Shown here: positions 1-64,000 of the stretch, piece by piece
Numbering within the stretch: position 1 is the first letter of the stretch
Layout of the letters: every line of letters starts with the position of its first letter
Assembly (NCBI GenBank): GCA_035508795.1
Contig: DATJMJ010000006.1
Span: 793-64,792 of the forward strand
Length of the DNA: 64,000 nucleotides
Reading direction: 5' to 3'
Source: Acidimicrobiales bacterium
Lineage (GTDB): Bacteria; Actinomycetota; Acidimicrobiia; Acidimicrobiales; Palsa-688
Notes under the pieces: model-generated
Database searches by the model: none
What the model was told of the DNA's origin: nothing
The model's input: the letters and a program-made list of their open reading frames with translations, nothing else
Program-made: the position numbers and the translations under genes

Positions 1-13
1 GGGCGGTCCACCT

Positions 14-1000
14 GTGCTGAAGGACGGGCGGTCGCACGGACGCCGACCGGGGGGCCGATTGGGTAGCTGGCCTGCGGCGACGACTGTCCTCGTAGGGGTG
101 ATCGGGGACCCGGTGCGCCACTCGCTTTCCCCTGTGCTGCACAATGCTGCGCTCGCCGAGCTCGGCCTCGACTGGGTCTATGTCGCCTTCCCGGTGGCCG
201 CCGGGCGGGGCCAGGCCGCCGTTGCCGCCATGCCCGAGCTGGGCATACGCGGGCTCTCGGTGACGATGCCGCACAAGGCTCCCGCTGCCGCAGCGTGCCA
301 CCGCCTCACGCCCGTCGCACAGCGGCTCGGGGTCGTAAATACGGTCACCAACGTGGCAGGCGTGCTGGTCGGCGACAGCACCGACGGGCCGGGGTTCCTG
401 GACTCCCTGGCAGACCAGGGCTGGTCGCCCGGGCAGAAGCGCTGCTTGGTCCTCGGGGCAGGTGGGGCTGCACGGGCCGTGGTCCTGTCGCTCGGCGAAG
501 CGGGCGCACGCTGGGTCGGCGTCGTCGCCCGCCAGCCCAAACAAGCTCTTTCGGTGGCTCACCTGGCCGAGCCGGTGGGTGCCGTGGCCTCCGTGGAGGC
601 CGCCGACGAGGCTGACCTCATAGTCAACGCCACGCCCGTCGGGATGAGCGGGCAAGGCGGCACCGAGGATTCCGCCGGAGGCGAGCGGGGCGAGCTCCCG
701 TTCGGGCTCGACGCCAAGAGGCTCGGCCCGGGGCAGCTTGTCGCCGACCTTGTATACGCCCCGGCCAACACAGCCCTACTGGCCGCCGCCCGTGCCCGGG
801 GAGCCGACACCACCAACGGGCTCGGCATGCTCATCTACCAAGCGGCGCGCCAGGTAAGGACCTGGACGGGCCGTGACGCCCCCGTTGAGGCAATGTCGGC
901 AGCTGCGCTCAGGGAGCTGGGCAAGCGAGCTGCGAGCCAGTCCACCGGCCGGCGCCCGGGAGGCCACTTCTCAACCTCGCCCGCGAAGTTGCCGAAGTAG
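14..1000 (+). CDS. aroE: Shikimate 5-dehydrogenase
   Basis: N-terminal VIGDPVRHSLSPVLHNAA substrate-binding signature and a GAGGAARAV Rossmann glycine loop. The frame has no stop between the window start and nt 14, so the 5' end may lie upstream of the window. Confidence 0.85.
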   Translation: MLKDGRSHGRRPGGRLGSWPAATTVLVGVIGDPVRHSLSPVLHNAALAELGLDWVYVAFPVAAGRGQAAVAAMPELGIRGLSVTMPHKAPAAAACHRLTPVAQRLGVVNTVTNVAGVLVGDSTDGPGFLDSLADQGWSPGQKRCLVLGAGGAARAVVLSLGEAGARWVGVVARQPKQALSVAHLAEPVGAVASVEAADEADLIVNATPVGMSGQGGTEDSAGGERGELPFGLDAKRLGPGQLVADLVYAPANTALLAAARARGADTTNGLGMLIYQAARQVRTWTGRDAPVEAMSAAALRELGKRAASQSTGRRPGGHFSTSPAKLPK

Positions 1001-1024
1001 CAGCAATAAGAACCGGAGGTTACA

Positions 1025-1963
1025 GTGTCGCTTGAAGGAACGCTCGAGACAATTGCGCTGCCGGACGTCCTGGCTCTGCTGTCTGTCACTGCAAAGACCG
1101 GTGAGCTGCGAGTCGAGACCGGCAACTGGGTTGGGAGCCTATGGTTGGACGCCGGCCAGGTTTCAGGCTTTCAGGTGGGGAACAACAAAGAGGCCGTAGA
1201 CGCCCTTTTCACGCTGCTGCGCCTCCGTGAAGGCAATTTCAGGTTCCACGCCGGCTCTCAGCCGCCCAATTCGGTTGGCCCGTTCGAGATCGGGCCCGTG
1301 CTCGAAGAGGCCGAGGCACGGCTCATGGAGTGGCCCTCCATCGCCGCTGCCGTGCCCTCGCTCACGACTGACTTGCGGCTCCAAAGCTCGATAGACGAGC
1401 CTGTAGCGCTCGCTCCCGACCAATGGCGCCTCGTGGCGACCATCGGCAGCGGGCTGAGCGTAGGCGAGGTGCTCGACGCCTGCGGGCTCGGCGAGTTCGA
1501 GGGCTCAAAGGCCCTCAAAGAGCTCGTGGACCTACATGTGGTCGACGTTGTGCTGCCTGTCAGCCCCGACGTCGGGGCGTCTCATGGCAGCCAGGCCGAC
1601 ACCGGTGAGTACCAGGTGCTCGGCGCAGGCGAAGACGCTGAAGCAGACGCCGACGGTGACGCCGAGGGCTTTGCCGCCGGTTTCGGCGGCGCCAGGCGGG
1701 CGCAGGCGACCGGTTGGGACCAAGGTGTGCGGCACGCGGCCGCCTACGAGGTGGTCCTTGCGGGAGACGCAGCCCCGGACGACGCTGCTGCGCCTCAAGC
1801 GGCGGTGCCGGGGACCGTGGCGACAGACGATGCCGAAATGCCCGATGTCTGGAGAGAAGAAGGCGAGGAAGAAGCGAGCCCGGCCGCAGAGGCACCCGAG
1901 GAAAAGGGCCAGCCCGTCAACCGCGGCCTCCTGCTCAAGTTCCTCGGTTCAGCTCGCAACTAG
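1025..1963 (+). CDS. DUF4388/PATAN-domain protein, first gene of the pilus cluster
   Basis: N-terminus SLEGTLETIALPDVLALLSVTAKTGELRVE...GSLWLDAGQV is the typical DUF4388 (PATAN) opening. RBS ggaggt at 1014-1019 precedes the GTG. The C-terminal half is acidic and Ala/Asp/Glu-rich. No receiver domain is visible. Confidence 0.7.
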   Translation: MSLEGTLETIALPDVLALLSVTAKTGELRVETGNWVGSLWLDAGQVSGFQVGNNKEAVDALFTLLRLREGNFRFHAGSQPPNSVGPFEIGPVLEEAEARLMEWPSIAAAVPSLTTDLRLQSSIDEPVALAPDQWRLVATIGSGLSVGEVLDACGLGEFEGSKALKELVDLHVVDVVLPVSPDVGASHGSQADTGEYQVLGAGEDAEADADGDAEGFAAGFGGARRAQATGWDQGVRHAAAYEVVLAGDAAPDDAAAPQAAVPGTVATDDAEMPDVWREEGEEEASPAAEAPEEKGQPVNRGLLLKFLGSARN

Positions 1964-2046
1964 GACCAAGTTCCCCAACTGAGGTAGACAAGGCTTGGAC
2001 CGGCGGGACGGCGAAGCCGCTCGGTCGCGAGCGGTAGGGCCAGAGG

Positions 2047-2091
2047 CTAGGGGCTGAGCGGGTAGGGGCTGAGCGGGTAGGGGCTGAGGGG
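2047..2091. repeat. 15-bp tandem direct repeat, 3 copies (cTAGGGGCTGAGCGG / GTAGGGGCTGAGCGG / GTAGGGGCTGAGgGG)
   Basis: Read directly at 2047-2061, 2062-2076 and 2077-2091, with one mismatch in each outer copy. A degenerate partial copy (ggtaggg) lies just upstream. Located ~180-225 nt upstream of the pilB ATG. Confidence 0.85.
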
Positions 2092-2192
2092 CCGTAGCGG
2101 CGACGAAGCCCGGGCTCATAGCCAAGTAAGTACTTGAAGATCGCTAGTTACTCGGCGCGCCTGCGGGCACGCGAGTGGGCACGGAAAAGTAA

Positions 2193-2215
2193 CCGATTGA
2201 CCTCGTCTCAATCGG
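2193..2215 (+). promoter_or_regulatory. Perfect 8-bp inverted repeat / hairpin in the pilB leader (CCGATTGA-N7-TCAATCGG)
   Basis: CCGATTGA at 2193-2200 and TCAATCGG at 2208-2215, 58 nt upstream of the pilB ATG, inside the locally AT-richer stretch 2110-2270. Function unknown (operator or 5'-UTR structure). Confidence 0.3.
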
Positions 2216-2272
2216 GAGCCGGAAAATGCCGAGAAATCACATTAGTGGCGGAGCCACGTTTTAGAGGAGGCC

Positions 2273-3988
2273 ATGGACACCAGGGTTCGTGATCGGGAGG
2301 GTGCGCTCTCAGAGGACGAGCAACTCGGCGTTGTCCTCGTAAAGAGCGGCATCATCACCATTGACCAGCTGGGCGAAGCGCTCGGCCGGGCGAAGGACCG
2401 CGGCGTCAACCTGGCTCGCGTCCTCATCGAAGACAAACTGCTCACGGAGGAACAGTTCGTCGGGACCCTTGCCGAGCAACTCGGCCTCGAGTTCGTCGAC
2501 CTCGCCACCTACCCTGTCGACCCGGCGGCAGCACGCCTCGTAAGCGAGGCACTCGCCCGCCGTTACCTCGCGCTCCCGATCGGCTGGTGGGAGGGCCGCC
2601 TCATAGTTGCAATGGCGGACCCCTCAAACGTGTTCGCCATCGACGATATCCGGGCGCTCACCGGCGCTGAGGTACGCCAGGTAGTCGCGACCGCCGAAGC
2701 GGTGACGGCGGCGATAAGCAAGTACCACCGCAAGGACAGCGAGGCCGAGCACATCAGTGCCCAGGCGTCCGCCAGCAGTGCCCCCCTCGAAGATGACCGT
2801 CTCACGCAGATAAAAGAAGTCCGTGAAGACGCCCCGATCGTACGGTTGGTCAACTTGTTGATAAGCCAGGCGATCACAGACCGGGCGTCGGACGTCCACG
2901 TCGAACCGACGGGCAAGGACGTCCGCATCCGTTACCGGATCGACGGGGTGCTCCACGAAGTGATGCGCTCGCCGCGCAACATCCAAAACGGCATCATCAG
3001 CCGCCTCAAGGTCATGGCCGACATAAACATCGCCGAGCGGCGCATCCCTCAAGACGGCCGTATCACGAGCTCGATCGACGGCCGGCCAGTCGACCTGCGG
3101 GTGGCAACTCTGCCCACGGTGCACGGCGAAAAGGTCGTCATGCGAGTGCTCGACAACTCTACGGCCAACCTCCGCCTGTCCGAGCTGGGTTTCCTGCCAA
3201 AGAACATGGAGCGCTACGAGTCGTCCTACCAGAAGCCTTACGGGACGCTGCTCGTCACCGGCCCGACAGGTTCGGGCAAGACGACAACCCTTTACGCGAC
3301 GCTCAATATCCTCAACCAGCCAACGAAAAACGTCATCACGGTCGAGGACCCTGTCGAGTACCAGCTCGAGGGGATCAACCAGATCCAGGTCAACGCGAAA
3401 GCCGGCCTCACGTTCGCCTCTGCGCTGCGCACTATCCTGCGCGCCGACCCCGACATTATCCTTGTCGGTGAGATCCGAGACCGGGAGACGGCGGGGATCG
3501 CGATTGAAGCCGCCCTCACCGGCCACCTCGTGCTATCGACCCTTCACACGAACGACTCTTCGACAACCCCCAACCGCCTGATCGAAATGGGGGTAGAGCC
3601 CTTCCTCGTCGGCAGCGCCCTCGACTGCATCGTCGCCCAACGTCTTGCTCGCAAACTGTGCGACCGCTGCAAGCAGTCTTACCCAACCGAGAAGGAAAAG
3701 CTGATGAGCATGGGGTGGGAGACAGTAGGTATCGAGCTGCCCTCGCAACTTTTCCGCTCGGTCGGCTGCCAGGTTTGCGGCAAGACCGGGTTCATGGGCC
3801 GCTTCGCCGTGCACGAGGTCCTCAACATCAACGAAGAAATCGAGCGGATGATCGTCGAGCACGCCCACGCCGACGACATCCGCAAGGCTGCAATAGCGGA
3901 CGGCATGCTGACTCTGCGGCATGCAGGCCTCATGGCGGCAGTCAACGGCATCACATCGCTCGACGAGGTGATGCGCGTCATCGCCTAG
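2273..3988 (+). CDS. pilB: Type IV pilus assembly (extension) ATPase, GspE/PilB family, with N-terminal T2SSE_N/MshEN-type domain
   Basis: Walker A LLVTGPTGSGKTTTLYA, Walker B ILVGEIRD, and a tetracysteine cluster CDRC...CQVCGKTG typical of PilB/GspE. N-terminal GspE_N-like domain. RBS ggagg at 2265-2269. Confidence 0.92.
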   Translation: MDTRVRDREGALSEDEQLGVVLVKSGIITIDQLGEALGRAKDRGVNLARVLIEDKLLTEEQFVGTLAEQLGLEFVDLATYPVDPAAARLVSEALARRYLALPIGWWEGRLIVAMADPSNVFAIDDIRALTGAEVRQVVATAEAVTAAISKYHRKDSEAEHISAQASASSAPLEDDRLTQIKEVREDAPIVRLVNLLISQAITDRASDVHVEPTGKDVRIRYRIDGVLHEVMRSPRNIQNGIISRLKVMADINIAERRIPQDGRITSSIDGRPVDLRVATLPTVHGEKVVMRVLDNSTANLRLSELGFLPKNMERYESSYQKPYGTLLVTGPTGSGKTTTLYATLNILNQPTKNVITVEDPVEYQLEGINQIQVNAKAGLTFASALRTILRADPDIILVGEIRDRETAGIAIEAALTGHLVLSTLHTNDSSTTPNRLIEMGVEPFLVGSALDCIVAQRLARKLCDRCKQSYPTEKEKLMSMGWETVGIELPSQLFRSVGCQVCGKTGFMGRFAVHEVLNINEEIERMIVEHAHADDIRKAAIADGMLTLRHAGLMAAVNGITSLDEVMRVIA

Positions 3989-4151
3989 GCCCCGGCCGCC
4001 GAGCCGCAAGCGCCAATTGTGCATGCGCCAATTGCCGGGTTGCCCGGCCTAGCCAGTTGGACCTCATGCTTGCTTGGCCCCGAGCCGATAGACGCGGTAA
4101 CAGGGGCCTTCGCCCGGGCAATTCGGCAGCGAACGCTCCTCGGAGGACGCG

Positions 4152-5372
4152 ATGAGCAGGTTCATGGTTGGGCGCCAGCCGATCTTCGACAAGGACTTCG
4201 AGGTCCGCGGCTACGAACTGCTCTTTCGCGACCCGGGGAGGAGATTGCCAGGTGGCGACGCGATGACGGCGGACGTGCTCGTCCATGCCGGGCTCGACCT
4301 CGGCCTCGAGAACCTCGTCGGCAACAAGCTCGCTTTTGTAAACGCCACGCGCCCGTTCTTGGTGGGGGAGCAGGAAATCCCGTTCCCTCCCCAGCAGACC
4401 GTGGTCGAGATCCCCGGGACGGTGGCCTTTGACGCCGACGCCATATCGGGTTGCCGGTGGCTCGTGTCGCAGGGCTTCACCCTTGCGCTCGACGACTACG
4501 AGCTGAAAGGGAGCGAGCAGCCGCTGTTGGAGCTCGTCTCGATCGTCAAGCTCGACGTGCTCGCCCTGTCGGTCGCGGAGCTGAGACGCGACGTCGAGGA
4601 GTGCAGCGCGCTCGGGTTGGAGCTCGTGGCCGAAAAGGTCGAGACTCACGAACAGCTGGCGCAGTGCCAGGAGCTCGGCTTCGGGCTCTTCCAGGGCTAC
4701 CTGCTGTCGCGCCCCGAGATCGTCGAGGGCAATGCGCTCAGCCCGAGCAAACTGGCGTGCGTCAAGCTCGTGCACGAGCTGTGCGACCCGACAGCGACGA
4801 CCGAGGACATCCAGCGCGTCATCGAGACCGATGCCGCCCTTACCTACAGGTTCCTCCGCCTGGCAGGCGAGGGGGCGGCCCGCGGCCATTACCGGCGCAT
4901 CACTTCGGTGCACGACGGCGTGGCGGCGCTCGGCCGCGAACGTATGCGCGCCTGGGTCACCTTGATGCTGCTGTCCGACACGGGCGACGCCGTCAGCGAG
5001 CAGTTCCACATCGCCCTGGCCCGCGCCCGCATGTGCGAGCTGATCGCCACCCGTCTCGCTCCTTCGTTGTCAGGGGCGGCCTTCACCGTCGGCCTGGTCT
5101 CCGCACTCGACTTGCTCCTCGGTGCACCTGTGGCAGAGATCGTCGAGAGCCTCTCGCTCGCCGAGGAGCTGACGAGCGCCCTCACCGCAAAAGACGGCTT
5201 GCTCGGCAAGATCCTCTCCGACGTCCTCGCATGGGAAATGGGGGGCTCCGAACTGCGCCTGCGCTGCGGGCTCTCCCTCGGGAGCCTCGAACGCAGCTAC
5301 CTCGAAGCGCTGGCGTGGTCCACTCAGATCTGCGCGCTCTCCGAGGAAGAACTGGCAACAAGCGTCAGGTAG
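4152..5372 (+). CDS. EAL domain + HDOD domain protein (c-di-GMP phosphodiesterase or sensor)
   Basis: EAL-family opening QPIFDKDFEVRGYELLFR, then FVN, ALDDYELKG, VKLD, AEKVET and FQGYLLSRP motifs. The C-terminal half (KLVHELCDPTATTEDIQRVIETDAALTYRFLRLA...VAALGRERMRAWV) is HDOD-like. Confidence 0.85.
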   Translation: MSRFMVGRQPIFDKDFEVRGYELLFRDPGRRLPGGDAMTADVLVHAGLDLGLENLVGNKLAFVNATRPFLVGEQEIPFPPQQTVVEIPGTVAFDADAISGCRWLVSQGFTLALDDYELKGSEQPLLELVSIVKLDVLALSVAELRRDVEECSALGLELVAEKVETHEQLAQCQELGFGLFQGYLLSRPEIVEGNALSPSKLACVKLVHELCDPTATTEDIQRVIETDAALTYRFLRLAGEGAARGHYRRITSVHDGVAALGRERMRAWVTLMLLSDTGDAVSEQFHIALARARMCELIATRLAPSLSGAAFTVGLVSALDLLLGAPVAEIVESLSLAEELTSALTAKDGLLGKILSDVLAWEMGGSELRLRCGLSLGSLERSYLEALAWSTQICALSEEELATSVR

Positions 5373-5482
5373 CTCGCCGGGCCAGCCGGGCCCGGGCTCG
5401 AGGGCACCGTCTCGGCCGCCGATACAGGCCTCGAACGCCTGATTAGCTAAAGCGCTGGCCAAAGGCCGCCGAAGAGAAATTG

Positions 5483-7027
5483 ATGCAAACTGCCTCGCGC
5501 AAGGTCGGAGAGTTCCTAGTCGACCGCAAAGTACTGTCGAAGGACGCGCTCGAGTACGCCCTCAGCAAAGAGGTCGAGACAGGCGTCCCTCTAGCCAAGA
5601 TCCTCTCGGCCGAAGGCATCGTCAGCGAGCGCGACCTCGTCGCCGCGATCGCCGACCAGCTGAAGATGGCCTTCTGGGATCCGACGACGACCCCTGTCTC
5701 GCCACTCGTGGACGGGGTGGTGCCTGCCGAGCTGGCTCGCAAGCACCAGGTGGTCGGGATCGCCCTCGACGGGGACACGCTCCTCGTCGCCACGGACAAC
5801 CCCCTCGACGAGGGGGTCATGAAGATCATCAGCGAGGTGACCGGGTGGAAAACCCGGCCGTGCCTCGCGACCCGGAGCGACATCGACGGCGCAATCGCGG
5901 CCATGTACGGGCCGAGCACCGCAGGTGGTGCGGGGGCGCAGCTCCTCGGCGAGGAGACCAAGCCTCTCCATGTCAACCAGATGCTCGTCCGGCTTGTCGA
6001 GGAGCGGGGTTCGGACCTCCATCTCTCGGCCGGCCGCCCGCCGATGATCCGTGTCGACGGCGACCTTCGTGCGATGGACGAGTTCGAGGTCCTCACCCCG
6101 TCGAGGATCCGCGACCTGATCTACGAGATCCTTTCGCAGAAGATCCGCGAGCGCTTCGAGGAAGATCTCGAGCTCGACACTTCGCACATAGTCCCGGGCG
6201 TGGCTCGCTTCCGGCTGAACGTCTTCCAACAGCGCGACGCCGTCGGCGCTGTCTTCAGGGCGATCCCCTTCGAGATCAAGACCCTCGAGCAGCTCGGGAT
6301 CCCCACCGAAGTCCGCCAGTTCGCCGACCTCCCGAGAGGCCTCGTGCTGGTGACCGGCCCGACCGGTTCGGGCAAGTCGACCACGCTCGCTGCCCTGATC
6401 GACATCATCAACGAGTCCAAGCCGCTGCACATCATGTCGGTGGAGGACCCGATCGAGTACTTGCACAGCCACAAAACCGCAGTCGTGAACCAGCGGGAAG
6501 TGGGGGAGGACACCAAGGGTTTTGCGAACGCCCTCAAGCATGTGCTCCGCCAGGACCCAGACGTGATCCTGATCGGCGAGCTCCGTGACCTCGAGACGAT
6601 CTCAACGGCGCTGACCGCTGCAGAGACGGGCCACTTGGTCTTTGCGACCCTCCACACCCAGGACGCCCCCCAGTCGATCGACCGCATCATCGACGTGTTC
6701 CCCGCCCACCAGCAGCAGCAGATCCGTACCCAGCTCGCCACCACGATCCAGGGGGTCGTCACCCAGCAGCTGCTGCCTCGCGCGGGCGGGACAGGCCGCG
6801 CCGTCGCATGCGAGATCCTTGTTGCGACGCCCGCCGTACGGAACCTGATCCGGGAGGGCAAGACCCACCAGATTTACAGCACTATGCAAGCCGGTGCCAA
6901 GTACGGGATGAACAGCATGGACCAGATGCTCGCCGACCTCGTAAAGAGGGGCGTCGTAAGCATCGAAGTCGCCGAGGAGCGGTGTTCCAACCCCGAAGAC
7001 CTGCAGCGCCTGGTCCATTCAGCTTAG
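5483..7027 (+). CDS. pilT: PilT-type twitching-motility (retraction) ATPase with an extra ~150-aa T2SSE_N/MshEN-like N-terminal domain
   Basis: The C-terminal ~360 aa are canonical PilT: LVTGPTGSGKSTTLAA, ILIGELRD, ATLHT, and the AVRNLIREGK (AIRNLIRE) motif. The N-terminal extension resembles the PilB N-domain. ATG at 5483 (a TTG at 5480 is also possible). Confidence 0.9.
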   Translation: MQTASRKVGEFLVDRKVLSKDALEYALSKEVETGVPLAKILSAEGIVSERDLVAAIADQLKMAFWDPTTTPVSPLVDGVVPAELARKHQVVGIALDGDTLLVATDNPLDEGVMKIISEVTGWKTRPCLATRSDIDGAIAAMYGPSTAGGAGAQLLGEETKPLHVNQMLVRLVEERGSDLHLSAGRPPMIRVDGDLRAMDEFEVLTPSRIRDLIYEILSQKIRERFEEDLELDTSHIVPGVARFRLNVFQQRDAVGAVFRAIPFEIKTLEQLGIPTEVRQFADLPRGLVLVTGPTGSGKSTTLAALIDIINESKPLHIMSVEDPIEYLHSHKTAVVNQREVGEDTKGFANALKHVLRQDPDVILIGELRDLETISTALTAAETGHLVFATLHTQDAPQSIDRIIDVFPAHQQQQIRTQLATTIQGVVTQQLLPRAGGTGRAVACEILVATPAVRNLIREGKTHQIYSTMQAGAKYGMNSMDQMLADLVKRGVVSIEVAEERCSNPEDLQRLVHSA

Positions 7028-7090
7028 AGATTTGCTCAAAGAGCGTGAAATTATGCCGGCCGCCGCAAGAGAGAGTAAAAGGACGCACTG

Positions 7091-8344
7091 ATGCCGCAAG
7101 CTACTTATGACTATAAGGTCCGTGACGCCGCCGGCAAGGTCCTTCAAGGCACCCTCGAAGCAGACAACACAACCCTCGTCGTAAAGCGCCTCCGCCAGAT
7201 GGGTTACGTGCCCATCGACATCTCAGCTCGCGCCTCTGGCAAGAATGCCATGCGCAAGGACCTCCACTTACCCGGGAGGGCAGAGCACGTCCCGCTCAAG
7301 GTGCTCTCGATCTTCAGCCGGCAGTTTGCCACGCTGATCAGTTCCGGCCTGACGCTCTTCAAAGCGATCACGATCCTCGAGGAGCAGACGGAGCACCCCG
7401 GACTTGCCAAGGTCGTCGGGGACGTCCGCTTGCGCGTCGAGCGTGGCATCTCGCTTTCGGAAGCGTTGGCCGAGCACCCGAAGACTTTTAGCCAGCTGTT
7501 CGTGGCAATGGTGCGTGCCGGAGAGGCCAGCGGCGGCTTGGACAAAGCGCTCCTCAACCTGGCGACTACAATGGAGAAGCAGGTCGAGCTGCGTGGAAAG
7601 ATCAAATCGGCGATGGCTTACCCGATCGCGGCACTCTGCATTGTCCTGCTCATCGGTGCCGCGGTCCTCCTGTTCATCGTCCCTGTGTTCAAAGGGATCT
7701 TCAAACAGCTCGGCGGCCAGCTACCGACGCCAACACTGGTGCTCGTAGACATCTCCAACATTGCCGTCCACTACTTCCCGCTCGTCCTGGTCGGCTTTGT
7801 CGCCCTGGCACTGGGCTTCCGCCACCTCATCAAAACTCCCAACGGTCGCGCCGCCTGGGACGTGACAAAACTCAAGGCGCCCATCTTTGGCGAGCTGGCC
7901 CGCAAGACAGCCGTTTCCCGGTTCACTTCTACCCTGTCTGCGCTGCTCTCCGCCGGCGTGCCCGTGTTGGAGTCTCTCGAGATAACGCGCCAGACCGTTC
8001 ACAATACGGTCGTCGCCAAGGGGATCGACTCAATCATTGACGGTGTCAAAAAGGGTGAGCCCATCGCGCGTGGTCTAAGCGGCCACCCGGTGTTCCCCAC
8101 GATGATCTCGCATATGATCAGTGTGGGTGAGGAGACCGGCGGCCTCGACACGATGCTCTCGAAAGCGGCCGAGTTCCTCGACGGCGAGATCGAAAGGACT
8201 ATCGAGTCGTTGACATCATTGTTGGAGCCGCTCATGATCGTCGTCCTCGGAGGAGCCGTCGGCAGCATGGTCATTTGCCTTTATTTGCCGATGTTCAAGG
8301 TGGACACCCTGATCAATGGGAGCGGCGGCAACAGCGGTAGCTGA
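7091..8344 (+). CDS. pilC: Type IV pilus platform protein, GspF/PilC family
   Basis: 417 aa with two T2SSF-type repeats (FSRQFATLISSGLTLFKAI... and FTSTLSALLSAGVPVLESL...) and three hydrophobic segments. Confidence 0.92.
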   Translation: MPQATYDYKVRDAAGKVLQGTLEADNTTLVVKRLRQMGYVPIDISARASGKNAMRKDLHLPGRAEHVPLKVLSIFSRQFATLISSGLTLFKAITILEEQTEHPGLAKVVGDVRLRVERGISLSEALAEHPKTFSQLFVAMVRAGEASGGLDKALLNLATTMEKQVELRGKIKSAMAYPIAALCIVLLIGAAVLLFIVPVFKGIFKQLGGQLPTPTLVLVDISNIAVHYFPLVLVGFVALALGFRHLIKTPNGRAAWDVTKLKAPIFGELARKTAVSRFTSTLSALLSAGVPVLESLEITRQTVHNTVVAKGIDSIIDGVKKGEPIARGLSGHPVFPTMISHMISVGEETGGLDTMLSKAAEFLDGEIERTIESLTSLLEPLMIVVLGGAVGSMVICLYLPMFKVDTLINGSGGNSGS

Positions 8345-8546
8345 AACCCCGAAGCGTCGTCGTCCTGCCGGCTCGGGCCCCGGTAAGGCTATCGGGCGGT
8401 ACCGGGCTAAACGAGCCGCAAGCCTCAGTGCTTACAGGCGCATACCACCGGTCAGGCACCAGGGGGCGACGATGCGAGCGACTTTCCTCGACCTTGGCGT
8501 TCGTCGTACCTGCGACGGCCGACCGGCGGCCACGTCCAACCTCGTA

Positions 8547-10190
8547 CTACCCGGGAATGGCGGGGCACCCGTGCACCGGCTCGGCATAGCTGTAGAGGTG
8601 TTCGGGCAGGGCAAAGCCGTACTCGTCGTAATTGGTAACCGCCACGAGCTTCGCTCGGGGATGGCCCCCGAACTTGAAGCTCGATATGACCCCGCACGTC
8701 GGCGTGACACGGATCGGCCCGTCCGCCTCTACCGGGGCCATCGGGTACTCGGCGTACCAACCGTTCCAGGCGAAACCGCCATCGACGCTCGAAGGAGCCT
8801 CGCCTGCTCGCACCAGTGCCTGCCCTGCGCGCCATACCGCGCTTCCGTACGCGTCCGAGTTGAGCGTCAGCGCTAATGCGCTCAAGCCCACAAGGCCCGC
8901 AAGCGCAATAGTCGCATAGGGCAGGCGGCGCGGTGCCGGAAAGGCTCCCTTGGTGACTTTGCCGCGGGTGCTGCGCGCCAGGATGGCCGCCAAGGGGAAG
9001 ACCAACGGGTAGAGGTAGCGGTCATATGACCGGCTGGCGGAACACAACGTGTACGCCACCACGCCAGTCCCAATGAGGACCGCGAAGGCTCCGAGGAGGG
9101 TACTCGAGTTCACCTCCCATCTTCTTTTGAGAAGGCAGGTAAGGTTTTGTGCAGCCAAAGCCGCCAAGGCAGCACCTGAAACGATCGCGCCGACATTGAA
9201 GATCGCCCATGTACCAGGTGCAAAAACGTCGGGCCGGGAATAGTCTTGGAGATCGTTGCCCATGGCTCCTTGTACCGTGAGGTAGTTCCCGCGAAAAACC
9301 ATGCCGGCGGTATGGTAGAGCACCCCGCCGGCGACAATTACAAGTGCCGCCACGACGACCGGTCCGCCTACCCTGGGCCGCAGGCGCTTCAGTACCGAGG
9401 GCAAGAGAGGAAGAAGGCAAAACGAGAGCGTGAAGTACAGCTGGAAGACCTCTGCGACGGTTGAGAGGTTTGGGCTCGACAGTTGTGTCACCTGTTGCCC
9501 GAACTTGCCGGCCAGGAGGTAAACAAGCTCGCATACTGCCAACGTCGCGGCGCCGAGGATGACCGTGGGCCTTAGATATGAGCGTCGCTGGAGTGCCGCG
9601 CACAAAAGGACGGCCGCCGGTGCCGTGATACCGAATTGGCGGATAGAAAATGCAAAGCATCCTGCGAGCATCGAAGCTGCAAGGAGCGTGTACCGCCGGC
9701 GGCCCGAGTTCTTCAAGGCGTAGGAGCCCGACAATAGGCAAATAAGCTCGGCTGAGAACGCCGGCACATCTGTCATGAAGGTGGCCGTGTTCAACAAGAA
9801 CCCGGGGGAGGCAAGCGTCACCAGCACGCAGGCGGCAGCTCGACCTGTCGAGAGCAGTTGGCGTGCGAGCAAGTACGCTGCGACCAAGCCCGCACTTGCA
9901 AGGACCACTGTCGATATCACTGGCGCCCACGTGCCACCCCCCAGCACCAAAACAAACGGTGCGGCCCAAAGCACCTGCCCGATGAGCGTCATGTCCCCCC
10001 AGGGGACGAAGTGGAGATGGCCTGTCTTGACGAAACGCAAGACGGTCACACGATAAGCCCAATCATCGTTGCTCGGGAGGGGCAGCATGTGAAGTACGTA
10101 GGAGATGACGAGCGGCGTGACCGCGCCCAACACGACGAGGCCGGTAACCACGAGGATCTCGCGGCTCCGGCGCCCGCGAGGCAACCGCAA
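8547..10190 (-). CDS. Polytopic membrane protein, GT-C (ArnT/PMT-like) glycosyltransferase candidate
   Basis: Only the C-terminal ~545 aa of ORF 8547-10925 are used, because the upstream part overlaps the GT2 gene on the other strand. There are >=10 hydrophobic helices, an acidic SNDDW motif in the first extracytoplasmic loop, and a soluble C-terminal domain. The start is uncertain: TTG 10190/10184, GTG 10151 or ATG 10088. Confidence 0.55.
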   Translation of the reverse strand: MRLPRGRRSREILVVTGLVVLGAVTPLVISYVLHMLPLPSNDDWAYRVTVLRFVKTGHLHFVPWGDMTLIGQVLWAAPFVLVLGGGTWAPVISTVVLASAGLVAAYLLARQLLSTGRAAACVLVTLASPGFLLNTATFMTDVPAFSAELICLLSGSYALKNSGRRRYTLLAASMLAGCFAFSIRQFGITAPAAVLLCAALQRRSYLRPTVILGAATLAVCELVYLLAGKFGQQVTQLSSPNLSTVAEVFQLYFTLSFCLLPLLPSVLKRLRPRVGGPVVVAALVIVAGGVLYHTAGMVFRGNYLTVQGAMGNDLQDYSRPDVFAPGTWAIFNVGAIVSGAALAALAAQNLTCLLKRRWEVNSSTLLGAFAVLIGTGVVAYTLCSASRSYDRYLYPLVFPLAAILARSTRGKVTKGAFPAPRRLPYATIALAGLVGLSALALTLNSDAYGSAVWRAGQALVRAGEAPSSVDGGFAWNGWYAEYPMAPVEADGPIRVTPTCGVISSFKFGGHPRAKLVAVTNYDEYGFALPEHLYSYAEPVHGCPAIPG

Positions 10191-10319
10191 CGTTGCGCTA
10201 TCGCTTGGCACCTGCGTCTTGATCGCGAGAGCCGGCGCGTCCGAGACTGCGAGCACACTGAGTAGATCGGCCGAAAGGTCCCCTAGCTCAAGTCGGGCGG
10301 TCCGCTGGCCGATACCGCA

Positions 10320-11285
10320 GTGATGACGGTGACCGAGACCCAGAGGCCCGCTGGTGTTGGGGAGACGCTCGCCGCCCACAGCAACCACGGTGGCGCCGGT
10401 CCCGCCCGCCAGCCGCACCCCCAAGGCCCTGCGAGCCCTGCGCGGGCGCGCCAGGTCCTCCTCGAGGTAGTGGTCCCCGTCTACAACGAAGAAGCCGACC
10501 TGTCCGACAACATCCGCCGGTTGCGGGGCTACCTGGATGCGAAATTGCCTTTCGAGAGCCTTCTGACCATCGCTGACAACGGCAGTACCGACAAGACGTG
10601 GGCTATCGCTCGATCCCTTTCGCAGCAACTCGCAGGCACCCGAGCCGTCCACATCGACTGTCCCGGCCGGGGGAGGGCCTTGAGGAGCGTATGGGAACGG
10701 TCCGACGCCGAGGTCGTCGCCTACATGGACATCGACTTGTCGACCGACCTCCGTGCCCTCCGTCCGCTGCTGAGGCCCATCCTGACAGGCCAAGCTGACC
10801 TGGCAATCGGCTCCCGTCTCGCCAAAGGCTCCCAAACCCAGCGGAGCATACGCCGGGACGTCATCTCTCGCGCCTACAACGCGCTCTTGAGGACGGTGCT
10901 CAAGAGCGACTACTCGGACGCACAATGCGGCTTCAAGGCAATGAACGCCGAGGTCGCGCGTGCTGTCCTCCCACAGGTCCTGGACAATGACTGGTTCTTT
11001 GACACAGAGTTGCTTGCGGTGGCGCAGGCGCGGGGCCTTCGTACGGTCGAGGTGCCTGTGCGCTGGGTGGAGGACCCTGGCAGCCGGGTCAAGTTAGTAC
11101 GTACAGCCTTGCAGGACCTGCGAGGCGTATGCCGGCTCCTCTTCAGCCCGACGCTACGGGAGCAACGGTCACTGGCTGCCCAGAGGCAGGCCTGGGGACG
11201 TGCGGCCAAGGAGCCCGCCGTGCCCTCGAGAAGGCAGCGGTCGCTGCTCGAGGTGTCGGGCATCGGCCGTTCTGCGGCGCTCTAG
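10320..11285 (+). CDS. GT2-family glycosyltransferase, polyprenol-phosphate sugar synthase type (Ppm1/ArnC/DPM1-like)
   Basis: VVVPVYNEEADL...IADNGSTDKTW...YMDIDLSTD (DxD)...AQCGFKA motifs, typical of dolichol/polyprenol-phosphate hexosyltransferases. Confidence 0.85.
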   Translation: MMTVTETQRPAGVGETLAAHSNHGGAGPARQPHPQGPASPARARQVLLEVVVPVYNEEADLSDNIRRLRGYLDAKLPFESLLTIADNGSTDKTWAIARSLSQQLAGTRAVHIDCPGRGRALRSVWERSDAEVVAYMDIDLSTDLRALRPLLRPILTGQADLAIGSRLAKGSQTQRSIRRDVISRAYNALLRTVLKSDYSDAQCGFKAMNAEVARAVLPQVLDNDWFFDTELLAVAQARGLRTVEVPVRWVEDPGSRVKLVRTALQDLRGVCRLLFSPTLREQRSLAAQRQAWGRAAKEPAVPSRRQRSLLEVSGIGRSAAL

Positions 11286-11298
11286 CGCCCCGGGCGCG

Positions 11299-13218
11299 AT
11301 GCTGACGGCGCCTCCGACAACAGCCAGGCCGGGGCACCTGCGCCTGGCGCAGTACCCGGACCATGACAGGTTCTTAGCCTCGTCGCAGGCCCAAGCTCGC
11401 AAGCCAGCAGTGTGGCAGGGCCGCGCCGGCCTGTTCGCTCTCTTGACTGCCGCGGCGTTGCTGTACCTATGGGACCTCAAGCGCCTCGGCTGGGCAAATG
11501 GTTATTACGCTGCCGCCGTGCAGGCGGGCAGCAAAAACTGGGAGGCAGCCTTTTTCGGTTCGCTCGACGCGGCCAACGGCATCACGGTTGATAAGGCGCC
11601 CTTGGCCCTGTGGCCGATGGAGGCAGCCGTACGGGTATTCGGCATGTCGACCTGGGCCCTGCTCGTCCCCCAGGCCCTGGAAGGCGTTGCCACTGTCGCA
11701 GTCCTTTTTGCGATCGTGCGGCGCGGTGCCGGACCGGCAGCAGGGTTTGTCACCGGGGCGATCATGGCAATTACGCCCATTTCGGTTGTTATCTTTCGGT
11801 ACGACAACCCGGACGCTCTGCTTGTGCTACTGCTTTGCCTCAGTTGGCTTTGCGCGCAGCGCGGCATCGAACACGGCCTGCTTCGATGGGCCGCTTTGGC
11901 CGGAGCGTGCGTAGGGTTGGGCTTCCTCGCCAAAGAACTGGAAGCGCTCCTGGTCCTTCCGTCGCTAACAGCCGGCTATCTCTTGTGTTCTTCACAGGTC
12001 TTCTGGAAAAAAGTGCGCGCATTGGTCACTTTGGGGGCGAGCGCCGCCGCAATAGGCGGCTGGTGGCTGCTCGTGGTGCAACTCACTCCCTCACGGGCCC
12101 GGCCCTATATAGGCGGATCCGCCCACAACACCCTCTCAGACGTGATCCTCGGCTATAACGGCGTCGACCGCATAACGGGCGCTGTCCGCGACGGACGTCG
12201 GCAGCCCTTCCCGATTGGCCTCAGCCAGCTGACTCGCCTGTTCGAGGGCCCTTTCGCCACAGCGTCCTCTTGGCTCCTACCTGCGGCGTTTATTTTTCTT
12301 GCGACGTGCCTCGTGATCGCGCGCAGGCATGATGGCGGGCGAAGCCCTAGTACCGCTCTGCTGGTTGTAGGCGGGACCTGGTTGGTAACCATGTGGTGCG
12401 TGTTCAGCTACGGCGCTGGGGCCATTAACGGCTATTACACGGTCGCGCTCGCGCCGCCCATCGCAGCAGTCATCGCAACCGGGGGTACCCTTCTTTGGTC
12501 AAGGCGCTCAGAAAGGGGCGCCACGCTCGTGCTCGCCGGCTCGGTCGCCATTACCGGAGTTTGGGCGGTAAATGTAATCGGCAAAACCCACTACCACCTG
12601 CCCTTGCTCCAGATCGCGATCCTGCTCGCCTGCTTGGGAAGTGCTACCGCCCTCCTTGCAGGAAAGTTGCCGTCCCTTTGGCGCCACTTGACGCTATTTA
12701 TTGCTGCCGCCGGGATGCTGGCCGGGCCTTGCGTATTTTCGCTGGCGGCGGTCGTGCAGCCTCCGGCCGGCTCGGACCCATTGGTACCCGGGTTTGGCAG
12801 CCCTCCCACTCGCTCCGTTGCGGGAGCTCTCGAGACGATAAGTACGCCCACGCGCGAGGTTGTGGCAATGCTGCAGCGCGAGGCTCGATCGTTCAAGTGG
12901 GTGGGGGCCGTTGTCGGGGGTGACCCTGCCGCCGGCTACGAATTAGCTACCGGCTTACCAGTCCTGGCCGTCGGTGGCTTCGCTGGGACCGATGCCTACC
13001 CGAGCCTGGTGCAGTTCGAGGGCATGGTGCGTTCGGGTGAGATCCATTACTTCGTCACGCCCGGGCTGCCCCAGCCTTGCGGGCATCCCGACGATGCGTG
13101 CCTGGTCGCCGCTTGGGCCACGGCCCACTTCAAAGGACTTCGCGCCGGTGGCGTCCAGCTCTACGACCTGGCAGGCACTATACCCGCCGCCCCGCTGAAG
13201 ATCACGAAGAATCGCTAA
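11299..13218 (+). CDS. GT39/ArnT-like GT-C glycosyltransferase (membrane)
   Basis: Opening YYAAAVQAGSKNWEAAFFGSLDAANGITVDKAPLALWPM...RYDNPDALLVLLL is typical of actinobacterial family-39 glycosyltransferases. Many TM helices and a soluble C-terminal domain. ATG 11299 lies 14 nt after the GT2 stop. Confidence 0.8.
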   Translation: MLTAPPTTARPGHLRLAQYPDHDRFLASSQAQARKPAVWQGRAGLFALLTAAALLYLWDLKRLGWANGYYAAAVQAGSKNWEAAFFGSLDAANGITVDKAPLALWPMEAAVRVFGMSTWALLVPQALEGVATVAVLFAIVRRGAGPAAGFVTGAIMAITPISVVIFRYDNPDALLVLLLCLSWLCAQRGIEHGLLRWAALAGACVGLGFLAKELEALLVLPSLTAGYLLCSSQVFWKKVRALVTLGASAAAIGGWWLLVVQLTPSRARPYIGGSAHNTLSDVILGYNGVDRITGAVRDGRRQPFPIGLSQLTRLFEGPFATASSWLLPAAFIFLATCLVIARRHDGGRSPSTALLVVGGTWLVTMWCVFSYGAGAINGYYTVALAPPIAAVIATGGTLLWSRRSERGATLVLAGSVAITGVWAVNVIGKTHYHLPLLQIAILLACLGSATALLAGKLPSLWRHLTLFIAAAGMLAGPCVFSLAAVVQPPAGSDPLVPGFGSPPTRSVAGALETISTPTREVVAMLQREARSFKWVGAVVGGDPAAGYELATGLPVLAVGGFAGTDAYPSLVQFEGMVRSGEIHYFVTPGLPQPCGHPDDACLVAAWATAHFKGLRAGGVQLYDLAGTIPAAPLKITKNR

Positions 13219-13338
13219 ACGGTCCAAGGTGGCCTGCCGAAACCTAATTGAGCGACTAGCCAATTGGGGCCACCTAATGCCGCGAGTCCCGCTAGCAGGT
13301 GGCCGCGCTTAACACCTACGTACCCAGAAAGGACCGAA

Positions 13339-13914
13339 GTGCACTACCACGTGGCCGAACGGCGCCGTGACGAGGGTTTCACACTCATCGAGCTCATGGT
13401 CGTCGTACTAATTATGGGGATCCTGATGGCGATCGCCATCCCGACCTTCCTTAGCACAAGAGGCAGCGCAAACGATGCCTCAGCCAAGTCCAACGCCACC
13501 AACGCGTTTACCAACGAGAAGGCGTACTACGCCGCCAACCAGGTCTTCGAGCTCGCGACATCTGCGACCGACGGCGGTAACGTCCTGGACACGACCCTCC
13601 CCTGGGGCATTGCCCAGACAACTCAGGGTGATGTGACCGCCTACGTGCTCAGCTACGGCACGGGCAACACAAACAATGCCCTCGAGATCGAGGCCTCCTC
13701 CAAGTCGGGGAACTGCTTCTACATCCTCGACGTCGAAACGACCAGCAGTGCGACGATCGCCTACAGCGCCGACAACAACGGGTGCGCAGGCTCTATCGCC
13801 ATATCGGCCTTGCCGGTCTCCGGCACGGCGACCCTCACCTCGGGCAACGCGGGGGTCCTTACCGCTCAACCGACGCTCGCCTCCACCCCGACGGGTTGGT
13901 ATACCAGCTGGTAA
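13339..13914 (+). CDS. pilA: Type IV major pilin candidate (paralog 1)
   Basis: Class III signal peptide RRRDEG|FTLIELMVVVLIMGILMAIAIPTFL with Phe+1 and Glu+5. Two Cys in the C-terminal region (NCFY...NGCAG). RBS gaaagga upstream of GTG 13339. Followed by a strong hairpin. Confidence 0.85.
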   Translation: MHYHVAERRRDEGFTLIELMVVVLIMGILMAIAIPTFLSTRGSANDASAKSNATNAFTNEKAYYAANQVFELATSATDGGNVLDTTLPWGIAQTTQGDVTAYVLSYGTGNTNNALEIEASSKSGNCFYILDVETTSSATIAYSADNNGCAGSIAISALPVSGTATLTSGNAGVLTAQPTLASTPTGWYTSW

Positions 13915-13950
13915 TAGGTAGTAGTCGGTAACTTACAATTTATCTAGTCG

Positions 13951-13990
13951 GACAGCGGCGGCGCCGGGCAACCTCGGTGCCGCCGCTGTC
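13951..13990 (+). terminator. Strong GC hairpin (12-bp perfect stem, 16-nt loop) between the two pilin genes
   Basis: GACAGCGGCGGC at 13951-13962 pairs with GCCGCCGCTGTC at 13979-13990. No U-tract follows, as is common in high-GC actinobacteria. Located 37 nt after the pilin-1 stop. Confidence 0.55.
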
Positions 13991-14025
13991 GTGTCCAGGT
14001 CCAAAGTTCTTCCTCAGGAGAAGGT

Positions 14026-14658
14026 GTGCTGACGACAGGCCCGGGCGGCACAGGTCGAGCCAAGCCCGACGGTTTCACTCTTATCGAGCTCATGGTGGTT
14101 GTCCTGATCATGGGCATACTTATGGCTATCGCGATCCCGACGTTCCTTAGCACACGTGCGGGCGCGAACGACTCCTCCGCTAAGTCGAATGTTTACAACG
14201 CCTTCGTCAATGAAAAAGCCTATTACAGCTCGAACGGTGCATTTGTCGACCTCACCGGGGGGAACGGGGCCGGGAGCCAAGCCGCGCTGCTCGACCCAAC
14301 TCTCCCGTGGAGCGGGTCAGGATCAGTTGCTGCCGGGCAGGTAACGGCAATTGCGGGTACCACTAGCGGAGGGGCCAACCAGTTTGACCCCGTCGCGACA
14401 GCCGGTGGCACAGGTCAGGCTGTCTTGATAGAGGCTCTTTCGAAATCCGGCGACTGCCTGTACGTGTTCGATCAGGAAAACGGCGGCACAGTGTCTGTCC
14501 TGGGTTACGCCGAGTCCGACAATGCCGCCGGGTGCGCCAACGCGGCGACAAATGTGGACGCTCCCAGTACGTCGCCCCTCGTGTCGGCGGGCAACGCCGG
14601 CAGCAACATAATCACCGGGACGTCCATTGGCGCGGGCAACTGGTACGCCAGTTGGTGA
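14026..14658 (+). CDS. Type IV pilin (paralog 2)
   Basis: KPDG|FTLIELMVVVLIMGILMAIAIPTFLSTR is identical to paralog 1 over the hydrophobic N-terminal helix. Two Cys (GDCLY...AAGCAN). It shares the C-terminal W-Y-x-S-W ending (NWYASW vs GWYTSW). Confidence 0.85.
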   Translation: MLTTGPGGTGRAKPDGFTLIELMVVVLIMGILMAIAIPTFLSTRAGANDSSAKSNVYNAFVNEKAYYSSNGAFVDLTGGNGAGSQAALLDPTLPWSGSGSVAAGQVTAIAGTTSGGANQFDPVATAGGTGQAVLIEALSKSGDCLYVFDQENGGTVSVLGYAESDNAAGCANAATNVDAPSTSPLVSAGNAGSNIITGTSIGAGNWYASW

Positions 14659-14736
14659 CGCCGAGGCAAGACGCGAGCTGTTCAAGACCGCGGCCGACTG
14701 TGCCGATATTTCTCGTCAGAGGCTGAGCCCTGGAGG

Positions 14737-16377
14737 GTGAGAGTGCCAAAGCGCACAACGATAGGACTAGACATAGGTTCGTCCGCAGTACGGGCTGCTC
14801 AGGTGACGAGCGACGGGAAGCGGGCAGAGGTTGACCGCTTCGCTCAGGTAGGCCTGCCGCCCGGCGCGGTTGTAGAAGGTGAGATCAGGGACCACAGCGC
14901 CGTGGTGACCGCACTGAGGCGGCTTTGGTCCGATGGCGGCTTCGGGCAAAAGAGCGTAGTGCTGGGTGTCAGTAGCCAGCGCGCCATGGTGCGAATGATA
15001 GAGATGCCGGCCATCGAGGACAAGCAGGTGCGGTCCGCGTTGCGTTACGAGATCGGCGATCTGCTCCCGATCCCGGTAGACGACGCGGTGTTCGATTTTG
15101 CAATTGTGGGGCCTGGACGGCCGAAGGGTGACGGAGGCCAGACGACGCAGGTGCTTGTCGTCGCTGCCCAAAAAGATATCGTCTCCGACGAAGTCGCCGT
15201 GGCCACCAAGGCCGGGTTGCGCGTCGCTGCGGTGGACGCGTCGCCGCTCGCGCTCCTCCGGGCCGTCCCGTCAGGTGGCGCCAGTGACGGCTTGGACGCG
15301 GTCGTATCAGTGGGAGCGCAGTTGCTTGTCGTCGCTGTGCGGCAGGGCGGGGTACCCCGCTTTCTCCGCACCACCACACTGGCATCCGATGTAGTAGCCG
15401 AACCGGTTGCACGTGTGGCCGCCGGCGCCAAACCGGGCTCGAGTCCTGCGGGCACTGAACCGCGGACCGGCCCAAGCAGGACTGACCTTGTGGTCGAGGA
15501 GGTCCGCAGCTCTATTGAGTACTTCCTGTCCCACGCGCAAGGTAGCCACCTCACCCAGATCGAACTGACCGGTGGGGGAGCTTTGGTCCCGGGCCTCGTC
15601 GACCGTTTGAGCAGCGGGCTCGCCTTACCCGTCGTAAATGCGACCGCTGGCGTAAAGGCCGATGGCTCGGCGCTGGGCTTGACGGAGGAGCAACTCGCGG
15701 AAGCTTCGCAACGCTGGGTCACCGCCGTCGGCCTGGGGCTTTGGGGCAGCAACGGGTCGTACGCCGTCAGCCTGCTCCCTCCCGAGATCGCAGAGCGGGC
15801 TCGCCAAAAGCGCACGATCGCCCTGGCGGCCGCAGGAGTGGTGGTAGTTGCCGGGGGCCTGGGGGTACTGTCCCACGGTCGCGTGAGCGACACAACAAAA
15901 GTCACGCAGCAGGCCGTCACCGCCGGGCAGCAAGTTTCAGCACTGGATGCCGAGATCGCGAGGCTCGGGTCGCTTACGTTGGTACAGAACGAGGTTTCCG
16001 ACCGTCGGGCATTGGCAGCCAGCAGCTTGGCGACAGACGCGGACTGGTTGAGCCTTTACAGCAGGATCAACCAAGCATTGCCTCCCGGCGTCAAGATCCA
16101 GACAATAAGTTTCAGTTCTGATTCGCCCTCGGCTGCCGTCAGCGGCGCCAGCCCGAGCACCTACATAGGAGCCGTGTCCATAACCGTGCAGGCCAAGGGT
16201 GGGCTACCGGTAGTGGCGGACTTCGTCAAGGCGGAGTCGGCTGTAAAAGGCATGACAGGCCTCTGGATCGGTTCGACCAGTTCCTTGAACGGTGTCGAAA
16301 ACTTCGCGGCTTCGGCCGATATCACCGCCGTGAGTGAGAGCAACCGAGCTTCGAAACTGCCTGGAGGGCCCCAATGA
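14737..16377 (+). CDS. pilM: PilM-PilN fusion protein (actin-like ATPase fold + TM + PilN domain)
   Basis: N-terminus IGLDIGSSAVRAAQV...VVEGEIRD is PilM-like. It is followed by LLPPEIAERARQKR, the TM segment IALAAAGVVVVAGGLGVL, and a periplasmic-type PilN domain. GTG 14743 is an alternative start with better RBS spacing. Confidence 0.85.
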   Translation: MRVPKRTTIGLDIGSSAVRAAQVTSDGKRAEVDRFAQVGLPPGAVVEGEIRDHSAVVTALRRLWSDGGFGQKSVVLGVSSQRAMVRMIEMPAIEDKQVRSALRYEIGDLLPIPVDDAVFDFAIVGPGRPKGDGGQTTQVLVVAAQKDIVSDEVAVATKAGLRVAAVDASPLALLRAVPSGGASDGLDAVVSVGAQLLVVAVRQGGVPRFLRTTTLASDVVAEPVARVAAGAKPGSSPAGTEPRTGPSRTDLVVEEVRSSIEYFLSHAQGSHLTQIELTGGGALVPGLVDRLSSGLALPVVNATAGVKADGSALGLTEEQLAEASQRWVTAVGLGLWGSNGSYAVSLLPPEIAERARQKRTIALAAAGVVVVAGGLGVLSHGRVSDTTKVTQQAVTAGQQVSALDAEIARLGSLTLVQNEVSDRRALAASSLATDADWLSLYSRINQALPPGVKIQTISFSSDSPSAAVSGASPSTYIGAVSITVQAKGGLPVVADFVKAESAVKGMTGLWIGSTSSLNGVENFAASADITAVSESNRASKLPGGPQ

Positions 16378-16973
16378 AACGCCAACACATTGCTGCCGGA
16401 GCTGCCGGAGCTGTGCTGCTCCTCGTCCTCGTCTGGTATGTCGCGCTTTGGTCGCCCGAAGGTTCGCACCTGAAGGCAGCGCAACAGCGCCTCTCCGAAG
16501 CACAGGCCCAGGTAGCCAGTGCGCAAGAGCAGCTTCTCCTCCTACGGGCGGAACAGCCGAAGTTGAAGGCTGAAAAGAAGGTGCTCGCAGACCTCGTGAC
16601 CGCATTGCCCAATGGGCCGAGCCTCGACCAACTTCTCCGGACGGTGCAACAAGCAGCCGTTGCGTCAGGTGTAGACCTCACATCGCTCAGCACGCCCCAG
16701 CCCAGCGGATGGGCTGCCCAGGCAGGCGCTGCCGCATCTTCGTCGGCCGGGCCAGCGGGTGCGCAGTTCATTGCCATGAGCGCCAATGTCGGCGGGACGG
16801 CCGCGGACGTCCTGCAATTCGTCAAGGCATTGGACAGCCAACCCCGGATCTACGTCGTCACGAGCTTCTCACTGGGCACCAATGCCACTGAGCAGACCAA
16901 CGTGACGTTCGACGCCTTCTTCGTCTCGGGTGCTACGAGTGACCCGACGTTCCCGGGCCCAGCAGCTCCTTGA
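16374..16973 (+). CDS. pilO: PilO-like pilus alignment protein
   Basis: N-terminal TM (AAGAAGAVLLLVLVWYVALW), a coiled coil (AQQRLSEAQAQVASAQEQLLLLRAEQPKL), then an alpha/beta domain. ATGA start/stop overlap with pilMN. Confidence 0.7.
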   Translation: MKRQHIAAGAAGAVLLLVLVWYVALWSPEGSHLKAAQQRLSEAQAQVASAQEQLLLLRAEQPKLKAEKKVLADLVTALPNGPSLDQLLRTVQQAAVASGVDLTSLSTPQPSGWAAQAGAAASSSAGPAGAQFIAMSANVGGTAADVLQFVKALDSQPRIYVVTSFSLGTNATEQTNVTFDAFFVSGATSDPTFPGPAAP

Positions 16974-17056
16974 GCTCTAGCCGATAACCGGGGCCGAGTT
17001 GGCCGCGGCCCGCTGGGATGCGGTCGACGTGCTGGGCCCTGCAACCTGACCAAGCC

Positions 17057-17300
17057 GTGGCCGAACTTGCCCAGGTGGGCAGCACTAGGGCGGCGGCTTG
17101 TGCGCTCAACCGGGCTCGGGCGAGTTATCGCCGCCATCTTTAGAGCAAAAGCCGGCTGCCAGAGCGCCTGGGGAACAGAAGGAGGCCTCGGCCCGAGCGC
17201 TGCCAGCGCCTGAGCGTCAGGCCGTCCTCGAGACCCTCCACGACGACGACCGTGTCAGCAAAACCCCGGCCGCCGTTTACACCAAGCTGCTCGAGTTGGT
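17057..17300 (+). pseudogene. Remnant of an IS3-family-type transposase (orfB 5' part), disrupted
   Basis: VAELAQVGSTRAACALNRARASYRRHL, then a TAG stop, then in a shifted frame LPAPERQAVLETLHDDDRVSKTPAAVYTKLLE. This resembles the conserved N-terminal region of actinobacterial IS3-type integrases (...LSPAERQAVLD.LHS.RF.D..PAQVYATLLDEG...). It breaks off before the DDE core. No inverted repeats were identified. Confidence 0.4.
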
Positions 17301-25649: not shown

Positions 25650-26230
25650 GCGTCCAGCATCCGGGCCGTGGACCGGCCCGGCAACGGATCTTGCTCGTCG
25701 GGATGATGGGTGCCGGTAAGTCGCAGGTGGCGCGCCTCGTGGCCCGGCGTCTCGGCTGGTCCCGCGCCGACACCGACGAGATGGTCGAAGCTGAAGCCGG
25801 GATGTCTGTGGCCGAGATGTTCGCCTCGGTCGGCGAGGCGGAGTTCAGGGTCGCCGAGTCGCGTGCGATCGCGGCCTTGCGCGAGACCACCGGCCCGCTT
25901 GTCGTGAGCCTCGGCGGCGGATCGGTCCTGAGCTCGGCCAACCGGGAGCTGATCCGGTCGCTCGGGGCCGTTGCCTGGCTTCGTGCAAAGCCCCTGACCC
26001 TCGCCCGGCGGGTCGGGCAGGGAAAGGGCCGTCCCCTCCTGGCGACCGCCGACGACCGCCCAGCCGTCGCCCTGGAGCGGATAGCCGCCGAACGGCAGAA
26101 CCTATACGCAGAGGTCGCCGACGTCGTCATCGACGTGGACGGCCTTTCCCCTGGCCGGGTGGCCTCACGGCTGCTTGCCGAGCTGGGCGAGCTGGCTGAC
26201 CTGGCTGATGTCAAGGGCGCAGGGCGCTAA
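25646..26230 (+). CDS. aroK: Shikimate kinase
   Basis: ILLVGMMGAGKSQVARLVARRLGW...DTDEMVE (P-loop plus shikimate-binding D). The ATG overlaps the aroC stop (ATGA). Only the last 194 aa of track ORF 24917-26230 are used. Confidence 0.9.
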   Translation: MSVQHPGRGPARQRILLVGMMGAGKSQVARLVARRLGWSRADTDEMVEAEAGMSVAEMFASVGEAEFRVAESRAIAALRETTGPLVVSLGGGSVLSSANRELIRSLGAVAWLRAKPLTLARRVGQGKGRPLLATADDRPAVALERIAAERQNLYAEVADVVIDVDGLSPGRVASRLLAELGELADLADVKGAGR

Positions 26231-26243
26231 CGTCGGCGGCGCT

Positions 26244-27311
26244 ATGTCCCCCCTGAGACAGCTCGAGGTCGACCTCGGCGCCCGTAGCTACCCCGTCGTC
26301 GTGGGCAATGGCGCCCGCCACCACCTGGCGTCTTTCGCGCCGGGCACCGCCCGCAAAGCGGCTGTGGTCACTCAGGCCGGCGTCGGCGTGGGGGTGAGCA
26401 CGGGCCTCGCCGAGGAGGTGTTCCTCATCGGGGAGGGCGAGGAAGCCAAAAACCTCGCCACGGTCGAAGGACTTTGCCGCAGCTTTGCTCGCTTCGGCCT
26501 GACAAGGTCCGACATTGTCGTCGCAGTAGGCGGCGGCGTGGTGAGCGACGTAGCGGGCTTTGCTGCCGCTGTTTACCACCGCGGCGTTGCTTTTGCCAAC
26601 GTCGCCACGACCCTGCTCGCACAGGTGGACGCCGCTATCGGTGGGAAGGTGGGCGTCAACCTTCCCGAGGGCAAAAACCTCGTGGGCGCCTTCTGGCAGC
26701 CGTTGGCGGTCGTCTGCGACACAGAGGTCCTGTCGAGCCTGCCTCCTCGCGAATACCGCAGCGGCCTCGGGGAAATGGCCAAGTACGCCTTCCTTGGCGT
26801 CGACAGCCTGCCCGAGCTCGACCTCGACGAGGCGGTGGCCCGTTGCGTCGAGTGCAAAGCCCGCTTTGTCGCGGCAGACGAACGAGAATCGGCGGCCCAG
26901 GTCGGTCCTCAGGCAGCGGGGACGACACCGGCGGCGGGGCCGGTGCAGGGCCGTGCCTTGCTCAATTACGGCCACACGCTCGGCCACGCCCTCGAGACTG
27001 CCGGCCACTACGACTTGCGCCACGGCGAGGCGGTGGCTGTAGGGCTTGTGTTCGCCGCCCATTTGGCACGCCGGCTCGGGCGTGTGGACGACGGCGCGGT
27101 GGCGTACCACGAGCGCGTCGTAGCCGCCTACGACCTGCCCTCCCGCTTGCCGCAGGGAGCAGACCTCGCTGAGCTCGTCCGCGTGATGAGGCGTGACAAA
27201 AAAGCTGTCCACAATGGGCTGACTTTCGTGCTCGACGGCCCGGCGGGGCTCGAAGTGGTAAACGGCGTCGACGAGACCGAGGTAGTGAGCGCCATGAAGG
27301 AGCTCCAGTAG
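26244..27311 (+). CDS. aroB: 3-dehydroquinate synthase
   Basis: VAVGGGVVSDVAGFAAAVYHRGVAFANVATTLLAQVDAAIGGKVGVN and LNYGHTLGHALE metal-binding motifs. Contains a short Ala/Gly/Pro-rich insertion (ADERESAAQVGPQAAGTTPAAGP). Confidence 0.9.
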   Translation: MSPLRQLEVDLGARSYPVVVGNGARHHLASFAPGTARKAAVVTQAGVGVGVSTGLAEEVFLIGEGEEAKNLATVEGLCRSFARFGLTRSDIVVAVGGGVVSDVAGFAAAVYHRGVAFANVATTLLAQVDAAIGGKVGVNLPEGKNLVGAFWQPLAVVCDTEVLSSLPPREYRSGLGEMAKYAFLGVDSLPELDLDEAVARCVECKARFVAADERESAAQVGPQAAGTTPAAGPVQGRALLNYGHTLGHALETAGHYDLRHGEAVAVGLVFAAHLARRLGRVDDGAVAYHERVVAAYDLPSRLPQGADLAELVRVMRRDKKAVHNGLTFVLDGPAGLEVVNGVDETEVVSAMKELQ

Positions 27312-27484
27312 CCCGGCTCGTGCGGTGCGCCGGGCCGGGGCCTGGTCCGCCAGGTCAGCGACCTTGGTCCCTAAGCCCGCCCGGCGCTCCTGCCGATGAA
27401 AATTGCTGAGATGACCTCGCCTTTTTTCCTTCACCCGCCTCAGATAGGCCCGGCAACGCCTCCGAAGGGCCCTGCGGCCGCGCT

Positions 27485-28279
27485 ATGTTGATCGCACCGG
27501 GAGCCGTACCGGCCCTGATGCTCGGCCTCGTCGGCTTGGTCATCGGGTCTTTTGCCAACGTGGTGATCTACCGCGTACCGGCCGGCCGCTCTATCGTCTC
27601 GCCCGGTTCGGCCTGCCCCAAGTGCGGCGCGGAGGTACGCCCGTTCGACAACCTGCCCGTCGTGTCGTGGTTCGTCCTGCGCGGCCGTTGCCGGGACTGC
27701 CGGGCAGCGATCTCGCCCCGTTACCCGGCCATAGAAGCTCTGACAGGCCTTGTGTTCGCGGGCCTCGGGTGGCGCTTTGGCATTTCCTGGACGGGGGCGG
27801 GGGAGGCAGTGCTTGCCGCCGGCCTCGTGATCCTCGGCTTCATCGACCTCGACCACATGCTCCTGCCGCGCCGCATCGTCTACCTGACCTTGACCCTCGT
27901 CGGCGTGGCGTTCGTGATAGGGGCAGCGAGCGGCAGCCAGTGGCACCGCCTCGGGGTAGCGGCAATTTGCGCCGTCGTGCCGTGGGCATTGTTCTTCGCG
28001 ATCAATTTCATCAGCCCCAAGGCGCTCGGTTTTGGCGACGTCCGCCTCGCCCTGCTGATCGGGTTCGGGCTCGGGTGGCTGGGAGCCGGCTACGCGTTCC
28101 TGGGTTTCGTGATAGCGAGCGTCCTCGGGTCAGTTGTCGGCGTCACGCTTATGGCACTGGGCAAAGCCGGCAGGCGCACGCCGATCCCGTTCGGGACCTT
28201 TCTCGCAGCCGGAGCGCTCATTGCAGCACTGGCGGGCAGCCCCATCGTCAACTGGTACACGACGCAGATCCACCACTGA
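27485..28279 (+). CDS. pilD: Prepilin peptidase / N-methyltransferase family A24
   Basis: N-terminal CPKCG...CRDCR zinc-finger (DiS-P-DiS) region, multiple TM helices, and the catalytic Asp motif GFGDVRLALLIGFGLGW. Confidence 0.9.
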   Translation: MLIAPGAVPALMLGLVGLVIGSFANVVIYRVPAGRSIVSPGSACPKCGAEVRPFDNLPVVSWFVLRGRCRDCRAAISPRYPAIEALTGLVFAGLGWRFGISWTGAGEAVLAAGLVILGFIDLDHMLLPRRIVYLTLTLVGVAFVIGAASGSQWHRLGVAAICAVVPWALFFAINFISPKALGFGDVRLALLIGFGLGWLGAGYAFLGFVIASVLGSVVGVTLMALGKAGRRTPIPFGTFLAAGALIAALAGSPIVNWYTTQIHH

Positions 28280-28322
28280 CAACCCCGCTCTGCGGCCAGG
28301 CGAGCGCCGGGACGGCTGGTTG

Positions 28323-28916
28323 CTAGCTGCCCGCTCTCGCGGTGACCCGGGTCACGAGCAGTTCTAGGAGCACGAGAAGGGCGTCGCGGCACGAAGGCTT
28401 GCTCCTGGCGTCCATCTCGAACACGGGCACGTGGGCCGGGATACCGAGAGCTTCGCGGATGTCGTCGACCGAATAGTGGTACGACCCCTCGAAATAGTTG
28501 ACCCCGACGACGAACGGCAGCTCCAGCTTTTCGAAGTAGTCGATGGCGGCAAAGCAGTCTTCGACCCTTCGTGTGTCGACCAGCACGACGGCGCCGAGCG
28601 CGCCCTGGACAAGGTCGTCCCACATGAAGCTGAACCGGCCTTGTCCGGGCACGCCGAACAGGTACATGACGAGTGCATCGTCGACCGTGAGCCGCCCGAA
28701 GTCCATTGCGACAGTGGTCGTGGTCTTGGTCGTGGCGGCGACGGCCTGGTGGTCGTCGACCCCGGTGGCGACCGACGTCATGGCCGCCTCGGTCGTGAGC
28801 GGTTCGACTTCGGAGATGGCCCCGACGAAGGTCGTCTTGCCGACCCCGAAGCCGCCGGCAATGACGAACTTGACGGCCATAACTCGCTGGTTGGCGCTGT
28901 CAAAGGGCACGGACAC
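28323..28916 (-). CDS. cvnD: Conservon GTPase (CvnD-type, MglA-like Ras-superfamily ATP/GTP-binding protein)
   Basis: VKFVIAGGFGVGKTTFV P-loop, FGVPGQGRF switch II (xxPGQ as in MglA/CvnD), VLVDTRR. ATG 28880 is an alternative start. Confidence 0.85.
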   Translation of the reverse strand: MSVPFDSANQRVMAVKFVIAGGFGVGKTTFVGAISEVEPLTTEAAMTSVATGVDDHQAVAATTKTTTTVAMDFGRLTVDDALVMYLFGVPGQGRFSFMWDDLVQGALGAVVLVDTRRVEDCFAAIDYFEKLELPFVVGVNYFEGSYHYSVDDIREALGIPAHVPVFEMDARSKPSCRDALLVLLELLVTRVTARAGS

Positions 28917-29250
28917 GTTCGATCATCCTTGTTAGGGCGGATAGTTCAATTTCGACAGGGTCGGTTTGGTGGACCCGGACTGCCCCGGTGTCCAGGAGGT
29001 CGCCGACGACCACGACGAGCACCTGCGCCGGCAGGTGCATCATGGCAGACAGCTCGGCGATCGAGATCGGTTGAGGAGACAGGGAAACGACGGCCCGCTG
29101 CTCGGAGGTACGCGCGACCCAGGCTTGCGCCGGGACGGTTTCGACCAACGTTTCCCAGCGCAGGTCGTACTTTTTCGCGACTGTTCGGCCCCCCGTGAGG
29201 ATGAACGGACGTATGAACCCGGCATGCGCGGGAGCCTCCTGGTTGGCCAC
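28900..29250 (-). CDS. cvnC: DUF742 protein (conservon component CvnC)
   Basis: FIRPFILTGGRT...ISIAELSAMMHLPAQVLVVVVGDLLDTGAVRV is the typical DUF742 pattern (VRPYxxTxGRT plus a wHTH-like C-terminus). Confidence 0.8.
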   Translation of the reverse strand: MANQEAPAHAGFIRPFILTGGRTVAKKYDLRWETLVETVPAQAWVARTSEQRAVVSLSPQPISIAELSAMMHLPAQVLVVVVGDLLDTGAVRVHQTDPVEIELSALTRMIERVRAL

Positions 29251-29265
29251 TTTCGGTTGCTCGTC

Positions 29266-29697
29266 CTAGCTGTTGAGCACTTGCGCGCGCAGCTCGGCGA
29301 CGAGCGCAGGTGTTAGCAGGGCGCCGGCCCGGTCGAGCAGCAGGCTGGTCTGGTAGCCCACGAGGCCGATATCACAGCTCGCGTCGGCAACGACGCCGAG
29401 GTGGCTGCCGTCCGAAATGGACGAGACGAACAAGTAGCCGCCGTCCATCACCGTCACGATCTGGTGGACGGGGTCCCAGCCAAAAGCCTTCGCGGCGCCC
29501 TTGGAGAGCGCCACCATGCCCGAGATGATCGCCGCTACCCGCTCGGCCCCGGCCCGGTCCAATGTGTGCGACATCGCCATCAAGAGCCCGTCCGACGAGA
29601 CGGCAACGGCGTCGCAGACACCGGCGCTCGTGGTGACGAAATTGTCGAGCAGCCAGTTGAAGTTCCTTACCTCGTTGCTCAGCGTCTCAGTGGTCAT
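29266..29697 (-). CDS. cvnB: Roadblock/LC7 domain protein (conservon component CvnB, MglB-like)
   Basis: NFNWLLDNFVTTSAGVCDAVAVSSDGLLMA...AAIISGMVALS...VTVMDGGYLFVSSI is a typical Robl/LC7 pattern. Confidence 0.85.
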   Translation of the reverse strand: MTTETLSNEVRNFNWLLDNFVTTSAGVCDAVAVSSDGLLMAMSHTLDRAGAERVAAIISGMVALSKGAAKAFGWDPVHQIVTVMDGGYLFVSSISDGSHLGVVADASCDIGLVGYQTSLLLDRAGALLTPALVAELRAQVLNS

Positions 29698-31775
29698 GAG
29701 GCGTCCTGCTCCTTCTCTAGCTTTTCGGCGCGGCCATCGTGGGGGGCGGTGGCCGAGAGGTACTGCGTCACTGCTCCGGCGACCCCGCGCGGGGTGCGTG
29801 TGGTCTTTGTCGGGGCCTTACGGCGGAGTGACCCGTCTTCTGCCTCGAGGGCAGCTCCCGGCACCCGGCGGGTCAGCTTGCGCAGAGCGGCAGCCGTTGT
29901 ACGGGCCTGTTCTGCCGGGCCGACGGCGGGCGTCTCTCCGGTCGTCTCGGGGTGCCAGGCGAACCCGGCCGTGCTCGGAGGCGGCGGAGCCGCCGCCAAC
30001 GGTGAGCCGATGCCGAGGTCGGGGGCGATCGGCCTCGGAGAGGGCGGGACTGCCACGTGCAGGGGTGGTTCGGGGGCCTCGGCCCAGCCCTGGCGGGCCG
30101 CCTCGGCGGCAGAGGTCTGACCGCCCGCCGCCTGCTCGGCCGCAGCGGCGTACGCTGCGTATGCTGCGGCGGCGCCGGGCATTGCCGGGGCCTGCGCAGG
30201 ACGCCTGAAGGGTGTGATGGGCGACGGGCCGGCGTCTGAGGGGGACGGCGATTGCGGGGAACCTGGCACCCCCGGCTTGAGGAGCGGAGGCTGCTCAGCA
30301 CCGAACGCCGGGTGTTCCGCTCGGTCGGGAGGAGCCGCCGGCGCTTCGAGGCGCCTCGGCAGCGGCGTCGGGCGCTCGACGGCCTCGACCTCCTCGGGCT
30401 GTCCTTCTTCGGCGCCCTCGAACACGCCGGGCTCGCCGGCACCGTAGACGCCTTGGAGGAAGTCCGCCGCAAGGCCTGCGTTGAAGCGGGAAGCCCCTTC
30501 GGCCTCACCCTGCGACGGGGCGGCGGGCCTGGGGGCGCTGGCCGGGTTCAACCGGGCCGGTTGGCCGTCCTGGCCTTGGGCTTCGGCCAGCGCCGAGAGG
30601 TCCGGCACGGCGTCTTCGATGAGCTCGGCCGGGATCTTTACGCGGGCCACGATCCCGCCGGATTGGGACGACTGGAGGGTGATCCCGAGTGCGTGGCGGG
30701 CGGCTAGCTTGCCTGCGACGAAGTGGCCGAGGTAGCGGCCGGGTACGTCGACGTCGTTGCCGAGCCCTGAAAGGCGGTGGTTGGCAGTATCGAGGTCGGC
30801 TGCCGCCATGCCGATCCCCGAGTCGACGATGACGATCACGTAGCTGCCCTCGAGGAAGCGCCCGTAGATGTCCACGGTCGAGCCAGGAGGCGAGAAAGTC
30901 AGGGCGTTTTCGATCAGCTCGGCGAGGATGTGCACCAGGTCCGTCGTGGCGGTACCGGCCACTTGCGCAGCGTCGAAGTGGTGCAGGCGGAGGCGTTTGT
31001 AGTCCTCGACCTCGGCCGAAGCCGCCCGTGCCACGTCCATGGCGGGCACGGCCTGGCTCCACTGGCGGGAGGGGCCGCTGCCGGCCAGGATCAGCAGCGA
31101 CTCGGCATTGCGGCGCATGCGGGTTGCGAGGTGGTCAAGGCGGAAGAGCTCGTCGAGCGACGTCGGGTCCGACTCCTTCAGCTCGATCTCGCTGATGTAC
31201 TCGAGCTGGCGGGTGAGCAGGTTCTGGTTGCGCCGCCCCAGGTTGACGAACGCTTCTGAGAGGTTTTGGCGCAGCTCTGCCTGTGCGACCGCAAGGTCGA
31301 CGGCCGTCCGGTTGACGGCGTCGAGCGCCCGGGCCAGCTCGGCAACTTCGTCCGAGCCCTTGACGACTATTTGGGGCACGCTCGGGCGCTCCCCGCCGGA
31401 CGCTCCGGCAGCGAGGATCGCCTGCACCGTCGAGGGCAGGACCGTGCTCGCAGCCTCCTCGGCCTTACGGGCGAGGTCGGACAGCGGGCGGGAAACCGAA
31501 CGGCTCATCAATGCGACGACGGCGAGCCCCACCAAGAGCCCGAACGCACAAAGAGCTAGGAAGAAGAGGGCTTCGGTGCCTGCGCTGTGCTTGAGCGACT
31601 GCACCGCCGACGACAGGGATGCCTGGCTGTCGGCGCGGTTGACCTGGCGTGTGGTCCAAACGGCCCCGAAGCCGGCGCCGACGACCAGGATGCCGAACGG
31701 CACTGCGAAAGCCACGACCAATTTCGATCTGATGTGCCGGAACACTGGGGCCTTTCTTGGCGATTTTTTGGCCAT
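29694..31775 (-). CDS. cvnA: Conservon sensor histidine-kinase-like ATPase (CvnA-type)
   Basis: Two TM helices flank a short (~30 aa) outer loop. Then a HAMP-like segment, the dimerisation region FVNLGRRNQNLLTRQLEYI, and HATPase_c motifs (ELIENALTFSPPG, DSGIGM). A ~300-aa Pro/Ala-rich tail ends in the basic LRKLTRRVPGA...RRKAP motif common in CvnA proteins. The start is taken at MAKKSPRK (31775). Confidence 0.8.
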   Translation of the reverse strand: MAKKSPRKAPVFRHIRSKLVVAFAVPFGILVVGAGFGAVWTTRQVNRADSQASLSSAVQSLKHSAGTEALFFLALCAFGLLVGLAVVALMSRSVSRPLSDLARKAEEAASTVLPSTVQAILAAGASGGERPSVPQIVVKGSDEVAELARALDAVNRTAVDLAVAQAELRQNLSEAFVNLGRRNQNLLTRQLEYISEIELKESDPTSLDELFRLDHLATRMRRNAESLLILAGSGPSRQWSQAVPAMDVARAASAEVEDYKRLRLHHFDAAQVAGTATTDLVHILAELIENALTFSPPGSTVDIYGRFLEGSYVIVIVDSGIGMAAADLDTANHRLSGLGNDVDVPGRYLGHFVAGKLAARHALGITLQSSQSGGIVARVKIPAELIEDAVPDLSALAEAQGQDGQPARLNPASAPRPAAPSQGEAEGASRFNAGLAADFLQGVYGAGEPGVFEGAEEGQPEEVEAVERPTPLPRRLEAPAAPPDRAEHPAFGAEQPPLLKPGVPGSPQSPSPSDAGPSPITPFRRPAQAPAMPGAAAAYAAYAAAAEQAAGGQTSAAEAARQGWAEAPEPPLHVAVPPSPRPIAPDLGIGSPLAAAPPPPSTAGFAWHPETTGETPAVGPAEQARTTAAALRKLTRRVPGAALEAEDGSLRRKAPTKTTRTPRGVAGAVTQYLSATAPHDGRAEKLEKEQDAS

Positions 31776-31777
31776 CT

Positions 31778-32938
31778 CTAACGGCCCACTTCCACCAGTG
31801 GGCCTGGTTTGGGTGTCGAGATCTTCGAGGCGCTGCCAGCTTCGTGAGGCAGGCCGATGGCCCAACCGAGGAGGTTCACGTCTTCGGTCAGGTAGATGAC
31901 CTGGTTGCCGCGCTGAGACAGCGCCGTGATGAGGGTGGCTGCACCTTCTGCTCCAAAGCGAGTGAAGGCTTCGTCGACAAAGACAGCCTCATCCGGTTGG
32001 AAATGGGCGCTGTTCACCCACACGACGAGAGCGTCGAGAGGCTCCAGCAGAGGCCTTTTCGCGCTCGTGAGCTCGGAGAGGTCCCGTTTCTCGTTGTCCA
32101 GGCGTGACTTCGCCGCCGCGGCGACGCTTTGAGCCTGGGTGTCGGCAGCATCCGCAGAGGAAGCGGCGGCAGCCAGCTGGTCGCGGTAGTTGGCGACGAG
32201 CCCGGGCAGCGGGACGCCCTCGCCCCAATCGGCAGGCGAGCTCATCCCCGCCACCGCGTCCCTGAGCGCATGGTTGGCGGTTGTAAGCGCCAAAAAGGCT
32301 TGCTGGGTTGCGCTGCGGGCAGTCTGGGAGATCTCGTCGGCCTGGCGCACGGCCCCCTGTTTTTCGATCTCCGCCGCCGTAAGGGCGGCCTGGAGGTTGA
32401 GCGCTTGCTGGAGGACGGCCTCGGGGACGGCGGAGCCGTCCCGTGCCTTGCGCGCTTGTTCGAGGGAGGCGTCGGCGTTGTGGCGTTGCCCGAGGGCCCG
32501 GTCGAGCTCGGCGAGCGCAGTTGCAAGCGACCGCGCCGATTCCGCCTCAGTACGGACGGCGGCTTCATAACCTTCCTGAGCAGCGAAGAGGTCCTTGGCG
32601 AGGTCGTCGAAGCGGCGGAGGTCACCGCTCGTCTTGGAGGCGGCGCTTGCCGCCTCGGATGCAGCTTGCTCGGCAACTTTCAGCGCGCTCTGGGCTTCGC
32701 CGACAGTTGACTTCTTAGTGGCTATGTCCGCCTCGTGACGGTCGAGCGCCTCCTTCTCGGCCCGCCTGAGCTCGTCGTCCACATCGGGCTCCACCACGAT
32801 CACGCAGCCTGCGGTGTCGCGCACGCCGGCGGTGACGGCCGCCCTCGCTTGAGGACCGGCAGCTACGACGGCGATCGCGGAGTGGATGCCACGGGCAAGC
32901 ACCTTGCCGTCTGCGTCGTGAAGCTCTTGAAAACGCAC
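31778..32938 (-). CDS. Coiled-coil protein with degenerate SMC/SbcC/YhaN-like head motifs (hypothetical)
   Basis: GTG 32938 has a GGAG RBS 9 nt upstream. There are ~250 aa of Ala/Glu/Gln-rich heptad-like sequence. The C-terminus AVFVDEAFTRFGAEGAATLITALSQRGNQVIYLTED resembles the Walker B/D-loop region of SMC-like ATPases. The N-terminal IAVVAAGPQARAAV sits where a P-loop (GPNGxGKS) would be. The stop is 2 nt from the cvnA start. Confidence 0.6.
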   Translation of the reverse strand: MRFQELHDADGKVLARGIHSAIAVVAAGPQARAAVTAGVRDTAGCVIVVEPDVDDELRRAEKEALDRHEADIATKKSTVGEAQSALKVAEQAASEAASAASKTSGDLRRFDDLAKDLFAAQEGYEAAVRTEAESARSLATALAELDRALGQRHNADASLEQARKARDGSAVPEAVLQQALNLQAALTAAEIEKQGAVRQADEISQTARSATQQAFLALTTANHALRDAVAGMSSPADWGEGVPLPGLVANYRDQLAAAASSADAADTQAQSVAAAAKSRLDNEKRDLSELTSAKRPLLEPLDALVVWVNSAHFQPDEAVFVDEAFTRFGAEGAATLITALSQRGNQVIYLTEDVNLLGWAIGLPHEAGSASKISTPKPGPLVEVGR

Positions 32939-33206
32939 GTGGTTGCTCCGTCTGTCAGATCTCGCGGGCGGCGTGCCCGCACCGGCCCGAGGCGCCCGAT
33001 CGCCTGCTGGCGTCACGCCGGCGGCGGGGGTAGCTGCTCCGCGGGTTGTTTGGCATATGCTCTGAGCGCCTTTGGTAGCTGGAACTTCTCGTGCTTAGAG
33101 TCGGCCCGAAGGAAGGCGAACTTGAGGAAGAGGGCCGCCCGCACCGCGAGCCTACCCCTCGGAGGTTGAGCGGCCGGGCGAGCCGCACAGGGCAGGAGGA
33201 GCCACA

Positions 33207-33767
33207 TTGCCACGAGATGAACCGCCGGTACGCCCGGGGTTGACTGTCGTGACCGGTATACAGGAGCCCACCGGCGACCGGCCCGGTCGCGGGCCGGAGG
33301 AAAGAGCTGACGCGTCGGAGGCTTCGGTCGTCCTGCTCCTGTCGGGCCCTAACCTCAACCTCCTCGGGCAGCGCCAGCCCGAGATATACGGCCGTGACAC
33401 CCTGGCCGACCACGTGGCACGGGCCACGCTCACCGCCGCCGAGCACGGCCTCGCCATCCAGCACGTCCAGTCCGACTACGAAGGCGCTCTCGTAGAGGCG
33501 GTCCACGAAGCGCGCGGCCAGATGGCGGCGATAGTGGTTAACCCGGGCGCCCTGACCCACTATTCGTGGTCGCTCCACGACGCCCTTGCAGCCTTCGACG
33601 GCCCGGTCGTGGAGCTCCACTTGAGCAACCCTGCCCGCCGCGAGGCCTGGCGCCGGTTATCTGTGGTGAGCCCGGTTGCCACCGGCTCGATCACCGGCTT
33701 CGGCGGGGAGGGCTACCGCCTCGCGATAGAGGCCGTGGCGGCTCTCCTCCGCAACGCCAAGCACTGA
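33207..33767 (+). CDS. aroQ: 3-dehydroquinate dehydratase, type II
   Basis: VLLLSGPNLNLLGQRQPEIYG...QSDYEGALVE...VVNPGALTHYSWSLHDA...ELHLSNPARRE are canonical type II DHQase motifs. The start is uncertain (TTG 33207 or GTG ~33248). Confidence 0.85.
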   Translation: MPRDEPPVRPGLTVVTGIQEPTGDRPGRGPEERADASEASVVLLLSGPNLNLLGQRQPEIYGRDTLADHVARATLTAAEHGLAIQHVQSDYEGALVEAVHEARGQMAAIVVNPGALTHYSWSLHDALAAFDGPVVELHLSNPARREAWRRLSVVSPVATGSITGFGGEGYRLAIEAVAALLRNAKH

Positions 33768-33805
33768 AACGCCAAGCACCGAGCGGCCGCCGGCCAGGCC
33801 GAGCG

Positions 33806-34705
33806 CTAGAAGACGATCGTCTTGCGGCCGTGGACGAGCACCCGGTCGGTGAGGTGGAGGCGGACCGCACGAGCAAGGACCACCGTTTCGAGGTCCCGGC
33901 CCACCCGGGCCATGTCCGCCACCCCGTCGCGGTGCGACACCCTGGCGGTGTCCTGGTCGATTATCGGCCCCTGGTCGAGCTCGGCCGTCGCGTAGTGGGC
34001 GGTGGCCCCGATCAGCTTGACCCCTCGGGCATGGGCCTGGTGGTAGGGCTGCCCGCCCGAAAAAGCCGGCAGGAACGAGTGATGGATGTTGACCACCTTG
34101 GCGGGGTAGCGGTCGAGGACCTTGGCCGAGAGGATCTGCATGTAGCGCGCCATCACGACGAGCTCGACCCCCGCTGCTTCGAGGAGCCTGAGCAGCTCAC
34201 GCTCCTGAGCTTGGCGCGTCTCGGGGGTAACGGGCAGGTGGTGGTAGGCGATGCCGAAGTGGCTCACGAGCTCGGCATGGTCGGGGTGGTTGGACACGAC
34301 GAGGGCGGGCCGGCCGGGCAGCTCGTGGGCGTGCCACCTGCCGAGCAAGTCGACCAGGCAGTGCGGCTGGCGGCTGACAAGGACGCCAACGCGGCGGTCC
34401 TCGTCGGAGTAGCGGACTGACCAGCGCATCCGGAGGGGCTCGGCTACCTCGGCGAGCGCCGGGCGGAGCTCGGCCCGGGTGAGCTTGAAGCCGTCCATGC
34501 GGAACTCGACACGCTGGAAGAACACGCCCTCTTCTTCGTCGTTGTGCTGGTCGGCTTGCGTCACGTCCCCGCCGTTGCGGTAGATGAAGTCCGCTATCGC
34601 CGCTACCAGGCCCGGCCGGTCGGGCGCCGAAAGCAGTAGCCGGGCCGTGGGGCGCGCCGCCCCGGCGCGGGAAAGTCCGCCGGCACCGGCGGCGGGGTCG
34701 CTCAT
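33806..34705 (-). CDS. purU: Formyltetrahydrofolate deformylase
   Basis: N-terminal ACT-like region LLLSAPDRPGLVAAIADFIYRNGGDV, and a formyltransferase core VVMARYMQILS...NIHHSFLPAFSGGQPYHQA. Start at MSDPAAG (34705). Confidence 0.9.
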   Translation of the reverse strand: MSDPAAGAGGLSRAGAARPTARLLLSAPDRPGLVAAIADFIYRNGGDVTQADQHNDEEEGVFFQRVEFRMDGFKLTRAELRPALAEVAEPLRMRWSVRYSDEDRRVGVLVSRQPHCLVDLLGRWHAHELPGRPALVVSNHPDHAELVSHFGIAYHHLPVTPETRQAQERELLRLLEAAGVELVVMARYMQILSAKVLDRYPAKVVNIHHSFLPAFSGGQPYHQAHARGVKLIGATAHYATAELDQGPIIDQDTARVSHRDGVADMARVGRDLETVVLARAVRLHLTDRVLVHGRKTIVF

Positions 34706-34733
34706 AGCTTGTCCAGCGTGCCACGATGGCGAG

Positions 34734-36023
34734 GTGAGCGCCCCTCCGGCCCTCGCGGCCTTCGCGGCCTTGCCTCCGCTCGACTTCGGCGGCCGCCTCG
34801 GGAGGTTGCGCCACCAGCTCGAAAGTGAGGGACTGGGCGCCTTCCTCGTCACCAACCTTGTCAATGTCCGCTACCTGACCGGCTTCATCGGCTCGGCCGG
34901 GATGCTCCTGGTCGAGCCCGACAACGCGGTCCTCGTGACCGACGGGCGCTACGGCTTCCAGGCCAACCAACAGCTGGGCCGGTCGGGCGTGACTGCCCGG
35001 GTGGAGGCAGTCGCTGCGGCCGAGCAGGACGAGCTCCTCGGCGACCTCACGCGCGGGCTTGGGGAGGTGGGGTTGGAGGCCGGCCACATCACCTGGGCGA
35101 GGCAGCGGGCCCTCAAGCGCACCTGGGGGCGCGCCAAGGCGTTGGTGCCCACGACGGGGGTTGTAGAGCGGCTGCGTGCCCTGAAAGACAGGGGCGAGGT
35201 CGCTCGGGTCGCCGCCGCCGCTGCGGTGGCGGACGAGGCCTTGAAGCTCGCCCAGGCGATGCTGGAAGGGCGCACGACGGAGTCCGAGGTGGCCGCCGCT
35301 ATCGAGGCGGAGATGCGCCGGATCGGGGCGGAAGGCCCCGCGTTCGACACGATCGTGGCGTCGGGGCCCAACGCCGCGCTGCCTCATCACCGCCCCGGTG
35401 AGCGCCGCATCCGCCGGGGCGAGCTGGTCGTGCTCGATTTCGGCGCCCGGGTAGACGGCTACCGCTCGGACATGACCCGCACGGTGCGGGCCGGCGAGGG
35501 CGCGAAGGTGCCGGCGGCGCTCGAGCGCATCGCCCGTGCCGTGTCTGCCAGCCAGGACGCCGGCCTCTCGGCCGTTCGCGACGGCGTCCCGGGGTCCGAG
35601 GTCGACCGGGCTTGCCGCGAGGTCATCGAAGCGGCGGGGTTCGGCGAGTACTTCGTCCACGGGACCGGCCATGGCGTGGGGTTGGACATCCACGAGGCCC
35701 CTTCGCTGGCCAGGGCGTCGAGGGATATACTTTCGAGCGGCCAGGTTGTGACCGTCGAACCTGGTATTTACCTACCTGGGGCCGGCGGCGCCCGCACCGA
35801 GGACACCGTCCTGGTGACTGAAGCCGGCTGCGAGGTGCTCACCCTCGCCCCCAAGGCGCTCCACGCGGGCAGTGGCGGCGGTGGGGGGGCGCGAGGCGGA
35901 CGCCGGGCAGCGGGAGCGGCAGGAGCTGCGCGAGCAGCGGGAAAAAGAACGGCCGGGCAGACGGGCAAGAGAGCTAGCAAAACAGGAGGCGCCAGGTGGC
36001 AGCGGTCTCTACCAACGACCTGA
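34734..36023 (+). CDS. pepQ: Xaa-Pro aminopeptidase (M24B)
   Basis: [57 protein letters not shown]. It carries a ~55-aa Gly/Ala/Arg-rich C-terminal extension that overlaps the efp start by 28 nt. Confidence 0.85.
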
Positions 36024-36565
36024 AAAACGGGATGACCCTCAACCTTCCCGAGGGCTTGTACTCGGTCGTCGAGTTCCAGCACGTAAAACCGGGCAAGGGC
36101 GGGGCCTTTGTGCGCACCAAGCTCAAAAACCTCCGCAGCGGCGCCGTGATAGACCGCACGTACCGTGCCGACGAACGGCTCGACCAGGCCATCATCGAGA
36201 AGAGGGAGATGCAGTTCCTCTACACCGACGGTGACAACTACGTCTTCATGGACAACAGCGACTACGAGCAATTGGGCACGCCACGTCCCTCTCTCGGCCA
36301 GGCCGCCAACTTCTTGAAGGAGGGCGATTCGGCGCTGCTGCAGTTTTACGACGGCGAAATAATCGGCGTCGACCTCCCCGCCGCCGTCGAGCTGTCCGTC
36401 GCCCAGACAGAGCCAGGGGTGCAAGGCGACCGCGTCTCAGGAGCGCGCAAACCGGCCGTCCTCGAAACAGGGATCACGGTCCAGGTGCCGTTGTTCGTCA
36501 ACATCGGGGACAAGGTAAAGGTCGACACTCGCAGCGGTGAGTACCTGACGCGCGTCGGGAGCTGA
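35996..36565 (+). CDS. efp: Translation elongation factor P
   Basis: [45 protein letters not shown] is canonical EF-P. RBS aggagg at 35983-35988. Confidence 0.95.
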
Positions 36566-36568
36566 CCT

Positions 36569-36994
36569 TTGTTCGGGCTCGGGAGCAGGCGCGAGGCGCG
36601 CGAGCGGGCGCTCGAGCTTCTCTACGAGTCGGAGCTGAAGGACCAACCGCTGAGCGCCGTGCTGGAGGACCTCCCTGTCGCCCCGCAGCCCTACGCAGTA
36701 GCCCTCGCCGAGGGGGTAGAGCAGTACCGCGACCGGATCGACGCGCTCATTTCGGCCAACGCGATCGACTGGTCGCTCGACCGTATGCCCGTAGTCGACC
36801 GCGCCCTCCTCCGGATGGCGACGTTCGAGCTCGGCTGGCGCCTCGACGTGCCAACGAGCGTCGTGATCTCCGAGGCCGTCCAGCTTGCCAAGTCGTATTC
36901 GACAGACGAATCGGGCGGGTTTGTCAACGGCTTGCTTGCGACAATTGCCCACGAGCTCCGGCCGGGCGAGGGTAAGCTCGAGCCTCAACCGTGA
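36569..36994 (+). CDS. nusB: Transcription antitermination factor NusB
   Basis: RREARERALELLYESEL...IDWSLDRMPVVDRALLRMATFEL...VVISEAVQLAKSYSTDESGGFVNGLL. Confidence 0.9.
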   Translation: MFGLGSRREARERALELLYESELKDQPLSAVLEDLPVAPQPYAVALAEGVEQYRDRIDALISANAIDWSLDRMPVVDRALLRMATFELGWRLDVPTSVVISEAVQLAKSYSTDESGGFVNGLLATIAHELRPGEGKLEPQP

Positions 36995-37030
36995 AGCCGA
37001 TCGAGTTGCCGGCCGCCCGGGAGGCACCCA

Positions 37031-38329
37031 TTGGCGCGTGAGCGGCAGGTCCTGCTGCGGGGTGGGACAGTGGTCGACTCCGGCGGCACCCGCAGGGCCG
37101 ACGTACTCCTCCGAGGCGAAATAGTGGCCGGTTGCAGCGCCACGGCGGCACAAGATGTCGCAGAGGGCACCCTCGTCCTCGACGTCGAAGGCTGCGTCGT
37201 CGCCCCGGGGCTCGTCGACCTGCACACCCACCTCCGCGAACCGGGCCTCGAAGAGGCGGAGACGGTCGAAACGGGCGCGAGAGCGGCGGCCCTCGGTGGT
37301 TACACCGCAGTCGTCGCCATGCCCAACACCGTCCCCGCAACCGACAACCCCTCCATCGTCCGCCACGTGCAGTCACTGGCGAAGGCGGCTTGCTGCGACG
37401 TGCACCCGGCAGGCGCGCTCACTGTCGGGCGCGAGGGCAAAGTGTTGGCCCCGATGGCCGAAATGGCTGCGCTCGGGGTCACGATCTTCAGCGACGACGG
37501 TTCGGGGCTCCAGGACGGCGCTTTGATGCGTGGGGCGATGGAACAGGCCCGCGCTTTGGGGGTGGTAGTGGCGGACCACTGCGAGGAGGACTCGCTCGCA
37601 GGCAACGGGTGCGTAAACGAGGGCAAGGTTTCGGCCCGCCTCGGACTGCCGGGCCGGCCCGCCGCCTCGGAGCAGATCATGGTGACCAGGGACCTCGTCC
37701 TCGCTCAGTTGACAGGTGCCAGGCTCCATGTCCTCCACGTCTCCACGGCGGCAGCGCTGGCAGCGGTACGGGCTGCCAAGGCTGACGGGGCCAACGTGAC
37801 TGCAGAGGTCACGCCCCACCACCTCGTGCTCACCGAGGACGAGATAGGCCCGGGTGCCACCCAGTACAAGGTCAACCCGCCGCTGCGCACCTTCGCCGAC
37901 GTCCTCGCGCTCCGAGGGGGCTTGGGGGACGGGACCATCGATGCCGTCGCCACCGACCATGCCCCTCATCCCGAACGGGCCAAGTCCGTCGCCTTCCCCG
38001 ACGCCGCCCCCGGGATGACCGGCCTCGAGACGTCTCTCGCCCTCTGCATGACCGAACTGCAGATCCCGCTCGAAAGGGTGCTTGCCCTCATGTCCTGGCT
38101 CCCGGCTCGCATAGCCGGGCTGTCAGCGGCGCACGGGGGCCCTGTCGCCGCCGGCGGGCCTGCCAACCTCTGCGTCATCGACCCGGCCCGGCATTGGGTC
38201 GTCGACCCGCAACGGATGGCGAGCCGGAGCCGCAACACCCCCTTTGCCGGCCGCGCGCTCGTAGGCAAGGTGCGCCACACGTTTTTCGCCGGCGAACCGG
38301 TGGTGCTCGACGGGGAGGCGCAGAGGTGA
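37031..38329 (+). CDS. pyrC: Dihydroorotase
   Basis: VDLHTHLREPG, VVADHCED, LHVLHVST and VATDHAPH metal-ligand motifs. Confidence 0.9.
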   Translation: MARERQVLLRGGTVVDSGGTRRADVLLRGEIVAGCSATAAQDVAEGTLVLDVEGCVVAPGLVDLHTHLREPGLEEAETVETGARAAALGGYTAVVAMPNTVPATDNPSIVRHVQSLAKAACCDVHPAGALTVGREGKVLAPMAEMAALGVTIFSDDGSGLQDGALMRGAMEQARALGVVVADHCEEDSLAGNGCVNEGKVSARLGLPGRPAASEQIMVTRDLVLAQLTGARLHVLHVSTAAALAAVRAAKADGANVTAEVTPHHLVLTEDEIGPGATQYKVNPPLRTFADVLALRGGLGDGTIDAVATDHAPHPERAKSVAFPDAAPGMTGLETSLALCMTELQIPLERVLALMSWLPARIAGLSAAHGGPVAAGGPANLCVIDPARHWVVDPQRMASRSRNTPFAGRALVGKVRHTFFAGEPVVLDGEAQR

Positions 38330-39444
38330 CCCGCCCCATGTGGCGGGAGGGCCTCCTGGTGCTGGCCGACGGCTCGGTGTTCGAGGGCGAGGTCCTCGAC
38401 GCCGCTCCCGGTGCCTGGGCGGCCGGGCCGGCGTCCGGTGAGGTCGTTTTCAACACGGTGATGGCCGGTTACCAGGAGGTGATCACCGACCCGTCCTACG
38501 CGGGCCAGGTGGTCGCCTTCACCTATCCCCACATTGGCAATTACGGGGCCGCCCCCTACGACGACGAGAGCCGGCGGCCTTTTTGCCGGGGGATAGTGGT
38601 GCGCGAGCTGACGCTGCAGCCGAGCAACTGGCGAGCCGCCGAAAGCCTTGCGACCTTCCTGGCCCGCCACGGAGTCCCGGCCATCGCCGGAGTCGACACG
38701 CGCCGGCTCACGCGCCAGATCCGTGAGGCGGGGGCGATGCCTGGGGCCTTCGGGCCCGTCGACGGCGGGGAGGGCTCCTCCGGGGAAGCGGCCCTCCTCG
38801 AGGCCGCCAGGGCCGAACTGCCGACTGACGGGCGAGACCTCGTCAGCGAAGTCACCTGCAGCTCGTCCTACACCTACGGGGACGGCCCGCTCCGCGTCGT
38901 CGCCTACGACCTCGGCATCAAGCGCAACATCCTGCGCAACCTCGGCGCTGTCGCCACCGTCACCGTCGTGCCTGCGAGCACGACGGCTGCCGAGGCGCTC
39001 GACCTCGCGCCCGACGGGGTGTTCCTCTCCAACGGCCCGGGTGACCCGGCGGCGCTGCCCGGCGTCACCTCTTGCGTGCGTGAGCTCCTCGGGAAAGTGC
39101 CAGTCTTCGGGATATGCCTCGGCCACCAGCTCATGGCCCAGGCCCTCGGCGCGAGCACCTACAAGTTGGCCTTCGGCCACCACGGGGGCAACCATCCCGT
39201 CAAGAGAGTCGCGAGCGGGAAGGTCGAAATAACGAGCCAGAACCACAACTACGCCGTCGAACCCGGGACCTTCGACGACAAAGTGGAGATCACCCACGTC
39301 AACTTGAACGACGGCGTGATCGAGGGCTTCACGGCTGCCGCCGTACCCGCTTTTTCGGTGCAGTACCATCCCGAGGCCGGCCCGGGCCCCCACGACGCCC
39401 GCTACCTCTTCGGCGAGTTCGCCGACCTGATGCGCCGTGCCTAA
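38326..39444 (+). CDS. carA: Carbamoyl-phosphate synthase small (glutaminase) subunit
   Basis: [12 protein letters not shown]...[15 protein letters not shown]..., the catalytic GICLGHQL, and the YHPEA C-terminal triad region. GTG 38326 overlaps the pyrC stop; ATG 38338 is an alternative. Confidence 0.9.
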
Positions 39445-42400
39445 GCGCACCGATATCAGCTCGGTGCTCGTGATCGGATCGGGCCCGATCGTCATAGGAC
39501 AGGCTTGCGAGTTCGACTATTCAGGCACGCAGGCATGCCGGGCCCTCAAGGCCGAGGGGTACCGCGTGGTCCTCGTCAACTCCAACCCGGCAACCATCAT
39601 GACGGATCCCGAGGTGGCCCACAGGACTTACATCGAGCCGCTCGTGCCCGAGGTGCTCGAGGCGGTCATCGACCGCGAGCGGCCCGACGCCCTGCTGCCG
39701 ACGCTCGGCGGGCAGACAGGTCTCAACCTGGCGATGAAGTTGTGGGAGCTCGGCGTCCTCGAGCGCTACGGGGTCGAGATGATCGGGGCCAACGCCGAGG
39801 CGATCGCGACCGCAGAAGACAGGGGCCTCTTCAGGGCGGCCATGACCGAGATCGGCCTGGCCGTACCGGACTCTGGCTTCGCGCACGACCTCGCCGAGGC
39901 GCTCGAGATCGGCGAAAGGGTTGGGTTCCCCATCATCGTCCGCCCTTCTTACATCCTCGGCGGCGGTGGCACCGGCATCGCGGCGGACCGTGCCGAGCTC
40001 GAGGCGGTCGCCGCCAACGGGCTCGGGGCAAGCCCGGTCCACGAGATCCTCGTCGAGCGGTCGATAGCCGGTTGGAAAGAGTACGAGCTCGAGGTGATGC
40101 GGGACCGGGCCGACAACTGCGTGATCGTTTGCTCCATCGAGAACTTCGACCCGATGGGCGTCCATACGGGAGACTCGATCACCGTCGCACCGGCGCAAAC
40201 CCTTTCGGACGTCGAGTACCAAAAAATGCGGGACGCCGCCTTTGCGTGCATACGCCGGATCGGCGTCGAAACGGGCGGTTCCAACATCCAGTTCGCCATC
40301 AACCCCGCAAACGGCGACATGGTCGTCATCGAGATGAACCCGAGGGTTTCGCGCTCGAGCGCCCTCGCCTCCAAGGCGACGGGGTTCCCGATAGCCAAGA
40401 TCGCCGCCCGTCTGGCCGTCGGCTACACCCTCGACGAGATCCGCAACGACATCACGGGCGAGACGCCTGCCAGTTTCGAGCCGACGATCGACTACGTCGT
40501 GACCAAGGTCCCGCGCTGGGCCTTCGAGAAATTCCCGGACGTGCCCGAGGTGCTCGGCACGCGGATGCAGTCGGTAGGCGAGGCGATGGCGATCGGGCGC
40601 AGTTTCCCGGAGTCTTTGCAAAAAGCCTTGCGCTCGCTGGAAACGGGGCGGTCGGGCCTCAACTGCGACCCGGGCGAAAAGCTCTACGACGGCCTCACCG
40701 ACGACGAGCTCGTCGCGAGGGCGTCGGTGGCGACACCCGACCGGCCTTTCCACCTCGAGGCAGCGCTGCGCCGGGGCGTGCCCGCCGCCCTCCTTCACGA
40801 GCGGAGCGGCGTCGACCCCTGGTTCCTCGACCAGATCGCCCGCATCTCGGCGCACCGGGCCGAGCTCGCAGCCGTCGGCCGCACGGACGCGATGTCCCGC
40901 GCCGGCTGGAAGCGAGCCAAGAGGCTCGGTTTTTCCGACGCCCAGCTCGCCTTCCTCTGGGGCCAACCCGAAACCGACGTCCGCTCGGCCCGTTTGGCTT
41001 GCGGGGTGAGGGCGACCTTCAAGACCGTCGACACCTGCGCCGCCGAGTTCGCCGCCAGGACGCCCTACCACTACGCGACCTACGAGGACACCGACGAAGT
41101 GAGGGAGTCGTCCCGCCCCAAGGTCGTCATCCTCGGCTCGGGCCCTAACCGGATCGGCCAGGGAGTCGAGTTCGATTACTGCTGCGTCCAAGCGAGCTTC
41201 GCGCTCCACGACGCCGGCTTCGAAACCGTCATGGTCAACTGCAACCCCGAGACCGTCTCGACCGACTACGACACGAGCGACCGCCTCTACTTCGAGCCCG
41301 TGACAAAAGAAGACGTCCAAAACGTCCTCGACGTCGAGGCGGCGACCGGCCACCTGGCGGGAGTGATCGTGGCGCTCGGCGGCCAGACGCCCCTCAAGCT
41401 TTCTGCCGCAGTGCCCCCCGGGCTGGTCATGGGCACCTCCCCCTCGTCGATAGACCTCGCCGAAGACAGGGAACGCTGGAACACCCTGTGCGAGCGGCTG
41501 CGGATCCCCCAACCCCCGGGCGGTACGGCGACAAGCCTCGACGAGGCACTGGTCGTGGCCGCCAAGGTGGGCTACCCCGTGCTCGTGCGCCCGAGCTACG
41601 TGCTCGGCGGGCGCGCCATGGAGATCGTCTACGACGATGACGACCTGGCACGGGCGATGAGGGAGCTCGAGATCTCGGGCTCGCTCGGCCGCGAGGGCGG
41701 CCTTTCAGCCGAGCGCCCGGTACTGGTGGACAGGTTCCTCGAGGACGCCACAGAGGTCGACGTCGACTCGGTGCGCGACAGCACGGGCGAGGTGGTTATC
41801 GCGGCCGTGATGGAACACGTGGAGGAGGCCGGGGTCCACTCCGGCGACAGCGCCTGCGTCGTGCCGCCGCCGACGCTCGGGCCCGACGTCGTCCGCACGA
41901 TCGAGGGCTACACGCGCGACATCGCCGCAGCCCTCGGGGTCGTAGGCCCGCTCAACGTGCAGTACGCCGTCCAAAAAGCCCCCGGGGGCCCCGGGGCCGC
42001 ACCGCAGGTGTTCGTGCTCGAGGCCAACCCGCGGGCGAGCCGCACGGTACCTTTTGTCGCCAAGGCGACCGGGGTCCCGCTGGCGAAGGTGGCGGCCCGC
42101 GCGATGGCGGGCGCGACCCTGAAAAGCCTGAGGGAAGAAGGGCTTCTGTGCCCCCCTGTTTCGGGCTACGTGAGCGTCAAGGAGGCTGTGCTCCCCTTCG
42201 ACCGCTTCCCCGAGTTCGACGGCCTCCTCGGCCCGGAGATGCGCTCGACGGGCGAGGTGATGGGCATCGACGCCGGCTTCGGCCTGGCGTTCGCCAAGAG
42301 CCAGTTGGCGGCAGGGGACAACTTGGCGAACGGGGGCACCATTTTCTTCTCGGTTGCCGACCGTGACAAGCCGTCGGGCCTCGACGCTGCAAAAGGCTTC

Positions 42401-42766
42401 GTGGAGGCGGGTTTCAAGATCGCCGCCACAGCCGGCACTGCTGCCTTCCTGTCGGCCGCAGGCGTACCGGTCGCCACCGTCGTAGCCAAGCTCACCCCGT
42501 CAGGGGCGAGGGAGGAGGGCCAGGCAGAGGGGGCCCCGGACGCGGTCGAAATGATCCGCAAAGGTCAGATCCAGCTCGTCGTCAACACGCCTCGCGGCAG
42601 CGGGCCGAGGTCCGACGGCGCCTACATCAGGCGAGCCGCCATGCAGCACAAGGTCCCGCTCCTCACGACGGTCGCGGCGGCGCGGGCATCAGCGGCCGGG
42701 GTCGTCGAACGCAGGAAGAAGCCTTTCACGGTCAAGTCCCTCCAAGAGCTCCACGCGGGGCTCTGA
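39437..42766 (+). CDS. carB: Carbamoyl-phosphate synthase large subunit
   Basis: 1109 aa with two ATP-grasp halves ([24 protein letters not shown]... and [22 protein letters not shown]...) and a C-terminal MGS-like domain. Confidence 0.97.
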
Positions 42767-42822
42767 GAGCGCCCCGGGTGGCGTCGCGACGTTCTCGCCG
42801 TGGCGGGGGAGGAGCCCACAGT

Positions 42823-43866
42823 ATGCGGGCGCCCGGCTCCCAGACGCCGGCTTTCGACCTCACGGCCCGTATCGGCAGCGTCGTCCTCCCGAACCCTGTT
42901 ATGACCGCCGCGGGTACCTCGGGGCACGGCGCAGAGCTCGCCTCTTATTTCGACCTGTCCGAGCTCGGCGCCGTCGTCGTCAAATCCGTCTCGGCCGAAC
43001 CCTGGGCGGGTAACGAGCCGCCGCGGCTGTTGCCGCTGCGTGCAGGGATGATGAACAGCGTCGGGCTGCAGAACCGCGGCGTGGCCGAGTGGCTCAGCCA
43101 CGAGCTCCCGGCGCTCGCTGCCACCGGGGCGCGGGTGGTGGTCAGCGTCTGGGGAAGGAGCCCCGACGACTACGCCGAGGTCGGGCGCAGGCTGGCCGGG
43201 GCGCTTGTGCCGGCGGCGAGCGCGCATGGTCCAGGCAGCCAGAGCGCCGGTGAGCGAGGCCGGGTGGTCGCCGTCGAGGCCAACATCAGCTGCCCAAATG
43301 TCGAAGACCGCCACCGCATGTTCGCCCACACGATCGAGGGCACGTCGGCCGCGATTTCCTCCCTGTGGCGCTCCCTCGAGGGGACCGGGCTGCCCGTGTG
43401 GGCGAAGCTGAGCCCCAACGTGACCGACATCGTCGCCATCGCCGGGGCGGCTCTCTCGGCGGGCGCAGAAGCGCTTGTGCTCGTCAACACGCTCATGGGG
43501 CTGGCGCTCGACCCCGCCAGCGGGGTGCCCCTTCTCGGTGCGGGCGGCGGCGGCGTTTCCGGCCCCGGGCTGCACCCCGTAGCCGTCCGCGCCGTCCACG
43601 AGTGCCGGACAGCCTTCCCCGACGCCCCCATCGTCGGAGTCGGCGGGGTGCTTACCGGGGCCGACGCCGCGGAGATGTTGGTTGCCGGCGCGCAGGCGGT
43701 GCAGGTCGGGACGGCCACCTTCGCCGACCCGAGGGCGCCGGTCAAGGTACTGCGCGAGCTCACGTCCTGGTGCCGTTCCAGGGGGCTCCGCTCCGCCGGC
43801 GACCTCAGGCCGGCGGCGGGGTGGGCACACGCGCCCCTCGGTGCCCGGGGAGAGGGGAGCGGCTAG
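42823..43866 (+). CDS. pyrD: Dihydroorotate dehydrogenase, class 1-type
   Basis: LPNPVMTAAGTSGHG..., VVVKSVS, NISCPNV (class 1 catalytic Cys), LSPNVTDI, VLVNT, GGVSGP. Contains an Ala/Gly-rich insertion. The start is uncertain (42778 or 42823). Confidence 0.85.
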   Translation: MRAPGSQTPAFDLTARIGSVVLPNPVMTAAGTSGHGAELASYFDLSELGAVVVKSVSAEPWAGNEPPRLLPLRAGMMNSVGLQNRGVAEWLSHELPALAATGARVVVSVWGRSPDDYAEVGRRLAGALVPAASAHGPGSQSAGERGRVVAVEANISCPNVEDRHRMFAHTIEGTSAAISSLWRSLEGTGLPVWAKLSPNVTDIVAIAGAALSAGAEALVLVNTLMGLALDPASGVPLLGAGGGGVSGPGLHPVAVRAVHECRTAFPDAPIVGVGGVLTGADAAEMLVAGAQAVQVGTATFADPRAPVKVLRELTSWCRSRGLRSAGDLRPAAGWAHAPLGARGEGSG

Positions 43867-43873
43867 CTCCCCT

Positions 43874-44599
43874 ATGATCGCTGCCACGATGACTGACGCC
43901 GCGATCCGCAGCCGGCTTGCTCTTGCGCTCGACTTCGACGACTCCGTCGTCGCGTTGCGCTGGGCGGCGAGGCTGAAGGATTACTTCGGAGTGGCCAAAG
44001 TCGGCCTCGAGCTTTTTTCCGCTTCGGGCCCATCGGTTGTCGCCGGGCTCGTGGGGGACGGTTTCGAGGTGTTCATCGACCTCAAGCTGGCCGACATCCC
44101 CAACACGACACGCCGTGCGGCAAGAGTGCTCGGGTCGCTCGGGGCTTCCTACCTGACGGTGCACGCTTCCGCCGGCACGGGCACGCTGCGTGCAGGTGTC
44201 GAAGGCTTCGCCGAAGGTGCCGAAAGCGCCGGGTTCCCGGTGCCGGTGACGCTCGCGGTGACCGTGCTCACCAGCGACCCCGACGCGTCCCCCGAGCTGC
44301 TGCGCGCCCGCGTGAGGACGGCCTGTGAGGCAGGTTGCGGCGGCGTCGTGTGCGCTGCACCCGACCTGGCCGAGGTCAATGCTGCCGGCCCCGGCCTGCT
44401 CAAGGTTGTCCCCGGGATCAGGTTGGCTGGCAGCGCGGCCCACGACCAATCGAGGACTGCCACGCCGGGCGAAGCCATGAGGGCGGGAGCGGGCATCTTG
44501 GTCATCGGGCGGGCCGTGACCGACGCGCCCGACCCTGTTTCGGCGGCCGAAGCGATCGTCGACGAGCTTTCTGCAGCAGTCCCGGCGGGCGGCGCGTAG
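43874..44599 (+). CDS. pyrF: Orotidine 5'-phosphate decarboxylase
   Basis: LALALDFDD...VAKVGLELF...FIDLKLADIPNT...YLTVHA...GILVIGRAV. Confidence 0.85.
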   Translation: MIAATMTDAAIRSRLALALDFDDSVVALRWAARLKDYFGVAKVGLELFSASGPSVVAGLVGDGFEVFIDLKLADIPNTTRRAARVLGSLGASYLTVHASAGTGTLRAGVEGFAEGAESAGFPVPVTLAVTVLTSDPDASPELLRARVRTACEAGCGGVVCAAPDLAEVNAAGPGLLKVVPGIRLAGSAAHDQSRTATPGEAMRAGAGILVIGRAVTDAPDPVSAAEAIVDELSAAVPAGGA

Positions 44600-44711
44600 C
44601 CAGGCGAGGGGGCCGAGCGCCCCAAGCCTGTGGATAGTTGCAGGCCAAGGGCGGCATCCGGCCATTTTTTTATGCCTCCGATGCTGCACGCGGGTGTTGT
44701 GACGCGCTAGG

Positions 44712-45035
44712 GTGCGCTCCATGCCTCTGCCGCCCGCTCTTTCTCCAGATCAACGGCAGGCCGCCCTCGAGAAGGCGGCCGCCGTACGTAAGCAACGCGC
44801 CGAGCTGAAGGACCGGTTAAAGATGGGCTCCATTTCTTTGAAGGAGCTCCTCGACCAGGGTCAGCACGACGAAGTCATCGGCAAGATGAAGGTGATCAAC
44901 GTGCTCGAGAGCCTGCCTGGGCTGGGCAAGGTCAAGGCCCGCCGGGCCATGGACGAAGTCGGCATCAGCGAGACGAGGCGCGTCCAGGGCCTTGGGGACC
45001 AGCAGCGCCGCAAGCTGCTCGAAAAGCTCGGCTGA
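44712..45035 (+). CDS. mihF: Actinobacterial integration host factor
   Basis: ALSPDQRQAALEKAAAVRKQRAELKDRLK...VINVLESLPGLGKVKARRAMDEVGISETRRVQGLG is the mIHF/sIHF signature. It sits in the conserved position upstream of gmk. ATG 44721 is an alternative start. Confidence 0.85.
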   Translation: MRSMPLPPALSPDQRQAALEKAAAVRKQRAELKDRLKMGSISLKELLDQGQHDEVIGKMKVINVLESLPGLGKVKARRAMDEVGISETRRVQGLGDQQRRKLLEKLG

Positions 45036-45131
45036 CCGCGGCCGCGCGCTGCGCGCCCGCTTGCGATCAAGTTCCCTCGAGCTGGGGGCATTGGGCGTGC
45101 TGGCCACCCGGGCACCTTCCGCCAAAAGGCC

Positions 45132-45704
45132 GTGACTCCCCGTCGCGACCCGAGGATATTCGTGGTGTTCGCCCCGGGCGGCGTCGGCAAGACGACTCTC
45201 GTCGACCAGCTGCTCAAGCTCCGTGACGGGCTTTGGCTGTCGCGGTCGTGGACAACGAGGCAGCGACGGCCTGGTGAAGCCGAGGCTGCCTATGTGTTCG
45301 TCAGCCGGGACGAGTTCCTCGCCAGGGTCGCCGATGGCGGCTTCCTCGAGTGGACCGAGTTCGCAGGGACTGGCCAGCTGTACGGCACGCCGGTGCTCCA
45401 CGCGCCGCCGGCTCACGACATAGTCCTCGAGATCGAGGTCGATGGTGCGCGCCAGGTCAAAGCTCGCCACCCGGCAGCGGTGCTGGTGCTCATCACCGCT
45501 CCCTCGCGCGACGTCCAGGAACAGCGGTTGCGCGCTCGCGGCGACCCCGAGGCAAGCGTGCAGCGCCGGCTGGCCATCGGCGTCGAGGAGGAGCGCGTCG
45601 GGAGGCAGATCGCCGACCACGTCGTGGTGAACGACGACCTCGGCCGGGCTTCGGAGGAGCTGGCCGGTATTGTGGACCATTACCGCCAGGCGAACGGCAG
45701 CTGA
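45132..45704 (+). CDS. gmk: Guanylate kinase
   Basis: VFAPGGVGKTTLVDQL P-loop, SRSWTTRQRRPGE, YVFVSRDEF, GFLEWTEFAG..YGT. Confidence 0.9.
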   Translation: MTPRRDPRIFVVFAPGGVGKTTLVDQLLKLRDGLWLSRSWTTRQRRPGEAEAAYVFVSRDEFLARVADGGFLEWTEFAGTGQLYGTPVLHAPPAHDIVLEIEVDGARQVKARHPAAVLVLITAPSRDVQEQRLRARGDPEASVQRRLAIGVEEERVGRQIADHVVVNDDLGRASEELAGIVDHYRQANGS

Positions 45705-45759
45705 GCGCCGGGCGACGGGATCTGAGCGAATCTGAGCGAAGAGGAGAAGGCGACCACCC

Positions 45760-46053
45760 ATGGCAGAGCGACGGGCCACGATGATGGACCCACCGATCGA
45801 AAACCTCCTGGAGAAGGTGGACTCCAAGTACACGCTGGTGAGCCTGTCCGCCAAACGCGGCCGCGAGGTCAACTCCTATTTCAACCAGCTCGGGGAGGGC
45901 CTCGGGTCGATCGTGCCGCCGCAGGTCACTTCGATTTCCCGCAAGCCGCTGTCGATAGCCCTCGACGAGATCTCGGCGGGCAAGATCACCTATCACCGCG
46001 TCGACCCCGACCCTGAAGAAGCGGCCGAGGAAGCCGGCGACGAGCAAGTCTGA
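45760..46053 (+). CDS. rpoZ: DNA-directed RNA polymerase subunit omega
   Basis: IENLLEKVDSKYTLVSLSAKRGREVNSY is the conserved omega core. Located between gmk and metK. Confidence 0.9.
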   Translation: MAERRATMMDPPIENLLEKVDSKYTLVSLSAKRGREVNSYFNQLGEGLGSIVPPQVTSISRKPLSIALDEISAGKITYHRVDPDPEEAAEEAGDEQV

Positions 46054-46129
46054 CCCACGGCTGCTGCCGGGGGGCGCCGAGCCGGCCTCGGCTCCGGCGT
46101 AAGCATGGACCACTAGCCAGGAGGCGCCT

Positions 46130-47323
46130 GTGAGACGCTGGGTGTTCACGTCCGAATCCGTGACGGAAGGCCACCCCGACAAGATGGCCGACCAGATTTC
46201 GGACGCCATCCTCGATGCCATCATCGAGCAGGACCCCCGTGCCCGTGTGGCATGCGAGACGCTCCTCACGACCGGCCTGGTGGTGGTGGCCGGCGAGATC
46301 ACCACCGAGGCCTACGTGGAGATCCCCCAGATCGTGCGGGGGGTCGTCTCTACGATCGGCTACACGAGCTCCGAGATGGGCTTCGACGGCTTGACCTGCG
46401 GCGTCGCCGTTTCCATCGGCCAGCAGTCGGCGGACATCGCGATGGGAGTCGACACCGCCTACGAGGTCCGCCACGGCGAGAGCGGCGAGGACGCCTTGTT
46501 CAGCCAGGGCGCAGGGGACCAGGGGATGATGTTCGGCTATGCCTGCGACGAAACCGAAGACCTCATGCCGGTGCCCATCTGGCTGGCGCACCGCCTCGCC
46601 CAGCGCTTGGCCCAGGTACGCAAGGCCGGCGTCCTTCCCTACCTGCGCCCAGACGGCAAGACCCAGGTCACCTTCGAGTACGAAGACGGCAAGCCGGTAA
46701 GGCTCAAGACGGTGGTGATCTCGGCCCAGCACCGCCCGGGGATCGACCTCGAGACGCTCCTCAAGCCCGACCTGCGGGACCATGTCGTCGGGCCGATCGT
46801 GCCCGTCCAGTACGGCGACGACCGCTTCGAGATCCTCTGCAACCCGACGGGCCTGTTCGAGCACGGGGGCCCGAGCGCCGACGCCGGCCTTACCGGGCGC
46901 AAGATAATCGTCGACACCTACGGCGGGGCCGCCCGCCACGGGGGCGGGGCGTTCTCGGGCAAGGACCCCTCCAAAGTCGACCGTTCGGGCGCGTACGCCG
47001 CCCGCTGGGTCGCCAAGCACGTAGTTGCCTCCGGGGCTGCCAGCCGCTGCGAGGTGCAGATCGCCTACGCGATCGGGGTCGCCCGCCCGGTTTCTCTCAT
47101 GGTCGAGCTGTTCGGCACGGAGCAGGTTGACCCTGCAAAGGTCTCCCACGCCGTCGGGGAGGTCTTCGACCTGCGGCCGGCAGCCATCATCCGCGACCTC
47201 GACCTGCGCCGCCCGATCTACCAGCGCACGGCTACTTACGGCCACTTCGGCCGGGCGGACAAGGAGCTCACCTGGGAGGTGACCAGCCGCCTGCCCCAGT
47301 TCAAGGAGGCGCTCGGCCTTTAG
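46130..47323 (+). CDS. metK: S-adenosylmethionine synthetase
   Basis: [53 protein letters not shown]. Confidence 0.97.
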
Positions 47324-47327
47324 AAAG

Positions 47328-49109
47328 TTGGCCGACGGTCCCGGGGCGCCGGTCGCCCGTGTCATCCCCGACGTGGCAGGGATCGACCGCGAGTTCGACT
47401 ACCTGGTGCCGGCTTCGCTCGCCGGCGAGGTGGGCAAGGGTTCGGTCGTCAGGGTGCCGCTCCACGGCCGCAAGGTCCGCGGCTGGGTCAGCGAGTTCCC
47501 GGTTGTCTCCCAGCCGGGCCTCGACCTCCTCCCGCTCGAACGCCTAGCCGCCAAAGGCCCCACCCCCGACCTGGTCGACCTGGCCGGGTGGGCTGCTTGG
47601 CGCTGGGCGGGCCGCCGGCGGTCCCTTCTCGTGACCGCCTCGGCCCCGACGCTGGTCAAGGCGCTGGAGCCACCGTCGCGGCGTACGCCGGCGAGACCTG
47701 CGGGCGGGCGCACCACCAGCGGCGGGGCTGCCGAAACCGTCTTGCGCGGCGCCGGGCCGGGGACACGCCTCGTCCGGGTCGGGCCGGCGACCCCGATGAC
47801 CCAGCTGGTCCTGGCGGCGGCCGAGCGAGGCCCGGCGCTCGTCATCGCTCCTACCAGGCAACGTGCCGAGTCGGGCAGCTCGGCCCTTCGCCGCCAGGGA
47901 ATGAGCGTGGCGCTCCTGCCCGAGGAGTGGGCACGAGCACGTTCGGGCGTGGACGTCGTCATAGGGGCCCGCGGGGCTGCCTGGGGGCCCTGCGCCGACG
48001 TCGCCTCCATCGTCGTGCTCGACGCTCACGACGAGGGCCTCGTCCAGGAGCAGGCTCCCACCTGGGACGCACCTACCGTGGCCGCCCAGCGCGCCCGCCT
48101 CTTGCAGCTGCCCTGCTTCTGGGTGAGCGCCTGCCCGACGCTGGAGCTGGTCCACGCAGCCGACGAGGTCGTGGCCGCCGGCCCCTCTGCCGAACGAGAG
48201 GGCTGGGCGCCCCTGCTGGTGGCCGACCGCCGTGGGGAGGACCCCAGGCTCGGCCTGTACTCCGAGATGCTCGTCCAGGCCGCCCGGCGGGAGGCTAAGC
48301 GCGTCGTCTGCGTGCTCAACCGCAAGGGCCGGGCCGTCCTGGTCGACTGCCGGGCATGCGGCGAACTGGCCACCTGCGAGGCCTGCGGCGCAGCGTTGAC
48401 AATGGCCGGGGACCGGCTCGTTTGCCCGCGTTGCCACTTGGCCAGGCCACTTGTCTGCGGTTCGTGCGCTTCTGACGCCCTCCGGTTGGCCCGCCCGGGT
48501 GTGAGCAGGGCACGCGAGGAGCTCGAGGCGCTGACCGGCAAGCCGGCGGCGGAGCTGACGTCGGGGAGAGACCCGCTCCCCGACGGCCCGGTCCTCGTTG
48601 GCACCGAGGCAGTCCTTTACCGGGACGCAGAGCTGGCGCGTGGCGGGGGAGTCGGCCTTGTTGCGTTCCTCGACTTCGACCAGGAGCTGCTCGCCCCGAG
48701 GTACCGGGCGGGGGAGGAGGCCCTGGCCTTGCTGGCCCGCGCATCGCGCCTCGTCGGCGGCCGCCGCAAAGGCGGGAGGGTGCTGGTGCAAACCCGCCTG
48801 CCCGGCCACCCTGTGGTCGCAGCCGCCCAGCGAGCCGAACCTGGCTGGCTGAACGCCTCCGAGGAGCCCGTCCGCAAGGCGTTGCGGTTCCCCCCGTTCT
48901 CGGCGCTGGCGCTGCTGTCCGGTCCCGGCTCGAGCGAACTTGCCGGTGCCCTAAGCGCGCTCGTCCCGAGCACGCTCGAGGTCGAGCCGCTGGCCGACCA
49001 GCGCTGGGTCGTACGCGCCGGCGACCACACCGAGCTTGCGGACGCCCTCGCCCTTGCAGGCCGGCCCTCGGAGCGTGTCCGGGTTGAGGTAGGCCCGGTG
49101 CGCTTCTAG
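47328..49109 (+). CDS. priA: Primosomal protein N' (PriA) homolog, helicase motifs degenerate
   Basis: N-terminal 3'-DNA-binding-like VARVIPDVAGIDREFDYLVP...VRVPLHGRKVRGWV, and the Cys-rich zinc region CRACGELATCEACGAALT...CPRCH...CGSC. No GxGKT/S Walker A was found by eye. Confidence 0.8.
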   Translation: MADGPGAPVARVIPDVAGIDREFDYLVPASLAGEVGKGSVVRVPLHGRKVRGWVSEFPVVSQPGLDLLPLERLAAKGPTPDLVDLAGWAAWRWAGRRRSLLVTASAPTLVKALEPPSRRTPARPAGGRTTSGGAAETVLRGAGPGTRLVRVGPATPMTQLVLAAAERGPALVIAPTRQRAESGSSALRRQGMSVALLPEEWARARSGVDVVIGARGAAWGPCADVASIVVLDAHDEGLVQEQAPTWDAPTVAAQRARLLQLPCFWVSACPTLELVHAADEVVAAGPSAEREGWAPLLVADRRGEDPRLGLYSEMLVQAARREAKRVVCVLNRKGRAVLVDCRACGELATCEACGAALTMAGDRLVCPRCHLARPLVCGSCASDALRLARPGVSRAREELEALTGKPAAELTSGRDPLPDGPVLVGTEAVLYRDAELARGGGVGLVAFLDFDQELLAPRYRAGEEALALLARASRLVGGRRKGGRVLVQTRLPGHPVVAAAQRAEPGWLNASEEPVRKALRFPPFSALALLSGPGSSELAGALSALVPSTLEVEPLADQRWVVRAGDHTELADALALAGRPSERVRVEVGPVRF

Positions 49110-49116
49110 CTGCCGC

Positions 49117-49494
49117 TCAGGCGTCCGCCACCCGGCAGGGGATGTCGGCGTCCTCGTCAAGGTGGTGGCTGGCGCATATGCGGTGGTAGCCGTCGGCGAC
49201 GGTAAGAGGCAGCCCGGCCTTCAAGTCGCCCCGCACTAGCAGCACAGGCGAAAGCCGCTGGCCTTTGCGCACCTTTTCGAGGTCCTTCGCGACATGGACG
49301 TTGTTGTCCGCCAGCGGCGGGAGCCTGCTCGCCCGGAGCAGGTCCTTGGCCTTGCGCAAGATGAGCCTGGACTTTTTGAGCTCCTCGACCAGCCGGGTTG
49401 CAGACGCCTCGTCCGTCACGAGCGTGAGGTAGTCGTGGGCTGCGGGGTAGTCGTGCTCGTCGGGGTCGACCTTCCAATGTTCCTTCTCGGTCAT
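49117..49494 (-). CDS. Small ParB/Srx-fold-like protein (hypothetical)
   Basis: 125 aa. RLSPVLLVRGDLKAGLPLTVADGYHRICASH resembles the ParB N-terminal/sulfiredoxin 'DGxHR' core. Only the last 125 codons of track ORF 49117-50241 are used. Confidence 0.5.
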   Translation of the reverse strand: MTEKEHWKVDPDEHDYPAAHDYLTLVTDEASATRLVEELKKSRLILRKAKDLLRASRLPPLADNNVHVAKDLEKVRKGQRLSPVLLVRGDLKAGLPLTVADGYHRICASHHLDEDADIPCRVADA

Positions 49495-49532
49495 CGCGAC
49501 TGACGCTAATCCTGCCGGGGCAGCGGCGGCCC

Positions 49533-50348
49533 CTATTGGGCCGAGCGGAGGGCGGGGTGGGGGAGCACCGGCCCCGAGAGCTCGCGCGCCTCGAGGTAGG
49601 TGCGGAGCCGCACGAACACCTCCGGGCCGATGAGCGCCGCGAGCTCTGAGCTCATGTGCTTCCACACCGGTGCCGCGCCCGTGAAGGCTTCGGGCGCCTC
49701 GGTGCACCACCAGGCGAATTCGCTGCCGCCCGGGCCCCAGTGGACGCGGTCCCACTCGCTCACAGTCGAGGTGACCGAGCCGTCGGCGTTGGAAACGTCC
49801 TCGCGGCGCAGCGGTAGTTGCCAGCAGACGTCGGGCTTCAGCTCCATGGGCTCGAGGCCCCGTTCGAGCGCCGCGCGGTGAAGGGCGCACCCGGCGCCTC
49901 CTTCGAAACCCGGCCGGTTGAGGAAAATGCAAGCCCCGTCGACGATCCTCGTCACCGCGGCCGCACCCGGCCTGCGCCGGGCCACGCCTCCATGGCTCGC
50001 ACGGTCGGCTAGCTGCCACTGCTGGGGCGTAAGCGTCCGTGCTGCCGCTTTGACGCGCTCGAGGTCCTCGTCGTCTGTGAAATGAGCGCCGTACGAGCAG
50101 CACCCCTGCTCGAGCTCTGGGGCAAGCCCGGTCAGCACCCCCTGGCACCCTTGCCCAAAAATGCAATGCCAGTTGGACAAAAGGAACGTTACGTCGAAAC
50201 GCCACGTGCGCTGTTCCTCCGCATCCTCGAAACTCACCCATTCGTGCGCGTCTTCGGGTACGAGTTTCCAGCGCTTGCGCGGGGCGGCTACGGGCGTTGC
50301 GGAGCCAGCCGCCGCCAGCGCGCTTTTGGCCCTTTTTTTGCGTGTCAT
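49533..50348 (-). CDS. Conserved Cys-rich hypothetical protein
   Basis: Contains NWHCIFGQGCQGV...GCCSYGAHF...GACIFLN...AGCALH...DVCWQLP, a pattern of 8+ Cys suggesting a metal/FeS-binding fold. ATGA overlap with the upstream M20 peptidase gene. Confidence 0.6.
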   Translation of the reverse strand: MTRKKRAKSALAAAGSATPVAAPRKRWKLVPEDAHEWVSFEDAEEQRTWRFDVTFLLSNWHCIFGQGCQGVLTGLAPELEQGCCSYGAHFTDDEDLERVKAAARTLTPQQWQLADRASHGGVARRRPGAAAVTRIVDGACIFLNRPGFEGGAGCALHRAALERGLEPMELKPDVCWQLPLRREDVSNADGSVTSTVSEWDRVHWGPGGSEFAWWCTEAPEAFTGAAPVWKHMSSELAALIGPEVFVRLRTYLEARELSGPVLPHPALRSAQ

Positions 50349-51760
50349 CGCCCGCCCTCCAGGGAACCGAGGCCGACCAAGAGCTCGCCGGCTGCCAATA
50401 TCCCCCGCCACAACTGGGGAAGTTCGAGGTGTTCGTTCGGGGCGTGAAAGCTGTCCGTCGGGAGCGCTACGCCGAGGAAAATTACCGGCGCTCCGAGCAC
50501 GCGGCCCAAGCTTTCCTCCGGGCCGCTACCGCCGCTCCGTGTGAAAAGCGGGGCCTTGCCCCAGACACGCTCGATCGACTCTGACACGGCCCTGACCGCC
50601 GGGTGGTCTGAACTTGTCCAGAGCGGGGAAACCGCACCGTGCCTGGTAACGGTCACCTGCACCCCGTCAGGGATGCGGGCGGAGACCCATTGCCTGAACG
50701 ACGCTTCTATGTCTTCGGGGCGCTGGTCGGGCACGAGGCGCAATGCCACCTTGAAATCGGCCGCAGCAGGCACGATCGTCTTTATGCCCGGGCCGGCGTA
50801 CCCCGAGTGGATGCCGACGACCTCGGCGGTGGGACGGGTGCCCGTGCGCTCGTAAGCTGTACGGCCCTCTTCGCCGACAAGAAAACTGACGCCTGCCTGC
50901 TGGCGAAATTCGGCCTCGTCAAACGGGACGGCGGCCAGCGAGCCAGCCTCTTCGGCCGTCAACTCGCGCACGTTGTCGTAAAAACGCGGCAGGGTGACGC
51001 GGTGCCGTTCGTCGTGGAGCGAAGCCACCAGTTGCGAGGCCAACAGGGCGGCGTTCGGTACCGTGCCTCCCCAAAGGCCGCTGTGGAGGTCCGACTTTGC
51101 CGAGCGGAGCGTTACGTCGAAGGCCACGAGGCCGCGCATCGAAAGCGTTGTCGATGGGATCTCGGCAGCGACCATCCCGGTGTCGGAGACGACGATGATG
51201 TCGCATTCGAAACGTTCTCGCTCGGCCTGCAGCAGGTCTTCGAGATGAGGGCTCCCAACTTCTTCTTCGCCCTCAATGAGGAACTTCAAGTTGACGGGTA
51301 GCCCGCCCCGTTCTTCGAGCACCCCACGAGCCGCCTCCACCTGCATGAGCATTTGGCCCTTGTCGTCGCTGCAACCGCGGGCGTACACGATGCCGTCCGA
51401 AACGACGGGCTCGAACGGTGGTGACGTCCATTCCTCGAGAGGGTCGACGGGCTGAACGTCGTGGTGCCCGTATACGAGCACGGTCGGGGCGTCCTCCCCG
51501 GCGCCGAGCAGTTCGCCATAAACCGCCGGCGCACCGCCGCCGTCCCCACCGGCCCCGCCGGGCGCCCCCGCCTGGAGCACCTCGACCGACCCGAAACCGG
51601 CTTGCTGCAACAAATCGGCGCAAAAACCCGCAGAGGCCGCGACATCTCCCGCTCGCGCCGGGTCGGCAGAAATCGAGGGTATGCGTAGCCAGTCGAGCAA
51701 GGAACGCAGCGCGCGGTCCTTCGACCGGTCCAAGTAGCGGGTCAAAAGCGGTTCGTCCAC
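50345..51760 (-). CDS. M20-family dipeptidase / peptidase
   Basis: LLDWLRIPSISADP, VLVYGHHDVQPVDP, ARGCSDDKGQ and FLIEGEEEVGS are canonical M20 metal-ligand motifs. Confidence 0.85.
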   Translation of the reverse strand: MDEPLLTRYLDRSKDRALRSLLDWLRIPSISADPARAGDVAASAGFCADLLQQAGFGSVEVLQAGAPGGAGGDGGGAPAVYGELLGAGEDAPTVLVYGHHDVQPVDPLEEWTSPPFEPVVSDGIVYARGCSDDKGQMLMQVEAARGVLEERGGLPVNLKFLIEGEEEVGSPHLEDLLQAERERFECDIIVVSDTGMVAAEIPSTTLSMRGLVAFDVTLRSAKSDLHSGLWGGTVPNAALLASQLVASLHDERHRVTLPRFYDNVRELTAEEAGSLAAVPFDEAEFRQQAGVSFLVGEEGRTAYERTGTRPTAEVVGIHSGYAGPGIKTIVPAAADFKVALRLVPDQRPEDIEASFRQWVSARIPDGVQVTVTRHGAVSPLWTSSDHPAVRAVSESIERVWGKAPLFTRSGGSGPEESLGRVLGAPVIFLGVALPTDSFHAPNEHLELPQLWRGILAAGELLVGLGSLEGGR

Positions 51761-51834
51761 GCCATGACCCTATAGCTTCCGAGGCCACCGCAGCATCCCT
51801 GTGAGCCGCGAGGCGCTCACCTATACTCCCGTGT

Positions 51835-54800
51835 TTGGTGAAAGCGAATGGGCGAGTTCGCCTAGCCGTAGGCGGCCTTTTGTGCGTGGGGCTTGCGGTG
51901 GCGATGTTGTCCGCGGGCGCAGGTACCGGCGGAGCTGCGGGGACCACCCGCTCCGGTGCGCGCGCTCGACTGGCGCCAACACGCCAGGACATGGGCATTG
52001 GCACGGGTGCGAGCGCCAGTGTGCGCGTCCCTGCGCTTGCCGTCCGGCCGCCCGCGGGCGCCGCCTACCTCGGCGAGGCCGAGCCGTCGACGGCACTCGA
52101 TGTCGAGGTTGTGCTGGCGCCGCGCGACGAAGGGCAACTGGCCCGGCTCGTCTCTGCTGTCTCGAGCCCAAGTTCGCCGAGTTACCATCACTTTTTGACC
52201 GAAAGGGAGTTTGAGTCGAGGTTCGCACCATCGCCCGCCACCGTTCGCGCCGCCGAGTCGTGGCTAGGGGCCGAGGGCTTGGACGTCTCGCGGCCGACCC
52301 CGTTCGCCGTGCGGGGCAGCGGGACGGTAGGCCAAATTTCGGCTGCGTTCGGCGTTCGTTTCGGCAGGTACTCGGGGCACGGCGGCGCAACGTCCGGGCT
52401 GGTAGCCGCCGGCAGCCCGCAACTACCGGCGCAACTGTCCGGGGGGCTGGTGACCGGGGTGATCGGCCTCGACACCCTCGCCAAACCTTTTGCTTCCTTG
52501 TCGAGACCTCTCAGGCTGCGAGCCGGGCGCGAGGCTTCGGGCACGAGCGCCGGCGTGGCGCCCAAAACCGGCGCTGCGGCCTCGGGAGCCCCCCACCCCG
52601 CCATCTCGCAACCGGCCGTTTCGCAACCGGCCGTCTCGGAGCCCGTCGCTTGCGCGCCGGCTGCCACCACGGCGAGCGGCGACGACAGCTACACGGCCGA
52701 CGAGGTGGCGGAGCATTACCAGTTGGCCGCCCTCGAAGGCGATGGGCAGGACGGTGCAGGCGTCACGATCGCCCTTCCCGAAGTCAACGCCAGTTCGTCT
52801 TCGGACATCAGCGCCTACCAATCGTGCTTCGGCCTCACCAACCCTGTCTCGGTAGTAAATGTGGACGGAGGGCCGACACAGCCGGTGAGCCTCGGCGAAG
52901 CCGACATCGACATCGAAATGGCGGCGACCGCGGCTCCCGGTGCCTCCATTTCGGCCTATGAGGCTCCCGACAGCGACCAGGGCCTCCTCGATGCCGTTGG
53001 CCAGATCGTCGGTTCGGGCACCGCCGAAGTCATCTCGATGAGCATCGGGCAATGCGAATCGGACACGAATTTCGTGGACGGCATGCACACTTACCTGATG
53101 GAAGCGGCGGCGCGCGGTGAGTCCGTACTGGCCTCGGTGGGGGACACGGGGTCCGAGGGTTGTTTCAGCTACGACGCCTCTCACAACCCGTCCAACTCGG
53201 GCGACTCGCTCCGCGTCCTGTCGCCTGCCTCCGACCCATTGGTCACGTCGGTAGGTGGGACCGTGCTCAGCGACGGCACCGACCTCGCCTGGAACGACTG
53301 CCTCTCCCAGTCAAACCCGCCCAGTTGCGCAGACGCGCTCTACCCGGGCGGGGCCACCGGCGGGGGAGCCTCCCAGGTGTACTCCTCCGGCCCGAGCGGC
53401 CAACCGGCTGTCGACGGCTCGGGAGGTGCCCGGGAGGTCCCCGACGTTGCAGCAGAGGCCGGCAGCAACTACGGCGACGACGTAGTGATGTACAGCAGCG
53501 GGAGCTGGGCGCCGTGGCTCGGCACCAGCCTGGCGGCCCCACTCTGGGCCGGGCTCGTCGCCGACAGGGACAGCTCGTGCACTTCCGGCACGGGCGATTT
53601 CGACCCTGAGCTCTACTCGCTCTACGCCGGCTATTACACCGACGCTTTCACTGCCGTCCCCGACGCCTTCAACCCTCCGGGCGGAGCCCCGGTCCCGGGC
53701 AACAACGACTTCACGGGGGACCACGGCGGCGACTACCCGACGGCGTCCAGCTACGACCTCGACACGGGCATCGGCACGCCGGTGGCGACCGGTCTCGGCT
53801 GTAGCCAGGTCGTCGGCTCCTACAGCGGCCAAGCAGGCGGCTTGCTTACGCTCGAGGGCCTGGGGCTCGAAAACGCCGCCATTGCGTTCGGCTCTGCGGC
53901 TGCCGAGGTCTTGACGGCGTCGGCGACATCGGTGGACGTGCAGGTACCCTCCGGCAGCGGGACGGTCACCATCGTCGCCCACGGGCCGCTCGGGGAAAGC
54001 ACGCGAACCGGCACTTTTTCCTACCCCGGTGGCGGGGCGGGGGCCGGTGGCGGCGGGTCGTTCCCTGTCCTGGCGCCGACAACGACAACCGTCCCCCCGA
54101 CGGCGACGACGGCACCCGTCGTGCTCCCGGCGCCCCCCGCTCCTCCGACGACTGTCGGTACTAGGGCCAAGACGAGCCCGCGGCTCGGTTACTGGATGGT
54201 GGGCAGCGACGGGGGAGTGTTCGGCTTCGGGAGGGCGGGCTATTTCGGTTCGCTCGTCTCGCTCAAGGTACGCGCCCTCGACATCGTCGCCATCGCCCCT
54301 GGCCCGGGAGGTGCCGGCTACTGGCTCGCAGAGAAAAACGGCAACGTCTACCACTTTGGCCGCGCAGGCAATTTCGAGACCATGGCGGGCCACCCTCTCC
54401 ACGTCGACGACATCGCGGCCATCGCCCCGATGCCTGACGGCAGTGGCTACTGGCTCGCCGGCTCGAACGGCGCCGTCTACGCCTTCGGGTCGGCTCGCTC
54501 CTACGGCTCCGTCCCCCGTGCCTCGCTCGGCGCGGCACGGGTGGTGGGCTTCGCCGCCTCACCGGACGGGCACGGCTACTGGCTGGCGGGGTCGGGCGGC
54601 CAGGTTTGGCATTTTGGGGACGCTCCCGACCTGGGGTCCCTGCGGGCAAGTGCCCTCGAGTCGGGGACCCGCAAGACCACCATCGTGGCGATCGCCGCCG
54701 GCCCCGCCTCCCCGGCCCCCATCGCCTCTCCTACCCCTGCCGCCAGAGCTGCTCGAGCCTCATCCGGGTTCTGGCTCGTGGCTCGCAACGGGCTGATCTT

Positions 54801-55011
54801 CAACTTCGGCGGGGCAGAGAAATTTGGCCCGTCGAGCTGGCAGAAGGCCGCGGGCGACGTCGTCGGCGTCGCGCCGACGCCTGATGGCGCGGGTCTGTGG
54901 GTGGTGACTGCGGCGGGGGCAGTGACCAGCTACGGCGACGCCTACCCCGAGGGGTCGCTCCCGGAGCTGAAGGTTTCGACCAGCTCGGTCGTGGGCATGG
55001 CCTCGCTATGA
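51835..55011 (+). CDS. Secreted multidomain protease: pro-kumamolisin activation domain + S53 sedolisin peptidase + IPT/TIG-like domain + six C-terminal ~45-aa repeats
   Basis: Signal-like LLCVGLAVAMLSAGAG. Prodomain SYHHFLTEREFESRFAPSPATVRAAESWLGAEGLDV. Peptidase motifs GEADIDIEMAA, SMSIGQCE, ASVGDTGSEGC and the Ser nucleophile WLGTSLAAPLWAGL. The TIG-like segment is SVDVQVPSGSGTVTIVAHGP. A Pro/Thr linker precedes the GYWL repeats. Confidence 0.8.
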   Translation: MVKANGRVRLAVGGLLCVGLAVAMLSAGAGTGGAAGTTRSGARARLAPTRQDMGIGTGASASVRVPALAVRPPAGAAYLGEAEPSTALDVEVVLAPRDEGQLARLVSAVSSPSSPSYHHFLTEREFESRFAPSPATVRAAESWLGAEGLDVSRPTPFAVRGSGTVGQISAAFGVRFGRYSGHGGATSGLVAAGSPQLPAQLSGGLVTGVIGLDTLAKPFASLSRPLRLRAGREASGTSAGVAPKTGAAASGAPHPAISQPAVSQPAVSEPVACAPAATTASGDDSYTADEVAEHYQLAALEGDGQDGAGVTIALPEVNASSSSDISAYQSCFGLTNPVSVVNVDGGPTQPVSLGEADIDIEMAATAAPGASISAYEAPDSDQGLLDAVGQIVGSGTAEVISMSIGQCESDTNFVDGMHTYLMEAAARGESVLASVGDTGSEGCFSYDASHNPSNSGDSLRVLSPASDPLVTSVGGTVLSDGTDLAWNDCLSQSNPPSCADALYPGGATGGGASQVYSSGPSGQPAVDGSGGAREVPDVAAEAGSNYGDDVVMYSSGSWAPWLGTSLAAPLWAGLVADRDSSCTSGTGDFDPELYSLYAGYYTDAFTAVPDAFNPPGGAPVPGNNDFTGDHGGDYPTASSYDLDTGIGTPVATGLGCSQVVGSYSGQAGGLLTLEGLGLENAAIAFGSAAAEVLTASATSVDVQVPSGSGTVTIVAHGPLGESTRTGTFSYPGGGAGAGGGGSFPVLAPTTTTVPPTATTAPVVLPAPPAPPTTVGTRAKTSPRLGYWMVGSDGGVFGFGRAGYFGSLVSLKVRALDIVAIAPGPGGAGYWLAEKNGNVYHFGRAGNFETMAGHPLHVDDIAAIAPMPDGSGYWLAGSNGAVYAFGSARSYGSVPRASLGAARVVGFAASPDGHGYWLAGSGGQVWHFGDAPDLGSLRASALESGTRKTTIVAIAAGPASPAPIASPTPAARAARASSGFWLVARNGLIFNFGGAEKFGPSSWQKAAGDVVGVAPTPDGAGLWVVTAAGAVTSYGDAYPEGSLPELKVSTSSVVGMASL
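54181..55008 (+). repeat. Six tandem coding repeats of ~40-50 aa, consensus (P)DG.GYWL(A/V)...G.V..FG.A...GS
   Basis: Copies: RLGYWMVGSDGGVFGFGRAGYFGS, GGAGYWLAEKNGNVYHFGRAGNFET, DGSGYWLAGSNGAVYAFGSARSYGS, DGHGYWLAGSGGQVWHFGDAPDLGS, SSGFWLVARNGLIFNFGGAEKFGP, DGAGLWVVTAAGAVTSYGDAYPEGS. The spacing is compatible with a 6-bladed propeller-like fold. Confidence 0.7.
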
Positions 55012-55259
55012 GCTCCGGCCGCGCTGGCGGACCGGCCGGAGCCGCCGGCACCGAGGAACTGAGCTCGCGCCTCGAAGCCATCGCCGAAGAGCTCGCCGAG
55101 ATCGCCCACGCCAAATTGCGCGAGGCCGTCGAGGATGGTGCGCCCGAAGCGCTCGCCGAGGAGCGGCGCCTGACCCGTGCCCGCCGGTCGGTACTCCGGG
55201 CGGCTGCGCTGCTCGGTGGCCCGACGGGTAGCGACGAGCCATCCGGCGAAGATCCCTAG
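55008..55259 (+). CDS. Small hypothetical helical protein, possibly translationally coupled to the S53 gene
   Basis: The ATG overlaps the upstream stop (ATGA at 55008-55011). 83 aa, Ala/Glu/Leu-rich. No recognisable family. It could be a high-GC artefact. Confidence 0.3.
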   Translation: MSSGRAGGPAGAAGTEELSSRLEAIAEELAEIAHAKLREAVEDGAPEALAEERRLTRARRSVLRAAALLGGPTGSDEPSGEDP

Positions 55260-55402
55260 GCCCGAGAGCCCGCTTGCAACCACGTCGGGTACCCGCTTGA
55301 AGCCACGTCCGCCCGCCGAACCTTGTGGGCGGCCGCCCGCCAGCGGCCTGCCCTCAAGTTATCTACCCACTTTCTCCAATCCTGACGCTCTTGCGGCCAA
55401 AC

Positions 55403-55981
55403 TCAGCTCTTGGCCTTCACTGCCTCGACGTCGAACTCGAGGTTGACCCTCTCGCTCACCATGACGCCACCCCCGTCCAGGACGGCGTTCCAGTTGACGC
55501 CCCAGTCCTTCCGGTTGATGGTCCCGCCTCCCTCGAAACCGAGGCGGGTATTGCCCCACGGGTCGAGCGAGGCGCCTGTGAACTCGAAGTCGAGCGTCAC
55601 CGGCTTGGTCACGCCCCGGATCTCGAGGTCGCCGCTCACCTTGAAATTGGTGTCGTCGACGCGCTCGACGTTTGTCGTGCGGAAGGTGATCTCGGGGTAC
55701 TCCTCCATCGCCAGGAAATCGTTCGTGCGCAGGTGGTTATCGCGGTCCTTGTTGCGGGTGTCGATGCTTTGGACCTTGATCGTCAACTCGAAGTGAGAGT
55801 TTTCGGGCTTTTCGGCATCGATGTAGCCGGCGCCCTCGAAGTCCGTGAAAGCCCCGCGCACCTTGCTGACCATGGCGTGCCTGGCTGAGAAACCGAGGCG
55901 CGTGTGCGCTACGTCGAGCGTGTAGTTGCCGGTAAGGTCGGCGGTCGCCAGCTGCTGCTGGGACGTCTCCGCTGTTGTCAT
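55403..55981 (-). CDS. yceI: YceI-family polyisoprenoid-binding protein
   Basis: YTLDVAHTRLGFSARHAMVSKVRGAF..., IDTRNKDRDNHLRTNDFL, ITFRTT, GDLEIRGVTKPVTLDFEF. RBS GGAGG upstream of the ATG. Confidence 0.9.
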   Translation of the reverse strand: MTTAETSQQQLATADLTGNYTLDVAHTRLGFSARHAMVSKVRGAFTDFEGAGYIDAEKPENSHFELTIKVQSIDTRNKDRDNHLRTNDFLAMEEYPEITFRTTNVERVDDTNFKVSGDLEIRGVTKPVTLDFEFTGASLDPWGNTRLGFEGGGTINRKDWGVNWNAVLDGGGVMVSERVNLEFDVEAVKAKS

Positions 55982-55999
55982 CTGGGTAAAGCCTCCTTC

Positions 56000-56018
56000 G
56001 GTTGCGCTCGTCGCAACC
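56000..56018. promoter_or_regulatory. Perfect 7-bp inverted repeat GGTTGCG-N5-CGCAACC in the yceI/marR divergent intergenic region (candidate MarR operator)
   Basis: Read directly, 19-37 nt upstream of the yceI ATG. A second perfect palindrome GGTGCACC lies at 56080-56087. Confidence 0.3.
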
Positions 56019-56165
56019 TACGTTGGTGTCCAACAATGGATGACATATCCACTATTCCCAAGACAGAGGGTGTACCCAAGGTGCACCTGCTCATGAAGTC
56101 CCTTTCAGCGGCATGCCCCTTCTCGTATCGTCTTGACAGGGTCGCTGAGAGCGAAGGGGAAAGGG

Positions 56166-56705
56166 GTGGCTACCGTCGATAGAGACCACGCTGGGCTCGA
56201 TGGAGACCAAGCCACGGTGCCCGGGGCCCGATGGCTCGACGAGGAGGAGGCGAAAGCTTGGCGGGCGCTCCAGATGATGCAGGCGCGTCTCGGCGCTGCG
56301 CTCGCTAAGGACCTGGTGTCCCATTCTCAACTTTCCTACCAGGACTATCTTGTCCTGATTGCGCTGACGGAGGCGCCGGACGGCCGGCTCCGGCTCTTTG
56401 AGCTCGGCCACGCCATCGGCTGGGAGAAAAGCCGCACCAGCCACCAGGTGGCGAGGATGGCGCAGAGAGGGCTGGTCGACAAGTTCAGCTGCCCGTCGGA
56501 CCGCCGGGGCCAATGGGCAATCGTGACCTGTGCCGGGCGGGCTGCGATCGAAGCCGCCGCGCCCTCCCACGTGGCAGCGGTACGGCGCCTGTTCGTTGAC
56601 CAGCTATCGCGAGAGCAGCTCGCTCAACTCGCCTCCGCCGCCCAAACAGTCCTCGGCACCCTCGATGCCGCCGACGGTTGCGAGACCAGGACGGCGGCCG
56701 GCTAA
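56166..56705 (+). CDS. MarR-family transcriptional regulator
   Basis: LSYQDYLVLIALTEAPDGRLRLFELGHAIGWEKSRTSHQVARMAQRGLVDKFSCPSDRRG is a winged HTH of MarR type. GTG 56166 has an upstream gaaagggg RBS (the track ORF starts at TTG 56133). Confidence 0.8.
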   Translation: MATVDRDHAGLDGDQATVPGARWLDEEEAKAWRALQMMQARLGAALAKDLVSHSQLSYQDYLVLIALTEAPDGRLRLFELGHAIGWEKSRTSHQVARMAQRGLVDKFSCPSDRRGQWAIVTCAGRAAIEAAAPSHVAAVRRLFVDQLSREQLAQLASAAQTVLGTLDAADGCETRTAAG

Positions 56706-56726
56706 GTCGTCCCCCGGGCTCGCGCC

Positions 56727-57842
56727 TTACCGGGCGCGCTGGCAGGCCGGGAGCGGCAGCCCGGGAGCTAGGGGAGGTGCGCTCGGAAGGCAGTTGAGGG
56801 CGTCTATCAGCTGCCTCAACTTGGCATAGGAGTGGCGGTCGAAGCTGAACGCCACCCGGGCGAGCTCGAGATGGTCGTCCTCCCTCACCTCGACGGGGAG
56901 CGGGCCGGGGAGCAGCTGCATCGTGCCGTGCTGCAGCAGGTCCTTGAACTCCTCGGAGAGGGTCGCCACCTCACGGTCTGTTGGCCTGGCCTGGAGCCTC
57001 AGCACCAGTCGCCCGCCGACCCAGCGGAAGGAATGGTAATTGCGGTAAAAACCGAGGATCTCGGCCGCAGCCTCGAGGACGTCGTCCGTTATCAGGAAAA
57101 AGCTCGAGTCCTCGGGGGATATGAGCCCGCGGCCCGCCACCTCCTCGCGCACGAACCTGTCCCATGCATGCCAGTAGCTGCCCCCGGGGACCTCGAGCAG
57201 TACCACCGGGGCTGGCTGGGCCTTCCCCGTCTGGAGGAGCGTCAGCAGCTCGAACGACTCGTCGAGGGTGCCGAAGCCTCCCGGGAGCACGGCGTACCCG
57301 TCGGACTCTTTTACGAGCAGGAGCTTGCGGGTGAAGAAGTACTTCATCGAAACGAGCTTGGGGTCCGACACGATGAACTGGTTCGGCTCCTGCTCGAACG
57401 GGAGCCTGATGTTTATCCCGAAACTGTTGCGCGGCCCGGCGCCCTCGAGCCCCGCCGCCATGATCCCTGGCCCCGCGCCGGTCACTGTCGACCAGCCAAG
57501 GGCTGCCAGCCGCGACGCCAGGTCGCGCGCCTGGGCATAGAGGGGGTCGCTCGGCAGCGTGCGTGCCGAACCGAACATCGTTATCTTGCGCGTGCTGCGG
57601 TAGGGAGCGAACACCTCGAAGCCGTCGTACATCTCGCGCAAGGCTGCGTTCGCGATCTTGAGGTCGAGGCGGTCCGGGTGCCCGCGGGCGAGACGGGCGA
57701 AGGTTTGGAGCATCTCGTGCAACTGGTCCCTGTTGGCCGTAACGCCGAGCGTGTCGAGGAGGTCGACGATCTTCGCGTCGAGCTCGGGATCGCCGCTCGA
57801 TCGCCCTTGAGCGGTGCCGCCTCGAGGGCGAGCCTCGCTCAC
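56727..57842 (-). CDS. LOG-family (TIGR00730 / 'lysine decarboxylase-like') nucleotide-binding protein, long form
   Basis: ITMFGSAR...VTGAGPGIMAAGLEGA...YAVLPGGFGTLDESFELLTLLQTGK (PGGxGTxxE LOG motif). GTG 57842 overlaps the pgl stop (GTGA). Confidence 0.8.
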   Translation of the reverse strand: MSEARPRGGTAQGRSSGDPELDAKIVDLLDTLGVTANRDQLHEMLQTFARLARGHPDRLDLKIANAALREMYDGFEVFAPYRSTRKITMFGSARTLPSDPLYAQARDLASRLAALGWSTVTGAGPGIMAAGLEGAGPRNSFGINIRLPFEQEPNQFIVSDPKLVSMKYFFTRKLLLVKESDGYAVLPGGFGTLDESFELLTLLQTGKAQPAPVVLLEVPGGSYWHAWDRFVREEVAGRGLISPEDSSFFLITDDVLEAAAEILGFYRNYHSFRWVGGRLVLRLQARPTDREVATLSEEFKDLLQHGTMQLLPGPLPVEVREDDHLELARVAFSFDRHSYAKLRQLIDALNCLPSAPPLAPGLPLPACQRAR

Positions 57843-58516
57843 GTACGCAGTGGCCTGGGCGCCGCCTCTGGGTCGACGAGCCAGAGCACCCGCCCGGCGC
57901 TTACACGGGCGGCCGGCAGGTCCGCACCCCCGTACACGGCTTCCATCGCCTCGCGCTTCGACGCGCCGGCGACGGTGATGACGACCAGCCGGGCGCGGGC
58001 GATGCACGAGTAGGTGAGGGTCATCCGGGGGTGCTCGTTGCGCCCGCTCGGGTCCTCGCTGAACGTGACGAGCTGCCCAGGGTCCGCGTCGAGGACCTTG
58101 GACCCTGGGAAAAGGCTCGCCGTGTGCCCGTCGGGGCCCATCCCGAGGTGGATGACATCGAACTGGCCGACCTCACCCAGCCGGAGCTGGTACGCGTCGA
58201 TACTTTCCTCGCAGCGCATCGGGTAGACGGCGTTGGCCGCGCCGATCCGCTCGAGCAGAGCTTCTCGGGCCAGGCGTTCATTGCTGTCGGGATGGTCGGG
58301 GGGCACGCAACGCTCGTCCCCCCAGAAAAAATTGACCGCCAGCCAGTCGATGGCCTGGGCGCCGTCCTGGGCGAGCCTTTCGTAGCAAGCGCGCGCAGTC
58401 TCCCCGCCCGACAGGGCGATGTCGAACTCTTCGCCCGAACGGTTGAGGAAAGCGTCGACGACCTCTTGCGTGAAAGCACCGGGGACGTCGTCGACGACGC
58501 GCAGCTCTCCGTTCAC
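57839..58516 (-). CDS. pgl: 6-phosphogluconolactonase
   Basis: FDIALSGGETA..., FFWGDERCVPPDHPDSN, HLGMGPDGHTASLFPGS. Confidence 0.9.
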   Translation of the reverse strand: MNGELRVVDDVPGAFTQEVVDAFLNRSGEEFDIALSGGETARACYERLAQDGAQAIDWLAVNFFWGDERCVPPDHPDSNERLAREALLERIGAANAVYPMRCEESIDAYQLRLGEVGQFDVIHLGMGPDGHTASLFPGSKVLDADPGQLVTFSEDPSGRNEHPRMTLTYSCIARARLVVITVAGASKREAMEAVYGGADLPAARVSAGRVLWLVDPEAAPRPLRT

Positions 58517-58617
58517 GGCATCGACCCTACTAGTACCACCAAGAAGTACCTATTGGGGAGCCCGGCCCGCTCGCGCGCCAAGGCGCGGGGGGACTGGCCT
58601 CCCTCAACCCTTGCTCC

Positions 58618-59733
58618 TCAAGAGGCGAGCGATGCCGCTGACGCGAGCGCGCGCTCCCAAACCCGGTCGGCGCGCAGGTTGGATATGGCGGCCGACAGCG
58701 CCGCCGTCAACGAGTCGTCCGGCAGCGGGAGGGCCTGGCGGTGGTGGGTGCCGCCCGAAGTCTCCGCAGTCGCCCAGACGGCTCGCGTCGAGTCGTCGCG
58801 GTGCACCTGGAAAGTGCCCGTCTCGTCGCCGAGCTGGGCCTTGAGCGTGATATCGACGTGCTTGGCGTCGCTCAGCACGACCTCGCGCGCCCGCAGGTCG
58901 AGCTGCGCCAGGAGCCACCCACCGAGCACGTGCCTCGGGCCGGGCTTCCCCGTCACGGTGGCCAGGCGGACTTCGGGGAGGAAGGCGCGGTTGTGCTCTG
59001 GCTCGAACAGGCCCGCCAGCAGCTCCCGCCACGGTTGCAGCCGCACCCAGGACAGGTCGACGACCGGGCAGTGGTTGACCAGCTCGAGCAGTGTCCGGTA
59101 CGAGTGCGCCAGCGCCGACGGGTTCGGCCCGACGTCGCGGGTGTCCACCAGGATCGCCGAGGCGAGGCGCAAGAGAGGGTCGCTCGAATCGGGCAGGTCC
59201 CAGGGGAACCACATCACCGCAGGCAGGTCCCCGAGAACGAACGGGCTCACGATGGACGCGAGATGGGACGCCGCCTGGCCCCCGACGCGGAGGTGGATTT
59301 CTTCGAAGAAGACGGGGTGGCCCACGGCCTCGGGCGGTTGTGCCTGCCAGAGGCAGGCCTTTGCGTCGATGGCGGGCGTGCTGTCGGGGTCGGGCCGCAC
59401 GATCACCACGCGGCACGGGTGATGGGCCCCGAGGGACCTGACCGAAGCTGCGAAGTCCTCCACTTCGACGTCCGAGCTTGCGACCATGACGAGCGTCATC
59501 ACCGCCGTGCGGGTGCCCGCCTCCCGGGCGGACGCCTTGCGCCTCAGTTCGGGGAGCGCGTCGAGCACTTCGCCGAGGTTTGCCCTTGTCTTCTCCCAGG
59601 ACTGGACGGCCTGGGGCCCGCCGGCTGGGTCGCCGCCATCACCGGCAGTGCCATCCCCGGCAGGGCCAGCACCGGCCAAAGAGCCCGGAGGCACCTGGCC
59701 ATCGGCCGAGCCGGGGCTTAGGGCGTCCGCCAC
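58618..59733 (-). CDS. opcA: Glucose-6-phosphate dehydrogenase assembly protein OpcA
   Basis: Position directly downstream of zwf, and OpcA-like segments (TRTAVMTLVMVASSD...GAHHPCRVVIVRPDPD...LPAVMWFPWDLP). Confidence 0.85.
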   Translation of the reverse strand: MADALSPGSADGQVPPGSLAGAGPAGDGTAGDGGDPAGGPQAVQSWEKTRANLGEVLDALPELRRKASAREAGTRTAVMTLVMVASSDVEVEDFAASVRSLGAHHPCRVVIVRPDPDSTPAIDAKACLWQAQPPEAVGHPVFFEEIHLRVGGQAASHLASIVSPFVLGDLPAVMWFPWDLPDSSDPLLRLASAILVDTRDVGPNPSALAHSYRTLLELVNHCPVVDLSWVRLQPWRELLAGLFEPEHNRAFLPEVRLATVTGKPGPRHVLGGWLLAQLDLRAREVVLSDAKHVDITLKAQLGDETGTFQVHRDDSTRAVWATAETSGGTHHRQALPLPDDSLTAALSAAISNLRADRVWERALASAASLAS

Positions 59734-61247
59734 TTACGGCCATCCCGCTCGATGAGCGTCTCAGCTGCCCGCGGCCCCCACGATCCCGAGGCGTACCCGG
59801 CCAGGGGAGCGTCACCCGCCCCCCACACGTCGAGGAGCGGTTGGACGATCCCCCAGGCCGTGTCCACTTCGTCGCTACGGATGAACAGTGTCGGGTCGCC
59901 CACCATTGCATCGAGCAGCAAGCGTTCGTAGGCGTCCGGCGTCTCTTCGAGGAAGGCGGCGCCGTACGAGAAGTCCATCAGGACATCGCGCACCATGAAC
60001 GTTTGGCCCGGGACCTTGGCACCAAAGCGCAAGGTGACGCCTTCGTCGGGTTGGATCCGCATGACAAGAGCATTGGGGTTGAGCCCGAGAGCGGCTTCCT
60101 TGGGGAACGCGAGATGGGGGACTGCCTTGAACTGCAGCGCCACTTCGGTCACCCTCTTGGGCAGGCGTTTGCCGGTCCTCACGTAGATGGGCACCCCCGC
60201 CCAGCGCCAGTTGTCGACCGAGAGCTTCAACGCGACGTAAGTCTCGGTCTGGCTTTGAGGGTTTACCCCTTCTTCCTGGCGGTAGCCGACGACCGAGTTA
60301 CCCTCCACCCAGCCGCTGTCGTACTGGGCCCGCACGGCGACGTTCGCTATGTCCCCGGGCTTGGGGACCACGACCGAACGGAGAGCCTTCACTTTTTCGC
60401 CACGGACACCGTCGGCGTCGGTCGAGATCGGCGGCTCCATGAGGGTGAGGGAAAGGACCTGCATCACGTGGTTCTGCACTATGTCCCGGAGCGCCCCGGC
60501 CGTTTCGTAGAAGCTGCCGCGCTTTTCGACACCCACCGTCTCGGCCACGGTCACCTGGACGTGGTCGATGTAATTGCGCGTCCAGAGCGGTTCGAAGATC
60601 GCGTTTGCGAAACGCAACGCCAGGACGTTCTGGACGGTTTCCTTGCCCAGGTAGTGGTCGATCCGGTAAATCTGGTTCTCGTCGAAATACTGGTGCAGGG
60701 TCGTGTCGAGCTCGCGTGCGGTGGCGCGGTCGCGGCCAAAAGGCTTTTCGATCACCAGGCGCGCCGAACCGCCGTGCTCGGGCTCGTTTAGGCCGGACTT
60801 GCCGAGCTCGGTGGCGACTTCGCCAAACATTTCCGGGATGGTGGCGAGGTAAAAGGTCCGGTTGCCCCCCGTCCCAAGCGTCTCATCTATGGACTTGAGG
60901 CGCTCCTGGAGCTGGCTGAAGGTGTCCGGATGGGTGTACTCGCCCGCAATATAGATGCTGTTTTTTATGATCTCGCCCCACCCCGGGCCGGCGTCGGGGA
61001 CGGCGCTCTTCATGAGCGAGCGGAAACCGTCGTCGTCCATCTCCGTGCGTGCCACACCGACGATGGCGAACGCGGCAGGCAGCAGGCGCCGCCTCGACAA
61101 GCGCTCGAGGGCGGGCAAGAGCTTGCGGTGGGTAAGGTCGCCCGACGCCCCGAAGACAACGAGGACGCCCGGGGGGGCCCGCTTTACAGTGTCGAGCCCC
61201 TCGGCAAGGACGTTTTGGGGTAGCTCTTCGGTGGCGGTGGTGCTCAC
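59718..61247 (-). CDS. zwf: Glucose-6-phosphate 1-dehydrogenase
   Basis: VVFGASGDLTHRKLLPAL, the active site RIDHYLGKE, and DIVQNHVMQVL. GTG 61247 overlaps the tal stop (GTGA). The upstream part of track ORF 59718-61568 is discarded. Confidence 0.92.
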   Translation of the reverse strand: MSTTATEELPQNVLAEGLDTVKRAPPGVLVVFGASGDLTHRKLLPALERLSRRRLLPAAFAIVGVARTEMDDDGFRSLMKSAVPDAGPGWGEIIKNSIYIAGEYTHPDTFSQLQERLKSIDETLGTGGNRTFYLATIPEMFGEVATELGKSGLNEPEHGGSARLVIEKPFGRDRATARELDTTLHQYFDENQIYRIDHYLGKETVQNVLALRFANAIFEPLWTRNYIDHVQVTVAETVGVEKRGSFYETAGALRDIVQNHVMQVLSLTLMEPPISTDADGVRGEKVKALRSVVVPKPGDIANVAVRAQYDSGWVEGNSVVGYRQEEGVNPQSQTETYVALKLSVDNWRWAGVPIYVRTGKRLPKRVTEVALQFKAVPHLAFPKEAALGLNPNALVMRIQPDEGVTLRFGAKVPGQTFMVRDVLMDFSYGAAFLEETPDAYERLLLDAMVGDPTLFIRSDEVDTAWGIVQPLLDVWGAGDAPLAGYASGSWGPRAAETLIERDGRKWRTP

Positions 61248-62362
61248 GAGCCGGATTTCGCCTGGTGCTCGTTCGCCTTGTCTTCGAGCGCCTGGAGGAG
61301 CTCGTCGTAGCTCTTGGCGAAAGCAGCCACGCCTTCCTCCTCGAGCTGACGGCTCACGTCGGCCATGTCGATCCCCGCCTCGGCGAGCGCTCCAAGGTCG
61401 GCGTGCGCCTCCTGGACGGCCGTGTCGACTGTGCGGGCGACGGTCCCGTGGTCCTCGAAGGCGGCCATTGTCGCGTCGGGCATCGTGTTGACCGTGTCCG
61501 GGCCGATCAAGCTGTCGACGTAGAGAAGGTCGGGGTAGGCCGGGTTTTTCGTCGAGGTCGAAGCCCAAAGGGGCCGCTGGGTATGAGCGCCTTTGGCGGC
61601 GAGCGCTTCCCAGCGTGTTCCCGAAAAACGCTCGAGGAACAACTGGTAGGCCAGCTTCGCCTGCGCCACAGCCGCTTTCCCCCGCAATTTGGCCACTTTT
61701 GAGGCATCGCTGATGTTGCGCTCGAGCCGCCGGTCGACTTCGGTGTCCACCCGGCTCACGAAAAACGAGGCGACGCTGTGCACCCGGGAGACGTCGCCCC
61801 CGGCCCGGTCGAACGCCTCGAGGCCCGAGATATAGGCCTCGATCACCTCCCCGTAGCGCTCAAGGCTAAAGATCAACGTGACGTTTATGTTGCGGCCCTC
61901 GCTGATCATCTGGCGGATCGCGGGCACGCCGGGTTCGGTGGCGGGGATCTTCACCAGCAGGTTGGGCATCGCGATCGTCTCGTGAAAATGGCGGGCGTCG
62001 TTGATGGTGCCTTCGGTGTCGTAAGCCAAGCGAGGCGACACTTCGAGCGACACGAAACCATCGGAGGCCCCGCTCTGTTCGTAGAGGGGGTGGAAGATCT
62101 GGAGGGCACTGGTCACGTCCGAGGTCGCCATTTCCCAAAAAGCTTGCTCGACCGTGCCGCCTTCGATGAGCCGCGCAAAATCGGCGTCGTAGACAGTCGT
62201 GCCCGTCATTGCCTTCTGGAAGATGGTCGGGTTGGAGGTGACGCCGCGGATACCTTCATCGACCATGTTCGCCAGACGCCCGTCCCGGATCGCGTCTCGC
62301 GAAAGGTTGTCGATCCACGGGCTCTGGCCGCCCTCGGAGTAGAGCTGGTGCAACCTCGTCAT
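61244..62362 (-). CDS. tal: Transaldolase
   Basis: QSPWIDNLSRD, GVTSNPTIF, VSLEVSPRLA and LVKIPAT are actinobacterial long-type transaldolase motifs. Confidence 0.95.
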   Translation of the reverse strand: MTRLHQLYSEGGQSPWIDNLSRDAIRDGRLANMVDEGIRGVTSNPTIFQKAMTGTTVYDADFARLIEGGTVEQAFWEMATSDVTSALQIFHPLYEQSGASDGFVSLEVSPRLAYDTEGTINDARHFHETIAMPNLLVKIPATEPGVPAIRQMISEGRNINVTLIFSLERYGEVIEAYISGLEAFDRAGGDVSRVHSVASFFVSRVDTEVDRRLERNISDASKVAKLRGKAAVAQAKLAYQLFLERFSGTRWEALAAKGAHTQRPLWASTSTKNPAYPDLLYVDSLIGPDTVNTMPDATMAAFEDHGTVARTVDTAVQEAHADLGALAEAGIDMADVSRQLEEEGVAAFAKSYDELLQALEDKANEHQAKSGS

Positions 62363-62407
62363 GTTTGTTGCCCTCCTTTGTTCTTGAATGGGCTTGGGGT
62401 GAGGCTT

Positions 62408-64000: not shown

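Follow-up and report, generated by a model that had tools for sequence, protein, structure and literature searches.

In a 64,000-nt window from an uncultured soil Acidimicrobiales MAG (89% complete, 5.6% contamination), the pilus genes lying between aroE and aroC-aroK-aroB very probably form a type IVa pilus (T4aP) locus that is native and was inherited vertically, at a site dating from the ancestor of several Actinomycetota classes or earlier. The locus is real yet largely ordinary, an old inherited arrangement and not the insertion into the aro backbone that a sequence-only reading of the window had proposed. As predicted from its genes, it is a complete T4aP machine with PilT and without a secretin in a monoderm actinobacterium.

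Pfam and NCBIfam HMM searches supported every core component, and all the genes named in the sequence-only reading were found where it had placed them or nearly so. The upstream boundary is aroE, encoding shikimate dehydrogenase (14..1000, plus strand; Shikimate_dh_N 86 bits, SDH_C 52 bits). The first gene after it encodes a PATAN (DUF4388) protein that lacks a receiver domain (1025..1963, plus; PF14332 53 bits, residues 4-103) and lies 5' of pilB in 39/53 class loci and in other classes too. The extension ATPase gene pilB (2273..3988, plus; T2SSE 460 bits), whose product has an MshEN N-domain (76 bits) and scores 643 bits against TIGR02538, just below the cut-off of 676, is followed by a gene for a degenerate EAL-HDOD protein that retains the C-terminal half of EAL only (4152..5372, plus; EAL 41 bits, profile positions 114-236 only; HDOD 38 bits). 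The retraction ATPase PilT (5480..7027, plus; TIGR01420 487 bits over residues 165-507, cut-off 319) carries an extra N-terminal MshEN domain (57 bits, residues 63-147) and has more than 534 relatives in the genome contigs searched. Next come the platform gene pilC (7091..8344, plus; T2SSF 213 bits in two stretches, NF052607 408 bits) and, farther on, a pilM-pilN fusion (14737..16377, plus) and pilO (16374..16973, plus; PF04350 32 bits, cut-off 22). The PilM half of the fusion was confirmed by HMM (PilM_2 131 bits, TIGR01175 152 bits); the other half had no HMM match of its own and is assigned to PilN by its topology with one transmembrane helix, a VSLLPPE motif and homology to separate actinobacterial PilN genes that match PF05137. 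The downstream boundary is aroC-aroK-aroB (24492..27311, plus; NF003793 413 bits, NF010552 135 bits, TIGR01357 272 bits), with aroC at 24492-25649, aroK at 25646-26230 and aroB at 26175-27311. As reported earlier, pilD follows aroB directly (27485..28279, plus; A24_N_bact 117 bits, Peptidase_A24 39 bits); this prepilin peptidase/N-methyltransferase is the sole PF01478 match in the whole genome. The downstream backbone is likewise present (aroQ, pepQ, efp, nusB, pyrC, carB, pyrF, mIHF, gmk, rpoZ, metK, and priA). The reported lack of a PilQ secretin also held, as neither the secretin (PF00263) nor the Omp85/BamA (PF01103) model had a match across the 89%-complete genome in an HMM search in which the diderm controls were all positive.

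According to the insertion hypothesis, a 23.5-kb pilus island was acquired horizontally and inserted into a conserved aroE-aroC backbone of the lineage. Its support comes from composition, GC being 62-65% in the locus versus 68-70% in the flanks, from the adjacency of aroE and aroC in large actinobacterial genomes, and from patchy accessory genes. Comparison of the aroE-aroC interval in relatives, however, showed the same site and gene order throughout the class and, beyond it, in several others. In 49/53 informative Acidimicrobiia loci aroE lies 5' of the pil genes, and pil gene order is alike in 10 relatives from the family and order. Among loci chosen outside the class for orthologous-grade PilB (at least ~50% identity), long contigs and best PilB scores, aroE and/or aroC flank the pil genes in 20/20 loci from at least 14 other families (G116 is still within the class), and in G170 as well. 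Named genomes with this adjacency are Nitriliruptoraceae, Egicoccus, a Solirubrobacterales MAG, Pseudokineococcus, Sanguibacter hominis, a Demequinaceae MAG and Spongisporangium articulatum, so the arrangement occurs in Nitriliruptoria, Thermoleophilia and some Actinomycetes. Lower-scoring PilB paralogues (G051, G285, G130) lie away from the aro site. Orthologous-grade pilB-pilT-pilC genes also lie far from aroE in Cellulomonas pakistanensis, Agrococcus, Cryobacterium, Nocardioides, Sporichthyaceae and Planosporangium, and relocation has therefore occurred in Actinomycetes. The distribution would fit one ancestral site for the entire phylum. A linkage of pilMNO(PQ) with aroK-aroB is shared with the Acidimicrobiales locus by E. 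coli K-12 and by A. baylyi (PMC5542475).

The remaining evidence points the same way. An unrooted PilB+PilC tree recovered the family (97), the order (99), the class (99) and every multi-member family, thus matching taxonomy, and its agreement with the AroE tree (Mantel r=0.71) was reached by 0/2000 permutations. Because the trees are unrooted, gain and loss were separated by parsimony over the distribution. In PilB-less actinobacterial genomes aroE stands directly beside aroC or a lone pilD lies upstream of aroC; the lone pilD left at the aro site of PilB-less G046 is as expected after loss. Since the pil locus occupies the site across classes, the directly adjacent aroE and aroC of Streptomyces-sized genomes are best read as derived through loss. 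All 7 relatives checked show a GC dip in their pil genes, which follows each genome's own GC; in pilB and pilT, GC3 falls within the housekeeping range. Neither tRNA genes nor flanking or att-like repeats were found at the locus, and the screened ORFs gave no integrase or transposase match. Insertion of the core machine is thus largely refuted by shared synteny, a taxonomy-following tree and the recurrent GC dip, and we consider horizontal acquisition of the island very improbable. The patchy accessory genes do imply that parts of the interval were gained or lost recently: the glycosyltransferase module occurs in 2/80 class loci and EAL-HDOD in only 9/80. What is lineage-specific is this accessory content, namely EAL-HDOD, the glycosyltransferase module, and the large pilins bearing a lectin or Ig repeats.

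Loss of the locus in many actinobacteria, the truncated EAL domain and the PilB score slightly under the NCBIfam equivalog cut-off could also suggest a decaying remnant from which pili are no longer made. We regard this as scarcely credible: all core pil ORFs are full length with unbroken reading frames, across their whole length core proteins share 50-90% identity with their counterparts in relatives, GC3 of the pil genes is that of typical coding sequence, and the positions of the promoter-like sites described below are conserved.

All three glycosyltransferases of the sequence-only reading were supported, but the first lies on the minus strand and is shorter than the raw ORF (8547..10211, start inferred; codon-position GC fits the minus frame). 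It is a GT-C enzyme divergent from GT2 (PMT_2 28.6 bits, cut-off 26.1). The second is a GT2 enzyme of the polyprenyl-phosphate sugar synthase type (10320..11285, plus; Glycos_transf_2 67 bits) and the third a GT-C enzyme (11200..13218, plus; PMT_2 89 bits, YkcB_C 67 bits) with homologues that G007 and L040 carry within their pil loci. Two paralogous PilA-like pilins, as judged by repeat comparison, are encoded by pilA1 (13339..13914, plus; N_methyl 38 bits, cleavage site DEG|FTLIELMVV) and pilA2 (14026..14658, plus; N_methyl 35 bits, PDG|FTLIELMVV); a GC-rich inverted repeat lies 3' of pilA1 (13955-13986). Between pilO and the minor pilins we found a gene missed earlier, for a GNAT acetyltransferase (17314..17961, minus, start probably near 17847; Acetyltransf_1 40 bits). 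N_methyl matches bore out two of the three minor pilins, one at 19630..20337 (minus; 33.5 bits, QKG|FTLVE) and a modular one of 1358 aa (20334..24410, minus; 24 bits, DGG|FTLIE) with a pilin head, seven Ig-like repeats of ~120 aa and a C-terminal domain. An AF2 model of its repeat is all-beta (pLDDT 83) and retrieved generic Ig-like folds in Foldseek (E ~3e-3). The third (17876..19675, minus), with a ricin-B lectin domain (Ricin_B_lectin 35 bits), has a hydrophobic, PilX-like N-terminus and no canonical GFxxxE; L042, Pseudokineococcus and L226 have homologues placed after the minor pilin.

Gene identities, intact frames, synteny, tree congruence, the conserved promoter-like sites and the genes for WhiG and RsiG were observed directly; that the bacterium makes and retracts pili, glycosylates pilins, binds c-di-GMP and adheres is predicted from its genes. 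From family knowledge, PilD would process the G|F prepilins by cleavage and methylation. The membrane platform would consist of PilC, PilO and the PilM-PilN fusion, and on it a fibre of PilA1 and/or PilA2 would be extended by PilB and retracted by PilT. The three minor pilins may prime the fibre and occupy its tip, displaying the lectin and the Ig-like stalk for adhesion, and pilins are probably glycosylated on the outer side of the membrane by the GT2 and both GT-C enzymes, with a polyprenyl-phosphate sugar as donor. The ancestral core locus might instead encode chiefly a DNA-uptake (competence) pilus or a secretion pseudopilus rather than an adhesive or motility pilus. In many bacteria DNA uptake is powered by PilT-bearing T4aP machines (PMC6370729), protein secretion has been linked to a T4P gene set in Clostridium perfringens (PMC11580942), and the sequence is compatible with both roles. 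The seven-Ig-repeat and lectin-bearing pilins nevertheless suggest surface binding, no ComEA, ComEC or DNA-binding pilin genes were seen in the locus, and ComG-type HMM scores are far under those of the PilB and PilC models. A competence or secretion role is therefore unlikely, and an inherited pilus with a predicted adhesive tip is preferred.

Kimura reportedly published in 2019 on the type IV pili of Actinoplanes zoospores, as cited in PMC11522434. The claim that such loci are poorly described in this phylum holds only in part: for Acidimicrobiia, no experimentally characterised T4P was found in the literature searched, but elsewhere in the phylum surveys record T4aP (PMC6668835, PMC6916266) and a T4P cluster of Rubrobacter is reported to be under WhiG/RsiG/c-di-GMP control (PMC8325347). 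Here WhiG, RsiG and the promoter-like sites are known from sequence. The genome encodes a WhiG that scores 343 bits, at the cut-off of NF004935, and an RsiG with twin motifs (PF22802 99 bits; PDB 6pfj E=9e-17), and pilD is adjoined by its sole conservon (28323..31865, minus; ATP_bind_1 91 bits, DUF742 72 bits, Robl_LC7 70 bits, HATPase_c 43 bits) comprising the GTPase gene cvnD (28323-28916; the single gene of its type in the genome), cvnC (DUF742, 28900-29250), cvnB (Roadblock, 29266-29697) and the kinase-like cvnA (29694-31865). PilB and PilT score 40.3 and 38.2 bits against the c-di-GMP motif model NF053729 (cut-off 38); PilB MshEN has two 24-residue motif-like segments spaced by 5 residues, and the MshEN motifs each fit only 9/11 constrained positions. 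Both motors would respond to c-di-GMP through their MshEN domains, and further inputs may come from the conservon, the PATAN protein and the degenerate EAL-HDOD protein. One point was counted against such control: c-di-GMP might both sequester WhiG, turning pil genes off, and activate MshEN-PilB.

New in this locus, together with WhiG/RsiG and the conservon beside pilD, are putative sigma-28/WhiG-type promoters. Six such sites lie within 120 nt 5' of pil-locus starts versus 0.02 expected from shuffles, and none was found before 20 other genes. All six are on the plus strand: before pilB (TCAA-N16-GCCGAGAA, 2208..2235, ending 38 nt before the start), pilT (5448..5475, 5 nt before the start, which implies a leaderless mRNA), GT2 (10288..10315, also 5 nt), pilA1 (13216..13243), pilMN (14682..14709) and pilD (27372..27399). 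A weaker, less certain minus-strand site lies inside aroC (24620..24647), 210 nt upstream of the 1358-aa pilin gene. The predicted promoter before GT2 links the glycosyltransferase module with the pilus regulon, and a comparable site lies 5' of the GT-C gene of G007. The pilT site is placed alike in G002, G009 and G007, and the pilMN site is kept in G007, G008, G013 and G017 (0 mismatches) and also in G019.

The window corresponds to C6, one of 253 contigs in a MAG of 4.09 Mb (89% complete, 5.6% contamination), and its closest public relatives are MAGs labelled Acidimicrobiales or Acidimicrobiaceae. ORFs were chosen by codon-position GC and then scanned with Pfam and NCBIfam models. The gene assignments of the sequence-only reading, which had described a complete type IVa-like pilus locus (14–28279) between aroE and aroC-aroK-aroB, hold with four corrections, and PilB, PilT, PilC, PilM, PilO, the pilins, and PilD are each supported by profile matches. 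PilB combines T2SSE (460 bits) with an MshEN domain, and its top model is TIGR02538 (643 bits, below the equivalog cut-off of 676). PilT matches TIGR01420 over residues 165–507 (487 bits, cut-off 319) and carries an additional N-terminal MshEN domain. The platform protein PilC matches PF00482 (T2SSF; 213 bits) in two stretches, PilM matches TIGR01175 (152 bits, cut-off 133), PilO matches PF04350 (32 bits, cut-off 22), and PilD has the A24_N_bact and Peptidase_A24 domains of a bifunctional prepilin peptidase. There are four N_methyl matches, each with a class III signal peptide of the form G|FTL(I/V)E. The scans also confirmed aroE, a PATAN/DUF4388 gene, two PilA-like pilins, two canonical minor pilins, and aroC-aroK-aroB, as well as the expected downstream backbone of aroQ, pepQ, efp, nusB, pyrC, carB, pyrF, mIHF, gmk, rpoZ, metK, and priA. 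In the EAL-HDOD protein, the EAL profile is matched over the C-terminal half only.

Some details of the inventory had to be revised. Three glycosyltransferases, one GT2 and two GT-C, are indeed encoded; however, the first GT-C gene is a minus-strand gene with an end near 10211, and the long raw ORF runs antisense into GT2. Two of the three proposed minor pilins are canonical, whereas the third, a ricin-lectin protein (17876–19675, minus strand), has a PilX-like hydrophobic N-terminus but lacks a GFxxxE signal. The PilMN fusion stands for its PilM half; searching its C-terminal half directly with Pfam gave no PilN match, and this half was assigned by transitive homology and topology, as it contains a VSLLPPE motif together with a single transmembrane helix and is homologous to separate actinobacterial genes that match PF05137. 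A GNAT gene between pilO and the minor pilins had been omitted. ORFs 17098–17430 and 17659–18093 were considered as extra pilins and rejected, because both lack a pilin N-terminus and neither matched an HMM; the latter is antisense to the GNAT and ricin-lectin genes. Elsewhere in the genome there are two further T2SSE-family ATPases at C171:17918–18742 and C25:28821–29411 (C-numbers denote contigs), one a PilT/PilU-sized protein of 363 aa and the other a more distant match (66 bits). Neither a secretin nor an Omp85 family member was found in the genome, and diderm control genomes did match; within the limit set by 89% completeness, this fits the monoderm envelope that had been proposed from the absence of PilQ. 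Judged by its sequences, the locus is a monoderm T4aP system and would work like one.

The same reading had proposed that the pilus genes were inserted into a conserved aro backbone. To evaluate this claim, we compared the aroE-aroC interval with that of relatives, and the locus proved to be present at the same site across the class and beyond. PilB reaches E < 1e-100 in the majority of the family's sampled genomes and in several other families of the order. Stretches of 11–40 kb fetched from ten family and order relatives have pilB adjoining aroE in every case, and aroC and/or aroK-aroB follow pilO in all eight whose stretch extends to the downstream aro genes. We further retrieved 80 Acidimicrobiia loci with the MshEN-PilT protein; 53 of these have at least 6.5 kb of upstream sequence, and aroE lies upstream of pilB-pilT in 49 of the 53. 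The typical compact order, also seen in the cultured strain IMCC26256, is aroE-(PATAN)-pilB-pilT-pilC-pilA-pilD-pilMN-pilO-aroC-aroK-aroB. In an even sample of Actinomycetota, 183 of 251 genomes encode PilB at E < 1e-90. Twenty loci on long contigs were compared; 19 represent at least 14 families from other classes, and the remaining one (IMCC26256) belongs to a different family within the class. In all 20, aroE and/or aroC flank the pil genes, and the same holds for the sampled genome G170. Adjacency extends to Nitriliruptoria (Nitriliruptoraceae, Egicoccus, Nitriliruptor), Thermoleophilia (a Solirubrobacterales MAG), and Actinomycetes (Pseudokineococcus, Sanguibacter hominis, a Demequinaceae MAG, Spongisporangium articulatum). 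The set pilB-pilT-pilC occurs with no aroE within 6 kb in Cellulomonas pakistanensis, Agrococcus, Cryobacterium, Nocardioides bruguierae, Sporichthyaceae, and Planosporangium, and the lower-scoring PilB paralogs of G051, G285, and G130 sit away from the aro site.

Genomes that lack PilB show the site in its empty form. In three of four such genomes (two of the three are 7.5–8.5 Mb in size) aroE abuts aroC, and in the fourth a lone pilD lies immediately upstream of aroC. The lone pilD of the Actinomycetes MAG SMAG_U9354 (G046; fetched loci L135/L223, 11165–11887), which has no PilB at E ≤ 1e-90, precedes aroC-aroK-aroB and looks like a relic of a lost pilus locus. A prepilin-peptidase relic may also exist in Mycobacterium and Corynebacterium. 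Corynebacterium glutamicum encodes a peptidase A24 gene. The relic pilD used as a query matched only five loci, none of them in the model genera.

Phylogenetic analysis is in agreement with vertical descent. A PilB+PilC tree of 28 genomes recovered every multimember family, with SH-aLRT support of 97 for the family, 99 for the order, and 99 for the class, and pairwise distances in this tree and in an AroE tree are correlated (Mantel r = 0.71, reached by none of 2,000 permutations; 14 of 25 splits shared). The sole feature that suggests a foreign origin is the lower GC of the locus, and this recurs in all seven relatives tested, scaling with the GC of each genome; GC3 of pilB and pilT resembles that of housekeeping genes. 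We found no tRNA and no flanking or border repeats at the locus, and the ORFs screened with Pfam and NCBIfam had no integrase or transposase match. The insertion claim is thus refuted, and a horizontally acquired island was rejected on the same grounds, namely, presence at the same site in relatives with congruent trees, the absence of mobility marks, and a GC dip common to orthologous loci. The data are most simply explained by an ancient locus passed on vertically, followed by losses and some relocations. Accordingly, the pilus locus within the shikimate cluster is the inherited state and Streptomyces-like genomes with aroE next to aroC are the reduced one, which matters for annotating the many uncultured Actinomycetota of soil and water, Acidimicrobiia among them, that probably attach by means of retractile pili.

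A comparable linkage is found in Proteobacteria, as hofMNOPQ-aroK-aroB in E. coli K-12 and in Acinetobacter baylyi, where the T4P operon includes aroK and aroB (PMC5542475). As in the proteobacterial pilMNOPQ/hofMNOPQ-aroK-aroB arrangement, PilM/N/O genes lie immediately upstream of aroK-aroB; in Actinomycetota, however, the gap accommodates the entire machine, with pilB, pilT, pilC, and the pilins among its genes, and the locus is flanked by aroE and aroC and lacks PilP and PilQ. No explicit mention of pil-aro linkage in Gram-positives was found in the literature searched.

Several loci in the comparison deserve separate mention. In the family member G007 (G007:C141, 14000–53999; loci L016+L017), about 20 kb (approximately 12.4–33.4 kb of the joined stretch) with a second T2SSE/T2SSF pair and a further PilT-like gene separates pilT from pilB, which indicates a true insertion inside the ancestral locus in that genome. 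Two tandem full-length pilB genes with 51–55% identity to the query lie between aroE and pilT in loci L122 (G042), L125 (G059), and L126 (G146), which come from actinobacterial families with small genomes (1.3–1.8 Mb). Three loci from MAG records named "Bordetella parapertussis" or "Acidobacteria bacterium" (L085, CALQAT020000026.1; L175; L188) have a typical actinobacterial pilB-pilT-pilC, in L085 and L175 also with aroE upstream of the pil genes, and these contigs are probably mislabelled or misbinned.

Superimposed on this common core are lineage-specific genes, and the aroE-aroC interval measures 23.5 kb here versus about 13 kb in the compact version. Of the 80 class loci, nine contain EAL-HDOD and two contain glycosyltransferase genes; in G002, which belongs to the same genus, pilC is directly followed by pilA. 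The position of pilD behind aroB (27485–28279) is a relocation in this subclade. The minor-pilin operon is convergent with the main operon and includes a giant minor pilin of 1,358 aa (20334–24410, minus strand) with seven repeats of about 120 aa. The structural model of the repeat is an all-beta sandwich (pLDDT 83), for which Foldseek returned, at E of about 3e-3, generic Ig-like folds (PKD, CARDB, filamin). Between the two PilA-like genes lies a GC-rich inverted repeat (13955–13986; GCGGCGGCGCCGGG...GGTGCCGCCGC), and pilA1 has its own sigma-28 site, whereas pilA2 has none within two mismatches. The inverted repeat together with the site at pilA1 only suggests that pilA1 encodes the major pilin and that read-through into pilA2 is attenuated.

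Candidate sigma-28 sites were identified using the criterion of Schumacher et al. 2021 (PMC8325347) for the WhiG regulon, TAAA-N(15–17)-GCCGATAA with up to two mismatches and a spacer of 15–17 nt. Of eight matching sites in the 64-kb window, six lie within 120 nt upstream and on the correct strand of pilB, pilT, GT2, pilA1, pilMN, and pilD, and a seventh is situated 210 nt ahead of the giant pilin gene. By contrast, 20 other genes of the window had no such site before them, and shuffled sequence yielded 0.02 such placements. The pilT site is kept at the same position in G002, G009, and G007, and the pilMN site recurs in five genomes, matching perfectly in G017; relatives additionally have sites at pilA, PATAN, EAL-HDOD, and, in G007, a GT-C gene. 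Before pilT (5448–5483) and GT2 (10288–10322), the −10-like elements are 5 nt from the start codons, a distance suggesting that the predicted transcripts of both genes would be leaderless. The strongest indication obtained here that the glycosyltransferase module acts together with the pilus is the GT2 site. When the whole window was scanned with Rfam at gathering thresholds, nothing matched, and so no c-di-GMP riboswitch is seen.

WhiG and RsiG are both encoded away from the pilus locus. WhiG (C11:4040–4711) matches NF004935 with 343.4 bits against a cut-off of 343, and RsiG (C23:19712–20248) matches PF22802 with 99 bits and Streptomyces RsiG (6pfj) over its full length (E = 9e-17). Of its twin motifs E(x)3S(x)2R(x)3Q(x)3D, the first is exact (EMELSYVRRLAQARID) and the second has H for Q. 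WhiG control of T4P has been predicted in Jonesiaceae, Sanguibacteraceae, Cellulomonadaceae, and Cryptosporangiaceae in a 2026 preprint; Acidimicrobiia are mentioned neither there nor in Schumacher et al. 2021 (PMC8325347), and the predicted promoters are an extension of the known WhiG regulon to this further class.

The motors themselves are putative c-di-GMP receptors. MshEN (PF05157) scores 76 bits in PilB and 57 bits in PilT, and the NCBIfam c-di-GMP motif model NF053729 scores 40.3 and 38.2 bits, respectively, against a cut-off of 38. Both domains consist of two 24-residue segments with the expected 5-residue spacing, and each segment conforms to only 9 of the 11 constrained positions of the relaxed motif (PMC5013675), a source in which PilT is not mentioned. 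With predicted WhiG/RsiG promoters, MshEN on both motors, and EAL-HDOD, the locus would be a compact monoderm example of multilevel c-di-GMP control.

Among described systems, the nearest are the WhiG-controlled T4P cluster of Rubrobacter radiotolerans and R. xylanophilus, which is under an (RsiG)2-(c-di-GMP)2-WhiG switch (Schumacher et al. 2021, PMC8325347), and, in terms of function, the modular-pilin T4aP of Firmicutes (PMC6916266). In common with Rubrobacter, the system described here is an actinobacterial, secretin-less T4aP cluster with WhiG and RsiG in the genome, several sigma-28 consensus promoters (TAAA / GCCGATAA) within the cluster, and c-di-GMP enzymes or sensors in or linked to it. 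It differs in belonging to Acidimicrobiia, in a PilT with MshEN, in sigma-28 sites also before a glycosyltransferase gene and pilD, and in an RsiG of the twin-motif type with PF22802 in two stretches, and its promoters are predictions from sequence. Like Streptococcus sanguinis, Clostridium perfringens, and C. difficile (PMC6916266), it has PilB/PilT/PilC/PilD/PilM/N/O in a single locus that lacks a secretin, more than one pilin of the major type, minor pilins that are large and "modular" and carry lectin or adhesin modules, and an MshEN-type PilB, which binds c-di-GMP in the case of C. perfringens PilB2 (PMC11656802). Unlike these Firmicutes systems, it comes from another phylum, has PilM fused to PilN, MshEN on PilT, and predicted WhiG promoters, and is nested in a shikimate gene cluster with a glycosyltransferase module and a conservon alongside.

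Type IV pili of Actinoplanes missouriensis zoospores were reportedly treated by Kimura et al. in 2019 (J Bacteriol 201:e00746-18; cited in PMC11522434). As summarised in bioRxiv 10.64898/2026.01.14.699351, the pili of this species are reported to mediate adhesion and to depend on a FliA/WhiG-family factor. That actinomycete T4P system has been studied experimentally; its context is a flagellated zoospore, and in the Micromonosporales relative Planosporangium the pil locus lies away from aroE. Because T4aP in Actinobacteria are already recorded in surveys (PMC6668835), the locus is no new kind of system. It does offer testable links of pili to pilin glycosylation and to a conservon, and the parts deserving further study are MshEN-PilT, the glycosylation module with its predicted sigma-28 promoter, the lectin and Ig-repeat pilins, and the conservon.

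Directly after pilD and on the opposite strand is a complete conservon (cvnD-cvnC-cvnB-cvnA, 28323–31865) comprising cvnA (HATPase_c and HAMP), cvnB (Roadblock; Robl_LC7, 70 bits), cvnC (DUF742, 72 bits), and cvnD (GTPase; ATP_bind_1, 91 bits). Its cvnD-type gene is the only one in the genome. The same four-gene set makes up the CvnABCD conservons of Group 2 of the MglA/MglB family (Wuichet & Søgaard-Andersen 2015, PMC4316618), in which CvnD is an MglA-family and CvnB an MglB-family protein; such modules are known to have PATAN genes as neighbors. A PDB sequence search for MglA-like identity of CvnD gave only weak Ras/Arf/Rab matches (E of about 0.1–0.7) and was set aside.

Known conservons are tied to Streptomyces development or mycobacterial gyrase protection, whereas here the sole copy abuts pilD, and other actinobacteria have conservons or Roadblock-PATAN-GTPase sets right beside pilB. 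In G130, from the same order, the neighbor of a non-aro pilB is a full conservon (L141, 12337–20100), and in Cellulomonas pakistanensis cvnB-cvnC-cvnD immediately precede pilB (L190, 3104–7600); CvnD from these two loci, neither of which is next to aroE, is 57–59% identical to that of the window. In 10 of 19 loci from other classes, a GTPase homolog, often with Roadblock and PATAN genes, is encoded within 6 kb upstream of pilB. No conservon-pilus link was found in the literature searched. The genomic context is suggestive of a pilus role, and it is conceivable, though we consider it rather improbable, that a small-GTPase/Roadblock module, here the lone conservon plus the PATAN protein, is a dedicated actinobacterial T4aP regulator like MglA/MglB of Myxococcus; if true, this would give the conservon family an ancestral function. 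Near the conservon, the plus-strand ORFs 31003–31899 and 32190–32570 had no match in the Pfam screen, and a minus-strand ORF (31778–32938), a coiled-coil protein according to the sequence-only reading, abuts the start of cvnA.

What the first reader, a model, noticed from the sequence alone, without database searches (positions are those of the whole stretch)
2273..7027. Both pilus motors carry MshEN-like (c-di-GMP-receptor type) N-domains and flank an EAL-HDOD gene
- **The unusual feature:** PilB having a T2SSE_N/MshEN domain is normal. The PilT-type ATPase having one is not. Its C-terminal 360 aa are canonical PilT, including AVRNLIREGK, and nt 5483-5930 encode an extra ~150-aa N-domain.
- **Motif matches:** I aligned two tandem segments in each protein by eye to the published 24-residue MshEN c-di-GMP motif RLGxx(L/V/I)(L/V/I)xxG(L/V/I)(L/V/I)xxxxLxxxLxxQ.
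  - PilB: QLGVVLVKSGIITIDQLGEALGRA and NLARVLIEDKLLTEEQFVGTLAEQ.
  - PilT: KVGEFLVDRKVLSKDALEYALSKE and PLAKILSAEGIVSERDLVAAIADQ.
  - The hydrophobic and Leu positions fit. Several Arg/Gly/Gln positions are substituted.
- **The gene in between:** it encodes an EAL+HDOD protein whose EAL signature is only partly intact. It has ELL for EAL, and E-I-P-G where E-x-x-E is expected; DDY, KLD, EKVE and QGY are present. It may therefore be a sensor rather than a phosphodiesterase.
- **Implication:** this suggests a compact module in which extension and retraction are both gated by c-di-GMP.
Basis: partly seen in the sequence, partly recalled or inferred. Interest (0 to 1): 0.7.

Follow-up and report, generated by a model that had tools for sequence, protein, structure and literature searches.

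The report
Retraction motor PilT with extra N-domain
In this actinobacterial (Acidimicrobiia) pilus gene cluster the retraction motor PilT really does carry the N-terminal domain normally seen only on the extension motor, but that domain lacks the residues known to hold the signal molecule c-di-GMP, so it is more likely a docking or regulatory handle than a c-di-GMP sensor.

Summary
On the + strand lie pilB (2273-3988), an EAL-HDOD gene (4152-5372), pilT (5483-7027) and pilC (7091-8344). PilT is a bona fide PilT/PilU ATPase (TIGR01420, 486.6 bits against a cutoff of 319.1). It has an extra ~150-residue N-domain that scores as MshEN/T2SSE_N and folds like V. cholerae MshEN (Foldseek top hit 5HTL, E 5.7e-10).

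- The long PilT is the norm across the class Acidimicrobiia (all 80 species loci examined). It also occurs outside the class, for example in Armatimonadota.
- Its c-di-GMP half-sites are degenerate class-wide. None of 79 PilTs pass the published relaxed motif. The Gly of half-site II is never Gly, and the Gln of half-site I is never Gln.
- Its closest solved relative, PilF GSPII-A, does not bind c-di-GMP.
- The window's own PilB is also degraded at critical positions, although more distant relatives keep near-perfect motifs.
- The EAL-HDOD gene is a PdeH/CdgJ/ZpdA-type protein inserted only in one subclade, in two orientations. Here it has lost one residue (E89G) that a published census counts among seven catalytic-site positions.

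Best reading: the N-domain is a docking or regulatory N1 domain, with an optional, lineage-specific c-di-GMP accessory gene. This is a new variant of a known kind, of moderate interest.

The parts
1025..1963 (+). DUF4388 (PATAN-type) protein encoded directly upstream of pilB. It is a candidate motor-binding regulator.
   Evidence: Pfam PF14332 scores 53.2 bits at residues 4-103. The gene is found upstream of pilB in most of the 80 species loci that extend that far upstream, though often only weakly similar (25-60% identity). PATAN domains bind PilB1 and PilC in Synechocystis (bioRxiv 10.1101/2021.06.11.447907).
2273..3988 (+). PilB-type extension ATPase (571 aa).
   Evidence: Pfam T2SSE scores 459.8 bits. 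TIGR02538 scores 642.8 bits, the best family hit but below the 675.65 equivalog cutoff. A C-x2-C...C-x2-C cysteine motif is visible in the translation.
2321..2479 (+). PilB MshEN_N 53-residue region (residues 17-69): QLGVVLVKSGIITIDQLGEALGRA - KDRGV - NLARVLIEDKLLTEEQFVGTLAEQ.
   Evidence: NF053729 scores 40.3 bits against a cutoff of 38. It fails the relaxed motif in both halves: Q at I-1, A at I-24, A at II-3, K at II-10. Some more distant relatives keep near-perfect motifs, e.g. PLGSLLIDEGLLTEAQLDAALAEQ-x5-PLGRLLIEQGTISEAELVRTLARQ.
2480..2734 (+). PilB MshEN_C / T2SSE_N alpha-beta subdomain (residues 70-154).
   Evidence: Pfam PF05157 scores 76 bits.
4152..5372 (+). EAL-HDOD protein (406 aa) with the PdeH/CdgJ/ZpdA architecture. 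EAL covers about residues 1-193 and HDOD runs from about residue 204.
   Evidence: Pfam EAL scores 40.7 bits and HDOD 38.1 bits. The alignment to RocR keeps E86, D114/D115, K133/D135, E161 and Q181 but has G89 where RocR has E268. The family alignment shows E-x-x-E in most relatives. The architecture is shared with ZpdA, CdgJ, VC1851 and EAL-HDOD PDEs of Bacillus and Geobacter (PMC12607878); that the Bacillus one is PdeH/YuxH is from my memory.
5483..7027 (+). PilT-type ATPase with an N-terminal extension (514 aa from ATG 5483; the ORF opens at TTG 5480).
   Evidence: TIGR01420 scores 486.6 bits against a cutoff of 319.1 over residues 165-507. AVRNLIREGK is present. P0001 is a 100%-identical 514-aa database entry.
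5501..5659 (+). PilT MshEN_N four-helix region (residues 8-60): KVGEFLVDRKVLSKDALEYALSKE - VETGV - PLAKILSAEGIVSERDLVAAIADQ.
   Evidence: NF053729 scores 38.2 bits against a cutoff of 38. The model has helices at 3-15, 21-34, 38-44 and 50-60. It fails the relaxed motif in both halves: K at I-10, E at I-24, A at II-3.
5660..5920 (+). PilT MshEN_C / T2SSE_N alpha-beta subdomain (to residue 147), followed by a low-confidence linker (residues ~148-162).
   Evidence: Pfam PF05157 scores 57.4 bits at residues 63-147. pLDDT is above 90 up to residue ~143 and below 50 for residues 149-160.
5972..7000 (+). Canonical PilT motor core (N2D plus C-terminal ATPase domain).
   Evidence: TIGR01420 covers residues 165-507. 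The core is 40-60% identical to PilT-family representatives.
7091..8344 (+). PilC platform protein.
   Evidence: Pfam T2SSF x2 scores 213 bits. NF052607 PilC scores 407.9 bits, the best family hit but below its 700-bit equivalog cutoff.
14737..16377 (+). PilM-type protein (546 aa), a possible docking partner for the N1 domains.
   Evidence: Pfam PilM_2 scores 130.5 bits. PilF couples to PilMN through a GSPII domain in Thermus (PMC6325625).

Best explanation
This is the core motor set of a type IVa-like pilus of an Acidimicrobiia bacterium.

**Shown**
- The retraction-type ATPase PilT carries an N-terminal GSPII/MshEN-fold 'N1' domain. It consists of a four-helix bundle and an alpha-beta subdomain, joined to a normal PilT core by a flexible linker.
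- This architecture is inherited throughout the class.

**Inferred**
- The domain is not a canonical c-di-GMP receptor. In each half-site, one of the two elements that make polar contact with the ligand is missing class-wide.
- It most likely lets PilT dock onto, or be regulated by, the same cytoplasmic partners that PilB's N1 domain uses. Candidates are the PilM/PilC platform and the PATAN/DUF4388 protein encoded just upstream. The two motors would then compete or alternate at one site.
- c-di-GMP input, where it exists in this class, probably enters through PilB. PilB keeps near-intact motifs in some of the more distant relatives (6 of 63 pass both relaxed half-motifs).
- In the window's subclade PilB's motif has decayed. 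A PdeH/CdgJ-type EAL-HDOD gene has been inserted between pilB and pilT. It most likely sets or senses local c-di-GMP. In this genome it carries an E-to-G change at one listed catalytic-site position, so its activity may be reduced.
For: **Domain identity**
- Family scores are, PDB sequence hits, the structure models, and the Foldseek result.

**Class-wide inheritance**
- All 120 top protein clusters carry PF05157+PF00437, apart from one 413-aa fragment on a 1.2-kb contig (P0079), at ~510-550 aa.
- Of the 80 species-level genome loci, 79 align from residue 1-7 and the other (L013) is cut off by its contig end. They include the cultured IMCC26256.
- The gene order aroE-DUF4388-pilB-pilT-pilC is conserved.

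**Degeneracy of the binding site**
- None of 79 PilTs pass the relaxed motif in either half.
- Position II-3 is A, P, S or T and never G.
- Position I-24 is E, A or S and never Q.
- Position I-10 is K or H.
- The hydrophobic core positions are nearly invariant.
- The roles of these residues, and the loss of binding in G11L and G40I mutants, come from Wang 2016.
- PilF GSPII-A, the best PDB sequence hit, has SLA in motif II and does not bind c-di-GMP.

**Docking precedent**
- GSPII-C of PilF is needed for PilMN-stimulated ATPase activity.
- The PilB N-domain binds PilZ in Xanthomonas (7LKM is among the Foldseek hits).
- PATAN binds PilB1 and PilC.
- PATAN-PilT fusions exist (P0241).
- PilM is present in the window.

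**EAL-HDOD**
- Its restricted and variable placement is shown.
Against: - No binding data exist.
- The NF053729 c-di-GMP-motif model is (just) passed by both proteins.
- Gly-to-Ala is milder than the tested Gly-to-Ile or Gly-to-Leu mutants.
- The hydrophobic Leu cluster that provides most of the binding energy is retained.
- Published work notes that some deviations from the consensus still allow binding.
- No interaction of any PilT N1 domain with PilM, PilC or PATAN has been shown. The docking role is inferred by analogy with PilB, PilF and GspE.
- The placement of an EAL-HDOD gene exactly between the two motors in about ten species argues for some c-di-GMP link.
Confidence: 0.55

Rival explanations
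1. One reading: both N-domains are functional MshEN c-di-GMP receptors, so extension and retraction are each gated directly by c-di-GMP. The EAL-HDOD protein acts as a local sensor or PDE.
For: - Both proteins clear the NF053729 cutoff, at 40.3 and 38.2 bits against 38.
- The fold matches c-di-GMP-bound MshEN and GSPII-B structures.
- The hydrophobic and Leu positions are conserved.
- Some divergent MshEN-PilT proteins elsewhere score much better on the motif model: P0310 56.5, P0245 48.7 and P0259 45.8 bits.
- An EAL-HDOD gene lies between the motors.
Against: - Neither half-site of either protein passes the relaxed published motif.
- Position II-3 is Ala in both proteins. It is never Gly in 79 PilTs and is Pro in 28 of them, which removes the backbone NH that H-bonds guanine.
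- Motif-I Gln is replaced by Glu in PilT and Ala in PilB.
- G40I and G11L abolish binding in VcMshE.
- PilF GSPII-A, with the same S/P-L-A pattern, does not bind.
- The EAL-HDOD insertion is confined to a subclade.
Confidence: 0.15
2. FimX-like trans-sensor model: in this subclade the motors' N-domains have lost direct c-di-GMP binding. The EAL-HDOD protein, with a weakened catalytic site, binds c-di-GMP and docks on the degenerate N-domains of PilB and/or PilT to bias extension against retraction.
For: - Every locus that carries the EAL-HDOD insert, and whose PilB N-terminus is readable, has the degraded PilB motif II (Ala at II-3, Lys at II-10).
- Of the eight full-length same-strand pil-embedded copies in species genomes (window included), seven have lost at least one catalytic position (E22G, N64K/R, E89G/A/D/N/V, E161L). 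They keep R26 and D135, which correspond to ligand-recognition residues.
- There is precedent in FimX-PilB and FimX-PilZ-PilB complexes.
Against: - The correlation is a single clade, that is, one evolutionary event.
- Four genomes of that clade lack the insert at the locus.
- In the group at least 66% identical to the window protein, 26 of 38 members keep all 12 conserved positions. Several of these appear to share short contigs with pilT, judged only by matching contig lengths.
- The window's protein has only one change.
- No interaction data exist.
Confidence: 0.12
3. The PilT N-domain binds a different small ligand (for example cGAMP, c-di-AMP or another nucleotide), or binds c-di-GMP in a non-canonical pose.
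For: - Wang 2016 has a results section headed 'MshEN can also bind cGAMP' (outline).
- In the PilT N-domain, several polar or charged residues in and around the degenerate site (S6, R16, K17, S20, D22, E25, E31, K40, E50) are invariant among 27 relatives at least 63% identical. In the wider 79-species census K17 is Lys in 50 and His in 28.
Against: This is pure inference. No data point to another ligand, and conserved surface residues are equally expected for a protein-protein interface.
Confidence: 0.08
4. The N-domain is an evolutionary relic of a PilB-PilT recombination and has no present function.
For: PilT-N and PilB-N of the window are homologous (30% identity, E 8e-14). The c-di-GMP motif is degenerate.
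Against: - The domain is retained intact in all 79 species PilTs whose N-terminus is readable, down to 56% overall identity. Many positions are invariant and the model is confident.
- Similar fusions persist in at least 20 divergent 50%-identity clusters.
Confidence: 0.05

Closest known systems
V. cholerae MshE N-terminal domain (MshEN, PDB 5HTL), the founding c-di-GMP-binding T2SSE_N domain
   Same: - It has the same two-subdomain fold and is the top Foldseek hit (E 5.7e-10).
- It has the same 24+5+24 layout with conserved hydrophobic positions.
   Different: - MshEN sits on an extension ATPase, whereas here the domain sits on a PilT-type ATPase.
- Key contact positions are changed: G at II-3 becomes A, Q at I-24 becomes E, and the turn Gly at I-10 becomes K.
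Thermus thermophilus PilF GSPII-A domain (PDB 9G1W / 6F8L)
   Same: - It is the best sequence match in the PDB (E 6e-26 for the full PilF chain 6F8L, which matched through four GSPII stretches; E 2.7e-12 for GSPII-A alone, 9G1W).
- It has the same x-L-A start of motif II.
- It is a degenerate GSPII domain that does not bind c-di-GMP.
   Different: - It belongs to a triple-GSPII extension ATPase, not a PilT.
- Motif I of GSPII-A is nearly perfect, whereas PilT's motif I also deviates.
Canonical PilT/PilU retraction ATPases (P. aeruginosa, G. metallireducens and others; ~345-370 aa)
   Same: The motor core is a full-length TIGR01420 match at 486.6 bits, with the AIRNLIRE-type motif and Walker boxes.
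   Different: Canonical PilT lacks any N1 domain. The literature states this explicitly.
EAL-HDOD phosphodiesterases (V. cholerae ZpdA, CdgJ and VC1851; B. subtilis PdeH/YuxH)
   Same: The protein has an N-terminal EAL and a C-terminal HDOD domain and is about 400 aa long. From my own knowledge, CdgJ modulates MSHA pilus function upstream of MshE.
   Different: - The window's protein has Gly where the second Glu of E-x-x-E is expected.
- It is encoded inside the pilus motor operon.
FimX (degenerate EAL c-di-GMP receptor acting on PilB, directly or via PilZ)
   Same: It is an EAL-domain protein functionally tied to a T4P motor whose own N-domain does not bind c-di-GMP.
   Different: FimX is a REC-PAS-GGDEF-EAL protein with a thoroughly degenerate EAL domain. 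Here the EAL domain is nearly intact and is fused to HDOD. No interaction is known.

Membership tests
PilT/PilU family type IVa pilus ATPase (TIGR01420) | Whole-protein score above the curated cutoff, with a full-length match to the 343-position model. | tested here: met
   486.6 bits against 319.1, residues 165-507 on model positions 2-343.
PilT/PilU family type IVa pilus ATPase (TIGR01420) | PilT signature A(I/V)RNLIRE in the C-terminal domain. | tested here: met
   AVRNLIREGK is present in the translation.
PilT/PilU family type IVa pilus ATPase (TIGR01420) | Drives pilus retraction. | not testable with these tools
   This needs genetics or microscopy.
MshEN / T2SSE_N domain (Pfam PF05157; GSPII fold) | Pfam score above the gathering threshold. 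| tested here: met
   PilT 57.4 bits and PilB 76 bits against a cutoff of 23.1.
MshEN / T2SSE_N domain (Pfam PF05157; GSPII fold) | A four-helix MshEN_N subdomain plus an alpha-beta MshEN_C subdomain. | tested here: met
   The AF2 model has pLDDT 85.8, with helices at 3-15, 21-34, 38-44 and 50-60 followed by an alpha-beta unit. The 21 top Foldseek hits are all of this fold.
c-di-GMP-binding MshEN_N (functional receptor) | NCBIfam NF053729 'c-di-GMP_motif' score at or above 38 bits. | tested here: inconclusive
   PilT scores 38.2 and PilB 40.3, at the threshold. Better-preserved MshEN-PilT proteins elsewhere score 45-57.
c-di-GMP-binding MshEN_N (functional receptor) | Two tandem 24-residue motifs that fit the relaxed pattern [RKPN]hGxxhhxx[GAS]hhxxxxhxxxhxx[QNKRYWST] (Wang 2016). 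| tested here: not met
   - PilT motif I fails at positions 10 (K) and 24 (E); motif II fails at position 3 (A).
- PilB motif I fails at positions 1 (Q) and 24 (A); motif II fails at positions 3 (A) and 10 (K).
- None of 79 class PilTs pass either half.
c-di-GMP-binding MshEN_N (functional receptor) | Measured binding of c-di-GMP. | not testable with these tools
   This needs ITC, DRaCALA or DSF.
Catalytically competent EAL phosphodiesterase | Pfam EAL score above threshold. | tested here: met
   40.7 bits against 31.3, but only model positions 114-236 are matched.
Catalytically competent EAL phosphodiesterase | All seven RocR-numbered site residues retained: E175, N233, E265, E268, D295, K316, E352 (criterion of Seshasayee 2010, PMC2952852). 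| tested here: not met
   Six of seven are retained (E22, N64, E86, D114, K133, E161). The E268 equivalent is G89. Most relatives have E at this position.
Catalytically competent EAL phosphodiesterase | Hydrolysis of c-di-GMP to pGpG. | not testable with these tools
   This needs an enzyme assay.
EAL-HDOD (PdeH/CdgJ/ZpdA-type) proteins | An N-terminal EAL followed by a C-terminal HDOD domain in a ~400-aa soluble protein. | tested here: met
   EAL and HDOD hits in Pfam. Sources name relatives 'EAL and HDOD domain-containing protein'. The architecture is described in PMC12607878.
PilB type IV-A pilus assembly ATPase (TIGR02538) | Score above the equivalog cutoff. | tested here: inconclusive
   642.8 bits against 675.65. 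It is the best-scoring family and the match is full length (18-569), but it falls below the cutoff.

The most novel reading that the evidence does not exclude
In one Acidimicrobiia subclade the pilus motors have handed c-di-GMP sensing over to a dedicated, partly degenerate EAL-HDOD protein. This protein docks on the MshEN-fold N-domains of both PilB and PilT. A single trans-acting sensor would then switch the machine between extension and retraction. Alternatively, the PilT N-domain is a receptor for c-di-GMP in a non-canonical pose, or for another nucleotide. Either case would be the first direct second-messenger input into a retraction ATPase.
Probability: 0.15. Interest if true: 0.7.

Novelty: new variant of a known kind. 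Interest (0 to 1): 0.45.

Why it matters
- **How it differs from the textbook.** Models of type IV pili treat the N1/MshEN domain as the mark of extension motors and as their route for c-di-GMP input. PilT is described as a bare motor that cannot sense c-di-GMP directly. Here a whole bacterial class, abundant in soils and waters, builds its retraction motor with that domain. Similar fusions occur in other lineages.
- **If the domain is a docking handle.** It offers a natural experiment on how the two motors share or compete for the platform, which is an open question.
- **If the domain does bind a nucleotide.** It would be the first retraction motor with direct second-messenger control.
- **Practical lesson.** A Pfam 'MshEN' hit, or a borderline NF053729 hit, should not be read as 'c-di-GMP receptor' without checking the contact residues.

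Tried and rejected
1. **GGDEF, HD-GYP and PilZ motifs.** A six-frame regex scan of the 64-kb window found no GGDEF or HD-GYP motif; the only PilZ-pattern match lies in an Arg/Ala-rich off-frame ORF and is not credible. Pfam scans of 35 of the window's larger ORFs also found none of these domains. The 'no diguanylate cyclase' refutation therefore remains untested. A literature search gave only phylum-level GGDEF ranges of 0-80 per genome.
2. **Taxonomy of divergent MshEN-PilT clusters.** The listing of cluster members returned no organism names. A profile search with ten divergent members was swamped by ~720-aa tandem PilT-PilT proteins. It yielded only one named non-Acidimicrobiia example, from Armatimonadota (P0464).
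3. **Motif-frame regex.** My first regex was mis-spaced and framed only one, wrongly placed, sequence. I replaced it with MAFFT column mapping.
4. **Catalytic-residue table.** My first table had the DD pair off by one. It is corrected.
5. **'Pil-embedded EAL-HDOD copies are mostly degenerate'.** I considered this claim and dropped it. It holds for 7 of the 8 full-length same-strand copies in species genomes. However, 26 of 38 members of the closest group (at least 66% identity) are intact, and several appear to share short contigs with pilT.
6. **Promoter and terminator scan of 1900-8600.** It found no + strand terminator between the genes and no convincing promoter. It is uninformative beyond being compatible with co-transcription.
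7. **Alignment of the pilB / EAL-HDOD intergenic DNA.** Alignment across four loci showed no conserved element.

Full report
**What is in the window**

Positions 14-8344 carry one co-directional run of genes on the + strand:
- aroE-like gene (14-1000)
- DUF4388/PATAN protein (1025-1963)
- PilB (2273-3988)
- EAL-HDOD protein (4152-5372)
- PilT (TTG 5480 / ATG 5483-7027)
- PilC (7091-8344)

Further genes show that this is a complete type IV pilus locus embedded in shikimate-pathway genes:
- pilin-like genes (13264-13914 and 14026-14658)
- a long PilM (14737-16377)
- more N-methyl-motif proteins on the minus strand (19630-24410)
- aroC, aroB and a prepilin peptidase (24492-28279)

The DNA is about 62-71% G+C. 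Its closest relatives are all Acidimicrobiales/Acidimicrobiia genomes.

**Checking the observation**

PilT is a genuine PilT/PilU ATPase. TIGR01420 scores 486.6 bits against a cutoff of 319.1 over residues 165-507, and AVRNLIREGK is present.

Residues 1-147 are an added domain:
- Pfam MshEN (PF05157) scores 57.4 bits at residues 63-147.
- The NCBIfam 53-residue c-di-GMP-motif model NF053729 scores 38.2 bits at residues 9-60, against a cutoff of 38.
- By sequence the domain hits solved GSPII/MshEN domains. The full PilF chain (6F8L) gives E 6e-26 through four GSPII stretches, of which GSPII-A (residues 7-147) is the best; GSPII-A alone (9G1W) gives E 2.7e-12, Geobacter PilB about 1e-10, and 5HTL 7.7e-8.
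- An AlphaFold model of residues 1-165 is confident (mean pLDDT 85.8). It shows a four-helix bundle followed by an alpha-beta unit, then a disordered linker. The full-length model gives the same picture.
- Foldseek against the PDB returns 5HTL (MshE with c-di-GMP) first, at E 5.7e-10. All 21 significant hits are MshEN, GSPII, XpsE-N or PilB-N domains.

PilB carries the same domain (PF05157 76 bits; NF053729 40.3 bits). The middle gene is EAL (40.7 bits, C-terminal half of the model only) plus HDOD (38.1 bits).

**How unusual is a PilT with this domain?**

The literature I could search does not describe it. The paper that defined MshEN never mentions PilT. Roelofs et al. [quoted passage not shown] A 2023 review lists PilT as 'no binding'.

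In sequence space, however, the architecture is common within the class:
- All 120 best protein clusters (62-100% identity) are about 510-550 aa with PF05157+PF00437, except one 413-aa fragment on a 1.2-kb contig. Their sources name them simply 'PilT'.
- Of the 80 best species-representative genome loci (56-81% identity), 79 align from residue 1-7; the exception (L013) is cut off by the end of its contig. They include the cultured 'Actinobacteria bacterium IMCC26256'.
- The gene order aroE-DUF4388-pilB-pilT-pilC is conserved across them.

The architecture also occurs beyond the class:
- An exhaustive search of 50%-identity cluster representatives found 20 of the top 150 PilT-like representatives with an N-terminal domain matching an HMM of this N-domain.
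- Ten of these were tested. Nine have TIGR01420 as their best family, above its cutoff. Only four of those nine reach NF053729: P0310 at 56.5, P0245 at 48.7 and P0259 at 45.8 bits are among them. The tenth, P0307, scores best as PilB.
- One named example is from Armatimonadota.
- Many other PilT-like representatives carry different N-extensions. Only 45 of the 150 are 420 aa or shorter. One has a DUF4388 domain.

The feature is real and under-described, but it is not a peculiarity of this locus.

**Is the PilT N-domain a c-di-GMP receptor?**

Wang et al. 2016 give the role of each conserved residue:
- The Arg and Leu at positions 1-2 and the Leu residues at positions 17 and 21 pack on the guanines.
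- The backbone NH of the Gly at position 3, and of the next residue, H-bonds guanine O6 and N7.
- The Gln at position 24 H-bonds the ribose and phosphate.
- The Gly at position 10 makes the inter-helix turn.
- G11L and G40I abolish binding.

Their own relaxed search pattern still requires Gly at position 3 and G/A/S at position 10.

I mapped these positions in 79 Acidimicrobiia PilTs.

| Position | Consensus | What the 79 PilTs have |
|---|---|---|
| Motif I, position 3 | G | G in 79/79 |
| Motif I, position 10 | G | K, H or R in 79/79 |
| Motif I, position 24 | Q | E, A or S in 79/79 |
| Motif II, position 3 | G | A 30, P 28, S 11, T 7, I 2, M 1; never G |
| Motif II, position 10 | G | G in 68/79 |
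| Motif II, position 24 | Q | Q in 52/79 |

- The hydrophobic core positions are almost invariant.
- None of the 79 pass the relaxed pattern in either half.
- Each half-site has therefore lost one of its two polar-contact elements class-wide. In a third of the species, Pro removes the backbone NH altogether.
- The best PDB sequence match, PilF GSPII-A, has S-L-A at the start of motif II and was shown by ITC not to bind c-di-GMP.

I conclude, by inference and not measurement, that canonical c-di-GMP binding by PilT-N is unlikely (about 15-20%).

**The window's PilB**

Some of the more distant Acidimicrobiia PilBs keep near-perfect motifs, for example PLGSLLIDEGLLTEAQLDAALAEQ-x5-PLGRLLIEQGTISEAELVRTLARQ. 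Motif II position 3 is Gly in 34 of 63, and 6 of 63 pass both relaxed motifs.

The window and its 12 closest relatives differ. They have N-L-A at II-1..3, Lys at II-10 and Phe at II-17. Ten of the 13, the window included, also have Ala at I-24. So even 'PilB is a normal MshEN receptor' is doubtful for this particular genome.

**The EAL-HDOD gene**

The gene lies between pilB and pilT in 10 of the 80 species loci (L008 holds only its last residues), plus the window. All 10 fall within the closest clade (PilT at least 72% identical):
- Same strand: L001, L002, L004, L006, L007, L008 (partial), L009 and L046.
- Opposite strand: L014 and L015.
- Absent from equally close loci: L003, L005, L011, L012 and L060.
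- Absent from every more distant locus, where pilB abuts pilT.

Homologues at about 57% identity sit in unrelated neighbourhoods. The gene is thus a lineage-specific insertion, not part of the conserved machine.

The EAL-N/HDOD-C architecture is that of V. cholerae ZpdA (an active PDE), CdgJ and VC1851, and of EAL-HDOD PDEs from Bacillus and Geobacter; I take the Bacillus one to be PdeH/YuxH from memory.

Alignment to RocR and to 129 relatives gave the following:
- The window's protein keeps E22, R26, N64, E86, D114, D115, K133, D135, E161, E164 and Q181.
- It has G89 where the second Glu of E-x-x-E (RocR E268) is expected.
- That residue is one of seven whose retention a published census required for an 'intact' site.
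- Ninety of the 130 aligned family sequences keep all twelve positions.
- In the window's own group (at least 66% identity), 26 of 38 are intact.
- Among the eight full-length same-strand pil-embedded copies in species genomes (window included), seven have lost at least one position. Some losses are severe, such as E22G and N64K.

With a single substitution, I rate an active (possibly weakened) PDE and a binding-only protein as roughly equally likely.

**Most likely mechanism**

- Shown: the domain's identity, its class-wide inheritance, the degeneracy of the contact residues, and the patchy distribution of the EAL-HDOD insertion.
- Inferred: the PilT N1 domain works as a docking or regulatory module.
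- The basis is analogy. GSPII-C of PilF is required for PilMN-stimulated ATPase activity. The Xanthomonas PilB N-domain binds PilZ (7LKM). PATAN domains bind PilB1 and PilC, and a PATAN gene sits directly upstream of pilB in most of the class loci that reach that far upstream.
- With both motors carrying homologous N1 domains (30% identity, E 8e-14), they may compete for one platform site.
- c-di-GMP input, if present, would come through PilB in the relatives with intact motifs. In the window's clade it could come through the EAL-HDOD protein.
- Overall confidence in this reading is about 0.55. The rival explanations are listed separately.

**Limits**

- No binding, enzymatic or interaction data can be obtained here.
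- The presence of a diguanylate cyclase in this genome could not be tested. None is in the 64-kb window, and the literature gives only a phylum-wide range of 0-80 GGDEF proteins per genome.
- The taxonomic spread outside Acidimicrobiia is only sketched.
- The link between PilB motif decay and the EAL-HDOD insertion rests on a single clade.

**Verdict**

- It is a new variant of a known kind: a PilT with a degenerate MshEN/GSPII N1 domain that is standard in one class.
- Interest is moderate (0.45). It would rise to about 0.7 if a nucleotide, or a trans-acting sensor, were shown to act on the retraction motor.

Noticed in passing
window 1025-1963 (+): A DUF4388/PATAN-domain protein is encoded directly upstream of pilB here and in most related loci that extend that far upstream. 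PATAN domains bind PilB1 and PilC in Synechocystis. PATAN is fused to a PilT-like ATPase in P0241. It is a candidate partner for the motors' N-domains.
   Followed up: partly
window 14-1000, 24492-25649, 26175-27311, 27485-28279: The whole pilus locus is inserted within shikimate-pathway genes. An aroE-like gene lies upstream, aroC and aroB lie downstream, and a prepilin peptidase comes right after aroB. The aroE-DUF4388-pilB linkage is conserved class-wide.
   Followed up: partly
window 17876-24410 (-): This stretch holds a 1358-aa protein with an N-terminal methylation (pilin) motif, a 235-aa pilin-like protein and a 599-aa Ricin-type lectin-domain protein. Together they may form a giant minor-pilin or tip-adhesin set.
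   Followed up: no
window 8547-13218: Two PMT_2 (GT-C type) membrane glycosyltransferases and a GT2 enzyme lie between pilC and the pilin genes. This may point to pilin glycosylation.
   Followed up: no
window 14737-16377 (+): The PilM-type protein is 546 aa, about 200 aa longer than the PilM_2 model span (residues 10-335). It may be a PilM-PilN-like fusion.
   Followed up: no
window 28323-31865 (-): This is a four-gene set: an ATP_bind_1 GTPase-like protein, two small ORFs and a 723-aa HATPase_c protein. From memory it resembles an actinobacterial 'conservon' (cvnA-D).
   Followed up: no
loci L001, L002, L004, L006, L007, L046 against L009, L014, L015: Pil-embedded EAL-HDOD copies show repeated loss of catalytic positions (E22G, N64K/R, E89A/D/N/V, E161L). 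The two opposite-strand copies and L009 are intact.
   Followed up: partly
PilB N-termini of the window, L001, L002, L004-L007, L011, L012, L014, L015, L046, L060: Decay of PilB's second c-di-GMP half-site (Ala at II-3, Lys at II-10, Phe at II-17) is confined to the same clade in which the EAL-HDOD insertion occurs. Some more distant PilBs keep near-perfect motifs.
   Followed up: partly
locus L054 (CALQAT020000026.1): The record is titled 'MAG: Bordetella parapertussis', but it carries an Acidimicrobiia-type aroE-pilB-pilT-pilC locus almost identical in layout to IMCC26256. It is probably mislabelled or contaminated.
   Followed up: no
proteins P0401-P0455 and P0241-P0253: Many ~720-aa proteins appear to be tandem PilT-PilT fusions, and some are named from Myxococcota or Deltaproteobacteria. 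Two carry eukaryote labels (Abscondita terminalis, Ditylenchus destructor) and are probably contaminant sequences.
   Followed up: no
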